Part shown: positions 1 to 64,000 of the stretch, piece by piece
Position numbering within the stretch: position 1 is the stretch's first letter
Layout of the letters: each line of letters opens with the position of its first letter
Assembly (NCBI GenBank): GCA_051362555.1
Contig: CM120649.1
Coordinates: 10,974,001 to 11,038,000 of the forward strand
DNA length: 64,000 nt
Direction: 5' to 3'
DNA from: Lingula anatina
Taxonomy: Eukaryota > Animalia > Brachiopoda
The notes under the pieces: model-generated
What the model was told of the DNA's origin: nothing
The model's input: only the letters and a program-made list of their open reading frames with translations
Database searches by the model: none
Program-made: the position numbers and the translations under genes

Positions 1-295
1 CAAAAGAAAAGTTTTAAAAACGCGATAAAAAACTTTTAATAGATTTTCGTACCAGTATTCAACCCCTTGAAAGTGTGCATCAAACGCCACTTCAGTAACT
101 TTACATTAAAGATGATGCATGGATTCCATTTATTAAGTGTATGTTTTTTTATTATTAAACAATGCTTTTATTTTACAGCCTTTATCATTATGATGCTGCC
201 GGTCGATAAGCCATGTTCGAATATAAATATAAACAAAATAAATACGTTTTTCTTAAGGTTACATGACAAATTCAATTGTGCGCTTGAAACATTAA

Positions 296-632
296 AGGGA
301 TAATAACTCTTCGTTTTGGCCAAAAAATGAATTTTCCTGGAGTAAACAACAATTTTCCCATACATACCAATTGTTAATGAATCCATTTTTACATTCAAAG
401 TTAGTCCCTGTTTTTTTTCTAAAAAGTTTGGTTTTTTGTTAAAATTTCTTAAGAGATTATAACAGAGTATAGCCATCAATGGAGGTCACGTGATCTGAAG
501 ACAAGCTCAGATATCAGAATAATAGCTATAACTGCTGTTTTCGTCGTAAAACAGAATATATTATATTTCTATGAGTTATTCACAATGTTTTTATTGTGAA
601 ATGTAGATTTCATACGAAGAGTTATTATCCCT
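296..632. mobile_element. Non-autonomous TIR element with TTAA target duplication (Kolobok-like)
   Basis: ttaa|agggataataactcttc ... gaagagttattatccct|ttaa; related copy at 41668-42295. Confidence 0.7.
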
Positions 633-1779
633 TTAACGATATACAGAGATCTGTGAACGTTTGAAAAAATGTCAGTAAAACTTCTTAATCGATACTTGCG
701 TTACCTTCGCCGAGACGAAAGAATGCAGTAAAACCTGATATTACACTTCTTCAACCGGTCGAGTTGAGCCTATTAGGTGAATATTATACAATGGCATCTC
801 CACAAAAGTGTTCCTTTTAAAATTTCACTGTATGATAAAACTTGACGTAACACTGCCAAAAACGGACTTTTAAGAGTGAAATGGTCATAATTTAGCTCTG
901 AAAACCAGGGTCAATAAACTGTGAATTATTTCTAACTTATGAGTGTTTCCTTAATTATCATATGAACAACTCACAGAAATACAGAGCTTGATTAAATTCG
1001 ATACATACGTTACCTACATTTTAATCACTTCCAACTGCTGACAACATCTGATGAGCCAACATCTAATTCTTACTGTATATTACGTTACAATAAAAGAGAA
1101 AGGGGACAAAAAGTAGTCTTCAAATGGTGGGTTTATATGATACATACGTTACCGATACATACGTTATCAAATTGCATGCAGACTTGTTTTCATTGTTTGT
1201 TGTCCTGCGATGCTGAAATGCTTCGTCATTATGACGCCACAGATTATCGCAAAACGGAACGCAACTACACAAGGCTATTATTACGTCAGGAGGTAACGAT
1301 AGTTTCAAGATTTAGAATAATAAAAGAAATCAATCTCAGGGTTTCTTTTTCAAAATGATAATCATTTCACATCTATCGTAGCTGTGTGCACAACACAGCT
1401 ACGAATACATCAAACGGAGAGCACCTGGAGAAGAAGGTAAATTAATCGGTTGCAAAAGAAAAAAAATTGATTGTTTTTTTTCAAATTTTTTGTTGTTGTT
1501 GATAATGACGTTGTCTATTGAATCAATTATCTATTGAATCGATTTACACCGGGGGTGGCGGCTGTTGAAGGAGGGTCCGAGTAATTCATGCAATGGCTGA
1601 ATTCTGTCCTCTTTTGTTAATGGTTGAAATTCTCTGCTGAAATACAAACTGTCTATATAAACATTGTTTTCTAATATCTGATCATTAACTGAAAAATCTC
1701 TATGTACATCTGTATCGAAAATTGTTGACAACAGTTAGTGATATTGTTTTCTGTCGCATTATTTGGAAACTAAGAACTA

Positions 1780-2017
1780 CACACACTGGAAAATAGAAGT
1801 GTCACCCCTACTGAACCAATACTTTGGGGGAGATAAATGACTGTGGAATGATATGCTCCTGGTATCATTTCATTAACATCAAATTTCACAAAAAGACCAA
1901 CAATACAATTCCATGGTACAGCGGTTTTATACTCATTAGTCACATTATAAGAAGACCAGGCATTATAACTTTGATTGCTCTGTTTCAGGGGGTGACACTT
2001 CTATTGTCCAGTGTGTG
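1780..2017. mobile_element. Tc1/mariner-type MITE
   Basis: TIRs cacacactggaaaatagaagtgtcacccc / ggggtgacacttctattgtccagtgtgtg flanked by TA. Confidence 0.75.
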
Positions 2018-2981
2018 TATACTAAAGGTCAGTTTATTAGCTTGAGAGTATCAAATAGGAATAGGATGAGTCATGTAATAAAAAAACGCGAGTTTATTTA
2101 ATTTGGTCCCAATTGCAATGTTTTGCTACTATGCCTATAAATTATAATAAACTTGCAATATGTAGAATTCTTCCTTGTTGGCCGCCCTGAGTCTCAGGAA
2201 ATGGAAATGGAAATACGCCTCACGTTGCCAGGAACAACGGCAGTGGAAAATAATTTGTCAGTGGCCCCATTCAGAATAGGGGTCAAATATGTCAATAGTC
2301 CAAGGGTCAAATATTGTCGACCCACTTGAATAATTCTCCACGAGATATCTATTCAGTGTCCATTAGCGGATTAGACGGCAAGCTTTGTAGTGGGTCGCCA
2401 TATTTGGGAAATTTGGACAGATGCAGGTAAAAGTTCCCTTGTGTCTTTAGGTGATGAATTTGAAGTTGCAGTTGTACAATTCTTCCACATTGGTAACTGA
2501 GTGGGCAGTAGTTCAAAACATGACTGTCACAACAATTTTCTCTTTTAGCTTGAGGAATTGAATCAGTAGATTAGGCCAATTTTAACTGTAATATATAGGG
2601 CATAATTATGGAGATACTACAGCTTGATTTCGTATCATCAGAAAGTATGGGAGGAGACTGCGCCTACTCTGACCCTCTCCTAGTGGGCAACCGAAGGACA
2701 AATAACCGTAACATTAATGTGTTCAAAATAAAAGAAATGAGAAGTAATTATCCACTTACAGTCTATTGTATTGGCTACTAAGTTATTTTAACAACATGAA
2801 AGATGGTTAATCAAACAATATCGATTTTATTTTTTTAATTAACATAATTTTAATTAAACAGGACTGGTGTAAGTCCATATACAATTAAATACGGGCCAAT
2901 TACAGAGCAGCTTCATTCTGAAACAAAAAAATCGCCATGTACATTTTTAGACCCCTGAAGCCAAATGAACCTGTTTGTGGT

Positions 2982-3079
2982 ATATGAAATGACCACCTTT
3001 TTACTATATGTTAAATTTTACATTTTGTTTAATATGAAATGACCACCTTTTTACTATATGTTAAATTTTACATTTTGTT
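2982..3079. repeat. ~50-bp tandem duplication
   Basis: atatgaaatgaccaccttttt(t)actatatgttaaattttacattttgtt occurs twice. Confidence 0.85.
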
Positions 3080-3258
3080 AAATACATAATTGCACTAGAT
3101 CTGATAGAAAGTGTACGTAACACAGAGATTTAGAATTTGAGCACAGATTCAGTGATCTACATGTATATCTATACTGTCAATGGATAGTTATATAATTTTT
3201 CTATAAAGAAAATTTTAAACATTTAGTAATTTTTACTTCAACAGAAATTCTGTTTGTA

Positions 3259-4858
3259 CAGACTTCACATTAAATATGGAATATTTTAGTTTTGAAGGTA
3301 TGCCTAGGTAAAAATGCGTTTTTTTTTTTTTCAAAAAACTCCGATCTGATATAAGAAACGTGAATGGAGAAGTGTGTAGTCAGGTATGTCGCTACCAATT
3401 AACTGACTACCATGCCTGTTGCGCTGCTGCATTGTGTAATATGCAGTGGTTTAATTGGTTAGTGCTCCTTTGGGCTGGTCAAAGCTTGGATTTGGCAAAG
3501 CATGGTTCTGTCAAAAAGTATCCATATATCGGCAACTCATTAGTTGCCGATATATGGATACTTTTTTGACATAGAAGAATTTAAAATTTTGCATACAAGT
3601 AGTTGGTTTTGCAGCTCGTAAAATGAGCCAAGCAGTGTATTACAGAATTGTTAATCTGTGGCAGAATGGCGCGAAAAAGACAGACACTGCCAGACAGTTT
3701 ATTGCGCCAAACGGAACGTACCTAGACTGAGGTCTCGCCCAATGTATCGAAATCTTACCGCCAGGGTACAGGACTCGCTGTCTTTCGGGATATGCTGCTG
3801 CAACTAAACAAAAACCACACAGTCCGTTTAGAATGAGGGGTAAAATGCCACCAAAACGCGCTTTTAAGGGCCCGTAGCGAATACCAAACTGGTCTTAGCA
3901 TGTTAGAATACCAGACGACCTCCGAGGAATCAACAGTAAACAGCAAAACATCGTCGTCTGTTTTTCTAATGAATTGGGGATCATTACCGTTTCTGGGTAA
4001 AACACTGAAACCGCGTGGCTTTCTTTATTGAGGTCAGATTTCACCTGTACCGCTCAACTAGTCGAAACAGATTTATAGACATCCAGAAGAGGTCTACGGC
4101 GAAGCGTCTGCCGCGTCTAAAGTGGCTAGGGTCATTGGCAGCGTCAGTATTTGGAGTGGACACCACATTGGTACCAAAACATCGATAAAAAACCTGAACC
4201 AGATCAAAAAAAGGAATAATCTGGGAACCAACAATTTTTGGGTTCCATGGTGAGTTTGCCAGAGCACTTTTAATAGCAGATAACTTACAGAACCAGGGGA
4301 TTGAGCAGCTACCTTCGTCATCAAAATCGCCATATTTGAAACACACAGGCAATATGTGGGTAGGCCATTACTCACCAAATCAATGGCCTACATGTCCTAC
4401 AACAAAACTGGACCAAATTGGACAAATTTGACCGATGCCTGGTATGTTATTCCAGATTGAACTCTAAAATACCTATCCCAAGTAATGTCTTGCCGCTTGA
4501 GAGCCCTGGTAGCAGCCAGAAGAGGTCAGGCATAACAGCGACCGTTACCATGACTAGACACTGACATGAGGTGCCTTTGTGGGCGTGTAACTCTTTTACA
4601 GACGATAATTAGGAAAATATGGAGATCCAAAATATCGTTTTTAATGGGTGTCGTATCACATTGAATAAGCAGTGTATTTTTGTTTGCTTCACTGGCGAAT
4701 TCAATTAATGAAATGGTGTCACAATGACATCAAAGAGATAATTAAAAGTTATTAAAACACGATTTTAATCCTTATTTTCATTGATCAGTTAGCAAAATAG
4801 GAAAAAACTAATGTAAAATGATTTCGAAAAAAATATTCCATATTAAATGTCAAGTTTG
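3259..4858 (+). mobile_element. Degenerate full-length Tc1-like DNA transposon
   Basis: TA|cagacttcacattaaatatggaatattt ... aaatattccatattaaatgtcaagtttg|TA. Broken transposase: MSQAVYYRIVNLWQNG N-terminus, F(I)EVRF in place of FSDESRF, SKSPYLKH...NMW in place of SPDLNPIENxW. Confidence 0.85.
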
Positions 4859-5876
4859 TAGAATAATAATAATTAATAACAATAATTATACCAATTTTAA
4901 TTATAAATAATAACAAATAAGATGAAAGGACTGTAATACCAAACTGAATTAACTCGAGCTTTTAGACATCAAATCACTTCAAAAATGTTTGCATATATTA
5001 GAAATAATCCACCAAATATTCCATCAAGTGTAATTAAAGGTACATATTGCACATTTTTTTAATTTTGAAAAATGGAGCAACTTGATCTTCAATAACAAAA
5101 TTTCATTTGAAAAATAGGAAAGGCTGTATACAATACCGAATTGAATAAACCTAAGCATTGAGGACAAGAATAGAAAAAAAAAACATACTGTAAAACCAAT
5201 CCTGATTTATCTTAAAGAAACAATGAAAATGAAAATGAGATCAATTTTAAGTTTAAAATATGTCTATAACAAATTATTCCATACAGTAATTTTGTCTCTA
5301 GGACAGTGAAAATATTTGAAAAGATATCAGCGTCTTTTCAAAAGTCGAAACTGTTCTATACATATTGACATCTTACAAATTACTTGGTCCAACTAAACAT
5401 TACTTTTAAATATGTACAATTAAGATCATGTAAAATGAAAACCACAGCTTATCCCTGCAAAAATACCAATGAAAAGATTCTTAAACAAATGAAATATGCC
5501 TATTCCAATGTTCAGTTTCACAATGATATGGCTTTTCAGTGTCACTATCTTCCCCCGGCACACTGAAATAAACGATGCAATCGAAAGTTATACAGTAATC
5601 ACATTCTATAAGTAGCATAACGCGTTTTTAATGCATGGCTCTATTTTATAAAGGCTGAACAAGTTATTTCGATGGCACAACTGTTACTCTAATAATTGTT
5701 AGTTTTTGTCACAAGTACCTTTCCAAGTCTATATCTTCCATGGATTGTGTTTAGCCCTGCAAAGCTGATTGAAGCCAGGAACTAAATAACCCGTGCAAAT
5801 GGTTCTGTAATAAAAAATTGACCGACATGAGTTTCGTTAACTATCTCTCTCTTTCTCTCCCTCTCTCCCTCTCGCC

Positions 5877-6139
5877 TAAGGCTGTGTTCATATGAAAAAG
5901 CTATTTTCTAAAAATCTAAAAATCTATTTGCGGTATCTTCCGATCATGGTCTGTGCCCTGAATACCCCACGGGGTAATTACGGGCAGCGCGTGCCATTTT
6001 CTTCCAAAGCTGTTATTAATTCTCGGCGCTGCCAGCAATTACGCCGCGGGTTATTCAGGGCACAGACCGTGATCACAAGATACCGCAAATAGATTTTTAG
6101 ATTTTTAGAAAATAGATTTTTCATGTGAACGATCCCTTA
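5877..6139. mobile_element. Palindromic MITE (PIF/Harbinger-like, TAA/TTA ends)
   Basis: Arms of ~110 bp are reverse complements (ctaaaaatctaaaaatctatttgcggtatctt / aagataccgcaaatagatttttagatttttag). Confidence 0.75.
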
Positions 6140-7503
6140 CTCTCAGTAACATGTACAGCTAAACATCATACTTAAAAGAAGCAAAAAGCATCACATAACG
6201 TGATATTTATCATTAATCATAATTCAATTAAGGACAAATTGAACTCTTTACAAACAACTCATATAAATAAATTCATTTTAATAAATTTCGTTTAATTGAT
6301 CTTGTGCGAATGTCTCACCCGTGGAAGAAAACTTGGCTTGCTGATTCACCTGTTCTGTAGTCTTATCTCCTTTGATTTCTCTCAATTAGCACCTGGCTAC
6401 GGCTAGTCTGCCACATGGGTCAACAAGCAAATTTGGTTTCTTTACGAGCATTATTTTGGCTCAAAAATCGCTTTAAAATCCTTTTTATCCAGAAAGCCAA
6501 ATGACCCACAACATGTGTGTCATGTGAAATAATAAAGATCACTGGATTAGGAGTAACAAAACTGAGGGTCCGTGCAACAGAGAGTCTGCCCTCCATATTG
6601 TTATAATGGTTAGGGTTAGCCTGAACTAAGTGGGTCAAAATATAGGGCGAGGCTCACCTGTACAAAATAAACGAGAAGCGGACTCTCTGTTGTGGGGAAC
6701 CCTATGCCACGTTACACCGGTACAAAAGTACAGAATAAAATGGCTCAAATACAGCCATGAAAATAAATAAAGCCGTAAAATATAACGTGCTAATTATCTA
6801 AGACATGTTGAGCATACTCCAGAAAAGAGAGTACACTGTACCATTTTACTATAAAGTATATATAGTGGCACAATACTAAGTAACCGTCTTCCTGAGAGAA
6901 GTTCCGCCTCTTTATCAGTCTAATATCCAGTTATAAGTAATGCACTTCGATTACAATTAACTATCACAATTGAAATGTTTAAACAAATAAGGTCGCAGAG
7001 CCGAACTTACAGTCCGCTATAATACATGTAGATGCCTATCTAACGACCATGCACAGTACTATAAGCACACTCTACCGTTTACAATTACAGTAATTAGAAA
7101 AATGTATATAATTTTGATTCGGGGATAAAACATATCAAAAATTACAACGAAGGGGTTTTATCTTATGGACACAGCCGCCATATACCATTCATGCTATATG
7201 TTGAATTTTTAAAATACATACTTAGTTAATCCTATTCGCCCTGTAGAAAATAAAATTGCTTCATACAGCAGCATGTTTGATTTGTGTGCCAGGCTGTCGT
7301 TGGTGCCCAAAAATAAGTTGAACTTCGTTTGTCCATTTACTGATTTAGTGCCTAAATTTCACTTCAGATTGTAAAATATTTACAAGAATTTCCATACTCT
7401 AAATAAGGGTCTGTGAAACAAGCCAACTGAATCATTTGGAAAACCTATGATAAACTGCTAACATCTTTTGTGTAGTAGCGTTATAATGAGCATATGGCAA
7501 ATG

Positions 7504-10500
7504 TTATGCTCTCGCGTTCTCTATTAGGGTCTCTAAAGAATGATCGGGGTTTCTAATTGTAGCTCCCACAAGTGCCATGAGTCGACTCATGAGGACGTGG
7601 ATTGTCTCATCATCCAGCAGATCGCAAGAACCCTGGAATTTAAGTTCAATGCGCTTCGGATGATCGGACTCGATGACTTCAAGTCTGGTTTCCCTGTAGA
7701 AATCTAACAAATAATGTTCTATGACAGCTCCTCCAAATAGGGCATTGTCTTCCTCAACCACGGCATTGTGGTAGTTAATGAGGTGCTTTCCAATGTTCGC
7801 AACTTGTTCCTGTGGCATTGTATCATAAATTAAGTCCGGAGGACAGAGAGCATTTTCAACACAGCATTTCTGAATTGTGCTCTTGTTGACTCTCAGGAAC
7901 TCTCGAAATGTTTGAGAGTGGTTGTCAAAGCGAACAGGAATAGGGAGAATGTTCACGCAATTCGTCATCACCCCTTCCAATCCCAGTGCAACACGCATGT
8001 CGACACTTCCTGATATGACAAATCGCTCAATGTTTGATGCAGCATGAAGCAAAAGTTGATAAACGCTACATATGAACTGAAAAAGTGTGAATTCCTCGCT
8101 GCTACGCCATCTTAACAAATGTATCATCATATCGTCGTCTATCTGCCCCGTTACAGTAACAGACTTTCCAAAAGTGCATTGTGGTAACACTTTTTTTGAG
8201 ACTCGCACAAGAGGAACTTCTTCCGGCAGATTGTTTTCCCAAAATACTTTTAATCTTGTCTTTTCTTCTTCTGTCAGATGACGATCTATTGCATCAGCTA
8301 AGCTGGGTATTGCGCTGACTTTACCCAAATGTGTTGTCAAAGGATTGCCTGCATGGACGCTACGCAGATAAGGAATGATATTATCCTGCAGCATTATCCT
8401 CATAGAATCAACATCCACCGCTATGTGATGGAACACAAATAACACCATTGGCGGTGTAGTGTTTACGAAGGCAACACGCCAAGGCGATTCGTTGGAACTG
8501 TTGAAAGGACGTCTCATAATCTCCTCTATACTTCGTTCCATGGAATCTTCAGTTCCGTCTATGAGCTGCACCTCCGGAGTATCATCTAAAAGAAACTCTA
8601 TCTTGTCTGTTCCTACTACAGCATTTCTTCTGTATCTCATCCTGAGGACTGGGTTATTTTCTGACACTAACTTTGTAATATTTTGCCAAAGCACAATGTC
8701 AGCAGCGTATCCCTGTTCTGGCAACCTGATTTTCACAATTAAGTGGTTTGCGAGATCTTCTTTTGTTCCCTGGCTGTTGTATTTCCATCGGTGTGTGAAG
8801 GCAGGTTTTTGAATAGACCTGTTAGGAGAATGTGGACTATGTTGCTGAACTCCATCCCCAATCAACTGTTCTATGAGGTCAGCAAATGTAGTTGGTTTTT
8901 GATCACTGCTCATGAGCACTGCGGGTATAAGGGAAACTTGGAATTGGTCCCTTACTTTGCGGATAAATGACATCATATTAAGAGAGTCAAAGCCCAGGTC
9001 ATTCAAAGATTGGTTTTCATCAATCTTACCGGGGCCCATCAGAATTCTCCCCGTCGTTCGCATCACCCAGTGTTTGATGTACTGTTTTCTGTCTTCACTT
9101 GACATATTTCTGATCTGTTCTATATTCAGAGTGACCTCTGCTGAATCGGCGTCATCATTTGAGTGGAAACTTTTGCTGTTGGTCTTGAAGGGAATGTCTG
9201 CGTACATGGCCTGTACATCATTGCGTAAAAGTGCATGGAGGAAACATTCCAATATGTCATCTTCATTTAATGCATTTATACCTTCATTTCTCAGTCTTTG
9301 CCCCGTATTTGGATTCTGATTTAGTAGGCCCAAATTTAGTGCACCCCAGTTGATGGACTGTGCAGGCAGATGCTGCTGTCTTCTGTAGTGAGCAAGGCTA
9401 TCCATGAATGCATTGCCGGCTCCGTAGTTTGTCTGGCCAGGGTTTCCCAGCAGTGATGCGACTGAGGAATGCATCACAAAGTAGTCGAGAGGAAGGTTGA
9501 TGGACAACTTGTGCAAGTTCCAGGAACCCTTTATTTTGGGACCTGTCGCTCTTTCAAATGTGTCTTGATTTTGATTTACAAAGGCACCATCGGCCAAAAC
9601 AGCAGCGCCATGAAAAATGCCTTTAATTGGGATTTTGCGTTGTGCAAGTCTTTCAAAAGCACTGGAAACTGAAGTGTAATTGGAAACATCAGCTTGCTCG
9701 TGAATAACCAGAACTTGGTGTTTGATTTCAAGATCTCGTCTCTCACGTAACTGATCTGGAGTTGGAGCAGAACGAGATATTGTAGCAATGACACCAACTT
9801 TATGTTTGGCTAAACACTTAGTGATAAGCTGACCTAGGCCTGTCAGACCGCCAATTACCACATAGCAAGAATCAGAACGAAACAGTCTGTTTTTGGAGGC
9901 AAACACATCTCCAGATGGTGGTACTGAAATGCTGTAAATTGCTTGGGTTTCCATGCAGACATCCACGATTGTATCTTCAACAGTGCTATTTCCAAATTCA
10001 AAACGTGCATTTGGTATCTTATTCATTGGCACAAATTGCTTCACTTCAGATTTCAGTGAAAGTTCTGCACTGAAAGCAGACAGCCACTCCACCGTCGTTG
10101 GCACCTTTGCTTTTAACTGATGCAGTGAGAACTCGTCTCGAATTGAGAAAGTCTTCTTTTTAGCATTTGGAAAATGTCTTCGAAGAGTCATGTATTCGTT
10201 GCCCTGAATAAATTCTTCAAAGACAAGAAGGCATTGTGCTTGGCTGAATAATTTCCCCAACTGGACAATTTCGGACCGGGTGATCTCAGTCATAACCAGA
10301 ACTGTCTGACATGGCTGGAGTGCATTATTCTTGGGTATGGCATGCCTGGAAAGACTTTCTAAATCGAAATTTGCAACACGGGCCATGTCTGTCAAGACCT
10401 GAACCAAAGGCAAGGTATCATCATTGTGTACAAGTATCAGGCGCTGACTTTTAGGTGATGCATTGTTGATACACCCAACTAGAATCTGTTTGGCAAGGTG

Positions 10501-13500
10501 AACAACAGGGAATAGTGGGACGACATCCCATGGAATGAGTCTGGACGAAATCACATATTCTTTTGGCACATGGACAACTGATTCAATTGGGGAAGGGCAA
10601 CAAATGAAAACTTCATCACCATTTGAAAGATCTGATTTCCCGTTAGTATCTGCAACTTTGCCGACCAAGGAGTATGAAATGACATCATGGTCAACTGACG
10701 GGGACATATACCAAAGATGACAAGGATTATCACTTTCTGAGCTGGTTGCAGGGGCACCTTTGATCTGATTAAGGAATGCATGGTGAACGTTTACTTTAAC
10801 ATCACCTGGGTCAATGAGCTTATTGTTGCATCTGGCTTGGTGCTGGAATCGCAGTTCGCTGTAACCATTTGGATCACTGGAGACAAGTCTCACAGGACAT
10901 CCTTCTTCAGCCACATTTTTTCGATATCTGGCATAGTTGAGATCCGTTGATGCCTTGGTTGGAGATGGTTTGTACACACTTTCTTCTTTAATCACAATTT
11001 CTGGGTGGCTTGCTACAAAGGAATCAGCATCTTCAAGGTAGCACCTGAGAGTTTCTGTCTCTTCAGGGGACCCAGAATAGAGATCAACAAGACTTATTTT
11101 CTCATATGTCTCCTCTTTTAAGAAGCATCTCACCATTCCCCAAAGCTGGGCACCAAATGGGGTAAAATGAGGTGATCCTTGAAAGTCGTGAAAACTCAGG
11201 CTTTGGCATGAAACTGTAAGGACGATGACGGGGATTGTAATTTGCATATCAATGAGAATCTTCATGAGAAGACGCAAACCTGTGCATGCTCTATGACATC
11301 CCTCAAACATTTTCTTTGTGTCCATTTTGACATCGTTGGCTGTTCTTGCTCCCCAAGCGTATATGATGTAATTTGGATCTTGCAAATAATTTGGAATGTT
11401 TCTTTCCATCCAATCTCCGAGTTCCCTTTCTCCGCTACATTCTGGAAAACCTATCCCACCCTCCTTCCACTGCACTGCACTATTCTTGTCCACCAAAACC
11501 AGCCCTTTACTTTGGTGTTTTGTCTTAGGCACATCTAGCTTTGCCCTGTGCCAGGTAAGATGACCAAGGAAATTCTCTGGTGTGTTCTTGCCGATCAATT
11601 TCATCACACAGTTCCGTAATTCTGCAATGATATCCCCTTTCATCGACAAAAGGAAGCAGTTGAAATGGGCTTTACCAGAACTGTGATGCATAATTCGACA
11701 GTAAGCCTTCATGATAGGGGAGGGCTTTTGCAGCACTCTTATGCTGCCAAGACTGATTGGGATCATTTTGGTATCTTGCCCTTGGTCATGCAATGGGCCT
11801 GAGCAGAAAACCCCTGCAGTTTGCAAGAGTGAATCTAGAACTGAAGGATGGATTGAAGTGCGGTACATATCTTCAATGATGCTCTGTGGAATTGCAAGTG
11901 TTGAGATGCATTCTTCTTTGTTCACTAAAAAGTTAGTAATAAATTTCATTGTCGGTCCATAATCAAACCCAGCGTGGTGTAGCCCATCGTAAATCTGGTC
12001 AACAGGCACATTTATCGTGCATCTGCTTTCAATGCCACGGATATCTGGTATAGAACTTTTTTGTACCTCATCCTCCCTCACAATTTCCCCTGCGGCATAT
12101 GTTTTCTTATCGTCCTTGATTGCAAAATGATAGATATCTTTTCCAATTTCACATGCCTCATTAAGCTCAAACACTACATGAACATCCATCTCACTGTCAC
12201 TGCTGACAAACAATGGCTCTACAAAATTGATCTGAACCAAGAAATATTCAGAAGGCCTGTTTGAAATCTCGGATACTGCAGTGAGAGCCACGTCTGCATA
12301 AAATGCACCAGGAACCACAATTCCTGCTCCTACCATAACATGGTCATAAATAAAAGGGGTTGAACTTTTATTCATGGTTACCACGTATTCTGGCTTGGAA
12401 CCTGGCATTCTTCGCATGTACGGATGAGACGAATGGCGCATGCCATATTGCTGCTCCCTTGCAGTACGCATGTGGACGATATTTGGTTTTGGGTCAAAAT
12501 GATGTCTAGGCTTGTCTCTTAGAGCCACTGGAATAGAAACAATTTTGTTCCACATTGGATTCACCCCTCTTTCGTACATCTCAGCTAATGAAAGAAGAAG
12601 GGGCTCTGCGCTCAGTCCCTTCTTCATAGATGGAAGCACAACCACGCCATTAGCATTTTCAAACTGATCAATGAAACGTCTAGAAACTGGTCTTGGACCA
12701 ATCTCCAACACAACGTTGGTGCACTCCTCCTGAAGCGCAGCTCCAATGGCCTCATTCAACAAAACAGGTTCTCTGACGTTCTCTCTCCAGTATGAACTAG
12801 GGACATGATCTTCTGTTTTCAAACATCTACCCGTCACCGTTGAGTATAATGCAATCTTTTGCGTCCTGTGCTTGACTTTGCGAGCGGACCCCAGTGTCAT
12901 ATCCTTAAGTTCAAGCTCAATATTCTGACCAGCAGCTTCCATGTGTTGAGAATGATAGGCAATATGGACGGGCAAGTCGATGGTATTCACATCGGCATAA
13001 TTTGGTTCACTGAGGATTTGTTTCAGTGAATTTATGTACGCAGGACTACCAGACACTGTATTTGACATGGGACTATTGGTAATTGCAATATCGACTTCCC
13101 CATTTAACCTATCTTGTAAAAGAGACCTAAGTCTATCAGTAGCAAAATTCTCTACTACCATCATGTGGCCCTTTCCTGCCTTTGACGCGTATTTTGTGCG
13201 TGTACAAATTATATGTGCTGCCTCTTCCAAGGACATGACACCTGCGCAGTAGAAAGCTGCCACTTCACCCACAGACTGACCAACAACAGCATGCGGTTCA
13301 ATGCCCCAGTGGCTCCACAATGCGACGAGACAAACCTGACAAGCAAATATCACTATTGGTTCGACTTCCGGATCAGACACATCTTTCTGTTCAACTAATT
13401 TATTTAAGACAGACCAACCTGTCTTGGGGGTTAGAATCTTGTCAATCTCTGACATTTTTGCCAAGAAGACATTGTCGAACATCAGCAACTGGTGACACAT

Positions 13501-14318
13501 TCCCTTCCATGTTGTTGCAACGCCAGAGAATAAGTAAATGACACGCACCTTTTTTCTCTCAGCATGAAACTGGTGTTTTAGACGCGAGGCGAGGTTGTCT
13601 TGAAGGTTTTGAACAGAGGTAGTGACCATTGCAAGCCGTACAGGATGGTGCGTCCTCCTGCATGTCGATGTATACATTAGCCTGTCAAGATCTTGATCCG
13701 TCAAACTTTTGATGGCAATATCATCTAATACTTCATTTGCAGAGCGTCTTAGGGAATTCACCGAGTTAGCAGAGAAGCAAATCACCTTATGGGGAAGAGG
13801 GGCACCAGAACCACCCAATCCAATGGCTAAGGAAGATCCATTCTGTTTGCGAATCTCGGCATCAAATTTGTTTAGAGGGGTGCTTACGGATGAATCAGAG
13901 TCCTTGGCAACAAAAGTTAATTCACTACGGGTGCTTGGAGCTTTTGGTAATTCAAACTGCTTCACGAATGCGGCAGCATTTGTTCCTCCGAATCCAAAAG
14001 AGTTAACAAATGCCATTCGTCTTTGGTCATTTGGACAATTCCATGATGTCATTTCTGTTGAAATTTTCAAGCCAAGGTCTTCAAATGGTATTTTTGGATT
14101 GGGTTTGCCATCTTTAAAGTGTAAGGAGGGCACAAAAAGACCATGTTTCATCATGAGAAGAACTTTGATCAGCCCTGCCACTCCAGCAGCTGATTCAAGG
14201 TGACCTATGTTCGTCTTCACGGAGCCTATAGTAATACTGGGCAATTGTCTCTTACCTCGTTCGAAAAACTGGCCGATTGAATTAGCCTCTGTCATATCTC
14301 CAACCTGGGTGCCGGTCC
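7504..14318 (-). CDS. PKS-A terminal 6.8-kb exon (KS C-terminus, AT, DH, psiER, KR, ACP, C domain)
   Basis: ORF 7504..14295 extended to the ttccag acceptor at 14318; stop TAA at 7504-7506. Confidence 0.95.
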
Positions 14319-15139
14319 CTGGAATAAAATCTTTTTTTGCCAGAAGTTGTGTATGGCATGTACATGTACCTATACATGTATCTTACACTTACAAACAAAT
14401 TACCAAAAAGGGCAAGATGCCCTAGATAGGATATCAAACTTGTCCCAAACAAATGCTTGGGCTAAGTGTCCTTTGGACGTACTACCAGGTTAGTAGGTAT
14501 AAAGTAATTTTTTCTACAGTCAACAGCTTCATACTGAAATAATTTTTAACCTCCAATATTTCGATAGTAGGAAGCAAAATATTACGTGACTTGGAGATGT
14601 TGTAGCCATTCATAAAAAAAAATATAGCAGCTGTTTCTAAATCTTTTTCTGTACTTTTAGAACATCAAACGCATTTGATAAGAGAAAATAACGGATGAAT
14701 GAACCTGACTTACCATGAGCCTCGACATACTGTATATCGTCGGGGTCAATGCCTTGTTTGTCTCTTAGCATTTTGAAAAGTGCCATCTGTTGGTCTTTTG
14801 AAGGACTGGTCATCGGGTGCGCGGTGGAACCGTCTTGATTCACGACCGATGACACCAAGCCCCAAATATTGTCATTGTTCTCCAGAGCCTGGGTGAATAA
14901 AACCAAAAAGTTAAACACAATCAAGTGAAGCGAAACATAATATTCATAAGACAGTTGACAAGTTTGCTTGGCAAGACTCAGGGAGTATAGACCTAATTAT
15001 GGTAGAGCAAGTGATCGTGATTGGTTGTATGCTCTTCAGACTTAAACTAGCTTCAGACTTAAACAGATCCATAAAGACCAGGCGTAAAAATAATTGCAAA
15101 GCCAGAAAAATCAGTTTTTGATAAAGTTGTAGCCTTAAT

Positions 15140-15188
<49 letters not shown>

Positions 15189-17849
15189 GGGGGGGGGCAC
15201 ATGCCTTATCCAGTTCCAGACATGACTGTAATAATGCTGCTTGAGGAAATAAACTGAACTTGAATAAGTTATCATAACTGAACATTTCACTTACGTCTTT
15301 CAGTCGTTTTAACACTACAATTCCACACCCCTCTCCGCGGGCATATCCGTCAGCTTCGGCTGTGAAAGCCTTACATTGGCCTGTCGGGGACACCATTCCT
15401 GACTTGCTAAGTGCAATATTAGCATACGGATTTAAAAAGCAGCTAACTCCCCCGCACACCACCATGTCGCAGTCTCCTGTAAGGTATGGATTATGGTTTA
15501 ACTGTGTGGGTTTACGGGGTGGGGTCACGTGCGTACCCTCTGCACGTATGCTTTGGTATGCTACAAGGTTATGTTTACTATGGGCATACAATTTTAATTA
15601 AAATCAGAACTTTCCTTCCTTACTTACTTAAGTTTTGATTTTGCGTAAATCGGCTGCCTATTAATTTAAATATACACCACATCAATACGTTTTAACTGAA
15701 AAGTATGTATATACAACCAGTTTTAATGGGGTATACCAGCTCTGGGGGTCTGCCGCTTGATGGCCTGTAAGTCCTAAATCTCGCGTAATCTCGAACGCGG
15801 TTTCACACCATCCTTCATCACGGATATTGTAAACACGCATCGCTGAATGCAAGTTATGCCCCTATTTCACACAGACCACGAATCCCACGAATCGCCAGGA
15901 ATTGACAAATTTCAGGATTCGTGAGGATTCATGAGATTTTGCCAATTTTCTGGTCTAATTCGACACGTTCTACGATTCAGTTACGATACAGGTGCGATAG
16001 TGTTACGAATATTCGTGGGATGCGGCTGGAGTCGTGAGATTTTGCCAATTTTCTGCTCTAATTCGACACGCTCTACGATTCAGTTACGATACAGGTGCGA
16101 TAGTGTTACGAATATTCGTGGGATTCGGCTGGAATCGCACGAATATTGTCCAGAAAGTCACTACGATTTTTTGGAAGCGGGAGTTCGTGGCCGAAATTTT
16201 GAACAGCTCAAAATTTTTGCCACGAGTTCCCGATTGATCAAGAATTGCAAGAACTGACTACGAAAGAAAGAACTGACGATTATATACGAATATGTTAAGA
16301 ACTCCACGAACTGTTTACGATTCTGAATACTGATACTGAAATTTTCGATTCCTGGCGATTCGTGGGATTCGTGGTCTGTGTGAAATAGGGGCATCAAAGT
16401 TTTTGTCCCTAATTCCTGTTTGTCAAGAAGTGCAAGAACTGACTACGAATATATACGAATCTGTTAAGTACTTCACGCACTGATTACGATTCAACCACGA
16501 ATCCTGAAATTTGTCAATTCATGGCCATTCGTGGGATTATTGGTCTGTGTGAAATAGGGGCATTAACCGAACGCGTTTCCGTGACAACGAGAAGCATTTG
16601 AAAATTATTTTTTTTCTTTTTACATCGTTCATGAATAATACGGTTACTTGCTATTTTTTTAAAAATCATTTGTGCAGGTGTATGTGTGCATGAAATCTGA
16701 TAATGTTTTTATTTGCATTGGTATGCTACGCTCAAATTTGGGTTATGTCGTCGCTGTATACATACATGTATATCACTGTCAGTGGAAATAAATATGGATA
16801 TATAATTGCCGATATAAAGGAAATCTGTTTAATTGACTTTTTAAATTAATTTCTGTTGACGTATCTAAAATGAATGAATACGACGTGAAATATGCCAACA
16901 ACATAAACTTGCATACCTTTGATCAAATATGTTGTCTCATCTCCAATTTGATGTGCCTTTTTTTACAAATAATCACCTCACATGTGTAAAGTGCTGTAAA
17001 CCGTGTTTATTATTCCAGAAACCATATCAAACATTATAAATGGTATACAAATACAAAATACTGGTAAAAGTATCTATATTTTATACCATTTATTTTGATT
17101 TATAGAGTGTTCCCTCTAAAATCCGATGTTCCACTGCAGAGAAGAAACAAACAAACAAAAAAAAAAATGTTTATGATGTTGAAGACGAATACCATTTTTA
17201 ATGGCATGTGTAGCATATACAGAATTAAGAGAAAAAATATCTGCATGTGAATAATCCTACTAAAGAAAGTTTTTTTTAAAGATGCATACAAAGTCAATTT
17301 TTTTGTCATAAAAACCAAACAAATGCTAGCATATAGTTTCAAGTAGTATAACTAAGGGAATTACCAAAATGCATTGTTTAATTTACCCGAAAATGATGTT
17401 TGAATGGATTTTTCTGCTAGCATTCTATGCTGTATGTCAATGGGCCAGAAAAGTAGGTCACGAAAGTAGGTTAAATTTCCGACCAAACATTTAAAGAAAG
17501 AAGCAGTCTAAAGCTCTTTTATGGCTGATTGAGTGATCTATTCAGTTTTTCCCTTGGCATGTCAAATTTATTTGAGTCGTATAAGAAACTAGTAGAAGTG
17601 GTGTACATATGTTACTGGGAATACACATTCCACCGATGCTCGGTTCGTATGTACCTTTAAGATAAATTACCACAAAAGACACAAATTTAATCTCTAGTCT
17701 AGCTGCTTATATATTTAATGCTTTTATTTGGATCACTGACAAAAATGAATAATCCTTAATACTTCTAATGGACTTTACTATTATTATTATTTTTATTTTT
17801 ATTATTACTATTATGTACTATGGGCCGGAGGCCTTGAAAAACTGAATAA

Positions 17850-17901
<52 letters not shown>

Positions 17902-18708
17902 GAAACAACACCCTTATAATCTGGACCAACTCCTTTATGGTCTTTAGGAAGAATGGGACTATATCCCACAAAACAAAACTATAACGCTGTTGGAGGCATA
18001 CCGTGCAGCCTAGGTGAGAAAATTTTCGTGCGCAGTAAACACACGCGCTATTAGACACGTGTGTAAATTTGGTGTCTTTTGCTGGTGTCTTTTTAATTTA
18101 ATGGACATTTGTTTACCTTTGTTGAAGTCCTTATAGAAAATCAGATTTGAGGGGACACATATATAGCTTCAAACAAATATTATTAAATCACTTATAAAAT
18201 GTTATAAAATATTATAAAAGCATCTTCACCGATATTTAATTTTTTCTGTACCATAATTTTGATATGTAACTATTATCTGGAATAAAAAGCATAGTGTAAA
18301 AAAGTTTACAGATATGAGGTGATGATAAATAAATAAAAGCAAGCGGAATGGGAGTTTATTAAGATTTGGCAAGATTTAAATCCACAGGTACAGATATTTT
18401 TAGATTATGAAATCGCATAGATTAATTACGTCTCTTATAAAGGCATTTTAATTGTAATTATGAAAGAAGACCTCAAGTGTAACTTCTCAACATAATATCA
18501 AAGCAAATCAGCACAAACGAATATTTTTTACCTGAAAATTATTATTTTTACAAAATTTTGTCCCATTTGACCTTGAAATATAGATGAAAAGTCAAATCTA
18601 TGGTCATATTTTAAATCACGACACATGACTTTTGGTCCGACCTCTTTAGTAACTTTTCCATGATTCCTTCGGTTTGGGAGATATTTAGCTTTTACTATTC
18701 AAAATATA

Positions 18709-18762
<54 letters not shown>

Positions 18763-19912
18763 AGAGTACATTTTGGGAAAATGGTCCGATCAAGCCGATT
18801 GTCAAACAAGAATGCCCTCATACTATCTTTTCACCGTATGTGGAACGCCATCACTTCGCAAACGTTACAGAACTTTTAACTTCACGCATGGAGGCAACAG
18901 GTGGGTTCTCCAACCGAGAAGATACTGTGCAAAATACTAAAAGGTGGCTTTAATTTTGTACTATGGTTAGTTTATTCATTGGTTTTACAATCAGTAATTT
19001 TTTGTGAAGAGCATTCTTTTAGGAGTTGAATAAAAACATTATGGTTTATGACATTATTTTTTGTATCACTTTATGCATTACGTTAGGGTGAAACATTTTT
19101 GGTAGGGGAGTATTTCAAAGCAATTCCTACATCACATGCTATGCGCAGTTGTACAACATTGGGCGTATACAAACGGTTTCTCCTGTATGCTTTGTATAAA
19201 TCCTTGCGTATCCTTACCGTTTTGTAAAGCATTTGAAGCCGCATTTATGGCAACTAGTGACGAGGAACAGGCAGTGTCTATGGTCATAGAGGGACCTCGA
19301 AGACCAAAGACATACGAAACCCTGGCTGAGAGTATGCTACTTGACACTCCGGTCACTGAGTACTCATTTATGGCTGCAAGATCTTGCATGATGTCTTTGA
19401 AACCATCGTTCATGCTACCTGAATAGTTTGGGGAGATATAAAATGGTCAGTTAGTTTCATTTGGTCATAATACAAGTTAAAAGATCGTTTTGCAGCGGTA
19501 CCACATTCACTACTCCAGCGGCTGCCACATATACTGTAACATCGAAATATTGACTGAAAAAATTGACTTATATTTTGATTACATAATTGAACATTGTTAT
19601 ATTGCCATATGATCAGAAAATGTTACAATTTAAGTTATTGGAAAGTTCGGCGTACAGCAACTTTGGGTGTTAATAAAACGGGGGGAATGGAAAATATTGA
19701 TGTATTCAGTTACACTATACCTATGTATACGCCTGTGTTGCTATCACGGACGGTTTCAAGCGGAATCCCAGCATTTTCAAGTGCCATATAGCAGCAGTCC
19801 AGAACCCATCTCTGCTGGGGGTCCATGCGCTGTGCTTCCTCATCATTTATGCCGTACATATCATTATCAAACCACTCATAACTGGGGGAAAAGAGGATAA
19901 AAGACTTACAAA

Positions 19913-19981
<69 letters not shown>

Positions 19982-20346
19982 GAACCAATTTTACTCATAT
20001 AATATGTATGTTACAGAAATATCATTTAATTTCATTTGAGAAATTTAGCTAGATCACATATATATGTAATTATGACAACGTGTTACTGACACAAAAAGCA
20101 TAGTAATTCAGTCACTTCTTTTATTAAGTAAAGTTACTTTTTGATGACTCCAGCCCTTTTGATGCATGTCTTCCCGGTCGAGAGCCGATCAGAATCATAG
20201 TACAGGTCATTATCCCAACGATCTTTGGGGATATCCACAACGTGATTTTCGCCATTGCACAACACTTTCCAAAACTCGTCTAAGTTATCTGCGCCGGGAA
20301 AACGACACCCTACTCCGACAATGGCTAAAGCATTGAGATCCTCCAT
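7504..20346 (-). CDS. PKS-A: spliced iterative type I polyketide synthase, KS-AT-DH-psiER-KR-ACP-C (about 2580 aa)
   Basis: Hand-spliced exons 20346-20138 (acceptor at 20352), 19881-19721, 19418-19218, 15476-15295, 14888-14714 and 14318-7504. All introns are GT-AG and phases join into one 7743-nt frame. Motifs: [23 protein letters not shown] (KS Cys), [24 protein letters not shown]; AT GQSVG and AYHS; [13 protein letters not shown] and HPSVLD; KR GGLTGLG and GQTNYGAGN; ACP GFDSL; C domain HHIAVD. Confidence 0.93.
14714..14888 (-). CDS. PKS-A KS exon (ALENNDNIW...YVEAHG), 175 nt
   Basis: ccag acceptor and gtaagt donor; same size as the PKS-B exon 50514-50688. Confidence 0.92.
15139..15197. 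repeat. (GT)n microsatellite plus poly-G in a PKS-A intron
   Basis: Direct reading. Confidence 0.9.
15295..15476 (-). CDS. PKS-A KS exon ([11 protein letters not shown]...[20 protein letters not shown]), 182 nt
   Basis: acag acceptor and gtaagt donor; canonical KS DGYxRGEG motif. Confidence 0.93.
15857..16563. mobile_element. Harbinger-like MITE with internal ~103-bp tandem duplication and a duplicated right end, in a PKS-A intron
   Basis: Left TIR tgcccctatttcacacagaccacgaatccc; right TIR copies end at ~16393 and ~16563 (gtgtgaaataggggca); tta flanks. Confidence 0.75.
17849..17901. repeat. (ATT)n microsatellite
   Basis: Direct reading. Confidence 0.9.
19218..19418 (-). CDS. PKS-A KS exon with catalytic Cys ([16 protein letters not shown]), 201 nt
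   Basis: ttcag acceptor and gtaagg donor; DTACSSS motif. Confidence 0.94.
19721..19881 (-). CDS. PKS-A KS exon (YEWFD...MDPQQRWVL...TGVYIG), 161 nt
   Basis: cccag acceptor and gtatag donor; MDPQQR motif. Confidence 0.92.
19915..19976. repeat. (TA)n microsatellite next to a PKS-A splice acceptor
   Basis: Direct reading. Confidence 0.9.
20138..20346 (-). CDS. PKS-A first identified coding exon ([19 protein letters not shown]...)
   Basis: ATG at 20346, 6 nt after a ttaag acceptor; gtaact donor. An unrecognised upstream exon is possible. Confidence 0.88.
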
Positions 20347-21270
20347 TGACTCCTTAATGTTAAAAAAAAAAAATAAATAAAAAAGATAACTGCTACAGCA
20401 ACACATGAATAGTAGTGCGCAATGGTTTTTGTTTCTGTAAAATATCTTTTCCAACAATCATAGATCATTTAATTTTCTCACCGTCTGTTTACATAAAAAG
20501 GCTTCATTCATAAATGCACACGTTAATGATAAAATTAGTGCTATCTGTCATTTGGAAAGAAAACCGTTTTTTTTTGTGTCAAATTGAATCCAATACTCTC
20601 AAATGTGTGGAAAATTACCAGGTACATGTATGGAAATTTTACAAGGCAAAACATCTCAGCTGCAACAGCAGACAATACTCTTTGGTTCAACGGTCACAAA
20701 TTTACAATACGTACAGGGCCCCGTAACTGCATAACTGCTCAAGCACTGCCACTTGAGCCAAAAATGTCGACAATAATAACTGCGGCCCTGGTAGAGGATA
20801 CCGATAGTGCGTATTGCCAGCGTACCGAGTCTTATAAACAACCAATAATTAACAGCACTTAAATCTTGTCTTGTACTCCCCACAGGGATAGATCGATCTA
20901 AAATCTATGGGAATGGGGTCTTAAAGAAGGTCTTAATACACTCTCAAATAAAAACAGGCCGCATAAGATAATTTAAATGGCTTTAAAAGTTACATATATC
21001 GTTTTTATGAGCCAAAATCAAAAAAGGACCTTATTTAAGGATTTTGCTGCACCCCCTTCAGGCAAAGGGTTTATGATTGATTCTTCTAGTTAAGAACCTG
21101 AATTTTTCATTTCTGCTTGTCTCCGACTTGAAAAAGTAACCGTCTGTACCGGAAACAAGCAAAATCCAAGATGTTTACTTAATGTATAGTGAATGTCTTG
21201 TGCTTGTGTGTGTGTGTGTGTGTGTGTTTGCATATGTATTTTTGTTTGTCTTTTGTGAATACAGTAAAAA

Positions 21271-24200
21271 AAATCCAAGGTGGCCGCCAATAAATTCATA
21301 TGTCATATGTAAATACTATAATTGATTTTAAAGTTACTTAACAACTAAATATTATCAAAATTTTCACTGATTACAAGCACTCAGGCCTTTTTCAATTTTT
21401 CAGGCATTTTACATTTTTCAAGATGGTGACCGAATCCAAGATGGCAACCTTTTTACTTCTTTTGTGAAAAAATACAAATATCAAAATTTGATTTTTTTAC
21501 TAATCATTAATAAGGAGCATTTTACATGTTTTGATGGATTTAAGTTAGTTGAAGTCTTTATGTTCAATTTATACCAGTTACTTTACCTTAAAATTGTTCA
21601 TTTGAACACAGATGACTCAAATCCAAGATGGCCACCACACAAAATGGGCTTTTTTCTTTTAACATGTCAACAAGCTATTTTTACTTTAAAATATCTCAGA
21701 CTTCTCAATGAAGGATTTATTGCACAAGTTATGGGATGAAATGTATGAATGAATAATTTTAATTGTTTTGAGGCTTTGTTCAGGGTTGAAAGATCCAAAA
21801 TGACCGCCAATTTCTGAATTCAAAATCTGCAATATTTTGATTTGCATGTTGAAAAACATCAAATTGAATGATAAGCAAATTAAAATATATATATATATAT
21901 ATTCTTTTGCTTCATTGATCTTTATTACTACTAAGACTCTTTACTCTGCCCAAAAGTGGTTATGTTTTCTTCATTTATTATGATTCCAAGATGGGCATCA
22001 ATTAAATTTAACTGCAGGTTACCCGTGTGGACAATACCATATACAGTATCTGTGCTTTATTGCCAAAGTTATGGAATGAATAATTTAAATTGTTTTGAGG
22101 CTTTTTTCAGGGTTGAAAAATCCAAAATGGCCGTCAATTTCTCGAGACATACTACAATTTGATTTGCATGTTGAAAAACATCAAATTGAATAATAGGCAA
22201 ATAATAAATACATATATTTTGATAAACTGCATTGTCCTTTCACAGTATAGAATCTAATATTGCAAAAAGGTAATTACTTAAGCTTCAGTCATCAAAAATA
22301 TCCAATATGGCAACCAACAAAAATGTATTTGAGGTTACCATGGATGAATACACACTACTGAGTCGTAACTTTATACATGCATGTATTTATGCCTGTTCTG
22401 AAGAGAGCTCAGTGAATCTCAACTGCTTTGATTAACTGGTGTTATCTTTGACAGAAATTGATGCTTAACACACAAGGGACAGCTATTTTTTTCAGCATCA
22501 ACCATTTTGGTAGGTAAGGTGACAATTTTCAATAGTGCAGACAAAATGGCCAAAAAACCCTAACAAGAGTGACATCATTTACAATTAAAGGACCCATAGT
22601 TTGTTATATGCATTTTTTCATGTTTTTAGGGCTATAAAATCTATTTTTCATATGTTAGCACTTCCATTGTTACATTCCAAATGGATTTGGGTTACTGGTA
22701 CATTGCTTGTTGAAAGTTCCCTGTCAAGTTTGACAGAAGAGCCAGGATCTCAGTCAAAAAAGGACTTACTAGAGATATGATGTAGGTGTAAATCATAAAG
22801 AAGAATCATAACTATCCTAAACTCAAGCAACCAAGCAGTGAAAATATTTAATTTATCAGAAAAAGGGATGGATGACATGCATCTGTAGCTTTGTTCTACA
22901 TGTATAAAGCAGGGAACTAATCTCTATCATAAACTGAGACCAGCAAAGAAGTTGCAAAATATATCCTATGTTCGGATCTCCAAGAACATCTTTTATCTAT
23001 TTAGGTAGAGCATTTCAACAGAACAGTGTTGGATAATAATGCATTCAAGGAACTTATGAAGTGGTGTTGAAGGGATCACCTTTATTCTATTCTGTAGCCT
23101 TCCAAAAATTTCCACTGTATTAAACAAAACTAGATGGATTATTGCATGAAAAAGAGATTCAATTTTAAATCTAGAAAGATACAGAGCTTTCATTCTTAAT
23201 CAGCTCACTATAATGTGGGATTTTTTCTCATTTGTCGCCATCATCGATTTATGGCAATTTAATAAAATATGATGAATTTAAGGAAATATAAATGGTCAAA
23301 GTAGCAAGAAAGGCCTGGTTGGTACATGCTACATTAAAATATATGTGACAGTGGTTTTAAAATGTTTATCTTATTTCCCTATATATATTATCAGTAATGG
23401 ATCAGATAAATAGGCATATTTAATGTACGTAATGGCAGCCATCTTGAATATTGGAATATAAAAATATGCGAAATGTGCTTTGCAAGAATTCAAGGAAAAA
23501 GTTATTTAATAATAAGTTAAAAAAGCACATAAATCTGCATTTTAGTAAGGCTCACAGCATGTAGTATTGTCCACACGGGTAGCCTGCAGTTAATTTTTAT
23601 CCATGGTCATCTTGGAATCATGATAAATGAAGCTAAAATTGCCATTTTGGCAAAATAAAATGCCTAAGTAGCAGAAGGACACTGCAAAACAGATAAATTT
23701 ATTACAAAATATGCTTTTATTTTGCTTTTCATTCACTTTGATGTTTCCAACATGCAAATCAAAATAATGCAAGTTTTGAATCCAAAAATTGACGGCCAAT
23801 TTGGATTTTTCAACCCTGAACAAAGTCTCAAAATAAATTAAATTATTCAGTCAAACATTTCATCCCATAACTTGTGCAAAAAATCCTTCATTGAATAGTC
23901 AGAGATGTTTATAGTAAGAAAGGCTCGTAAACATAAAAAAAAATGTTGTGGCCATCTTGGATTAGAGCCATCTGTGTTTAAATACAATTTTAATATAAAC
24001 TATGGGGTATAAATGAGAAATAAAGACTTCAACTAATTCAATTTCATCAAAACATATAAAATATTCCTAATTTTTGGTTAATTAAAAATTTCAAATTTAG
24101 GGATTTGAATTTTTCACAAAAAAAGGAAATTGGAAGTCATCTTGGATTCAGTCGCCATCTTGAAAAATGAAAATTGCCTGAAAAATTGAAGAAGGCCTAA

Positions 24201-24476
24201 GTACTTGTGATCAGTGCACATTTTAATAATATTTCGTTAAGTAACTTTAAAATCAATTTTTGTATTTACATATGACAAATGAATTTATGGGCGGCCATCT
24301 TGGATTTTGCAGTACAGTACAGTATTTAAGTAGAGCTTCATTGCATCTTCAACAATGGTTTAGTATGGTATGGCCTTTTTGGACTGCCATAATCATATGG
24401 GACATAAAAAAATAATAATGGATCATTTTTCATAAACCATCACAAATTTTGTGACAATTACTGAAATGTTCCACTA
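21271..24476. mobile_element. Foldback-type DNA transposon relic with ~750-bp inverted arms rich in ccaagatgg motifs (possibly Academ-like)
   Basis: 21271-22035 is the reverse complement of ~23560-24306. The right end gttccacta resembles TAGTGG-type termini; the left terminus was not found. Confidence 0.6.
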
Positions 24477-24898
24477 ATTACGTTAAGCATTTCATAAATA
24501 CAAAAAATTGATGTATCTTTAATGGAAAAGAAAAATAAAGCTGAAAATATTGCTAAAAACCATTAGGAGTATAACACTTTTAGAGCTTGAAATAATTTTA
24601 ACCTCTTGTCTTTACGTCATGTTATACACATACCACGATGATGTTTGTTCAGTGTCGCCCTTGTTATCAAATTACAACAATGGTATTCATTTCGTATATC
24701 AGATTATATTGTTTATGAACGGTTCGCTGTAATTGAACAGAATTAACCAAAGGTAAAGATAAAACTGAACAAACGGTATAAGTAGCTTATCTCAGTGCTC
24801 TATCATTAATTAATTAACCAAACTATCTTTATATGTAGTTTGATGAATAATAATGATGAAAGCGCGGGGTGGTGTTACATTCCTCATACATATACATA

Positions 24899-26343
24899 TG
24901 CTGACAGTCAATGAAAACGCATCAGAAAACTTTCCTGTACTTTTTTACCGAGAATCGATTCCCACCATATAAACGAGTACAAATGCACTTGTTTGGTCAT
25001 AAGAGAGTAGGCTGACAACTCGGATGTTTAAAATTTCCGCTTCAGTGATTTTGTGATCAGCTGTTACAAAATCATGTGTTTTTCCTGTTTCGTGATTGGT
25101 GTGAATTAATCAGGTTCAATATATGGTGATTAATTAAGCCTATTTAAAGCCTCGGTCACAACCGGTCGTACGGGCTCTTACGGCTGTTTACGTCCAAATT
25201 TTGCGCAGAATCTCACTTCCCACGCAAGTCCTTCTTACGAAATTTCGAGTTTGCAGACAGCCCGTAAGCACGTAGATGTTGGACATGTCCAAAAGATTCT
25301 ACGAATAGCCTGCGAACAGCGAGGCCGCAAGCGTAACTTGCTCCCCTCGCACGGAGTTAGCAAGAGGGACACTCGTTGTGCAAGACGCATGTCGCAAGCA
25401 ATGAAGGAACAAGTGCCCTTTGCGTGTTGAGCAAGGTGCACGCCCTCACAACTAACGAACAAAGTCGAGAGCACACCGGGAATGCGTCGAACGTGCGTCA
25501 CCCCCACGCCTGGTGTATAAAAGGCGTGCTCACGACGCACGCTCGTGTCTTTACAATGAACGTCGACTGTGTAATGTGTAAAACATTTTTCAAAATTTTC
25601 AAATTTTTGCTCAATTTAGTTTCTAATATGCCTCCAAAAGGCAAGAGAAAGAATCTTACATAGTAGAAAAGAGGGAGGAGGAAGAAGAAAGAAGAGGAGA
25701 ACAGGAAGCAAAACTGACGTACGCCGCCAGTACGTCACCACAAACGTATGAGGCAAGTGTGAAGCAAAACTGACGCAAAAGGGCACTACTTTCACCGTGC
25801 GTTGCATTCCCTTCGTAAGTGGTGAGTGTGTGCCACGTACACAGGAAGCAAGACAAACTCAAGAAATGAGTACAATTTCCACGGCCATCGCTCCTTGCAA
25901 TTAGCGTCCCTGCTTGAAAGGACATCTCATGTGGTCCTTGCGACTCGCAAGGCAGACTTTCCTCTACCTCTACGACCTCCACGGCCTCCGCAACACCCAA
26001 AAATCGCAGGGGCCGTACGATCATAAAATTCGTGCGTCCGGTTGTGACCGAGGCTTAAGGTAGTCACCAAATCCAGTATGACACAAGACAAAAAGGTTCA
26101 GTGATGCCACGTCTGACACTGGAAGAGCGACTGCGGGCCCTGGGGATGCTGGAGGCTGGGCGGAACCAAAGATATTTGATCACTTGACCTAAGATTTTAC
26201 TGATCTTTTCTGACCTTTATTTCACCTTGTGTTACTGAATGTTGGGTAATATTTCACACGAAAACCGTAATTTTCTTAATGTGCCAAAGGAACTTAAAAT
26301 ATTATTTGATAAACAAAAGATGCGTTTTCATTGACTGTCAGTA
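24899..26343 (+). mobile_element. Internally deleted Tc1-like element
   Basis: TIRs ctgacagtcaatgaaaacgcatc / gatgcgttttcattgactgtcag with TA flanks; transposase N-terminus MPRLTLEERLRALGMLEAG at 26104. Confidence 0.8.
25148..26055. mobile_element. Non-autonomous PIF/Harbinger element nested in the Tc1 element
   Basis: TAA|agcctcggtcacaaccgg ... ccggttgtgaccgaggct|TAA: perfect 18-bp TIR and 3-bp target duplication. Confidence 0.85.
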
Positions 26344-27380
26344 TATTAACAATGTGTCACGCCCTACACCCAGAACCAGATATAGAGGTGCAATAAGGTC
26401 ACAGACATGCTCTTAAAATATTTAGTGCACAGATTGCAAACTATATGTGATTATTTTAGGGTCCATGAAGAAGTTTTTATCAAAGTTTCGATCTCCTGGA
26501 ACCATGAAAAAAATTAATCGTCTAACCCCAAGAGGGAACATACGCTACTGTCACAAATGCAAAACGTCCAGCTTTAGAAACGTTTTACACAATTCAATAA
26601 TCACTGCTTTTGTTCATTTATTTATCTCTTACAAGTATAACGTTGTACAAATATAATCTACTGTATAGAGCAGTTAATTGTTTTTGAGTGACTTTAGTTT
26701 GCTTGTCACTGACTATTAAAAAAGGGGGGAAATACACCCTACTGAAAGTTAAATAAGCATTTTGTAAACTTTTTTCCATTCGTGGTCCAAATATTGTATC
26801 AGAAATGTCAAACCATCATGGAATCACAAATTTTCAGTCAGCATCAGCAAACCCTGTTTCCTATTGCACCATGTAATTGAGTAAGATGAAATTTTCTAAC
26901 TATTTTTCTGGGGAACACACGTTACATAGTATTAGCCATGACGCAAAGCCCCTTGAGTTACAGTTTAAATATTATAAAAAATATCCTAACGCCATGTATA
27001 ATTTACCATGACTGAATCATTACACGCGATATAAAAATTAGAATTGAATAACCCGGAACATACGTTACAATTAAGGGTCTTTACAAAATGTCAAAACATG
27101 GTAAAAAATAAATATTAAATTAAAAGTGATTTTTGTTCTATACTCATACATGTTTAAAAAAATTGAATAAAACTTAACACTTCAGCATGTGAAATACACC
27201 TCTATATTGAGTTTGGGTACTTAATTCCACTTGCCGTATCTTAGAAGGGCAAGTCCTGCTGATACTACAGGTGTCCACTCCATTTGCACGAAAGCGTCAG
27301 CATTATTGGTAGAGATTATGATTTATTGCCCATTTTGGTCCCATTAGTTTGCCTGTGCGCAGCATTATGCAAAACATAAT

Positions 27381-27556
27381 GGGGCCTGTTAAGAACCAGT
27401 TGATCCGCTCACTAACTATTGTCGCAGAACAAATATGGTGTGCACTTGACAATGAATTCCCGTCTCCCAGGCGCACCGTCCCTGCAGGAGCAGAGGGGTT
27501 AATCTCGACATGCTTTTAAGTGGGCGGGGTCATATTAACTGGTTCTGAACAGACCC
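27381..27556. mobile_element. Short palindromic MITE
   Basis: gggcctgttaagaaccagtt / aactggttctgaacagaccc. Confidence 0.55.
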
Positions 27557-28748
27557 ATGGACCATGGGTTTTCGTGAAATTTTCAGAATAGGTCACAAAT
27601 TGTTCAAGGGGGTGATACGGCTTACCATTGAAGCACAGTGCTTATTGCGTCTTTGACCTATTCTAACGTTATGGTACAGCCCACAAACGGTATATAATAA
27701 CCAGCAGGTTGGTTATTCGGGTTCTTTGATTCACTTTTCACCAGTAAGACAACTGAGAAGGCAGGTATAGTTTCTTGCTACATGGTTTATTTGGCTGTCT
27801 GTAAACTCAGGTCTCTTCTCTCTCGCTCTCCATCTCTCTCTTTCTATGTATGTTAATCTATGTCTCTATCTCACGATGTCCATCTATAAGTCTCTCTACC
27901 TCTCAGTCTATCTCTGTGGCTTGGCCACTGTTTTTATACTCTATCTTAATTTACATTTTAAATGAACTTCCATAACTGACATGCAACATGCCATGCCTAT
28001 ATACATTAAAACGTCATTGTAGATACATTTAAATTATATCTTGATTTACATTTTAACTGAACTTCTCTTAAACTGCCATGCAACATGTCATGCCTATGTA
28101 CATTTGAATAATTAAAACTTAAACAAATATGTGTATCTCACGTATGCAAATTTAGAAGTCTATCAGTTCTATTAATGGTTCACTACTCAGGTATTTTCTA
28201 GCCGTCACCTGATTTCTTGCATTTGCACTGGTTGGCCAAAGAGAAGACAACATAAGGCACTAATTGATAACCTGCTTTATCTAAATCGGAATTTTCTGCT
28301 CGAACAAAAACTATAAAAATCTTAAATGAATTCTTGAATTCATTACTTTTACGTTTGATTGGTGCAATTGGTGTTTTACTTGTAAAGACAGATGTGTACA
28401 CCATATATGCATGTCCACGTGAAATTAAGAATAACTTTGCAAAATAAGTTTAAATTCTCGTCCTCCATACCCTAGGTCCTAGATTTCGGTATTGCCAGCT
28501 CGATCTGGATTTCATATATAACCCACATCAGTAATACCAACTTTAGCCACCCCCGGCATACTTGGGGAGTGTTCTGCAAAATTTTGCCTGGGGCGCTTCC
28601 ATATTTGGAAGTCACATCTCTCGTACGTCACAGCTCTGTCTCACCTTAAGCTGCCTTTCCCGCCTTGAGCTGATGTCATCTTGTGCAGAGGAGACAAAGA
28701 ACAAAGACGCAAAGTGGCTGACGCGGAGTTTGAACTTTGAACTAAGGA

Positions 28749-28900
28749 CAGGGGCGGATTTAGGCCGTCTTCTGGGTCTTCCGAAAGATGGTCAGATTTT
28801 CAAGTTTACATTGACGGGTATCTAATTTTTTCAAAAATGAGGATGGATCAACAAAGATAATTTGGAAGACTGTCAGAAAATAGTTCTGGATCCGCCCCTG
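28749..28900. mobile_element. Small MITE with CAGGGGCGGAT termini
   Basis: caggggcggatttag ... ctggatccgcccctg. Confidence 0.65.
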
Positions 28901-29354
28901 AAGAATACCTTGCAATCGGAAATGTACAGCACAAGCACCTTTCTGCTTTAAAAACTATTTTTTGTGTAGCCATTGCGCACTCCTTATGGCGGTACATGTA
29001 TCGGCCATAGCTGTCCAACTTGGCACACGGCAAGCACGTGTATTGTGTTTATATCATCAGAAGCAAATGTTTTTTGATGAGCATACGGAATATCTTTTTA
29101 TTTTAAAATATATTATTTATTTTTCAATTAACATCTTAAATATAGTAAATAAAATGAAATAAAGCAAAATTAAATCTGTTTTACGTTTCATTTTGGACTT
29201 ATGGGTTTGCTTTTCAAAATCTTTGGTCTAGAAATCTGTTGGGTGTCAGTTGCAACATCGGGATTTACGCTTAAGCTAAAAGTTTTAATTAAGGATTTCC
29301 TAAATTCAGTGAGCTCTTCCATCGCGCACATCAGGGGCACTGATTGCCTTTACA

Positions 29355-32300
29355 CGAATAAACTAAGTTTTCACAGCACTATGATTTGTCACCCGTTTTG
29401 AATACCTTTCAAAGCTGTTCATACATCATTGAAATTCTAACAAGGTCAAACTATTCAAGGACTTTTGATCCGGCACCTCTCACCTCACCTGACAGCAGCA
29501 TTTGGCCTTATTAAAGCACGAAAGCCCAGATGATCTCATTTAGTGGGACATGTGTCTTAATAAGCACGGAAGCGTGCAGCAACGATTAATATAATGCTCA
29601 AAAATGGGCGTCGGACGTAATGGTAAGATTTTGTGATGGTCCATCAATTAATTAAATAATTAATCATTACCATTGAGACACAAGCAGTGCTACCTGCATT
29701 TTAGCCAGTTTTAACAAACGTTATTTACTATCTGTCATCTGGTTGGCCAAAGTGTAGACAACATGAGGCACAAGTGTTGATCATCACGTGCTTTAGATAT
29801 GGAGGTGAGCTTTGGTAAATCATAATGATACCTGGCGATATGATATCTAGCAAAGCAAACTCAATAAAATGGGTGGTAGATGCCTTAACAGAAGCAAAGT
29901 CCAGGACTTTAGCTTTTGAAATTAAAGAAGGCAAAAGACTCACCGGCGGGTCAAAAGCAGATACTTGTAGTAATCTTGTAGGCGAGGAATTTCCAAAATT
30001 TCTGAACAAATAATGCCCCTACTTAAAATGACGTTACCTAGTCAGTATGATCATCAGATGAAAATTTTGTTACATGCATCTGGCAGATCAGCTGCCAAAT
30101 CTCACTAACTCTCATGATAATTGTACAACAAAAACTGTGATGTGAAGAAAAGTGTGGTTATGCATCAAACATATGTAGGCCTATGTAGGTCGTTTGTAGT
30201 GACCTGCACGGCTAGTCTGATATGGGTATAATTATATAGTACAATGCATATCTCTTAACTATACAAATATTTTGTAAGTCACTTTCATGCTACAAGTACG
30301 ATAGACGATAACTGAACTTTCAGCCATATGTATCGTAGAGCCTGTATATTTAACTTTTAAAATTAAAATTATCAATTTGCTTATTATTTACTAAATATAC
30401 AAATTGCTTACTTTTCTTTAGAACATTGCAATTCATGCACTTTCATTTTCACCTTTGGCGTTCCATCTTTTCTTGGACCGTTGTTTTTTTAACTTTGTCT
30501 TCAATAAAGTTACCTTAGCAGTAGTAAAACTCTTACCTCAGACGTTAACTGTTCCTTAAGTCATGAGTGCTGTTACAACTTTTTAAACCATTCCTTGAGC
30601 TATTTGAAATCATGTAGGATAGGACACCAGAGAAAAACTGCACGGCAATTTGTGGGAGGAATCCTTTGAAAACGAGGCTGTGACCTTTGATCGAACGTTT
30701 GCTCGATAAATTACCACAGTTTGGCTAAACGGGATTGGCAGTGATAAGTCAGTTTACAATAAGTGCATTAAAAATTGGAAGGCGTTACATCAAATACGTA
30801 CATGTACTGTATATATCAATGTGGGAGTATTTTAGTGCTTGTTGAGCGTTTAACCATATTGGATGGAAAATTGATAATGACCAGAAAGCGCAAAATGAAA
30901 AAAAAATGGTAGAGTGAGTGCTTGGTTGTGTGTATTTTTAATGCACCGTCTAATATTTTGTTTTTGAAAGAACATTTAGAAGAATTGGTAACAAACTTTG
31001 CAAGCGCCGGATGTACCCGGTACTCCCGTGTGTCTAAAAGTGTTGCCTAGAAAGGGGGGGGCGTTCGAGCATATGTGAGGGCAAACAGACTGAAGAGCAC
31101 ATGCTTTAACTTGTGCAAGATAGGTGGGATTAGAAATAACATATCACAGTTTCACTTTGGAAACCTTGTTTTAAATATGTGAAAGACATCTCTTAGTGAA
31201 TGAGGTTATGTCAAGAAGCAGTATCATAAAACAAGGTCGAATGATACGTTTGCTTTTGGTTAAATCCCTATATATAGAAAGAGAAAAAAAAGGACAAAGT
31301 TAGTCTGTTTTTGGCATGTTTAATACAGCCCTGACAGCCGTTTCAGCCCGGAGGCCTCATCAGGGGCGCAAACAATCTGTGCTAATTATTGACTCCTCAT
31401 GCATGGTTCATTGTCTAATTAACCCAATTATCGCTTGGGCAATCATTCAACGTGTATCAAAACGCACTAAATTTTTTACTTTATCGGCAAAACCAGGATT
31501 TTGCTGGGAGGGGGTTATAAAGCAGTAGACGAGGGCATTTGTCTTATAATATGTACTTGGATAAGGCACATGAATGAAATGATGCTCGTTTTGTGACATT
31601 TGTCTTATTTCTATGATTTGAGAAGGACCAAGGGTGGAATAAGAGCACCTCCGAAACTGAGAAAATGTTTTTTTTGCTTTTGTTTCATTCATACGAAGCT
31701 TTAAAAGGTGTATGCAGAAAGAAAAAATCATCGTTCGCACGCAATAATTATTACGTTCGAACTAGGTCTTTGCGGGGGAATGCAATAATTATAGTGTTCG
31801 AAGCCAATATTTTGCTCCAAGATGGTTCGGCCTCGTTTTATCTCTACGTACGTAAAAATTATTGCACTCTGTCGCAAAAATTATGTTTGAACGAAAAATA
31901 TTTTGTGGCGAAAGCATCAGCTATGAATAGAAAACGCTAATATTTGCCCCACGGTTCGTACCCAAGGTTGTTTTTTCAGTCAGTAGATGTGTCCGGACCA
32001 TTACTGCGAGCGGTCGCTTTGTGTCGCATGTGGTGAATCATGGTGCGGGCCCCAAATTTTTTTGTGTGTGTTTTGGAGGGCAAACGGTGCCATTTAGTAA
32101 TCTTTAGAACTATGATCCAGCTAGTCAAAAATTCTAATTCAATCCAGGCCACTGGAAAAACGTTTTTGTGGTATGATTTTCAGGACCCCGTGACCCTCTT
32201 AATCTGCCTCTGATCTGGGATGTTGTTCATTGGTTAAGACCTTTTCCCTGTTCAATTCACTGCGGTCAACATCACAGAACGACAGATAAAAAGTTCATAA

Positions 32301-34217
32301 CTTTTTTACTGATTACGTTACAAAAACAATGCTTTGTCATTTCCAAACCGTCAGCAGTATCTTTTTCTTTTTAAAAAGTAGCTTTAAAAACTCAAAATTC
32401 GATTTCATTTTAGTGTAATAACCCTTTGTGTTATTTTATAGTATACACTGACGCTTTAAACTGCTTATTGATATATAACTAATATTGTTAATTGTTAGAT
32501 CTGTGTTAGAACAGCAACATATTTTATTCAGAAAAGGCATAAATGAATTGAACATGTAAGCAACAATATGAACATCACTGTGGTCATTGCTGTCCACAGG
32601 CCAAGGTACTCTGTATATTAAAACAGCAACTCATTTTTACCGGCAATTAAACGAAAACATTCAACTGTCTCTTTTATCACAAGTCACATTCTATGGACCG
32701 GCACCTCACGAACTTCATAAGTCCTATAAATCTAAATCTACCGAGCATAACACAGTCCAGTCTTTTCTGAATTCAAACTGCTCACACAACGCCCATGTAG
32801 TGCTTGGTGCCGTTTTTTCTCCCTCCTTTTTTGACCTCCCTATTTACGAGAGCTCATGTCAAGATGAGCCTCATTACTTAACACTGTGATATTTACTGCA
32901 AAAAGCTTTATCTAATCACCTTCATTCCCATCCCTAGTACACTGTATAAAGTATCATTTTCGTATTCAAACACCAATCTATCGTAAGCTTGTCGTGGCAG
33001 AGCGACATTAATATCGTCATGCGCCATTCTGTTTTTTTCACTGTTTAGGGGATTTTTCACAACAGAAAATTCTTGGAAGCAGGGGATTTTGAGAAAGATG
33101 ACATTCGTAAGATGTGTTGGCGGGCACATTGCCGTTAGTAGATGTCTTCGAAGCATTTGCTTTCACGTCTACACTAGCAGATTCAGGATTTTGATGGGGT
33201 TTGAGGGGGTGCATAGGCCTACTGTAAAATGGCAAACGAGGACAATTTCACCATAATATGCTAAACACGCATTCTAGAGGACGCATGTTTCACTTTGAGA
33301 TCATCAATGAAAACAAAATGCATCAGTCCTTTTTTATCTATGCTCCTTTCACTCTTAATCTTTACATGGTGTCAGAAAAATAATCCAAATTGGAAACTTA
33401 ACGCTGGTATATAGGCCTACTATACATGTGATATTCGACCATAAGTGCGTAATTTAGCAGTTTTTGCCAGCACTCGCACCACATTTTAGTTTTTAATTTT
33501 ACGTTTTGCCCTTTTCCATCCAGTTTGATTTATGATGAAAGAGTGCTAAACCAAAGCGATTAAATATGTTCTCTATCTGATATGCATGTATTCTTATGCC
33601 TTCCGCACTTATCGCCTTCTGACTTATCAACGCCCACCCTATTTACGTAATTGTGATTATTTCTCAACTGATCGATCGATAAAAGGTCACTGCCTCGTTT
33701 TGAAAGCAGGACTCCCAAAAGCCATGTTTTTTTTCTGGTGTCCTAAATTACATTTTTTCAAGTGACTCAAGATATAGAACACCAAATCTGCAACAGCAAA
33801 CCTGTCGAAAAGGAACGGTTATCGTCTGAGGTAAGAGTTGTTACAACACTAGAATGATTTTTTCCGGAGATAAAAAACGATGGAACAAGAAAAGATAGGG
33901 CATGAAAAGCGAAAATGAAACTGACTTGCTAAAATTATTTCCCGGACATCTGTAGTGTAGTATTTGTATTTTTGTTTCTCATCACATTAAGGTTGTACAA
34001 TTGGCAGGACAGTGACTGATATTGGAGATCGGATCAATTATAGATGGTATATGGGTAAGAGACGTTAGATCTGCCTGACTGACTATGTGACGTCATCATA
34101 ACAATGGGCGTTTCTCTTTGCTTAATGATGAAATAGTGCTAAAAACGACCCAAATAGAAAATAATTATACACCTTAACATTTTTACCTTATCTATCCCAT
34201 CGATAAGGAGCCATTTT
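29355..34217 (+). repeat. Copy 1 of a ~4.8-kb direct repeat
   Basis: Collinear with 35160-39983; matching paralogous short ORFs (e.g. 31316/37099, 32908/38643); both copies end at cgataaggagccatttt. Confidence 0.9.
31328..31369 (-). ncRNA. Minimal type I hammerhead ribozyme-like motif (Penelope/retrozyme type)
   Basis: Minus strand GCGCCC-CUGAUGA-GGCC-UCCG-GGCU-GAAAC-GGCU-GUC-AGGGC. Core boxes are intact but stem I is imperfect. Confidence 0.5.
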
Positions 34218-35140
34218 ACTATTAAAATTTACTATTTCACTATTAATTTGTAGTCTCCATTTCATGCAATAATCATGTAAGGTATTCAAAATGATGTTCA
34301 TATCCTCCGGCGTTTCACTGAAAATAGCAATGTCGTCTGCGTACAACAATATATCTGGTCTTATGTCACCTACCATTACCCCTTTTCCAAGTGCTTTTAT
34401 ATCCTGAGTTAAATCATTTATGAATAGTGCAAATAAGGTATGTGATAGGTTGTAAACTTGCCTAAAACCAGCCATCGTTTCAAACCAGTTTGTATAGTTT
34501 CCATTGAGATTTACACATGACTTTGTTAGTGCGTACATAGATTTCAGCACAGCATACATAGGCCCGTTAATGCCAATATTTATCAGTTTGAGTAGTAGTA
34601 AATCTCTATTTTAAAAATCAAAAGCTTTCATCAGATCGATGATCTGCCTTTACCTTCCTCCATTCTGTTCTTAACAATAGAGTTTAACACAAAGATGTGG
34701 TCTTCACAAGACCTGTTTTTTCTAAAGCCATTTTGTTCTTCTACCAGTAAGTCATTGTTCTCACAGTACGCTAAGATTCTTTTGTTTATAACCGAGCTGA
34801 ATATTTTTGATATGGTATAAAATAAACTTATTCCTCTATAATTCAGCGGTATTCTTGGATCTAGTTTACTGTCTTTCGGTATTGGTATTATAATAACCTT
34901 TCTCCACATACTTGGTAATAATGCCGTGTCAAATATGAAATTGGACAGTGATGTTAGTAAGTTAATAATAGTTTCATTTTTCAAAATTTCACTGGGGCTA
35001 TTATCTACTCCCGTAGCTTTCTTTTGCTTTGCCTTAGCTACTGCTGCGCTAACCTCTAGTTTTTCAATAATGCCATTTATGCTGTAATTAGGATTAAACA
35101 AGGGGTCAGACATTACACCCTCCATAGTTCTTCTACAGTA
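34218..35140 (-). pseudogene. Non-LTR retrotransposon (LINE) reverse transcriptase fragment
   Basis: KATGVD, IPIPK, NYRGISL, EEQNGFR, IDLMKAFD, LFALFIND, LLYADD; frameshift and stop near 34610-34640. Confidence 0.9.
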
Positions 35141-35159
35141 TATACCTTCTATATGTACA

Positions 35160-38100
35160 TGAATAAACTAGGTTTTTTGCAGCATTATGATTCAACGCCC
35201 GTTTTGAATATCTTTCCCAGCTGTTCATACAGAAAAACAGTTCCCATCATTGAAATTCTAACAAGGTCAAACTATTTAAGGACCTTTGATCCCGGCACCT
35301 CCCACCTCACCTGACAGGTGCGAAAGCCCGGAGGATCTCACTGAGTGGGACATGTGTCTTAAATAGCACTGAAGTGTGCAGCAACGATTAATATAATGCT
35401 CAAAAATGGACGTAATGATAAGATTTTGGTGATGATCCATCAACTAATTAAATAATTAATCATTACCATTGAGACACAAGCAGTGCTACCTGTTTTTACA
35501 AACGTTCTTATATCTGTCATTTGCTTGGCCAAAGGGAAGACAACATGAGACACAAGTGTTGATCATCACGTGCTTTAGATATGGAGGTGAGCTTTGGTAA
35601 ATTAAAATGATACCTGGTGATATGATATCTAGCAAAACAAACTTAATAAAATGGGTGGTAGCTTGCCTGAACAGAAGCAAAGTCCAGGACTTTAGCTTTT
35701 GAAATTAAAGAAGACGAAAGCCTCATCGGCGGGTCAAAAGCAGATACTTGTAGTAATGTTGTAGGCGAGGAATTCCCAAAATTTCTGAACAAATAATGCT
35801 CCTACTTATGATGACGTTACCTAATCAGGTGATCATCAAATGCAATTTTTGTTACATGCATCTGACAGATCAGCTGTCAAATCTCATTAACTCTCATGAT
35901 ACATTTGTAACTGTACAACAAAAACTGTGATATGAAGAAAAGTGTGATCATGCGTCGAACATATGTAGGCCTATGTAGGCCGTGTGTAGTGACCTGCGAG
36001 GCTAGTCTGATATGGATATAATTATACAGCACAATGCATATCTCTTAACTATACAAATATTTTGTAAGTTACTTTCATGCTACATGTACGATAGACGATA
36101 ACTGAACTTTCAGCCATATGTATAGTAGAGCCTGTATATTTAATTTTTTTAAATTGAAATTATCAATTTGCTTATTATTTACTAAATATACAAATTGCTT
36201 GCAATTCATGCACTTTCATTTTCACCTTTGGCGTTCCATCTTTTCTTGGACCGTTGTTTTTAACCTTGTCTTCCATAAAGTTACCTCAGCATTATTAAAA
36301 CTCTTACCTCTGACGTTAACTGTTCCTCAAGTCATGAGTGCTGTTATAACTTCTAAAATCTTTCCTTGAGCTATTTGAAATCATGTAGGACAGGACACCA
36401 GAGAAAAACTGCACGGCAATTTGTGGGAGGAATCCTTTCAAAACGAGGCTGTGACCTTTAATCGAACGTTTGCTCGATAAATTACCACAGTTTGGCAAAA
36501 CGGGGTAAGCAGTGATACGTCAGTTTACAATAAGTGCATTAAAATTGGAAGGCGTTACATCAAATACGTACATGTATTGTATATATCAGTGTGAGAGTAT
36601 TTTAGTGCTAGTTGAGCGTTTAACCATATTGGATGGAAAATTGATAATGACCAGAAAGCGCAAAATGAAAAAAAAGGTAGAGTGAGTGCTTGGTTGTGTG
36701 TATTTTTAATGCACCGTGTAATATTTTGTTTTTGAAAGAACATTTAGAAGAATTGGTGACAAACTTTGCGAGCGCCGCGGCCGGATGTACCCGGTACTCC
36801 CGTGTGTCTAAAAGTGTTTCCTAGAGGGGGGAGGGGGGGGGGGCGTTCGAGCATATGTGAAGGCAAACAGACTGAAGAGCACGTGATTTAACTTGTGCAA
36901 AATAGGTGGAATTAGAAATAACATATCACAGTTTCACTTTGGAAACCTTGTTTTAAATATGTGAAAGACATCTCTTAGTGAATGAGGTTATGTCAAGAAG
37001 CAGTATCATAAAACAAGGCCGAATAATAATGTTTGCTTTTGGTTAAATCCCTATATATAGAAAGAGAAAAAAATGGACAAAGTTAGTCTGTTTTTGGCAT
37101 GTTTAATACAGCCCTGACAGCCGTTGCAGCCCGGAGGCCTCATCAGGGGCGCAAACAATCTGTGCTAATTATTGACTCCTCACGCATGGTTCATTGTCTA
37201 ATTAACCCAATTATCGCTTGGGGAATCATTCAACGTGTATCAAAACGCACTGAATCTTTTACTTTATGGGCAAAACCAGGATTTTGCTAGGAGGGGGTTA
37301 TAAAGCAGTGGACGAGGGCATTTGTCTTAAAATATGTACTTGGATAAGGCGCATGAATGAAATGATGCTCGTTTTGTGTCATTTGTCTTATTTCTATGAT
37401 TTATGGAGGACCAAGGGAGGAATAAGAGCACCTCCGAAACTAAGAAAATGTTTTTTTTACTTTTGTTTCATTCATACAAAGCTTTTAAAGGTGTATGCAG
37501 AAAGAAAAATCATCGTTCGAACGCAATAATTATTACGTTCGAACTAGGCCTTTGCGAGGGAATGCAATAATTATTGTGTTCGAAGCCAATATTTTGCTCC
37601 AAGATGGTGCGGCCTCGTTTTCTCTCTACGAACGTAAAAATTATTGCACTCTGTCGCAAAAATTGTGTTTGAACGAAAAGCGGTCGCTTTGTGTCGCATG
37701 TGGTGAATCATGGTGCGGGCCCCAAATTTTTTTGTGTGTGTTTTGGAGGGCAAACAGTGCCATTTAGTAATCTTTAGAACTATGATCCAGCTAGTCAAAA
37801 ATTCTAATTCAATCCAGGCCACTGGAAAGACGTTTTTGTGGTATGATTTTCAGGACACCGTGACCCTCTAAATCTGCCTCTGATCTGGGATGTTGTTCAT
37901 TGGTTAAGACCTTTTCCCTGTTCAATTCACTGCGGGGGAGGTTACAAAAAAAAAAAAAAATGAGTCAACATCACAGAACGACAGATAAAAAGTTCATAAC
38001 TTTTTTACTGATTACGTTACAAAAACAATGCTTTGTCATTTCCAAACCGTCAGCAGTATCTTTTTCTTTTTAAAAAGTAGCTTTAAAAACTCAAAATTCG

Positions 38101-39983
38101 ATTTCATTTTAGTGTAATAACCCTTTGTGTTATTTTATAGTAGGCCTATACACTGACGCTTTAAACTGCTTATTGATATATAACTAATATTGTTAATTGT
38201 TAGATCTGTGTTAGAACAGCAACATATTTTATTCAGAAAAGGCATAAATGAATTGAACATGTAAGGAACAATATGAACATCACTGTGGTCATTGCTGTCC
38301 ACAGGCCAAGGTACTCTGTATATTAAAACAGCAACTCATTTTTACCGGCAATTAAACGAAAATATTCAACTGTTTCTGTTATCACAAGTCACATTCTATG
38401 GACCGGCACCATAGGGGGGGGGGGGGGGGGGGGGGAGGGCAGCTGCTCAGGCTACGGCCCTGAGATCTAAATCTACCGAGCATAACACAGTCCAGTCTTT
38501 TCTGAATTCAAACTGCTCACACAGCGCCCCTGTAGTGCTTGGTGCCGTTTTTTCTCCCTCCTTTCTTGACCTCCCTATTTACGAGAGCTCATATCAAGAT
38601 GAGCCTAATTACTTAACACTGTGATATTTACTGCAAAAAGCTTTATCTAATCACCTTCATTCCCATCCCTAGTACACTGTATAAAGTATCATTTTCGTAT
38701 ACAAACACCAATCTATCGTTAGCTGGTCGTGGCAGAGCGACATTAATATCGTCATGCGCCATTCTGTTTTTTTCACTGTTTAGGGGATTTTTCACAACCG
38801 AAAATTCTTGGAAGCAGGGGATTTTGAGAAAGATGAAATTCGTAAGATGTGTTGGCGGCCACATTGCCGTTAGTAGATGTCTTCGAAGCATTTGCTTTCA
38901 CGTCTACACTAGCAGATTCAGGATTTTGGTGGGGTTTGAGGGGGTGCATAGCCTACTGTAAAATGGCAAACAAGGACAATTGTACCATAATATGCTAAAC
39001 ATGCATTCGGAGGCGGGTACATTCTAAGCTAGAGGGCGCATGTTTCACTTTGACATCATCAATGAAAACAAAATGCATCAGTCCTTTTTTACCTATGCTC
39101 CTTTCACTCTTAATCTTTACATGGTGTCAGAAAAATAATCCAAATTGGAAACTTAACGCTGGTATATACTATACATGTGATATTCGACCATAGGTGCGTA
39201 ATTTAGCAGTTTTTGCCAGCACTCACACTACATTTTAGTTTTTAATTTTACGTTTTGCCCTTTTCCATCCAGTTTGATTTATGTTGAATGAGTGCTAAAC
39301 CAAAGCGATTAAATATGTTTTCCATCTGATATACATGTATTCTTATGCCTTCCGCACTTATCGCCTTCTGACTTATCAACGCCCACCCTATTTACGTAAT
39401 TGTGGTTATTTCTCAACTGATCGATCGATAAAAGGTCACTGCCTCGTTCTGAAAGCAGGAAGACCTCTCTCCCAAAAGCCATGGTTTTTTCTGGTGTCCT
39501 AAAGTACATTTTTTCAAGTGAGTCAAGATATAGAATACCAAATCTGCAACAGCACACCTGTCGAAAAGGAACGGTTACCGTCTGAGGTAAGAGTTGTTAC
39601 AACACTAGAATGATTTTTCCCGGAGATAAAAAACGATAGAACAAGAAAAGATAGGGCATGAAAAGCGAAAATGAAACTGACTTGCTAAAATTATTTCCCG
39701 GACATCTGTAGTGTAGTATTTGTATTTTTGTTTCTCATCACATTAAGGTTGTACAATTGGCAGGACAGTGACTGATATTCGAGATCGGATCAATTATAGA
39801 TGGTATATTGGGTAAGAGACGTTAGATCTGAAGGCCTGACTGACTGACTGTGTGACGTCATCATAACAATGGGCGTTTCTCTTTGCTTAATGATGAAATA
39901 GTGCTAAAAACGACCCAAATAGAAAAGTAATTATACACCTTAACATTTTTACCTTATCTATCCCATCGATAAGGAGCCATTTT
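35160..39983 (+). repeat. Copy 2 of the ~4.8-kb direct repeat
   Basis: See copy 1; differs by indels (e.g. lacks 31900-32008, has a poly-G insertion at ~38410). Confidence 0.9.
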
Positions 39984-40479
39984 GAAAACGGGCAGGCCAG
40001 CTGCCTTCCGAGAGACAATGCAATTTTCTCGTGGCCAGTTATTTATCGTTTTAAGCAAGAAAGAGAGAATACATAGACTATAATAGCGCATCTAACTCAA
40101 GGAAGAGTTAACGTCTGAAGTAAGAGTAAATTGCAACAATGCTATGGTGGCTTTAAGGAAAACAAAATATGTACCACGAAAAGATGTTACGCCAAAGGCG
40201 AAAATGAAAGTGAATAACGTGTAATGCTGTAAAGAAGAATAGGCGATTCACAAATAAAGTAAATAATAAGCAAATTAGTGATTTTAATTTTGAGAAATAA
40301 AATAAAATCTATCACTGTACATGCATGTATAACATTAGGTTCAGTTATCGTCTAAGCTAGGGGAAATGAAGGTGACTTACAAAAGAGGTTTTATTTAGAA
40401 AAAAATTTGTTGTTGTATATAACCCAAACCAGACTTTCTGCGCAGGTACTGTAACTATGTACATATTGCCTACATACAT

Positions 40480-40880
40480 GAAGGGCTACATGATATGTTC
40501 GAAACATGACCAATTTGTTTCACATCACAGTTTTTGTTGTATATTTAACGTGAGAATTAGTGAGATAAGATCGTAGTATGTTACATGCATGTAACAGAAT
40601 TTTGATCTGAAGATCATTCTGACTAGGTGACGTCATCATACGTAGGAGCAATGTTCAGAAGGTTTAGACATTCCTCGCCTACAACATTTACATTACCACA
40701 AGCACGTGATTTTGCACCCGCCGATGAGTCTTTCACCTTGTTTAATTTGGAAAGGTGACTGGACTTTGCTCCTCAGGCGAGTGATTTGACAAAAATTCAC
40801 CATAATCTGTCAATCATTTTATAATGGTTGCCTTGCTAGATAGCATATCATGGGGTGTCATTCTGATATACCAAAGGTCA
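40480..40880 (-). repeat. Diverged inverted partial copy of the left part of the 4.8-kb repeat
   Basis: ttcacatcacagtttttgttgta, atgcatgtaaca, attcctcgcctacaacatt and cccgccgatgag are reverse complements of blocks in ~35600-35960. Confidence 0.7.
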
Positions 40881-41667
40881 TGCATGTGACATGCAGGTCC
40901 CATGTGACGATCTACAGATCTACAGCGGCTTTCTATTGACAAAGTCGGACATCAGGATTTATGAGATAAATAAATGCACTAACAAGTTTCATTATTTAAT
41001 CTTGTTAACATGCAGCGCATGCAATTATTTTAAACATACATCTGTACGGACTGAGCTTTATAACTACAAGTACAGATATAACAGATCCCATATAAGTAAC
41101 TTATTACTCAACTCTCATTCACCATGAGTTTCATAAAAAGTGTTCAATTAAGTTCTGAAACTCCATCTATACGTGCAACTATTAATATAAGTTGGCCTCG
41201 TAATTTCCATTCAGCATTTGCAAGGGTTGGAAATAACGATGCCCACATACGTATTTTCATTCATCATTCATCCATCATTCATCCATCATTCATTCGCCCT
41301 CCCCCTGGTTGACACGATATTTAATACTAGATAGAGGAGATGCAAATAAGAAAATCTTTGACATAGGAAAAATAACAATTTTAAATGTCCAGTTTGCTCC
41401 ATTCTGAGATTCTGAACTTAGTGAACGATTGAGTCTGACAAAAAACTCTGATATGAGTTTATTTCCATTTTTGTCACTTTATTACACAATGCATGATAAC
41501 AGGTTTACCATCATTTTATTTAATCAACTAACAATAATGTAAAGATGCAGAAAATGTAAAACAGCACTTTTACGTATCTAATAAGTTCAATAATGAAACT
41601 GTTAACATGCCTAAGGATAAAGGAAAACCACTTATACACAAAAAAGTATCATTTCATTAAAACTTAA

Positions 41668-42295
41668 AGTCATAATAACTCTTCGTTTTGGCCAAAAATT
41701 GGATTTTCCTGGAAAAAACGGCAATTTTCCCGTACTTACCAATGGTCAACGACCCCGTTCCTGCATTCAAAGTTAATCCAGGGTTTTTTCCTAAACGTAC
41801 GGTTTTTTGTTAAAATCTCTTAAGAGATTTTAACTGACGGAGCTCTCTCTGACATTGCATCGTCACTGGTGACCTACTTAAAACCGCGGGAAGAGCAGAC
41901 AACAACAACACTATATAAGATTCATGAGATATATTGGTCTTTTTGTTAAAAATGCATTTATATCCACAATGTGTGCCATTCTGGGCTTTTCGTTATCCGA
42001 CGCACTGTACAAAAACTCGCAACTTACGTCTGCGTCTGCATCAATGCGTTTGGCGCCATGTCATTTTGGTCTCGAATGAACGCGAGAATCCGCGTGACAC
42101 CCTTAAGTCATTACCAACGGATACCTTGACGACCGGGAAGAAAGGCACCGAAAGCCCTATTGACAAGTGCAGATTTTAGTTTTACTACAATAACGGCCGT
42201 TTTAGTGGTAAAATACAACAGAATATATTTCCATGCGTTGTTTACAATGTATTTCTTGCGGAATTTTGAATCTCAAAGGAAGAGTTATTATTGCT
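41668..42295. mobile_element. Kolobok-like non-autonomous element (TTAA target duplication)
   Basis: ttaa|agtcataataactcttc ... gaagagttattattgct|ttaa; same family as 296-632. Confidence 0.7.
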
Positions 42296-42333
42296 TTAAC
42301 CGATCAAGCTTATTTTCGAACTTGATCTATATA

Positions 42334-43919
42334 CAGACATGACATTTAATATGGAATATTTCAGTTTCGAAGGTATACCTTGGTAAAAATCCTTTAAAAA
42401 AACGATCTCATATAAGATATGTGAATGGAGAAGTGTGTAGTCACGTGTGTCTCTTCCAAATTACTCAATACCAGGTTTGTTGCGTTGCTGCATTATGTAA
42501 TATGCAATGATTTAATTGGGTAGTGCTCCTTTGGCCAGGTCAAAGCTTGGCTTTGGCAAAGCATGGATCTGTCAAAAAAGTATCCATATGTCGGCAACTA
42601 CTGCATAGAAGAATTTGAAATATTGCATGCAAGTGGTTGGTTTTGCAGTGTGTAAAATGAGCCAAGCAGTGCTTTACACAATTATAAATTTGTGGCAGAA
42701 TGGTGCGAAAAAGACAGACATTGCCAGACAGATTATTGCGCTAGACGAAACGGTCAGTAGAGTTTTAAAGAGTAATGCCCAGACTAATGTACATACACAG
42801 AGGCCACACCCAATGTACTGAAATCACACCACCGGGGTACAGGACCCACTGTCTTTTGGAATATGCTGTTGCAACTTAACAAATTCCATCCAGTCCGTTC
42901 AGAATGAGGGGTAAATTGCCACTAAAACGCATTTTTCATGGTTATTAGCGAACACCAAACTGGTTTTAGCAGGTTAGAATACTAAACGACCTCCGAGGAA
43001 CCCACTGTAAACAGCAAAACATCGTTGTATGTTTTTCTAATGAATTGAGGACCTTGATCGTTTCTGGGTTGAACACTGAAACATCGTGGCTTTCTTTATT
43101 GAGGTCAGATTTCACCTTTACCGCTCAACTAGTCAAAACAGAGTTTACATACATCCAGAAGAGGCCCACGACGAAGCGTGTGCCGCGTCTAAAGTGACTA
43201 AGGCCATTAACAGCGTCAGTATTTGGAGGTGAGACCACATTAGTGCCAAAACACCAATGGTAGTCATCGACGAAAACCTGAACCAGATCAAATAAAGGAA
43301 TAATCTGGGAGCCACTTGACTATCATTTGATAGGGGGCACCTCAGGAACAATTTTAGGTTGCACGGTGAGATTGCCGATTCACACAGAGCACTTTTAATT
43401 GCAGATTACTTACAGAACCAAGGGAATGAGCAGCTACCTTGGTTATCAAAATCGCCATATTTGAACCACATAGACAATATGTGGGTAGGCCATTACTCGC
43501 CGAATCAATGGCCTACATGTCCTACAACAAAACTGGACCACATTGGATAGATTTCGACCCATGCCTGGAATTTATCCCAGATTGAACTCTAAAAACCTAT
43601 CCCTAGGAATGCCTTGCCTGAGGGCATGAGGGTCCTTTGTGGAGCGTGTAACTCTTTCACAAACAATAATTTGGAAACTATGGAGATCCAAAATATCTCT
43701 TTTAATGGTTGTCGTATGACGTAGACTAGGCAATGTGCTTTTCTTTGCTTCTCTGGCGAATTCCATTAATGAACTGATGTCACAATGGCATCAAAGAAAT
43801 AATTAAAAGTTATTAAAACACGATTTTAATCCTTATTTTCATATATCAGTCAGCAAAATAGGAAATAACTGATGAAAATAGATTTGGAAAAAGATATTCC
43901 ATATTAAATGTCAAGTCTG
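42334..43919 (+). mobile_element. Degenerate full-length Tc1-like transposon (same family as 3259-4858)
   Basis: TA|cagacatgacatttaatatggaatatt ... atattccatattaaatgtcaagtctg|TA; transposase remnant LPWLSKSPYLNHIDNMW. Confidence 0.87.
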
Positions 43920-44513
43920 TATTAGTAAGATTGATCACTCCTGTGGGTTGCAAGACAATATAGGTTGGTCGGTTTTCCTTGAAATGTTATATCCATATTA
44001 TATTATGAAAAAGCGAAAAACAGCATAACCTTTGTAAAATGGCCCGACCATACTGATTTTTGAACTTGACCTGCGCATTATGAATATTCATCAGTTCTGT
44101 AAGTTTCAAGCCAAAAGGAAAAACAGTTTTCCTTTAATCGTGTTATCGGTGAGAGTGCACGGCGACGACGACGGTGACGACAGACTCAGGTGACGGCTGT
44201 ATGTGCAGACACTGTGTCTGTACGTAAAAAGGGGCAAAAGAGAACCACTACATCTCTTTTAAATTTCTTCCTGGCTTGAAGCACAGCAATTTTAGGCCCC
44301 ATATTGTATTTTGAGTTATATGACTTGAGAATGAAAATTTTAACTTAGATAAGAATTTTACAAAGATATTCTAATATTATATCAATTAAATCAATCAAAC
44401 GCTGAAAGTAACTATGACCTTTGGTATTACAATATTTTATCTTTGGCATGAGCAGAACATTTTTACATAAAATCGAGAAGGCTCTTATTCTTGAATAAAA
44501 CAAGATGCAGCAA

Positions 44514-44515
44514 AA

Positions 44516-44558
<43 letters not shown>
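44514..44558. repeat. (AAAT)n microsatellite
   Basis: Direct reading. Confidence 0.9.
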
Positions 44559-44639
44559 AACCATTTTACTTATTTTCTCAGTTCAAAAATATGATTCAGT
44601 ATCAATACCAGAAAAAATTGATAATGGCATTTCTGTTCG

Positions 44640-44700
44640 CGTACAAATGTTATGCATAGTATCAGCATGACTTGCTGATGCTATGCATAACATTTGTACG
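44640..44700. other. Near-perfect 61-nt hairpin
   Basis: 28-bp stem with one T-G pair and a 5-nt loop (tgact). Confidence 0.8.
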
Positions 44701-44720
44701 ATAAGATAAGATATATGGAA

Positions 44721-44795
44721 TTAAGGGGTGGTGTTACACTCTTGACACGTATTCGCTTTAAGGGGTGGTGTTACACTCTTGACACGTATTCGCTC
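44721..44795. repeat. ~38-bp tandem duplication
   Basis: ttaaggggtggtgttacactcttgacacgtattcgct occurs twice. Confidence 0.85.
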
Positions 44796-45855
44796 CATTG
44801 CTAGCATGGATAACAAAAGAGGTTGGAACAGCTAAATGAAATGAATACCAAATTTAATATCATAAAAAAATAACAATACAAATAACGATTAAAACATTGG
44901 CTAGAGAGGGCTGTTGAGAGGTGACCGTTGCTGTCGAGAGCCGTTGAGAGATGAACTCTGCTGTCGAGGATGCTGCGAGATGACCGCTTCTGTTGAGGGC
45001 CGCTGAGAGATGGACTCAACTATAGTTGGATGTTGCATGGCTGCATGAGGTGATGTCGGCTTAGCACAATTACCCAGGCACATCTACCGCAATACAGAAG
45101 TGATGGCAACTACAAAGTGACCAGCTCAGCACAAGCAGCATTTTCCGTATTTATTTTTTCCAAGTGAAACAAGTTGGAGTAAACAAAAGTGTTTATGTAA
45201 TTCAAATGTAAAAATAATCTGTCCTGATGGTATAAGAGTGACAAATATCTTTATAATCGAGCTGCCACTTCCATAGGCCTAAAGTCGAACCTTGCAATGT
45301 TCTATCCCGTAAACTTCTGTTACAGAAATGAAAAGTAAAATTAAATTACTTCCAAAACCTCGAACACTTTTCGATGTGGCCTCCAATTTGCGAGGGAAAA
45401 TAAAAAAGCCATGAACCAACAGATTTACTTTTTTTGCTTCTTTATAGAACATTTATCCCGTCAGATGAACACAGTAGGATTATAAGTACATCTCAGCATT
45501 TCGTAACTTCTCTTTAAAAATACAAAATAGTCGCCAAAACATACAACAGCGAGTAAAGAAAAGCTGCGAAATCACCCTGTTTCTGGTATTATTAGTCTCA
45601 TATAAACCATGTCCTTCTTTTAAATTTCTGTCCATGCGAATCACACCAGCTCCATGTCAAGCCATCAACATGATGCAACAAACAGATTTTGAAATATCCC
45701 AGCTAGAGGAATAAAACACGTTCCCAAAAGAATGCAATAATTATCCTACCAGCAAATGTTCACTTAACTTGAATGTTGTAAAAATCTGAAAAATGGTCTG
45801 TACTTTGAAGGCACACAATGAAAGTAAGTAATCCCATTCGTTTCAAGAGTGAACT

Positions 45856-46154
45856 GGGCCATTCAGAATAGATCCGATAATCAACTGGTCCAAGGATCAA
45901 ATATGGCGGACCCTACATGAAAGGAAGAACGCTTAATCTTGTAATGGTCTCTCCGCCTCTCACACGCCTCCCCATGCGTCCGGTCGAATGGAGCCGAGGT
46001 TTAATTACTGTGCCCCTGCAGGGATGACGCTTGGGGAGGCGCGTGAGAAGTGAAGAGACCAATACAAGATTAAGCGGTCTTCCTTTCATGTAAGGTCCGC
46101 CATATTTGATCCTTGGGGCAGTTGATACTCGGTTCTTTCATTCTGAATGGCCCC
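45856..46154. mobile_element. Palindromic MITE ~200 bp upstream of the putative PKS-B first exon
   Basis: gggccattcagaat ... attctgaatggcccc with ~120-bp complementary arms; related fragment at ~2263-2406. Confidence 0.75.
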
Positions 46155-46385
46155 AATGTGAGAATAACAATTATATATTAACTTTTAAATAATTTTCAAC
46201 CGTAATTGTTGCGTAGCTCCGCGGGATATGTAGACACAGGAATAAAGAAATGAAATGTTCACTCTTCTACATATAATGTGATATAATTTGTCACAAAACT
46301 GGCTTGAAATATTGGTAAAGCTACACAAAACACAATATCTATTTTTTCAGATTTCAGAGGCAACCTGAGCAGCAACGGGATATTC

Positions 46386-46421
46386 ATGGAAACGGACCGA
46401 CTCCTAAGAGACGTTTATACA
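46386..46421 (+). CDS. Putative PKS-B start-codon exon ([12 protein letters not shown])
   Basis: Strong acceptor ttttttcag at 46350, ATG at 46386, gtaagt donor at 46422. Its phase 0 joins in frame to GAC TCA ACG at 48236, where the paralogous ATG is ACG. Confidence 0.55.
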
Positions 46422-49400
46422 GTAAGTTATATTAAGATGTTTTAAAATAGACTTTTCACAAGTTTCACTAAAAGATTCATATCTATAAACAAGTAATCGG
46501 TGTGTACTCCAATACTACAAATATTGTTTGTCCGTCTTTTAGTCCTTGAATTTAGAAGCTTACAAGCGTTAGCTCTACACATAACTTTTAAGAACTTAGA
46601 ATTTGCTTACGTAATTCAAATTGTGTCTATTCAATCATGTAAAAAGTACTGAAACTTTCAAAATTCAGAGATGGACACTGATATACTATATAGCCGAGGT
46701 AATACAGAAAACAAATACTTTCAACGACCCAAGAAACACAAAATAATCCTTGCAGAAGAAAATGAACAAGTAAAGAGGATAGAACTTGACAACATGGTAG
46801 ATATTAACACATTACTTGAATAAATATAATATTTATACACTGTATATACTCTCCTTTCAACTGAGTATGAAAATGCATGATACGTTTTCAACATTACATC
46901 TCTTCTGCATGCAAGTGCTTCAGGGTATATGCTTTTTAACATGGTCGTTTCTGAGCTGTTTCGCTTTCATCACTAGTGTTGTTTTGTAAAACTTTGCTGG
47001 GTGTCATACTGGGCCGGTGAGACCGGAATTCAGGTCATCTTCTCCTATATGGACCTCGGTGTCCAGTAACTGTAGCCAGTATTTCTGTCATAAATATGGG
47101 TAAAATTTTTATTCCTGGCGGACCTGAATCCTGTTGACATAAGTCAGTGTAATGAAGGTTCACTCTTTTTATCATGTCCGACCCATTATACATGAAATAG
47201 CAACGTAAATACTACTGTCAGCAATGTATATGCATTTATTGTCGTTTAACGGTTCAACGATGACCTGTCTTAGGAGGAAGGGCATTTGAGAGTTATACAG
47301 ACGGTGAACAGATCTTGTGAGAAGGGGAAAGATCATTCGAGGTCGATCAGCGCTGCTGTACAGACACTGGTTCTCCACTTTATTCCTTATAAAATTATTT
47401 TGTATAAATACAGTTGTATGAAAAAATTGGTTTTCTTAGGTGTTGTAAAGTTATCTGATTTATATAAGTAAGAACTGTACCAGAATTGGAATTGGAATTG
47501 GACTGTGCGGGAGATCTAACTCTTATGACTGGTGACGGAGCAAAGGCTTTATGTGAGGCACATCGACTCCTTGCTAATTATTAATAAATAATGTTGATGT
47601 TTGAAGATGAAGTGGTTTTAGTCGTTGAGAGTAATTAGACGATAAATAATTTATATACGTTGAAGCATTAACGAATTAGAATATAACATTTTTAGTAAGC
47701 ACATGCAATTGCTTCGTACAATCACCAATTTGCCCACTCTTTGGCATGGTTGTTATAGGCGTTGCAATTATGTACTTGTGTGATGTATACAGAACTACGT
47801 TGGTTAACACTTCCAGAAAGTATTGATGTATACTAGATGTGATTTGCCTTCATTTTTTATGCTTCTGTCATGTTTGATTGGACTTCTTATTTTGGTACGT
47901 TGAAAATTTGTGTGATCCCTTTACGCCCCCCGCCAATACTCCCCCGCATTGATACTTCCCCGCACCGCTACTGCCCATACCGATCCAGCATACGGCTTTC
48001 CCCAAAATCGACATGCAACAATCGCTTAGTTGAAATTTTCTTCATGCGCACAGGCATTCTAATTTGGATATAAATACAAACGAACATTAGGCGAAATGAC
48101 TTACCTTTTAGAGCAAATTATGTCTGATCTACTGGTCTCTCTCCCTGTATCCGACATTGGACCAAGAACCATGGCACACTACATTCCATGTGTTGCTGTA
48201 CTGTAGCAGTTATTCTCTTGTTTACCTTTATTTAGGACTCAACGGAGGATCGAAATGCTATAGCCATTGTCGGCGTAGGGTGTCGTTTTCCCGGCGCAGA
48301 TAATTTAGACGGTTTTTGGAAAGTGTTGTGCAATGGCGAAAATCACGTGGTGGACATCCCCAAAGATCGTTGGGATAATGACCTGTACTATGATTCTGAT
48401 CGGCTCTCGACCGGGAAGACATGCATCAAAAAGGCTGGATTCATCAAAAAGTAACTTAACTTTACAAAAGCAGTGGCTTAATTGCTATGCTGTTTGTGTC
48501 AGTTACATGTTCTCATAATTATATGTACATGTGAACTAGCTGTATTTCTCAAACGAAATAATAAAAGCATAATATCTTTACGTTACTACTTTGCTTTCTC
48601 ATTCCACAAAATTGGATACGAAAGTTGCATTTTATCTTTCTAACATCATTTCATATGCAGTATTTTAATCCAAATCTTAGCCTAAATCTGGGCCCTAGAT
48701 GTCTTCAATCCTTTTTCCAGTTATGAGTGGTTTGACAATGACGTGTACGGCATAAATGATGAAGAAGCAAAACGCATGGACCCCCAGCAGAGATGGGTTC
48801 TGGACTGCTGCTATATGGCACTTGAAAATGCTGGGATTCCGCTTGAAACCGTCCGTGATAGCAACACAGGCGTATACATAGGTATAATACAAATTATATA
48901 TCACGCTTTTTTCCATCCACCTGTTTTATAAACACCCGGATGCATGGATCTTTAAAGTTGGAATTGTAATAAATCTTGCTCATATAGCATAATAACAATG
49001 TTCAATCATGTAATCAAAAATTTAAGTCAATTCTGTAGGCAATAATGTTTATCCATTGCTATAGTTTGTACATAGCCAATCCGAGCAGCCGCTGAAGTAC
49101 ATGTATGTGGAACGCTTTGAAACGTGCGTTTTGAATAATGACCAAACGAAACCAAGTAAACATTTGACATCTCCCTAAACTATTAAGGTAGCATGAACGA
49201 TGATTTCAAGGACCTCATGCAAGATCCTGAAACCATGAACGAATACTCAGTGACTGGAGCGTCAAGCAGCATCCTATCAGCCAGGGTTTCGTATGTCTTT
49301 GGCCTTCGAGGCCCCTCCATGACCATAGACACTGCCTGTTCCTCGTCACTAGTTGCCATAAATGCGGCTTCAAATGCTTTACAAAGCGGTAGGGTACATC

Positions 49401-52400
49401 CAGTATACGCACAGTGTGGGAAAATTATACATAAATGACGGAGTATATGATTACGATGTTAGATATTATGATACATGTATATGAGTATATGATATACGTA
49501 TATGACGTATGAGTTTTTTTTGAAAACGTACATATATCAGAATGGTTCATATATCCATTGTGCATTTAAATTATATTTTGTTATGAAGATTTATATACGC
49601 ACTTATGAATTGAAATTGTTTGTATACATACTTTCAACTAAAAGCTGTTTTTAAATATCCATATTTGTACGTAACTAATTTACGCATCAAATCTAATGCA
49701 AATTTGGAAAGCTTTCAAAAAGTAGATGGCCGCTTGTACCTTTACCATGTTCTACCATTCATTACACTACAACAAATACTGCATGGGAGTACACAAGAAC
49801 CTCCTCGTCCCCCAACACATACTCACACCAACACAGTTGAACCATAATATTTACATTAAAGGAGACTGCGACATGGTGTTGTGTGGAGGAGTTAGCTGCA
49901 TTTTGAACCCGTACGCTCATATTGCACTTAGCAAGTCAGGAATGGTGTCCCCGACAGGCCAATGTAAGGCGTTTACCGCCGAAGCTGACGGATATGCCCG
50001 CGGAGAGGGATGTGGGATTGTAGTGTTAAAAAGACTGAAAGACGTAAGTGAAATGTTCAGTTATAATGGCATATCCAGTTTCAGTATATATCATCAAGCA
50101 GCATTATAAAAGTCGGCTGTGGCACAGGATAAAGCATGTGCCCCCTCCCCCAATAAAGTTTGGCGCTAAACGGATCTGGTATTTTCTGTCTTTGAATTCT
50201 TTTTATGTCTGGTATTTATAGACATTGTTTCATATTACCCAAAAAATTATATTCAAACAAATTTTTGCTTGCTTTTTGTGTTGTATGTATTTGGGGCAGA
50301 TAAGAAGTTAATTCACATAAGAAGTCCAAATTCAACCAAATATTTGAAAGAGTACATTTATGGCTGATTGAGTGATTTTTTCCCTTGGCATGTCTTCTTT
50401 ATTTGAGTTACATCGGAAACTATAATGGAAGTGGTTTATATGCGTTTTTGGGAATCCACACTCCAACGACATTCGGTTCAGGGGTGTTATGTCATTTTGT
50501 GTATTTTCACCAGGCTCTGGAGAACAATGACAATATTTGGGCCCTGGTGTCATCGGTCGTGAATCAAGACGGTTCCACCGCGCACCCGATGACCAGCCCC
50601 TCAAAAGATCAACAAATGGCATTATTCAGAAAGTTAAAAGACAAACAAAGCATTGACCCCGATGATGTACAGTATGTTGAGGCTCATGGTAAGTGGTGTT
50701 CATTCATCCCGCTTATTAAAAAACGGCCACTGTTATATCTTTTATTGACTATACTTGATGCTCTCAAAACGATGATAACATTTTTAAATGGATACTTGAT
50801 TTTTTCTGAACGGCTACACCACCACAATTCACTTAAAATTTTGCTTCCTACGCACCTGTTAGTACGTTCAAAGGACCCCATCCACTTGCATATGTTTGGG
50901 ATTTTATATATACGTAATCTTCCGCTTCTTGGTGATCAATATGTATGTAAATCCAAAGCTACATGTTATATACATCGCCAGGTAAACACATTTTTTTCAG
51001 GAACAGGCACCCAGGTTGGAGATTTCACCGAGGCTAATTCAATAGGCCAGTTTTTTGAACGAGGTAAGAGACAATTGCCCAGTATAACTATAGGCTCCGT
51101 GAAGACAAACATAGGTCACCTTGAATCAGCTGCTGGAGTGGCAGGGCTGATCAAAGTTCTTCTCATGATGAAACATGGTCTTTTTGTCCCCTCCTTACAC
51201 TTCAAAGATGGCAAACCCAATCCAAAAATACCATTTAAAGACCTTGGCTTGAGAGTTTCAACAGAAATGACATCATGGAATTTCCCAAATGACCAAAGAC
51301 GAATGGCATTTGTTAACTCTTTTGGATTCGGAGGAACAAATGCTGCCGCTCTCGTGAAGCAATTTGAATTACCTGAAGCACCCAGCACCTGTAATGAATT
51401 AGCTTTTGTTGCCAAGGACTCTGATCCACCCCTAAATACCCCTGGTACCGAGGTTTGCAAACAAAATGGATCTTCGTCAGCCATTGGATTAGGTATCACA
51501 GGCGCCTCAATTCCCCATAAGGTGATTTGCATCTCTGCCAACTCGGTGGGTTCCCTGAGACGCTCTGCAAATGAAATCATAGATGATATTACCAACAAAT
51601 GCTTGACAGATCAGGACCTTGACATGCTTATGTATACGTCTACATGCAGAAGGACGCACCATCGTGTTCGGCTCGCAACAGTCACCACTTCTGTTAAAGA
51701 CCTTCGGGACAAGCTCTCATCATGCTTAAAACGACAGTTTCATGTTGAAAGAAAGAAGGTGCGGGTCATATACTTATTCTCTGGCGTTGCAACAACATGG
51801 AAGGGAATGTGTCACCAGCTGCTGATGTTCGACAAAGTCTTTTCAGCAAAAATGTCAGAGATTGACAAGATTCTAACCCCCAAGACAGGTTGGTCTGTCT
51901 TGAATAAATTAGTTGATCAGGAAGATGTGTCTGATCCAGAAGTCGAACCAATAGTGATATTTGCTTGTCAGGTTTGTCTCGTCGCATTGTGGCGCCACTG
52001 GGGCATTGAACCGCATGCTGTTGTTGGTCAGTCTGTTGGTGAAGTGGCAGCTTTCTACTGCGCAGGTGTCATGTCCTTGGAAGAGGCAGCACATATAATT
52101 TGCACACGCACAAAACATGTGTCAAAAGCGGGAAAAGGTCAAATGATGGTAGTAGAGAATTTTGCTACTGAAAAACTTAAGCCTCTTTTACAAAATAAGT
52201 TCAATGGGGCAGTCGAAATTTCCATTTTCAATAGTCTCATGTCAAATACAGTGTCTGGTAGTCCCGAGCATATAAGAACTTTGAAAGAAATTCTCGGGGA
52301 ACAACATTATACTGCTGTGAATACCATCGACTTGCCTGTTCATATTGCCTATCATTCTCAACACATGGAAGCTGCTGGCCAAAACATTGCGTTTGAACTT

Positions 52401-55400
52401 AAGGATATGACATTGGGAACGGCTCACAAAGACATGCGCAATACGCAAAATATTGCATTATACTCAACGGTAACGGGAAGATGTTTGGAAACAGATGATC
52501 ACGTCCCTAGTTCATACTGGAGAGAGAATGTCAGATGCCCTGTTTTGATGAGTGAGGCCATTGGAGCTGCGCTTCAGGAGGAATGCACCAACGTTGTGTT
52601 GGAGATTGGTCCAAGACCAGTTTTTGGACGTTTCATTGATCAGTTTGAAAATGCTAATGGCGTTGTTGTGCTTCAATCTATGAAGAAGGGACTGAGTGCA
52701 GAGCCCCTTCTTCTTTCATTAGCTGAGATGTACGAAAAAGGGGTGAATCCATTGTGGAACAAAATCGTTTCTATTCCAGTGGCTTTACGACAAAAGCCTA
52801 GACATCATTTTGACTCAAAAGCAAATATCATCCACACGCGTACTGCAAGGGAGCGTCAATATGGAATGCACCACTCTTCCCACCCGTACATAAGACGAAT
52901 GCCAGGCCCCTCTCCAGAATACGTGGCAACCATAAATAAAAAATCAACCCCTTTTATTTATGACCATGTTATGGTAGGAGCCGGAATTGTGGTTCCTGCC
53001 GCATTTTATGTAGACGTGGCTCTCACTGCAGTATCCGAGCTCTCAAACAGGCCCCCTGAATTTTTCTTGCTTCAGATTAATTTTTTGGAACCATTGTTTG
53101 TCAGCCGTGACAGTGAGCTGGATGTTCATGTAGTTTTTGAGTTTGATGAGGCACATAAAATAGGAAAAGATGTTTATCCTGTTGCAATCAAGGACAATAA
53201 GAAAACATTTGCTGAAGGAAAAATTGTTAGGAAAGATGACATACCGAAAAGGACCATGCTTGATATATGTGATATTGAAAGCAGATGCACAACAAATTTG
53301 CCTGTTGACCAGATTTACGATGGACTGCATTACGCTGGGTTTCATTATGGATCATCAATGAAATGTATCACTGACTTTTTAGTGGCCAGAGATGAATGCA
53401 TCTCAGCATTTGAAATCCCCCAGCATATCATTGAAGATATGTACCGCACTTCAATCCACCCTTCAGTTCTAGATTCAGTCATGCAAACTGTAGGGGTGCT
53501 CTGCTCAGATCCATTGAATGACCAAAGACAAGTAACCAAAATAATCCCAGTTAGCATTGGCAGCATATCAGTGCTTCAAAAGCCCTCCACAACCATGAAA
53601 GCCTACTGTCGAATGATGTGCCACAGATTGGGTAAAGCCCATTTCAACTGCTCCCTTTTGTCAGTGAATGGGGATGTCATTGCTGAATTGCGGAACTGTG
53701 TGATGAAATTGTTTGGCAAGAACACACCAGAGAATTTCCTTGGTCACCTTACCTGGGACAAGGTAAATTCAGACAGGCCTTATGCAAAACACCAGAGTAA
53801 AGGCATAGTTTTTATCGACAGGAACAGTGCAGTGGCGTGGATGGAAGGTGGGCTAAGTTTTCCAGAATGCAGTGAAGAGGAGGAGCTCAAAAACTGGATG
53901 GAAAGAAACCTTTCAAGTCGTCTGCAACATTCAAAATACATAGTGTATGCTTGGGGAGCAAAAACAACCAGCGATGACGAAATGGACACACAGGAAATGT
54001 TTGAGGGATGTCAGAGAGCATGCACAGGTTTGCGTCTTCTCATGAAGATTCTCATTGAAATGCAAATTACGATCCCCGTCATCGTCCTTACAGTTTCATG
54101 CCAAAGCATCAGTTTCCAAGATTTTCAGGGAACACCTCATTTTAGCCCATTTGGTGCCCAGCTATGGGGAATGGTGAGATGCTTCTTAAAAGAGGAGACA
54201 TATGAAAAGATAAGTCTCGTTGATCTCTTTTCTGGATCCCCTGTTGAGACAGAAACACTCAGGTGCTACCTCGAAGATCCTGATTCCTTCGTAGAAAACC
54301 ACCCTGAAATTGTGATTAAAGAAGACAGTGTGTACAAACCATCTCTAACCAAGGCAATGACGGATCTCAACTATGCCAGATATCGAAAAAATGTGGCTGA
54401 AGAAGGATGTCCTGTGAGACTTGTCTCCAGTGATCCAAATGGTTACAGTGAACTGCGATTCCAGCACCAAGCCAGATGCAACAATGAGCCCATTGACCCA
54501 GGTGATGTTAAAGTGGACGTTCATCATGCATTCCTTCATCAGATCAAAGGTACCCCTGCAACCATCTCAGAATATGATAATCCTTGTCATCTTCGGTATA
54601 TGTCCCAGTCAGGCGACCATGGCGTCATTTCATACACTTTGGTTGGTAAAGTTGCAGATGACAACAGGAAATCAGATCTTTCGAATGGTGATGAGATTTT
54701 CACTTGTTGTCTTTCCCCAGTTGAGTCCTTTGTCCATGTGCCAAAAGAATGTGTGGTTTTGTCCAGACTCATTCCACGGGATGTGGTCCCAATATTCCCT
54801 GTTGTCCACCTTGCCAAACAGATTTTAGATTGGTGTATCAAACATGCGTTCCCTGGGAGACAGTGTCTGATACTGGTACACAATGATGATAATTCACCTT
54901 TGGTTCAGGTCTTGACAGACATGGCCCGTGTTGCAAAATTTAATATAGAAAGCCTGTCCAAACATGCCTTATCCAAGAGCGTCGGCCTGCAGTCATGTCA
55001 GACAGTTCTGGTTATGACTGAGATCACCCGGTCTGAAATTGTCCAGTTAGGGAAAGTATTCAGCCAAGCACAATGTCTTCTATTCTTTGAAGAATTTATT
55101 CAGAGCAACAAATACCGGGCTCTTCAAAGATCTTTTCCAAATGCCCAGAAGAAGAGATTCTCAATTTATGATCAGTTGTTAATGCATCAGTTAAGGGCAA
55201 AGGTACCAATGACAGTGGAGTGGCTTTGTACTTACAGTGCAGACCTAGCACTGAACTACGAACTGAAGCAATTTGTGCTGACGAATCAGTCACCAAATAT
55301 GCGTTTTGAATTTGGAAATGAAACTGTGGCAGATACAGTCATGGATGTCTGCATGGAAACCCAATCAATTTACAGCATTTCAACTACACAATCTGGAGAT

Positions 55401-57803
55401 GTGTTTGCCCCAAAGAACAGACTGTTTCGTTCTGATTCCTGTTATGTGGTTATTGGTGGCCTGACGGGCCTAGGTCGGCTTATCACTGAGTGTTTAGCCA
55501 AACACAAAGCTGGTGTCATTGCTACAATATCTCGTTCTGTTCCATCTCCAGATCAGTTACGTGAGAGACAAGATCTCGAAATCAAACACCATGTTACAAT
55601 TGTCCACGAGCAAGCTGATGTTTCCAATTACACTTCAATTTCCAGTGCTTTTGAAAGACTTGCACAACGTGGAATCCCAATAAAAGGCATTTTTCATGGC
55701 GCTGCTGTTTTGGCTGATGGAGCCTGTTTAGATCAAAATCAAGATTCATTTGGAAGATCAACAGGTCCCAAAATCAAGGGTTCATGGAACTTGCACAAGT
55801 TGTCCATAAACCTTCCTCTCGACTACTTTGTAATGCATTCCTCAGTCACATCACTGCTGGGAAACCCTGGCCAGACAAACTACGGAGCCGGCAATGCGTT
55901 CATGGACAGCCTTGCTCACTATAGAAGACAGTGCCATCTGCCTGCACAGGCCATCAACTGGGGCGCTCTGAACTTGGGTCTTCTAAAACAGAACCCAAAT
56001 ACAGAACAGAGACTAAGAAAAGAAGGGATAAATCCATTAAATGAAGAAGACATATTGGAATGTTTTCTCCATGCACTTCTGTGCAATGATGTACAGGCCA
56101 TGTACGCAGATATTCCCTTCAAGATCAACAACAAAAGTACCTCCTCAACTGATGACACTGATTCAGCAGAGGACACTCTGAATATGGAGCAGATCAGAGA
56201 TTTACCAAGTGGAGACAGAAAACAGTACATCAAACACTGGGTGATGCGAACGGCAGGAACTATTCTGATGGCTCCCAATGAGGTGGATGAAAACCAATCT
56301 TTGAATGATTTGGGTTTTGACTCTCTTAATATGATGTCATTCATTCGCAATGTAAGGGACCAATTCCAAGTTTCTCTTACACCCGCAATGGTGATGAACA
56401 GTGATCAAAAACCAACTACATTTGCTGACCTCATTGAAAGATTGATTGGAGTTGGATTTCAACGACATAGTCCACATTCGCCTGACAGCCGCATCCAAAA
56501 GCCAGCCTTCACACACCAATCTATATTCAACATTCAGGGAACAAAAGAAGACCTCGCAAACCACATTATTGTAGAAATCAGGTTGCCAGAACCGAGTCTT
56601 GCTGCTGACATTGTGCTTTGGCAAAATATGACAAGGATGTTGTCAGAAAAAAACCCCACCCTTAGGATGAGATACAGAAGAAGTGGTGGGCTAAAAACAG
56701 ACAATATAGAGTTTCTTTTGGATGATCCTCCAGAGGTGCAGCGCATAGACGGAACGGAAGACTCAATGAAGCAAAGTATAAAGGATATTAAGAGGTGTGC
56801 TTTCGACAGTTCCAAAGAATCCCCTTGGCGTGTTGCCTTCGTAAACACCACACCGCCAGTTGTGTTACTTGTGTTTCACCACATAGCGGTAGATGTGGAT
56901 TCTATGAGGATAATGTTCCAAGAAAATGTTCTTCCTTATCTGCGTAATGCCTCGGCAGGCATTCCTTTGGCAAAACATTTGGGTAAAATCAGCGCAATAC
57001 CTAGCTTAGCTGATGCCTTAGATCGCCATCTGACCGAAGAAGAAAAGGCTAGATTAAAATCATTTTGGAGAAATATTCTGCCTAAAAGAGTACCTCTGGT
57101 GCAAGTCTCAAACAAAGCAGTACCTGAATGCACTTTTGGCAAGTCTCTAACTGTAGAGGGGCAGATAGGCGGCGATTTGATCGAGGATTTATTCAGATGG
57201 CGTGATAGCGATGAATTCACCCCTTTTCAGTTCATATGTAGCATTTATCAACTTTTACTTCATGCTACATCACAAATTGGAGGGTTTGTCATATCCGCCA
57301 GTGTCAACATGCGTGTCGCACTAGGAATGGAAGGAGTGATGACGAATTGTGAGAACATTCTGCCTATTCCAGTTCACTTTGAGAGCCATTCTCAAACATT
57401 CAGGGAGTTTCTGAAAACCAACAAGAACATTATTCGTGAATGCTGTGTCGAAAATGCCATTTGTCCTCCGGAGCTAATATATGATGAAATGCCCCAAGAA
57501 CAAGTTGCAAACATTGGAAAGCATCTCATTATCTACCACAGAGCAGTGATTGAGGAAGACGAGACCCATTTAGGAGGAGCTGAAATAAAGCATCATTTGT
57601 TTAAATTCTACAGGGAAACCAAACTTGAAGTCATCGAGTCTGATCATCCGAAGGGCCTTGAACTTAAATTCCAAGGTTCTTGCGATTTGCTGGATGGTGA
57701 GACGATCCGCGTCCTCATGAGGCGACTCATGGCACTAGTGGAAGCTACAATTAGAAACCCCGATCATACTATAGAGACCCTAATAGAGAACGCGAGAGCA
57801 TAA
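46386..57803 (+). CDS. PKS-B: spliced iterative type I polyketide synthase, KS-AT-DH-psiER-KR-ACP-C (about 2590 aa), paralog of PKS-A
   Basis: Hand-spliced exons 46386-46421 (putative), 48236-48450, 48721-48881, 49188-49388, 49862-50043, 50514-50688 and 51001-57803. Introns are GT-AG and join into a 7773-nt frame. Same catalytic motifs as PKS-A ([52 protein letters not shown]). Confidence 0.92.
48236..48450 (+). CDS. PKS-B KS exon ([21 protein letters not shown]...), 215 nt
   Basis: tttag acceptor and gtaact donor; homologous to 20352-20138. Confidence 0.92.
48721..48881 (+). CDS. PKS-B KS exon (MDPQQR), 161 nt
   Basis: ttccag acceptor and gtataa donor. Confidence 0.92.
49188..49388 (+). 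CDS. PKS-B KS exon with catalytic Cys (DTACSSS), 201 nt
   Basis: ttaag acceptor and gtaggg donor. Confidence 0.93.
49862..50043 (+). CDS. PKS-B KS exon (ADGYARGEG), 182 nt
   Basis: aaag acceptor and gtaagt donor. Confidence 0.92.
50514..50688 (+). CDS. PKS-B KS exon (...YVEAHG), 175 nt
   Basis: ccag acceptor and gtaagt donor. Confidence 0.92.
51001..57803 (+). CDS. PKS-B terminal 6.8-kb exon (KS C-terminus, AT, DH, psiER, KR, ACP, C domain)
   Basis: tttttttcag acceptor ending at 51000; uninterrupted frame to TAA at 57803; collinear with the PKS-A terminal exon. Confidence 0.95.
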
Positions 57804-58221
57804 CATTTGCCAGTTGCTCTGTATAACGAAAAGGTTGGTCGTTTTAGTTTTTCAAATGACACAATTGGCTTGTTTCTCAGGACATTATTTAGAGTATGGC
57901 AATCTTTGTAAATAGTGTACCAGCAATGTAAATTTTATGCACTAGTAAATGGCCAAGGAGATTTCATCCTTTTTTGTTACTAACGACAGCCTGGTACACA
58001 AAGCACGCCTGTTGCTTTATGAAGCATTTTTGTTTTCTAGAGAGCGAATAAGCATAACTTAGTGTGTATTTTAAGTATGCAGCGTATGGCTTGCAGGATA
58101 TATGTCCTCTCTCTTTCAGAAAAAAAAATCGATCATTATAACATTTGATACTTTTTATTCCCAAATCAAAAATACATATACATTAAGCAAGTTGCCGTGA
58201 TTGTAAATAGTGGAATGTACT

Positions 58222-58940
58222 TTGTGTGTTGTACATGATTAATTGACAGAGATAGTTACCTAAGACATATCAAGTTTAGGTTCTACGGCTTTTGGAGCCC
58301 TCTTAGTGTGATAGTTTATTGTAATCAAAGTGTGATACCTATATATGGATGTTAGACTGATTTGGCCCCGGATAGCCTCTCAGGAAGACGATTATTTAGT
58401 ATTATGCCAATGTATATTCCTTTTTTAAGATATGTTACTCTCCTTTTTACGTGTACAGTATGTTAACCATGTTTTAGATGATTTGAACCTTTTCAAAGAA
58501 CCGTTAGCGTTACCTCTTCAATTCATTATCCAAAATGAACATTTCAACAGTGCCGGATACAGAGAGGGGGGGGAGGGAGGGGGTTACGTTGTGTGTTGCA
58601 CATGATTAATTGACAGGGATAGTTATCTAAGACCTATCAAGTTTAGGTTCTAGGGCTATTAGAACCCTCTAAGTGTGATAGTTTATTGTAATCAAAGTGT
58701 GATACTTATATCTGGATGTTAGACTGATTTGGCCCCGGAAATCCTCCCAGGAAGACGATTTTTTAGTATTGTGCCACTATACATGTATATACATTTTTAA
58801 GATATGTTCGTCTAAGAGTACAGTATGTTAACCATGTTTTAGATGATTTGAACCTTTTCAAAGAACCGTTAGCATTACCTCTTCAATTCATTATCCAAAA
58901 TGAACATTTCAACAGTGGCGGAAACAGAGGGAGGGGGGTC
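58222..58940 (+). repeat. ~365-bp tandem duplication downstream of the PKS-B stop
   Basis: Units start ttgtgtgttg(t/c)acatgattaattgacag at ~58222 and ~58589. Confidence 0.85.
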
Positions 58941-59153
58941 CTGACCCCCCTTCGGTTTCTGAAAAAAAATCACACTAATATTCCCCTCTTGGAATTACAA
59001 TTTTGACTAGCTGATTTATAGTTCTTAACCGTACCTAATAGCACCATCTGCCCTCCAAAACAGTCCAAGGGGACCGAGGGTTGGTTTCGTATCCACGGCC
59101 TGTCCTTCCTAAAAATCGGACCCCCCCTTCAAATAATCCTGGATCCGCCCCTG
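58913..59153. mobile_element. MITE with CAG(T/G)GGCGGA termini and apparent 6-bp target duplication (tttcaa)
   Basis: tttcaa|cagtggcggaaacag ... ctggatccgcccctg|tttcaa. Confidence 0.65.
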
Positions 59154-59724
59154 TTTCAATGTGCTGCACCATTCAGAGACATATCAGCTGTCTCTGTAAA
59201 GCCTCAAGAACTCAGATGAAGCAGAGGCTATAGAGGCTATGGTCGGCTGTTGCAGCCAAACAAAATAATTTTTGTAAATATTTGCTTCGATCACTCAATT
59301 AGGTAAACACTTAATTATTATGGCTGTCATCATGTCTCCGATTTTCTACTTATATATTATTTATCTATGTTAGACCTCAACCTGTACAGATATGAGATAA
59401 ATATACTCCAGGATTAGCTGATATTTATATAACCTAATACATAGATTGCTTGCTATGAAAAGCAATACTTGAAACATAGAAAATGTTGTTGATTGATTTT
59501 AAAGTATTGGTTTCTTTGACATTGTAATTATTTAATAACCATATACCTGTAAAAAATGTCACAATACGAGTCATTTTGATTTAAATTCGGTTTAAAGAGC
59601 ATAAGTTGATCGGTCGTGCCATTATAAAGCTGAATTATAATTGCGTCATAGCAGTATTGGTCAACATACTAAATAACAACATTATATATTACAGTATTTT
59701 ATACTTTAATGGCTGTATTTATAC

Positions 59725-59880
59725 CGACCGGATACCCTTGCGGCCAGTCTCCACCACCGGAGCGGGGGATGTTGGTTCGTCCCCGTCAGGGGTCATACCA
59801 GTCCTTCATAAACTGCATCTTTCGTCTCCCCGCTAGGTACTCAGCACTCATCACAGGTTGAAGCAGGGTTAACTTTCCTG
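59725..59880 (+). mobile_element. Degenerate tRNA-derived SINE
   Basis: B-box-like ggttcgtcccc followed by ggtcatacca...gctaggtactcagcac, resembling invertebrate SINE cores. Confidence 0.45.
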
Positions 59881-61590
59881 GTCTGGTCGTGAAATATAGA
59901 TTTCTCGTTTGCAAGCTCGACATCCACAGCCCAAAAATGACCGGGCGTCGAGTGTAAACCGCACTGAGATGCATATGTAGTGCGGTATATACGAACTAAA
60001 CTTTATCTCACTGTATTTGATCCATTTCGTTCTTTGGTTCTTTGTACCGGATCTAGTGTTCTTTTTGAAACAAGGAGTAATTATCTGAACCATATGATGT
60101 GGAATTGATTATTTTATATGACTCAGTAAGGGCCATAGCTTTCAGTATTGTATAGATGAGTTAAAAGTGATCTTATATAATGAAAGAAAGTAAACAGATA
60201 ATTTGATAGTAGTTATAGTTTATCAAGCAGCCTACACATAACCAGACGCTTGATAAGAGAAGTCAGGAGAGATGGACTACAGCGCAGGTTCAATAGCAAA
60301 GCAAGTCTTTCACAGGTAAGACATAAAATGAATCAAACTAAAAAATTGCATTAAATAAATAAGTAGATCAATGAGTAGGTTAATGAATTAGATGATTAAC
60401 TGTTAAGTTTATTTCACACGATGTGAAGATTTTTGCTAATTTTAAATACAACGTATGTCTAGGTACGTAGATTACTTTTTAGAGAGAGAAGTTATGTACT
60501 TCATGACGGTCAGGTCTTTATTACAGAACCATTGCACGGGTCATTTAGTTCCTGGCGTCGACTTTCTTTGCAGGGTTATCACACTCCATGGAAACCAAGA
60601 CTTGGAAAGGTATTTTAGAAGAAACTAACAAGTTTCTAATTCTGTTCAAAACAAATACTCGAATTCCTGTATTGTCACTGTTATAACTAGAAAGGCCCCT
60701 TTTATGGTTTAAGGTTACTGACAGGGTTGGTTATAATCACAATGCCGAATTTAGCAATGCATCTACCTTTTTGAGAATTAAAACAATAAAAAACCTCGAA
60801 AATTTAAGATAAAATCGTTCATATTTCTCGTTGCTGGGCATATGTATAAGCACCCCGGAGCGTTTATCGTGAATTTAACAGCTTTCTATTTTGAGGTGAG
60901 ATAACGAACGGTATGTGACAATAATTCATCCCCCATCTTTTCATGAAAATTGGCATAGGTGACGACAAATGTATGAATTTCATTCCTGTGCCGTGGTTTA
61001 AATATTTTGTTGGAGCCCTGAGCTCCTTATAACAATGATTCAATATCAGCAATAAAATCTGAACTTAGGCTTTGCTTTCCAGAAAATCGCTGGCAGGATT
61101 TTGAAGTACTCATTGGTATCACTTCATTGGCGTTGAAACGGTGTTCGTGGGTGCTCAGGTAAAATAAAAAAATTGAGAAACGGATTTTACAAGGTTTACC
61201 TCTAAATCGCAATTATGACGTCATCGGTGAAATGGCATTTGTGTCAATTCAAGCGAATTTAGTAAGTGGTCACTGAAGAGTCATCTGTTATCTAAAAACG
61301 TGATCGTAAACACAGTTATATAAGAATATTTGTCTACCACTGACAGTGCATGTACCCTAAACTGTTTAAGATAAAGTCACATATTATATGATGCATTATG
61401 CTACGCCAGCGTATAACTTCGGACTGAATTGTTAATTTCAGGGCGGTGGAGTGACACTGATGTCAAGAAATCACAAGAAAGTAGTGACAATGAAAAACAT
61501 TGTGATCTCAATTAGTGTAGGCAGACATTTAATCAATTTAATAGTGAGGGGATAAGATTATGATTTTGTATTCATATAGGATCTAAATAT

Positions 61591-61632
<42 letters not shown>

Positions 61633-61711
61633 AGAGATAAGCTGTGATATTTTTCATATATAATCTTCATTCAACATACTTGAGTGTAATGTGTGGTTAG
61701 GTCAGGTAAAA

Positions 61712-62674
61712 CAGACTTGACATTTTTAATAAGGAATAATTTTCCAACTGATGCTGACTGATAAATGAAAATAAGGATTAAAAAGCGTTTTTATTACTTT
61801 TCAATAATATATTTGATGTCATTGTGTTCTTTAATTGAAATCGCCAGTGAAGCAAACAGAAATTCATTGCCTGTTTTGCAGCATACGACAATCATTATGA
61901 GTTATGTTTTGGATCTCCACATTTTCCAAATTATCTGTAAAAGAGCTACACGCGCCACAAAGTGTCTAATCACAGCAACGGTTAATGTTACCCCTGACCT
62001 CACCCAGTTGCTACCAGGACTCTCAAGCGGCAAGGGATTCCTTGGGATAGGGTTTTAGAGTTTATCTTGAATAACATTACAGGCATGGGTCGAAATCAAT
62101 CTATTTTGGTTCAGTTTTGTTGTAAGACATGTACCGGTGGGCTGTTGATTCGGTGAGTCATGTACCCTGGTGGTAAGATTCCGATCCATTTGGCCTGGTC
62201 TCTCTGCAGGTACATCAGTCTGGGCATAACTCTATATAAAACTATGAGGACCGTTCCGTGCAACAGTGTCTGTGTTTTCGCACAGATTAACAATTTTGTA
62301 AAACACTTTGTAAAACACTGCTTAACTCATTTTACGTAATGCAAAATGGACCGCTTGCTTGCAAAATTTCAAATTCTTCTAAGCAGTAATTGCCAACATA
62401 TGCATGCCTTTTTTTGACAGAACCATGCTTCGCCAAAGCCAAGATATGACCAGCCCAAAGGAGCACTACCCAATTAAATCACTGCATATTAACACTGCAG
62501 CAGTGCAACCAACATGATAGTCAGTTAATTGGTAGCGACACACCTGATCACACACTTCTCCATTCACATATCTTTTATGAGATCGGAGATCTGAATTTTT
62601 TTTGAAAAATGAACGTAGTTTACCTAAAGTATACTTTAAAACAGAATATTCCACATAATTAAATGTCAAGTCTG
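61712..62674 (-). mobile_element. Internally deleted Tc1-like copy, inverted orientation
   Basis: TIRs cagacttgacattt / aaatgtcaagtctg; ORF 62466..62669 matches ORF 3360..3569 (NGEVC.QVCRYQLTDYH). Confidence 0.82.
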
Positions 62675-64000
62675 TTTTTAAGATATCACTGTGTATAAGA
62701 CTGGGTCGACATTTTGATCCATACTTATAGGCTTTGGGTTTTTCTCTTTCTTAGAGACAAAATTATGTTTATTGAAGGAAATATTTTACTATAGATACAT
62801 TTTTAAATCAATTAAAATCATTTAAAATTGATCTCAAATAATTATTTTTTTAAAATTGTTTCGTTAAGATAAAAAGGTTTTACAGTATTGATTGTTGTTA
62901 GTATTTTGTTTATTCGATTTGGTCTTATTATAAATTCGTATTGTTAATTTTTTTTCTCTGTTTTATCAGGAAGAAATTTTGTTGTGAATTCAAACTTGAT
63001 TAATTGTTTTTAGATTATCCTGCAATCTCTATAACCATTTATTCTACATAGAGAAAATCGAATATGTCTTCATATTTTAAATGTCAGTACTATTGTTTAC
63101 ATCTAGACTCTAGCTCTAGTATTTTCTATGAGATCTGTATTTTTCGACAGAAAATATAAGTAGCTTCATTGGGACCATGAAATAATTGTCTTCATTCCAC
63201 TTAGATAAATAGAGCTTATTTGTCTTCAATTCTGGTTTAACCTATTAAAGGAGAACAAGGTTATTAAAAATTCACCTGTTGTAAAATACCACTTTCAGTA
63301 TCTTTAATACAGTTCGGAATATCAAAGAATAGTTGAAGTAATATTCGGAGGTAACTCGGAAGTGGGCAGTCATTAGATCATTCAGGATAAAGCAGAAAGA
63401 CGGGGTCACCTCGCACTATTACACTAAAGAGGGAGATTCGATATTTACCTCAGAGGGAATTATACCCGGGGCAGACACCGACTGTATTTCCTCAGTGTTT
63501 AAGATTCCTTAAAGATCTACAAAGGCTGTCCAGCTTCAAGCAAATCACATATCCAGTTTTGGGTCTTTTAGATATCAGAAAATATTCTCTCTTGGAAGGA
63601 GTACTTCTAACTGCAGTAATTTTTTGTAACTCTGTATTTTTTTATGACAAGGTAACATTAAAATCTTTATCCGTGTTCATTTCAAACTGTGTTGTTCACT
63701 AAAAAGAATCCGCCATCGACGCCAAGAACCTGCACGTTATAACAGATTACATAAAACAGTTTTGGCACTGAACAGTACGTGGTTTCTCTCCGATTGGTCA
63801 GCATTATATTCCTTTTTTACATCGTGTTTAAGTACATTAATTAAACTTAAAATACCTCTGAATTAATTTTTTTAGTCTCCCTCATAATTTTAAAATATCT
63901 ATATAATCAGTAAAGTACAAATCAATAGTTAATTGCATCTTGTCGCCTCTCTTGTTTTAAAGACGTAACAATTTAATGTCCAATACTTTTATTACAATCA

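Follow-up and report, generated by a model that had tools for sequence, protein, structure and literature searches.

By what route products leave animal polyketide synthases (PKSs) that lack a thioesterase is posed as an open question in passages of two reports (PMC10764717; PMC6334511). The question is raised again by a 64-kb stretch of the Lingula anatina genome (the window), in which two head-to-head genes, gene A on the minus strand and gene B on the plus strand, each encode the domain series KS-AT-DH-psiKR-psiER-KR-ACP-C, ending in a condensation (C) domain. In our main reading, to which we assign a probability of roughly 0.45, they are a pair of iterative PKSs that make a linear, unmethylated polyene; the C domain is predicted to transfer it to a small amine or alcohol and so set it free as an amide or ester. 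The system had been called a candidate undescribed one in a first-pass annotation, a claim that gives way to mollusc PKSs ending in a C domain (PMC10764717, in part), to lancelet and acorn-worm hybrids (PMC4604110, in part) and to existing L. anatina RefSeq genes. The Lingula pair is thus a further member of a known, uncharacterised PKS-C type; the architecture is not new, and public annotation already includes the genes. Distinctive in Lingula are a complete HHxxxD motif in the C domain and the apparent mosaic structure of gene B.

Positions 7504 and 57803, which bound the locus, are the stop codons of genes A and B, respectively. Gene A comprises six coding exons (all minus strand) from an ATG at 20346 to the stop at 7504. 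Exon 1 (20138..20352, with the acceptor at 20352) encodes the KS N-terminus, and KS sequence continues through exons 2 (19721..19881), 3 (19218..19418; catalytic Cys codon 19269), 4 (15295..15476) and 5 (14714..14888; first His 14717). Exon 6 (7504..14318; 6815 nt) encodes the KS end, AT, DH, psiKR, psiER, KR, ACP, C and the stop, with active-site codons for AT Ser at 13275, DH His at 12342 and Asp at 11835, KR Tyr at 9426 and ACP Ser at 8985. Gene B (plus strand) possesses six exons homologous to those of gene A, spanning 48236-57803. Exon 2 (48236..48450) encodes the KS N-terminus, exons 3 (48721..48881), 4 (49188..49388; catalytic Cys codon 49337), 5 (49862..50043) and 6 (50514..50688; first His 50685) further KS sequence, and exon 7 (51001..57803; 6803 nt) the KS end and all domains from AT to C, with the stop; the corresponding active-site codons are AT Ser 52032, DH His 52965 and Asp 53472, KR Tyr 55881 and ACP Ser 56322. 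Gene B has ACG at the position of the gene A ATG, and its ATG is provided by a first coding exon of 42 codons predicted from homology upstream (46671..46796, plus strand), which was located by tblastn with the RefSeq model (36 of 41 residues identical) and carries a GT donor in phase. Splicing of both genes was deduced from the sequence and from RefSeq predictions; all 11 introns are GT-AG and each spliced frame is open with one terminal stop, which agrees with the earlier description of two intact, intron-containing genes. The introns are few and clustered N-terminally in both genes, and the position of the last is apparently common to several mollusc-type contig open reading frames. The intron before exon 4 of gene A measures 3.7 kb, compared with 473 nt for its counterpart in gene B.

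Pfam identified KS, AT, DH, KR, PP-binding and Condensation domains in both genes and no ER, MT or TE domain in either. The catalytic residues are intact in the KS (Cys-His-His), AT (Ser and its Arg), DH (His-Asp), KR (NADPH motif and Tyr) and ACP (Ser). The ER-like region can be aligned with bacterial ERs throughout (hhalign probability 100) but lacks the glycine-rich NADPH loop, and an active ER was therefore rejected; in gene B this pseudo-enoylreductase occupies approximately 54462..55364 (plus strand), the loop being lost near 54873. The domain order originally proposed is thereby upheld, with a psiKR in addition. A methyltransferase was likewise rejected, since Pfam found none and the best match of the modelled DH-KR region, the MAS-like DH-ER-KR structure 5bp4, is MT-less. 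Three features count against the polyene and amide/ester reading: an AT motif that is not a textbook specificity code (AYHS; the active Ser lies in GQS), a one-residue insertion in the DH loop confined to the Lingula rows of the alignment, and a Val after the motif Asp of the C domain, where Gly is canonical. For a mollusc relative, antiSMASH gave an inconclusive AT specificity with a methylmalonyl consensus (Lin et al., 2024, PMC10764717, in part).

The genes lie 26-28 kb apart, and the spacer (20432..46670) is rich in repeats, including a 4.8-kb tandem duplication, reverse-transcriptase fragments and inverted-repeat elements, with no recognisable host gene. A shared compact promoter was rejected on account of this distance, and the two head-to-head genes represent a young inverted duplication rather than a compact bidirectional pair. 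The locus shows no sign of pathway clustering. Outside the two big exons there are 131 stop-to-stop frames of at least 66 amino acids; among those scanned against Pfam at curated cut-offs, only KS exons and one reverse-transcriptase fragment passed, and Rfam returned no match in the window. The first-pass statement that no other host gene is recognisable is borne out by these scans, which would miss genes made of short exons. Thirteen NRPS queries found no remnant of an adenylation (A) domain in the 64-kb window outside the PKS genes, and a downstream adenylation exon was rejected because the open reading frames end after C and no A-domain match occurs elsewhere in the window.

Gene A is 99.1% identical to L. 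anatina LOC106179436 and gene B 94.8% to LOC106151792, which identifies the locus as a brachiopod one already held in RefSeq as 'uncharacterized'. A quick KS tree, in which 36 of 72 prokaryote KSs were kept and fungal and FAS rows were absent, placed all 36 animal rows, including fish and marsupial enzymes, on one side (SH-aLRT 100), with the Lingula KSs sister to mollusc KSs (SH-aLRT 89). By this comparison the KSs of both genes belong to the animal PKS clade, beside molluscan PKSs. The similarity scores are 369 bits to FAS, 314 to EcPKS1 and 283 to EcPKS2, against 563 to mycobacterial Mas; these ranks, together with the separate FAS gene of Lingula, argue against placing the KSs in the FAS or AFPK clades. 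FAS identity was rejected, as the genes have no terminal thioesterase and no intact ER and Lingula has its own FAS; the introns, RefSeq matches and separate FAS sustain the original assignment to animal nuclear genes other than FAS. The occurrence of PKS-C in brachiopods as in molluscs extends the design to a further phylum and points to an origin before the two split.

The C domains, at 7507..8760 in gene A (minus strand; second His 8427, Asp 8415) and 56547..57800 in gene B (plus strand; second His 56880, Asp 56892), carry the complete HHxxxD motif, and the predicted structure shows a full two-lobed C fold (noted for gene B; pLDDT 81.7; TM about 0.8 to NRPS C domains). The two domains are approximately 74% identical to each other, with no difference between A, B and three aligned RefSeq proteins in the 12 residues surrounding the motif. 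The full motif is present in none of 19 sampled C-domain tails from elsewhere in the clade; the second His is lost in 17 of them and the Asp alone is invariant. A hidden Markov model built from these 19 tails scores the Lingula domains at 163-165 bits and bacterial C domains at 95 at most, and a C-domain tree, which raised long-branch warnings, splits 22 animal-clade from 25 bacterial domains at SH-aLRT 100. These comparisons support a common origin of the Lingula and mollusc PKS C domains. Searched against full-length proteins, the C region matched only the two proteins from Lingula and, weakly, 11 NRPS or PKS sequences, and the condensation clusters matched in a protein atlas were bacterial only; the mollusc C domains escaped the full-length-protein search and were recovered by direct comparison.

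The closest relatives in design are mollusc PKSs that end in a C domain and have their introns clustered at the 5' end, described in section 8 and supplement file 5 ('clade6' example) of Lin et al. (2024; PMC10764717). They share with the Lingula genes the order KS-AT-DH-KR-ACP-C, a length of about 2500 amino acids, the GQS around the AT serine, a restriction of introns to the KS and a C domain after the ACP with no A domain, and no product was found for them in the literature searched. They differ in host and in sequence (about 26-30% overall identity), and their motif is degenerate both in the published example and in the 19 sampled tails. The vertebrate enzymes (budgerigar MuPKS, duck ApPKS and medaka OlPKS) have the same KS-AT-DH-psiER-KR-ACP core without MT or TE, whereas they end at the ACP after about 2100 amino acids with no release domain (PMC6334511, in part) and Lingula adds C; membership of the same KS clade was tested with fish and marsupial members, MuPKS, ApPKS and OlPKS themselves lying outside the tree. 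Lancelet and acorn-worm genes, tabulated in part of Hojo et al. (2015; PMC4604110), also place a C domain after an animal PKS, but most add an adenylation domain that the Lingula genes lack. Animal FAS and the FAS-like PKSs EcPKS1/2 share the type I iterative layout; the Lingula genes are less similar to them than to mycobacterial Mas, have neither TE nor psiMT, and have a dead ER. No publication on a Lingula polyketide synthase was found in the literature search, and the Lingula genome paper and one supplement do not mention PKS. The two LOC numbers are absent from the 11 of 18 supplement files of Lin et al. (2024) that were searched, and the other files may contain Lingula PKSs. In the first-pass annotation an orthologue of this architecture with a known product was to count as a refutation; the literature searched yielded no product of an animal PKS with a terminal C domain.

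For the polyene reading, the AT would load acetyl and malonyl units, by analogy with the duck enzyme. KR and DH would then act in each round, the double bond would stay in place because the ER is dead, and the result would be an acyl-ACP bearing a psittacofulvin-like polyene. In the budgerigar member, an inactive ER accounts for the C14-C18 polyenes produced (PMC6334511, in part). This acyl-ACP would finally serve the C domain as donor, with a free nucleophile accepting the chain, as reported for fungal TwmB (wortmanamide; Hai and Tang, 2018, via passages of PMC11731387), a PKS that ends in an active C domain without an adenylation domain and forms an N-acyl amide; the title cited there concerns long-chain N-acyl amides. 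By this analogy TwmB may be taken as the closest functional model. It is a highly reducing fungal PKS in which Pro replaces the second His that Lingula keeps, and is likely to be of independent origin. The product is most reasonably predicted to be a polyene or lipid conjugate; as to its purpose, pigmentation of shell or mantle is the foremost guess, and the weakest step.

With a trans-acting enoylreductase or programmed skipping, the acyl conjugate might instead be saturated or reduced in part, and serve as a lipid in signalling or mineralisation rather than as a pigment. An extractable product of the medaka enzyme, whose core is the same, is required for otolith nucleation (PMC4604110, in part), and passages of PMC6334511 leave a trans ER open and hold the products of these enzymes not to be predictable. 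We nevertheless consider this outcome improbable: no ER gene was recognised in the window, the sole reported product structure of a close relative is a polyene in the sources seen in part, and Lingula mineralises phosphate, not carbonate (part of PMC4595640). It is barely credible that the pair is an artefact, whether a bacterial contaminant, a haplotype duplicate or decaying pseudogenes, even though the C domains and KSs resemble bacterial ones and gene B is mosaic relative to RefSeq. The 11 GT-AG introns and the presence of both gene types in an independent assembly led us to reject contamination. The two genes are 80.6% identical, and the divergence of A from B (dS 0.285; introns about 74% identical) far exceeds the 1.6% heterozygosity reported for L. 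anatina, which, with the same assembly, rejects a haplotype duplicate. Every domain is under purifying selection (dN/dS 0.36 overall and below 1 in eight of eight regions), in accord with the claim that both copies are maintained in frame.

Doubts about the C domain itself lead to two further alternatives. A polyene may be made by a PKS whose C domain has a structural or programming role or does no more than hydrolyse, the chain leaving as a free acid or aldehyde or via a separate enzyme; we regard this as unlikely, though a serious contender. The loss of the second His in most of the sampled tails outside Lingula suggests that something other than catalysis may maintain the domain across the clade, a full-length C tail is missing from 27 of the 46 labelled animal-clade relatives (a truncated Lingula model among them), and the fish and bird enzymes function without a C domain, according to the partial accounts seen. 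Among the fold matches is the C domain of Monacolin K synthase, a domain with a non-condensing role. Against this, both His and the Asp are kept in all Lingula copies seen, within the stretch identical between the paralogues. The C domain has a dN/dS of 0.40 between A and B (bootstrap 0.28-0.55; p 9e-9), which is not proof of catalysis, since the presumably dead psiER is similarly constrained (0.48). A C domain of NRPS-like fold and motif might also join the polyketide to an amino acid on a separate adenylation-thiolation protein, the genes being split remnants of an animal PKS-NRPS hybrid. Such KS-AT-DH-KR-ACP-C-AMP genes are listed for lancelet and acorn worm (PMC4604110, Table 2, in part) and molluscs have animal-encoded NRPS modules (PMC11869996, in part), yet neither an A nor a T partner lies within 64 kb, and we find this arrangement very improbable.

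A broader and rather unlikely extension of the polyene reading would make the spiralian PKS-C clade the source of unmethylated polyene pigments of shell and mantle, with Lingula as the ancestral, catalytically complete form, amide or ester release by the C domain, and KR-ACP-C swaps between paralogues diversifying the products. As mere background to a pigment role, mollusc shells widely contain unmethylated polyenes (bioRxiv 2023.05.17.541181, in part), and transcripts labelled pks are higher in coloured pearl-mussel mantle (part of PMC12652611). With its intact HHxxxD motif and two natural variants, the Lingula pair is the most tractable test case for product release in our sample. The KR-ACP-C part of gene B has diverged from the RefSeq copy, and gene B looks mosaic by sequence comparison.

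Six-frame translation of the window reveals two very long open frames, at 7507–14382 on the minus strand (gene A) and at 50376–57800 on the plus strand (gene B). Self-comparison pairs 6858–14497 with 50847–58417 at 84% identity and also pairs upstream exon blocks; the long frames and these blocks constitute an inverted duplication. Each gene comprises six coding exons with counterparts in the other (215, 161, 201, 182, 175 and approximately 6800 nt) and, spliced at GT–AG junctions taken directly from the window sequence, contains one terminal stop in an otherwise open frame. The two intact, intron-containing, head-to-head PKS genes of the first-pass annotation are real and correctly described. 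Gene A starts at ATG 20346 (minus strand), where gene B has ACG (48242–48244). A predicted upstream exon of gene B (46671–46796, plus strand, 42 codons) is in phase, matches the RefSeq model and provides a start, giving a protein of 2620 amino acids. Another candidate small exon, judged by eye, lies near 46352–46422. Intron 3 of gene A (15477–19217) measures 3741 nt versus 473 nt in gene B and carries a 103-nt tandem-repeat element with short inverted ends (15856–16563).

The two copies are 80.6% identical (dS 0.285, dN 0.101), and their introns and 3′ flanks are 69–78% identical. None of the eight regions reaches a dN/dS ratio of 1 (KS 0.16, AT 0.36, DH 0.42, psiKR 0.43, psiER 0.48, KR 0.21, ACP 0.29 and C 0.40; every p < 1e-3), which, with the open frames, bears out the earlier proposal that both copies are kept in frame. 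Long-dead pseudogenes are thereby excluded, as is an allelic duplication, given the divergence of A and B against the 1.6% heterozygosity stated for L. anatina (PMC4595640).

Pfam matches in both predicted proteins recover the KS, AT, DH, KR, ACP and condensation (C) domains originally claimed, and psiER was placed by profile alignment. Both retain the Cys-His-His of the KS, the Ser and Arg of the AT, the His and Asp of the DH, the NADPH motif and Tyr of the KR and the Ser of the ACP; where B-type KRs carry their marker motif LDD, the KR reads LAD. The best match to an AlphaFold model of the DH–KR region (pLDDT 81.9) is a MAS-like DH-ER-KR structure, and the region therefore has no MT insert; the alignment covers 953 residues at E 1e-61, its rmsd of 12.8 being due to a different domain arrangement. 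The DH active-site loop (52965–52995 and 12342–12312) has a one-residue insertion that, in an alignment of 48 sequences, is confined to the four from Lingula. The C-domain model (pLDDT 81.7) resembles NRPS C domains over its full length (TM ~0.8). Besides a complete minimal PKS, each gene encodes KR and DH, an ER that is dead, and a C domain under selection with a full fold and an intact motif.

We infer, with a probability of roughly 0.45, that iterative malonyl extension would yield a linear polyene and that the C domain would then catalyse its transfer, with a free amine or alcohol as acceptor. Profile alignment against bacterial ER regions (the 17 of 28 picked that carried the motif) locates an ER fold with its glycine-rich NADPH loop replaced, and hence a true psiER; the budgerigar enzyme is described as a polyene synthase owing to its inactive ER (Sabatini et al. 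2018, PMC6334511). A reduced lipid conjugate, formed with an ER acting in trans, is improbable. Condensation of the chain with an A–T partner in trans is slightly less probable again; no adenylation domain follows C, and 13 NRPS proteins used as tblastn queries matched nothing in the window beyond the PKS genes. An artefact is very hard to credit. As a biological role, pigmentation is suggested only indirectly, since unmethylated polyenes occur in mollusc shells (bioRxiv 2023.05.17.541181) and pks is up-regulated in coloured mussel mantle, for which its authors favour naphthoquinones (PMC12652611).

That the C domain does not condense at all is unlikely, although it carries more weight than the trans-acting schemes. 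The motif is HHIAVD in every Lingula copy; among the 19 non-Lingula relatives with a post-ACP tail, none has both His, two have the second His, four have Pro at that position and all have the Asp. The second His is generally catalytic, but the fungal PKS TwmB functions with Pro there, according to Ji et al. 2024 (PMC11731387). The 19 tails (Sinanodonta, Potamilus, Pinctada, Saccostrea, Haliotis and six further records, one of which clusters with Mytilus) are not independent, five being unionid and four abalone. Their profile scores the Lingula C domains at 163–165 bits versus at most 95 for bacterial ones, and 22 animal-clade and 25 bacterial C domains separate in a tree with SH-aLRT 100, with long-branch warnings. 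A single origin of PKS-C (a PKS ending in C) before the mollusc–brachiopod split is the simplest reading of these sequences. Divergent C-like tails also occur in pearl oyster, abalone and oyster PKSs (P0009, P0018, P0021, P0022, P0025, P0053, P0055 and P0060) for which the precomputed Pfam lists give no Condensation, and the design is therefore likely to be under-counted. Some bivalve proteins (P0006, P0007, P0010, P0019 and P0025) have an extra segment C-terminal to C; that of P0006 matches a PH domain weakly (E 0.15) and is possibly a membrane-targeting tail.

Near-complete KSs were found in 106 of 120 proteins, and a quick ML tree, built without FAS rows, held 34 animal, the two window and 36 of 72 prokaryote KSs. 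The window KSs group with the animal PKSs, all on one side and apart from prokaryotes (SH-aLRT 100); the Lingula KSs are sister to molluscs (SH-aLRT 89), and the A/B duplication is confined to Lingula. Scores against solved structures are 563 bits for Mas, 369 for mammalian FAS, 314 for EcPKS1 and 283 for EcPKS2, and Lin et al. 2024 (PMC10764717) give another protein as the Lingula FAS. The same paper describes a mollusc PKS clade with few, N-terminal introns and forms with and without C domains; its mollusc example shares the Lingula domain order, but its C motif is degenerate whereas that of Lingula is complete. The system is thus not undescribed, contrary to the first-pass suggestion: the Lingula pair is a brachiopod member of an animal PKS-C group already reported, without functional characterisation. 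Lancelet and acorn-worm PKS-C-AMP genes are tabulated and a medaka PKS enzyme is needed for otolith nucleation (Hojo et al. 2015, PMC4604110), and the vertebrate PKS clade is described as having no release domain (Sabatini et al. 2018). Our literature search, which took in few subscription journals, found neither a characterised animal PKS with a terminal C domain nor a paper on Lingula PKSs. The pair is of value as a system in which to test release by a C domain in animals.

The top database relatives are Lingula anatina RefSeq proteins; a third of these, LOC106179436, came from cluster look-up and is 99.1% identical to gene A. For gene B, overall identity to LOC106151792 is 94.8%. On these identities the window belongs to L. 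anatina or a closely similar form. Along gene B the identity to LOC106151792 is 98–100% over residues 1–1700 and 77–97% beyond, the diverged stretch being KR-ACP-C (55300–57800); gene A against LOC106161238 shows roughly the reverse (84–100% before, 98–100% after). These opposite patterns suggest an exchange of KR-ACP-C among paralogues, or a chimeric assembly in one genome. The complete HHIAVD motif in all copies and this mosaic are what is distinctive in Lingula.

As first annotated, no other host gene was recognised in the 64 kb (frames of at least 66 amino acids scanned), nor any RNA family. The spacer holds a tandem duplication of ~4.8 kb (29351–34217 and 35156–39983, 90–93% identity by self-comparison), broken RVT_1 (reverse-transcriptase) frames between its copies (34191–35167, minus strand, Pfam), and elements with terminal inverted repeats or long hairpins at 25140–26063 (nested in 24896–26346), 42331–43922 and 45870–46136, all likely non-autonomous DNA transposons. 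A 367-nt tandem duplication occupies the 3′ flank of gene B (58218–58938).

Follow-up and report, generated by a model that had tools for sequence, protein, structure and literature searches.

The window analysed here, a 64,000-nucleotide stretch of the genome of the brachiopod Lingula anatina, contains two intact polyketide synthase (PKS) genes in divergent orientation, PKS-A on the minus and PKS-B on the plus strand, which lie approximately 26 kb apart. According to the ORF list of the window, their longest open frames extend over 7504-14382 (minus) and 50376-57803 (plus). Gene models (Table 1) were obtained by mapping the nearest database proteins, L. anatina RefSeq LOC106161238 and LOC106151792, onto the window, with PKS-A being 94.4% identical to the former (row P0005) over 2312 aa and PKS-B 94.8% identical to the latter (row P0006) over 2576 aa. 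Each gene carries five to six introns, all of them within or before the KS, followed by one exon of 6.8 kb, in which the paralogs are 79% identical, and both proteins display the domain order KS-AT-DH-psiKR-psiER-KR-ACP-C. A pseudogene reading was rejected in view of the open frames, the GT-AG introns and an overall dN/dS of 0.35, and so was a bacterial contaminant or recent transfer, since introns are present and the KS+AT tree described below matches animal phylogeny.

Table 1 Features of the two PKS genes, given in window positions
Feature	Position	Strand	Details
PKS-A gene	7504..20346	-	6 exons, 2580 aa; GT-AG model, single terminal stop
PKS-A exons	20346-20138, 19881-19721, 19418-19218, 15476-15295, 14888-14714, 14318-7504	-	
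PKS-A pseudo-ER	10033..10935	-	degenerate 16-residue loop at 10440-10393; 77% identical to PKS-B there
PKS-A C domain	7522..8680 (approximate limits)	-	Pfam PF00668, E 9.7e-20; HHIAVD 8430
PKS-B gene	46671..57803	+	7 exons, 2620 aa; GT-AG model, single terminal stop
PKS-B exons	46671-46796, 48236-48450, 48721-48881, 49188-49388, 49862-50043, 50514-50688, 51001-57803	+	
PKS-B KS	48242..51368	+	split by five introns; Cys 49337, His 50685, His 51117
PKS-B AT	51765..52712	+	Ser 52032 (GQSVGE), Arg 52107, specificity motif IAYHS 52344
PKS-B DH	52905..53732	+	His 52965, Asp 53472
PKS-B structural psiKR subdomain	53733..54377	+	AlphaFold model and fold matches; without methyltransferase insert
PKS-B pseudo-ER	54390..55262	+	MDR/ER fold; glycine-rich NADPH loop replaced by 16 residues at 54867-54914
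PKS-B catalytic KR	55437..55982	+	GGLTGLG 55455, LAD 55710, Lys 55770, Ser 55839, Tyr 55881
PKS-B ACP	56220..56417	+	phosphopantetheine Ser 56322 (GFDSL)
PKS-B C domain	56625..57782	+	Pfam PF00668, E 2.4e-14; HHIAVD 56877; weak PDB match to NRPS C-fold domains

The start ATG of PKS-A reads ACG in PKS-B, where an extra upstream exon adds about 44 residues (46671-48250). Identity to the reference proteins varies along both genes: PKS-B is 97-100% identical to LOC106151792 until the psiER-KR linker and 78-94% beyond (55330-57800, from about residue 1754), and PKS-A displays 84-99% identity to LOC106161238 before this linker and 99-100% after it (7504-20346). This mosaic points to either a crossover within the linker between additional paralogs or chimeric reference models.

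Between and around the PKS genes, Pfam recognized only reverse-transcriptase fragments (2 of the 21 ORFs scanned). A large direct duplication of 90-93% identity (29351-34217 and 35156-39983) lies between the genes, and a broken LINE-type reverse transcriptase occupies 34188-35167. Tandem units of 103 bp and 367 bp occur in the 3.7-kb third intron of PKS-A (15856-16566) and downstream of PKS-B (58218-58938), respectively, the latter also resembling the 3' flank of PKS-A. Additionally, a dispersed repeat is present in three copies of 70-88% identity (3257-4860, 42332-43921 and 61752-62675), which is probably a transposon remnant.

Among four RNA runs, one contained 110 PKS-B reads spread over 27 of 30 bins, and the other three contained 3-10 reads each; two reads span the last PKS-B intron. 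Most of these reads are 90-99% alike to the PKS-B stretch. PKS-A as their source was rejected, as reads and PKS-A agree at only 15 of the 38 sites tested; the source is an allele, paralog or population that has diverged. For PKS-A, read counts in the four runs were 25, 5, 5 and 0; most of these reads are 90-95% alike, and they are probably due to cross-mapping. A PKS-B-like gene is thus transcribed and spliced at a low level, which says nothing on pigment.

Pseudo-enoylreductase and accompanying domains

On both frames, Pfam detects the KS C-terminus, AT, DH, KR, ACP and condensation (C) domains, whereas the roughly 570 residues that separate DH from KR remain unassigned. In the initial annotation, an enoylreductase (ER)-like stretch lacking its NADPH-binding motif had been proposed here for both paralogs, and every ER-like motif quoted was recovered at its position within stop-free frames of 2475 (PKS-B) and 2292 codons (PKS-A). 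In PKS-B, these are GDVKV (54501), VHHAFL (54519), VGKV (54642), GDE (54687), VHVPKE (54732) and LILVHNDD (54867). The ER-sized stretch itself gave no Pfam family, also when isolated, and no PDB sequence match at E ≤ 10; hence, its identity had to be addressed by other tests.

One of these was a profile comparison by hhalign of 73 animal-type rows (the two window proteins plus the 71 animal-type rows among 120 matches listed, with the 49 bacterial-type rows left out) against 26 motif-bearing ERs drawn as controls from the same 120 matches. Here, 238 columns were aligned with P 80% and E 1.4e-5, LILVHNDD falls on VLIHSATGGVG, and 13+10 residues are absent directly after the loop, the nucleotide-binding subdomain being about 23 residues shorter than in the motif-bearing ERs. 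Modelled by AlphaFold (pLDDT 85), the 301 residues of the stretch form a beta-rich part at the N-terminus together with a Rossmann-like part. The top Foldseek match of this model is the CurK ER (E 7e-9, TM 0.59), and structural alignment by VIA gave Z scores of 15.3-15.8 with the CurF, JamJ and CurK ERs (rmsd 3.5-3.8, 252-262 of 301 residues aligned), the CurF ER being best (Z 15.8, rmsd 3.8, 262 aligned). The modelled stretch therefore has the MDR fold of active ERs, and Atlas leads of 0.81-0.88 to MDR families go in the same direction as leads only. Taken together, model and profile show that the similarity to ERs reflects homology and did not arise by chance. What it does not have is the glycine-rich HxAxGGVG NADPH loop of active PKS and FAS ERs, and motif loss, profile register and AlphaFold model alike support the proposal that the ER is dead. 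With LILVHNDD lying on the VLIHxAxGGVG loop, the domain is hence classified as a pseudo-enoylreductase (psiER), which is almost certainly inactive as a reductase. At the same time, purifying selection acts on psiER, its dN/dS between the paralogs being 0.43 compared with 0.44 for DH, 0.97 for the linker and 0.35 overall. The loop sequence is not conserved among the relatives, and the query ER stretch contains only one invariant column, a Gly of the GroES-like part.

Catalytic residues of the other domains are all present in both paralogs, namely Cys-His-His of KS, Ser and Arg of AT, His and Asp of DH, the Gly motif, Lys, Ser and Tyr of KR and the Ser of ACP, so that the earlier description of KR (GGLTGLG, PK, YxxxN, LAD) and DH (His, Asp) as intact holds. 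Further KR motifs of PKS-B are GPKIKG (55764) and YGAGN (55881), and its LAD motif is presumably of the B-type. The His motif of DH contains a one-residue insertion seen only in the four Lingula rows. The AT specificity motif AYHS is that of most relatives and of parrots, the serine motif reads GQSVGE in 57 of the 73 rows compared with GHSVGE in vertebrates, and the AT Arg follows the Ser by 25 residues, the same spacing as in the kakapo protein, where it corresponds to R644, the residue mutated in blue budgerigars. No methyltransferase (MT) was found, as already noted from the motifs: Pfam gave no match, and the AlphaFold model of the 796-aa psiKR-ER-KR region (pLDDT 81.5) is free of an inserted domain, with the MT-less Mas-type modifying region as best match (E 5e-40, 703-716 residues aligned). 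Intact KS, AT, DH, KR and ACP together with a lacking MT are the combination seen in MuPKS-type enzymes.

Both proteins end in a C domain, which had been absent from the initial annotation. Its motif HHIAVDV retains both His and the Asp of HHxxxDG, with V replacing G. Among 55 C-bearing rows, the Asp is found in 55, the second His in 23 and both His in four, all of which are from Lingula. From these motifs, the terminal C domain with HHxxxD probably releases the chain onto an acceptor, and the many C-bearing relatives without the second His, more than half, may be inactive or act differently. A C-terminal C domain (residues 2116-2554) is also found in P0362 from the hemichordate Glandiceps talaboti, a protein that likewise has a pseudo-ER and, outside Lingula, matches the psiKR-psiER region most closely. 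Hence, the C-domain form is not confined to lophotrochozoans.

Relatives and age of the motif loss

A GGVG-like pattern occurs in none of the 73 animal-type rows, compared with 26 of 27 ER-Pfam-bearing controls. It was likewise missing from all 120 rows listed in a vertebrate search (two of them common to the first set) and from 22 further domain-bearing representatives out of 24 new ones, which include a hemichordate with C domain, amphioxus, a chiton, an annelid and bivalves. The ER loop of kakapo and golden parakeet, the two parrots standing in for MuPKS among the matches listed, reads TLG(V/I)ISTEPSSV(L/F)CHVL and is homologous to the Lingula loop, and fish members of the clade carry the same degenerate loop. 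An ER loss specific to Lingula was therefore rejected, the loss being clade-wide (molluscs, annelid, hemichordate, amphioxus and vertebrates). As the simplest reading of these distributions, loss of the ER motif would be old and shared, having occurred once before the protostome-deuterostome split. Inactive ERs in metazoan PKSs have been noted before (PMC6334511).

In a quick IQ-TREE analysis of KS+AT, covering 41 rows without FAS, AFPK, echinoderm, cnidarian or fungal (including LovB) ones, four Lingula and 15 mollusc rows group together (SH-aLRT 98) beside 11 vertebrate rows including the parrots, and 11 bacterial rows stand apart from the animal rows (SH-aLRT 100). Rows obtained in a KS-only homologue search were multimodular PKSs, bacterial for the most part. 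By the family profile, Mas and further PKSs rank higher than FAS and EcPKS chains. Median identity to the non-Lingula rows, mostly from molluscs, amounts to 54% for KS, 23% for DH and 16% for psiER. With identity being low outside KS, chain length and the programming of KR and DH may thus differ.

In molluscs, Lin et al. 2024 (PMC10764717) have described a PKS clade with few and N-terminal introns, some members of which carry a C domain while others lack it. The Lingula enzymes resemble its C-domain members in their single KS-AT-DH-(ER)-KR-ACP-C module, in their few N-terminal introns and in KS/AT grouping with molluscs as nearest tree neighbours, while they differ by the brachiopod host and by the full HHxxxD, found in four of 55 rows and in Lingula only. 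Hence, the pair represents members of a known animal PKS clade, of the mollusc C-domain type. With the vertebrate iterative PKSs (the psittacofulvin synthase MuPKS of the budgerigar, GgPKS1 and ApPKS), the sister group of the Lingula and mollusc rows in the tree, it shares the degenerate ER loop, AYHS, the AT Arg, the missing MT and GGLTGLG in KR. However, the vertebrate enzymes have about 2100 aa and end at ACP without a release domain, while the Lingula proteins continue into a C domain, and their AT serine motifs differ as given above. The C domain makes it less likely that the Lingula enzymes are MuPKS orthologues of the same architecture, whereas the notion that they work like MuPKS is unaffected. 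Medaka OlPKS, which triggers otolith mineralisation (PMC4604110), has the same Pfam-visible domains, no detectable ER and six exons; it differs by having no C domain and by serving calcium carbonate deposition, while the shell of Lingula consists of calcium phosphate (PMC9057340). Fungal LovB likewise combines an MDR-fold pseudo-ER acting as scaffold with a terminal condensation domain, but has an active C-MT and the trans-ER partner LovC (PMC7870829). EcPKS1 and EcPKS2 are also iterative animal enzymes with dead ER and polyene products, yet they belong to the FAS-like PKSs and feature a psiMT, dense introns and pyrone release, EcPKS1 being methylmalonyl-specific (PMC7280274).

Predicted product and competing explanations

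The best prediction for the main product is an unmethylated conjugated polyene acyl chain, which we regard as fairly probable; the same degree of confidence applies to a conjugated linear polyene as main product. In this mechanism, an iterative enzyme would load malonyl-CoA by its AT, and each cycle would run through KS-catalyzed condensation, KR-catalyzed ketoreduction and DH-catalyzed dehydration and then halt at the enoyl stage owing to an ER unable to bind NADPH. Since the cycle would stop after dehydration, one trans double bond would be added per round and the double bonds would be conjugated. The pseudo-ER would be retained as a scaffold, as described for LovB, and the terminal C domain might hand the polyene chain to an amine or alcohol acceptor, as its motif suggests. 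Malonyl as extender is highly probable, while a visible shell or tissue pigment in Lingula as the outcome is rather doubtful.

The product had been proposed from the dead ER and the missing MT, two arguments that fared differently. The polyene part gains support by homology, through the parrot loop and the AT motif: MuPKS makes C14, C16 and C18 polyenes owing to its inactive ER (PMC6334511), chicken GgPKS1 likewise makes polyenes in yeast, and MuPKS alone in yeast yields the same pigments as found in feathers (PMC7036892). It is weakened by enzymes of the LovB type, in which a dead ER combined with a C domain is complemented in trans. Absence of an MT, in turn, is insufficient for predicting an unmethylated chain, as EcPKS1 introduces methyl groups via methylmalonyl-CoA (PMC7280274); it is the AYHS motif common to parrots that supports this part of the claim. 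Counterpoints to the polyene reading are the DH His-motif insertion restricted to Lingula and the C motif ending in V instead of G.

Among the competing explanations, a short or partly reduced product absorbing in the UV only, such as a pyrone-capped triene or tetraene or a hydroxylated amphiphile serving as mineral-nucleation or defence lipid, would also be compatible with a dead ER. EcPKS1 offers a precedent, its ER being dead, reduction stopping late and short trienes and tetraenes being released as pyrones (PMC7280274), but it belongs to the FAS-like AFPK clade and not to that of the Lingula enzymes (PMC10764717). Medaka OlPKS, with six exons and KS-AT-DH-KR-ACP detected by Pfam, forms a product that nucleates otoliths and can be extracted, and that went undetected by HPLC (PMC4604110); fish members of the clade of the Lingula enzymes carry the same degenerate loop. 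As the characterised members of the Lingula PKS clade yield linear polyenes, however, and a role in mineralisation is compatible with a polyene, we consider this explanation unlikely. It is improbable that a separate trans-acting ER completes reduction in vivo, giving a partly or fully saturated product, as LovC does for LovB, an enzyme that combines a pseudo-ER with a condensation domain and requires its partner (PMC7870829). A trans-ER has been left open for the duck PKS (PMC6334511), yet MuPKS alone in yeast gives the feather pigments, and an oxidoreductase domain was found by Pfam in none of the 21 other window ORFs of at least 95 codons, bearing in mind that animal genes need not cluster and that short exons escape such a scan.

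Loading of methylmalonyl-CoA by the AT would lead to a methyl-branched polyene (polypropionate) without any MT. EcPKS1 demonstrates that animals can introduce methyl branches without SAM (PMC7280274), and the prevailing serine motif GQSVGE departs from the vertebrate GHSVGE. In contrast, the AT carries AYHS like the parrot enzymes and not the VASHS of the Mas-type, and the serine motif follows GxSVGE, whereas EcPKS1 has GHSMGE, which leaves this explanation very improbable. A psiER still acting as reductase through an unconventional cofactor site could draw on the retained fold and on purifying selection, but with its loop glycines gone, a loop unconserved among relatives, a subdomain shortened by about 23 residues and the GroES-like Gly as the single invariant column, we deem it extremely improbable.

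Relevance for unmethylated shell polyenes

As neither the enzyme type nor the logic of a dead ER is new, the Lingula pair alone is unsurprising. The weight of the finding lies in the open origin of unmethylated shell polyenes, for which these enzymes provide a testable de novo source. Polyenes of modern mollusc shells have generally been assigned as unmethylated (bioRxiv 2023.05.17.541181). A paper from 2026 gives conjugation lengths of about 10-19 with methyl bands missing and describes shellfish as unable to make polyenes de novo, with demethylated dietary carotenoids being the assumed source (PMC12980248). As a tentative proposal, which may hold but which we consider on balance doubtful, animals would themselves make the unmethylated shell polyenes seen by Raman, de novo and by means of the pseudo-ER PKS lineage. 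The C-domain forms of this lineage, of which those of Lingula are the most complete, would link the polyene through an amide or ester bond to a matrix acceptor of shell or tissue. If true, such a matrix-bound amide or ester would explain the resistance of shell pigments to extraction. In the literature covered, which leaves out most subscription papers, no paper on a Lingula PKS and none tying an invertebrate PKS to shell polyenes was found, although the Lingula proteins or the shell-polyene idea may already figure in Cooke et al. 2017 or in the supplementary sequence lists of Lin et al. 2024. The same literature yielded neither a measured product for an invertebrate member of the family nor evidence of such pigments in Lingula. 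With their full HHxxxD, the intact Lingula genes represent practical substrates for probing whether polyenes are made as predicted and what the C domain does.

Two species studied in PMC12980248, Ruditapes philippinarum (P0045) and Mytilus galloprovincialis (P0025), carry pseudo-ER PKS members. The same is true for Batillaria (P0056) from the superfamily Cerithioidea, in which unmethylated polyenes have been reported (bioRxiv 2023.05.17.541181). In brachiopods, pigments were bleached off before measurement in the Raman work described in PMC9057340. In a pearl mussel, two adjacent pks genes are upregulated in the mantle tissue of purple nacre and were read as naphthoquinone genes (PMC12652611).

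Follow-up and report, generated by a model that had tools for sequence, protein, structure and literature searches.

The window, by which we mean the whole stretch of 64 000 nucleotides of Lingula anatina DNA that was analysed, is AT-rich and carries two long ORFs, which are the last exons of two head-to-head polyketide synthase (PKS) genes, PKS-A and PKS-B. With exon models guided by RefSeq homologues, PKS-B (46671..57803, + strand) has seven coding exons (46671-46796, 48236-48450, 48721-48881, 49188-49388, 49862-50043, 50514-50688 and 51001-57803) and encodes 2620 aa with the Pfam layout KS-AT-DH-(~550 aa without an assigned domain)-KR-ACP-C. PKS-A (7504..20346, − strand) has six (20346-20138, 19881-19721, 19418-19218, 15476-15295, 14888-14714 and 14318-7504) and encodes 2580 aa with the same layout. 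GT-AG boundaries were found at 11 of 11 introns (six in PKS-B, five in PKS-A), the reading frame is open, and all of the introns lie within or 5′ of the KS, with last exons of 6.8 kb in both genes. Judged by their sequences, PKS-A and PKS-B are intron-containing animal iterative type I PKSs of the form KS-AT-DH-KR-ACP-C. A bacterial contaminant was ruled out by the GT-AG introns, the match to RefSeq and a tree that follows host groups.

Both proteins are already recorded as uncharacterised RefSeq models. PKS-A is identical to Lingula anatina LOC106179436 (P0412) at 2556 of 2580 aa (99 %), and PKS-B is 96–100 % identical to Lingula LOC106151792 (P0003) over the first ~1800 aa and 80–95 % thereafter. 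Another Lingula protein, P0004, is 86–98 % like PKS-A, reaches 100 % over KR-ACP and ends after the N-lobe of the C domain. These shifts of identity along the proteins suggest that the Lingula copies are mosaics (P0003 with respect to PKS-B, P0004 with respect to PKS-A), arising from recombination or gene conversion among at least 3–4 copies, or from assembly errors. PKS-B begins with an additional coding exon of 42 aa (46671-46796, + strand), which P0003 shares but the PKS-A model, with its start at 20346, lacks.

A direct tandem duplication of ~5 kb (29424-34217 and 35245-39983, 91–98 % identical in aligned pieces) lies between the PKS genes, and broken reading frames at 34188-35167 (− strand) are what we take, by eye, to be a resemblance to LINE-type reverse transcriptase. 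Copies of a dispersed repeat (3257-4860, 42332-43921 and 61752-62675) are 77–90 % identical and contain fragments that resemble Tc1/mariner transposase by eye only. Just upstream of PKS-A is an inverted repeat of ~770 bp (21270-22037 and 23564-24308, 81 % identical).

The KS of PKS-B (48236..51400, + strand) is spread over exons 2-7 and has an intact catalytic Cys (DTACSSS) and both His (EAHGTGT and GHLES). It is followed on the same strand by the AT (51768..52700; GQSVG and IAYHS; Pfam Acyl_transf_1, 148.5 bits), the DH (52920..53729; His in a 12-residue motif, Asp in HPSVLD; Pfam PKS_DH_N and PS-DH), an interval of ~560 aa without recognisable MT or ER (53760..55439), the KR (55440..55970; GGLTGLG, catalytic Tyr in NYGAGN; Pfam KR, 169 bits) and the ACP (56238..56405; GFDSL at 56313-56327; Pfam PP-binding, 37.1 bits). 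A motif check of PKS-A and PKS-B found the catalytic motifs of KS, AT, DH, KR and ACP all intact. The DH-KR interval matched no Pfam family at E≤0.01 and gave weak PDB matches (E≥0.29), and we infer that it is probably a degenerate pseudo-MT/pseudo-ER. Pfam and local searches found no adenylation (AMP-binding), thioesterase (TE) or ER family in either PKS protein. No NRPS gene was detected elsewhere in the window, as tblastn with six NRPS or hybrid proteins gave 79 matches, none of them outside PKS-A and PKS-B.

In four RNA runs, 2, 2, 63 and 8 reads were placed on PKS-B and 46, 12, 0 and 0 on PKS-A, with no PKS-A read at ≥99 % likeness in any run. In run X7, 62 of the 63 PKS-B reads were 95–99 % alike and the C domain was covered at about one-fold depth. 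As 16 of the 40 listed read variants on PKS-B match PKS-A, the reads stem from a B-like allele or a further paralogue. A loose read end from the PKS-A mapping matches the PKS-B 3′ UTR with one mismatch, indicating that a B-like transcript continues past the stop. Reads were few, and no splice joint reached the listing threshold in the four runs.

The terminal condensation domain

The C domain of PKS-B (56502..57800, + strand) comprises 433 aa and both CAT lobes, as identified by Pfam, AlphaFold2, Foldseek and VIA, and is 74 % identical to that of PKS-A (7507..8805, − strand). The sequence-only reading had proposed a terminal NRPS-type condensation domain without an adenylation domain, to be checked by an HMM search and a structural model, and both lines of evidence bore it out. 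When compared in isolation with Pfam PF00668 (Condensation; cut-off 30.6), the PKS-B tail scored 58.6 bits (E 6e-16) and the PKS-A tail 75.7 bits (E 3.8e-21), and the match is not due to chance. An AlphaFold model built from two sequences was discarded (pLDDT 34.9), and the model from a 49-row alignment had a pLDDT of 87.2 and a pTM of 0.89. Foldseek matched this predicted structure to the NRPS C domain of LgrA over residues 1-433 (E 2.5e-25), and VIA gave a Z of 38.5 for the same domain (rmsd 2.4 Å, 401 aligned residues), compared with 36.0 for HtmB2-CT, 34.2 for MokA CON and 33.5 for the X domain. The best PDB matches by sequence were the teicoplanin X domain (E 2e-4) and a second HR-motif NRPS chain (E 0.02). 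On the predicted fold, the tail is a true NRPS-type C domain, a two-lobed CAT pseudo-dimer.

The canonical active-site motif of C domains is HHxxxDG. In PKS-B, this site reads HHIAVDV (56877..56897, + strand), with HHIAVD at 56877-56894 followed by Val at 56895-56897. All of the motifs quoted in the sequence-only reading were recovered at their positions. In PKS-B (+ strand) they are NPTLRMRY (56652-56675, including the conserved Arg of the 'LR' motif at 56664-56666), PWRVAFV (56823-56843), a 15-residue motif (57216-57260), NCENILPI (57345-57368), IIYHRAVI (57528-57551) and HHLFKFYRE (57591-57617), with the stop at 57801-57803. In PKS-A (− strand) they are HHIAVD (8413-8430), INYHNAVV (7756-7779) and HYLLDFYRE (7690-7716). 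Retention of His-His and Asp was confirmed in both genes, and the three full-length Lingula C domains (those of PKS-A, PKS-B and P0003) each carry H126, H127, D131 and R55, as well as Ser134. These three domains are only 74–84 % alike, yet the second His and the Asp are constant. Two features set the C domains of PKS-A and PKS-B apart from canonical LCL and DCL domains: Val rather than Gly follows the Asp, and the stop comes directly after the C domain, with no downstream A-PCP module.

Comparison of the C domains of PKS-A and PKS-B gave a dN/dS of 0.42 (bootstrap 0.31–0.58), which indicates that the domain is maintained by purifying selection. Together with the open frame, this value led to rejection of a pseudogene or dead tail. 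An earlier suggestion held that the paralogues differ mainly in the C-terminal half of the domain and that this hints at different acceptors. The two lobes, however, diverge equally (N-lobe, 73 % identity, dN/dS 0.43; C-lobe, 75 %, dN/dS 0.42) and no more than the DH (74 %, dN/dS 0.46), and the motifs cited for the contrast occur in mixed form in another Lingula copy, the third, which combines IIYHRSVI with HYLLDFYRE. The argument for different acceptors therefore fails, and acceptor-specific divergence of the C-lobe was rejected.

Animal relatives and origin of the fusion

Relatives were sought with the region from the end of the KS to the DH as query among proteins of 830–2643 aa. The best 120 of 661 matches comprised two Lingula proteins, 18 excluded because their names or coverage marked them as bacterial, and 100 of animal type, of which 42 had a precomputed Pfam C domain and seven more had tails of >250 aa. 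The 42 were aligned with four of these seven (P0307, with an unalignable tail, P0328, with a short tail, and the partial P0396 were omitted), giving a motif survey of 49 rows, three from Lingula and 46 others. There are thus at least 46 further C-bearing homologues, the named ones coming from chitons, bivalves and gastropods. The 16 of 46 that are named are all molluscs (chiton, scallops, Pinctada, Mytilus, Potamilus, Haliotis, Patella, Gigantopelta, Aplysia and Physella), and the other 30 fall within the mollusc clade of the core tree described below. Four mollusc PKSs with a full C-like tail (P0303, P0324, P0335 and P0410) were missed by the precomputed Pfam annotation and bear the RefSeq names of mycobacterial or fungal synthases; since the annotation misses such tails, the PKS-C layout is undercounted. 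A homologue search based on the KS was dominated by multi-KS bacterial proteins and was uninformative. HMMER with a two-sequence C profile returned mostly multi-C NRPSs, and the animal rows identified among the 150 listed were P0004 and P0217, a scarcity that reflects whole-protein scores favouring repeated domains and is no evidence that animal relatives are absent.

The active-site Asp is present in all 49 animal C domains and the Gly in none, its place being taken by Leu (21), Met (11), Val (6), Ile (5), Phe (4) or another residue (2). The replacement of Gly by Val had been remarked upon from the Lingula sequence; the Val is there, but the loss of Gly extends to 49 of 49 animal PKS C domains and is not an oddity of these copies. 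A similar qualification applies to the statement that the C domain replaces the thioesterase. The domain is indeed terminal and no TE was found, but the wording is loose because vertebrate and amphioxus relatives stop within ~40 residues of the estimated end of the ACP, with neither TE nor C.

Both His were kept only in the three Lingula rows. The 46 other C domains retain them in a near-complementary manner, with the first His only in 27, the second, catalytic His only in nine, neither in ten and both in none. The second His persists in a scallop/Pinctada clade and in Patella, and several relatives have H-R or H-K motifs like those of LovB or X domains (Haliotis HRLAFDL, Aplysia HKAVFDF). Among 44 NRPS C domains used for comparison, a set found by likeness to Lingula, HH was present in 44 and Gly in 35.

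A C-lobe signature characterizes the animal family, with His341 at 57522-57524 and Glu372-Thr373 at 57615-57620 in the C domain of PKS-B (+ strand). In 47 non-Lingula animal rows these positions held His (36) or Asn (11), Glu (45) and Thr (42), and the same three residues occurred in 2, 11 and 5 %, respectively, of the 44 NRPS C domains. In the animal PKS C domains, these three positions vary less than the catalytic His. His341/Glu372 was rejected as a second catalytic site, as Glu372 aligns with an Asp that is common in NRPS C domains (24 of 44).

This domain order has been described before. Passages of Lin et al. 2024 (PMC10764717) describe a mollusc PKS clade that includes layouts with and without a C domain and has few, N-terminal introns. 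An example from the same source (supplementary file 5, 'clade6') is KS-AT-DH-KR-PP-Condensation and, judged by eye, lacks both His. The KS-AT-DH-KR-ACP-C layout is already published there for molluscs with the C domain uncharacterised, no functional or motif analysis of it being seen in the available portions of that paper. In 11 of its 18 supplementary files, Lingula appears only as FAS. The Lingula PKSs resemble the mollusc PKS-C clade of Lin et al. 2024 in having KS-AT-DH-KR-ACP-C, no A, TE or ER, and N-terminal introns, and differ in belonging to a brachiopod and in keeping both His, which 0 of 46 relatives do. Vertebrate PKSs share the core and the wider clade, but end at the ACP without a C domain. 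These include medaka OlPKS for otoliths, given as KS-AT-DH-KR-ACP in an excerpt of PMC4604110, and a C-less budgerigar PKS of the same family, which makes polyenes according to passages of PMC10764717. The literature searched, in which subscription journals were largely absent, yielded neither a characterised animal PKS ending in a C domain nor a paper on the PKSs of Lingula.

A phylogenetic tree of the core (87 rows, 625 columns, FastTree), covering neither the sequences that Lin et al. 2024 themselves obtained nor FAS or AFPK, paired Lingula with the mollusc clade as its sister (local support 0.93); both fall within an animal clade (0.97), and the deuterostomes lie outside the pair. A profile built without Lingula scored the Lingula C domains at 191–206 bits, and the best NRPS domain among 746 matches at 147. 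In two quick trees of the C domain (94 and 44 rows), a branch with SH-aLRT 100 separated the animal domains from those of NRPSs, with Lingula branching first. The NRPS outgroup for these trees was picked by likeness to Lingula, and they hold no fungal PKS-C, starter or FAA C domains. For the 44-row tree, seven long-branch rows were removed and the remainder thinned, and the tool still flagged long branches meeting where Lingula joins the NRPS group. The Lingula C domains share three of seven mollusc-diagnostic and six of 22 NRPS-diagnostic columns, which fits an early branch. The fusion of the C domain is probably older than the brachiopod-mollusc split, with Lingula retaining an ancestral HH motif. 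A single fusion before that split is consistent with the profile and the trees, a fit that falls short of proof.

Function of the condensation domain

Our preferred reading, held with about equal belief and doubt, is that the C domain would release the finished chain from the ACP onto a free small nucleophile, an amine or an alcohol, to give a polyketide amide or ester. It is the retention of both active-site His in the Lingula copies that points towards joining of the chain to such an acceptor. Cycles of KS, AT, KR and DH without an ER would produce an unsaturated, polyene-like chain, as in the C-less bird relative, and the ACP would present the acyl thioester at the donor side of the C domain. 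His127 would then orient or activate a nucleophile that arrives by diffusion, and the bulky residue replacing the Gly would be consistent with an acceptor that is not PCP-borne.

Release as an amide or ester is supported by the intact fold and motif, by selection, by the absence of A and TE from the genes and the window, and, by analogy, by three precedents. The fungal PKS-C TwmB forms N-acyl amides (wortmanamides) with beta-alanine or 5-aminopentanoate via its C domain (passages of PMC11153888, citing Hai and Tang 2018). Like the Lingula PKSs, TwmB is iterative, has a terminal C domain and no A domain, and the proposed mechanism is the same; it is fungal, however, and amide formation is demonstrated for TwmB but only proposed for Lingula. 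C domains of gut-bacterial FAA enzymes take free amines and keep the second His in >99 % and the Asp, with Gly in only 17 %; their motif, as in OaaC, is (D/H)HxxxD, usually with Ser or Ala after the Asp (sections of PMC13310621). They share with Lingula an acyl-ACP donor, the kept second His and Asp and the replaced Gly, and differ in being free-standing and in having Ser or Ala where Lingula has Val. In the third precedent, a streptothricin C domain with HQxxxDM forms amides, and the second His is not always essential (part of PMC11546977).

The relatives argue in another direction. Because 37 of 46 lack the catalytic His, the case for amide release is weakened for the family as a whole, and because relatives that share the core function without a C domain, the domain is not needed for release as such; chain offloading is given as unknown for most TE-less AFPKs, related animal synthases, in passages of PMC10764717. 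A role like that of the CON domains of LovB and ClaE or of the glycopeptide X domain is accordingly the main alternative, although somewhat improbable: the domain would carry out no amide chemistry but would bind the ACP-tethered chain or a partner enzyme and so govern the length, cyclisation or tailoring of the chain, and the Lingula His would be ancestral leftovers. In LovB-like ClaE, mutagenesis found the Asp essential and the His and Arg dispensable, and no amide is formed (excerpts of PMC13492342). The retention of the Asp in 46 of 46 relatives, but of the second His in only nine, would match this pattern and speak against amide or ester release. The LovB CON is required for the product and not responsible for release (portion of PMC6260248). 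In the relatives, the fold and the Asp persist where the second His has been lost. The H-R and H-K motifs of Haliotis and Aplysia, the X domain and HR-motif chain as top PDB sequence matches, and the better conservation of His341, Glu372 and Thr373 than of the catalytic His also favour such a role. Against it, all three full-length Lingula copies have HH and not HR, the second His persists in the scallop/Pinctada clade and Patella, and the X domain and MokA CON score below catalytic C domains in the structural comparison. The CON domains of LovB, MokA and ClaE (HRxxxDG) share with Lingula an iterative PKS, a terminal C-fold domain and the invariant Asp, whereas HHIAVDV has a second His and no Gly, and the window showed neither a trans-ER nor a TE partner. 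Nor does HHIAVDV fit the glycopeptide X motif, given as HRxxxDD in part of PMC11546977.

It is quite unlikely that the domain acts as a TE substitute in the manner of fungal terminal CT domains, hydrolysing the chain off the enzyme or closing it intramolecularly to a lactone or lactam. The terminal position, the absence of TE, the Z to HtmB2-CT and the retained Ser134 agree with this, as fungal CT domains, which likewise have no Gly at this site (HxxxDxxS), set their products free by cyclisation (passages of PMC11546977). A polyene chain made without an ER or an amino-acid unit would, however, have few internal nucleophiles, and C-less relatives release without a C domain. Condensation in trans, joining the chain to an aminoacyl or acyl group on a separate carrier or NRPS-like protein encoded elsewhere, is very improbable: elongating C domains such as that of LgrA are the nearest in fold and animal NRPS-like genes occur in several phyla (passages of PMC10531068, which do not mention Lingula), but no A-T gene lies within the window and none of the 49 animal domains has the Gly that typifies PCP-dependent domains.

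A wider scenario combines amide or ester release in Lingula with the single fusion, and we regard it as speculative and fairly unlikely. One C fusion before the brachiopod-mollusc split would have been kept with its ancestral His-His, among the animals sampled, by Lingula alone, which would make polyene amides or esters. In mollusc lineages, one His or both would have disappeared separately, and the domain would have taken on other chemistry centred on the family-specific His341/Glu372/Thr373. The family would then be a candidate source of the mollusc shell polyenes, which are assigned as unmethylated in part of bioRxiv 2023.05.17.541181; this link is drawn from mollusc passages, and no literature on shell polyenes in Lingula was found.

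Among the copies found, a complete His-His-Asp site occurs in those of Lingula alone, which are the most canonical members of the family. A search for polyketide amides or esters made by animals would therefore best begin with these enzymes, and the natural series of domains with both His, the first only, the second only or neither may serve as a panel for the question of the role of His in C domains.
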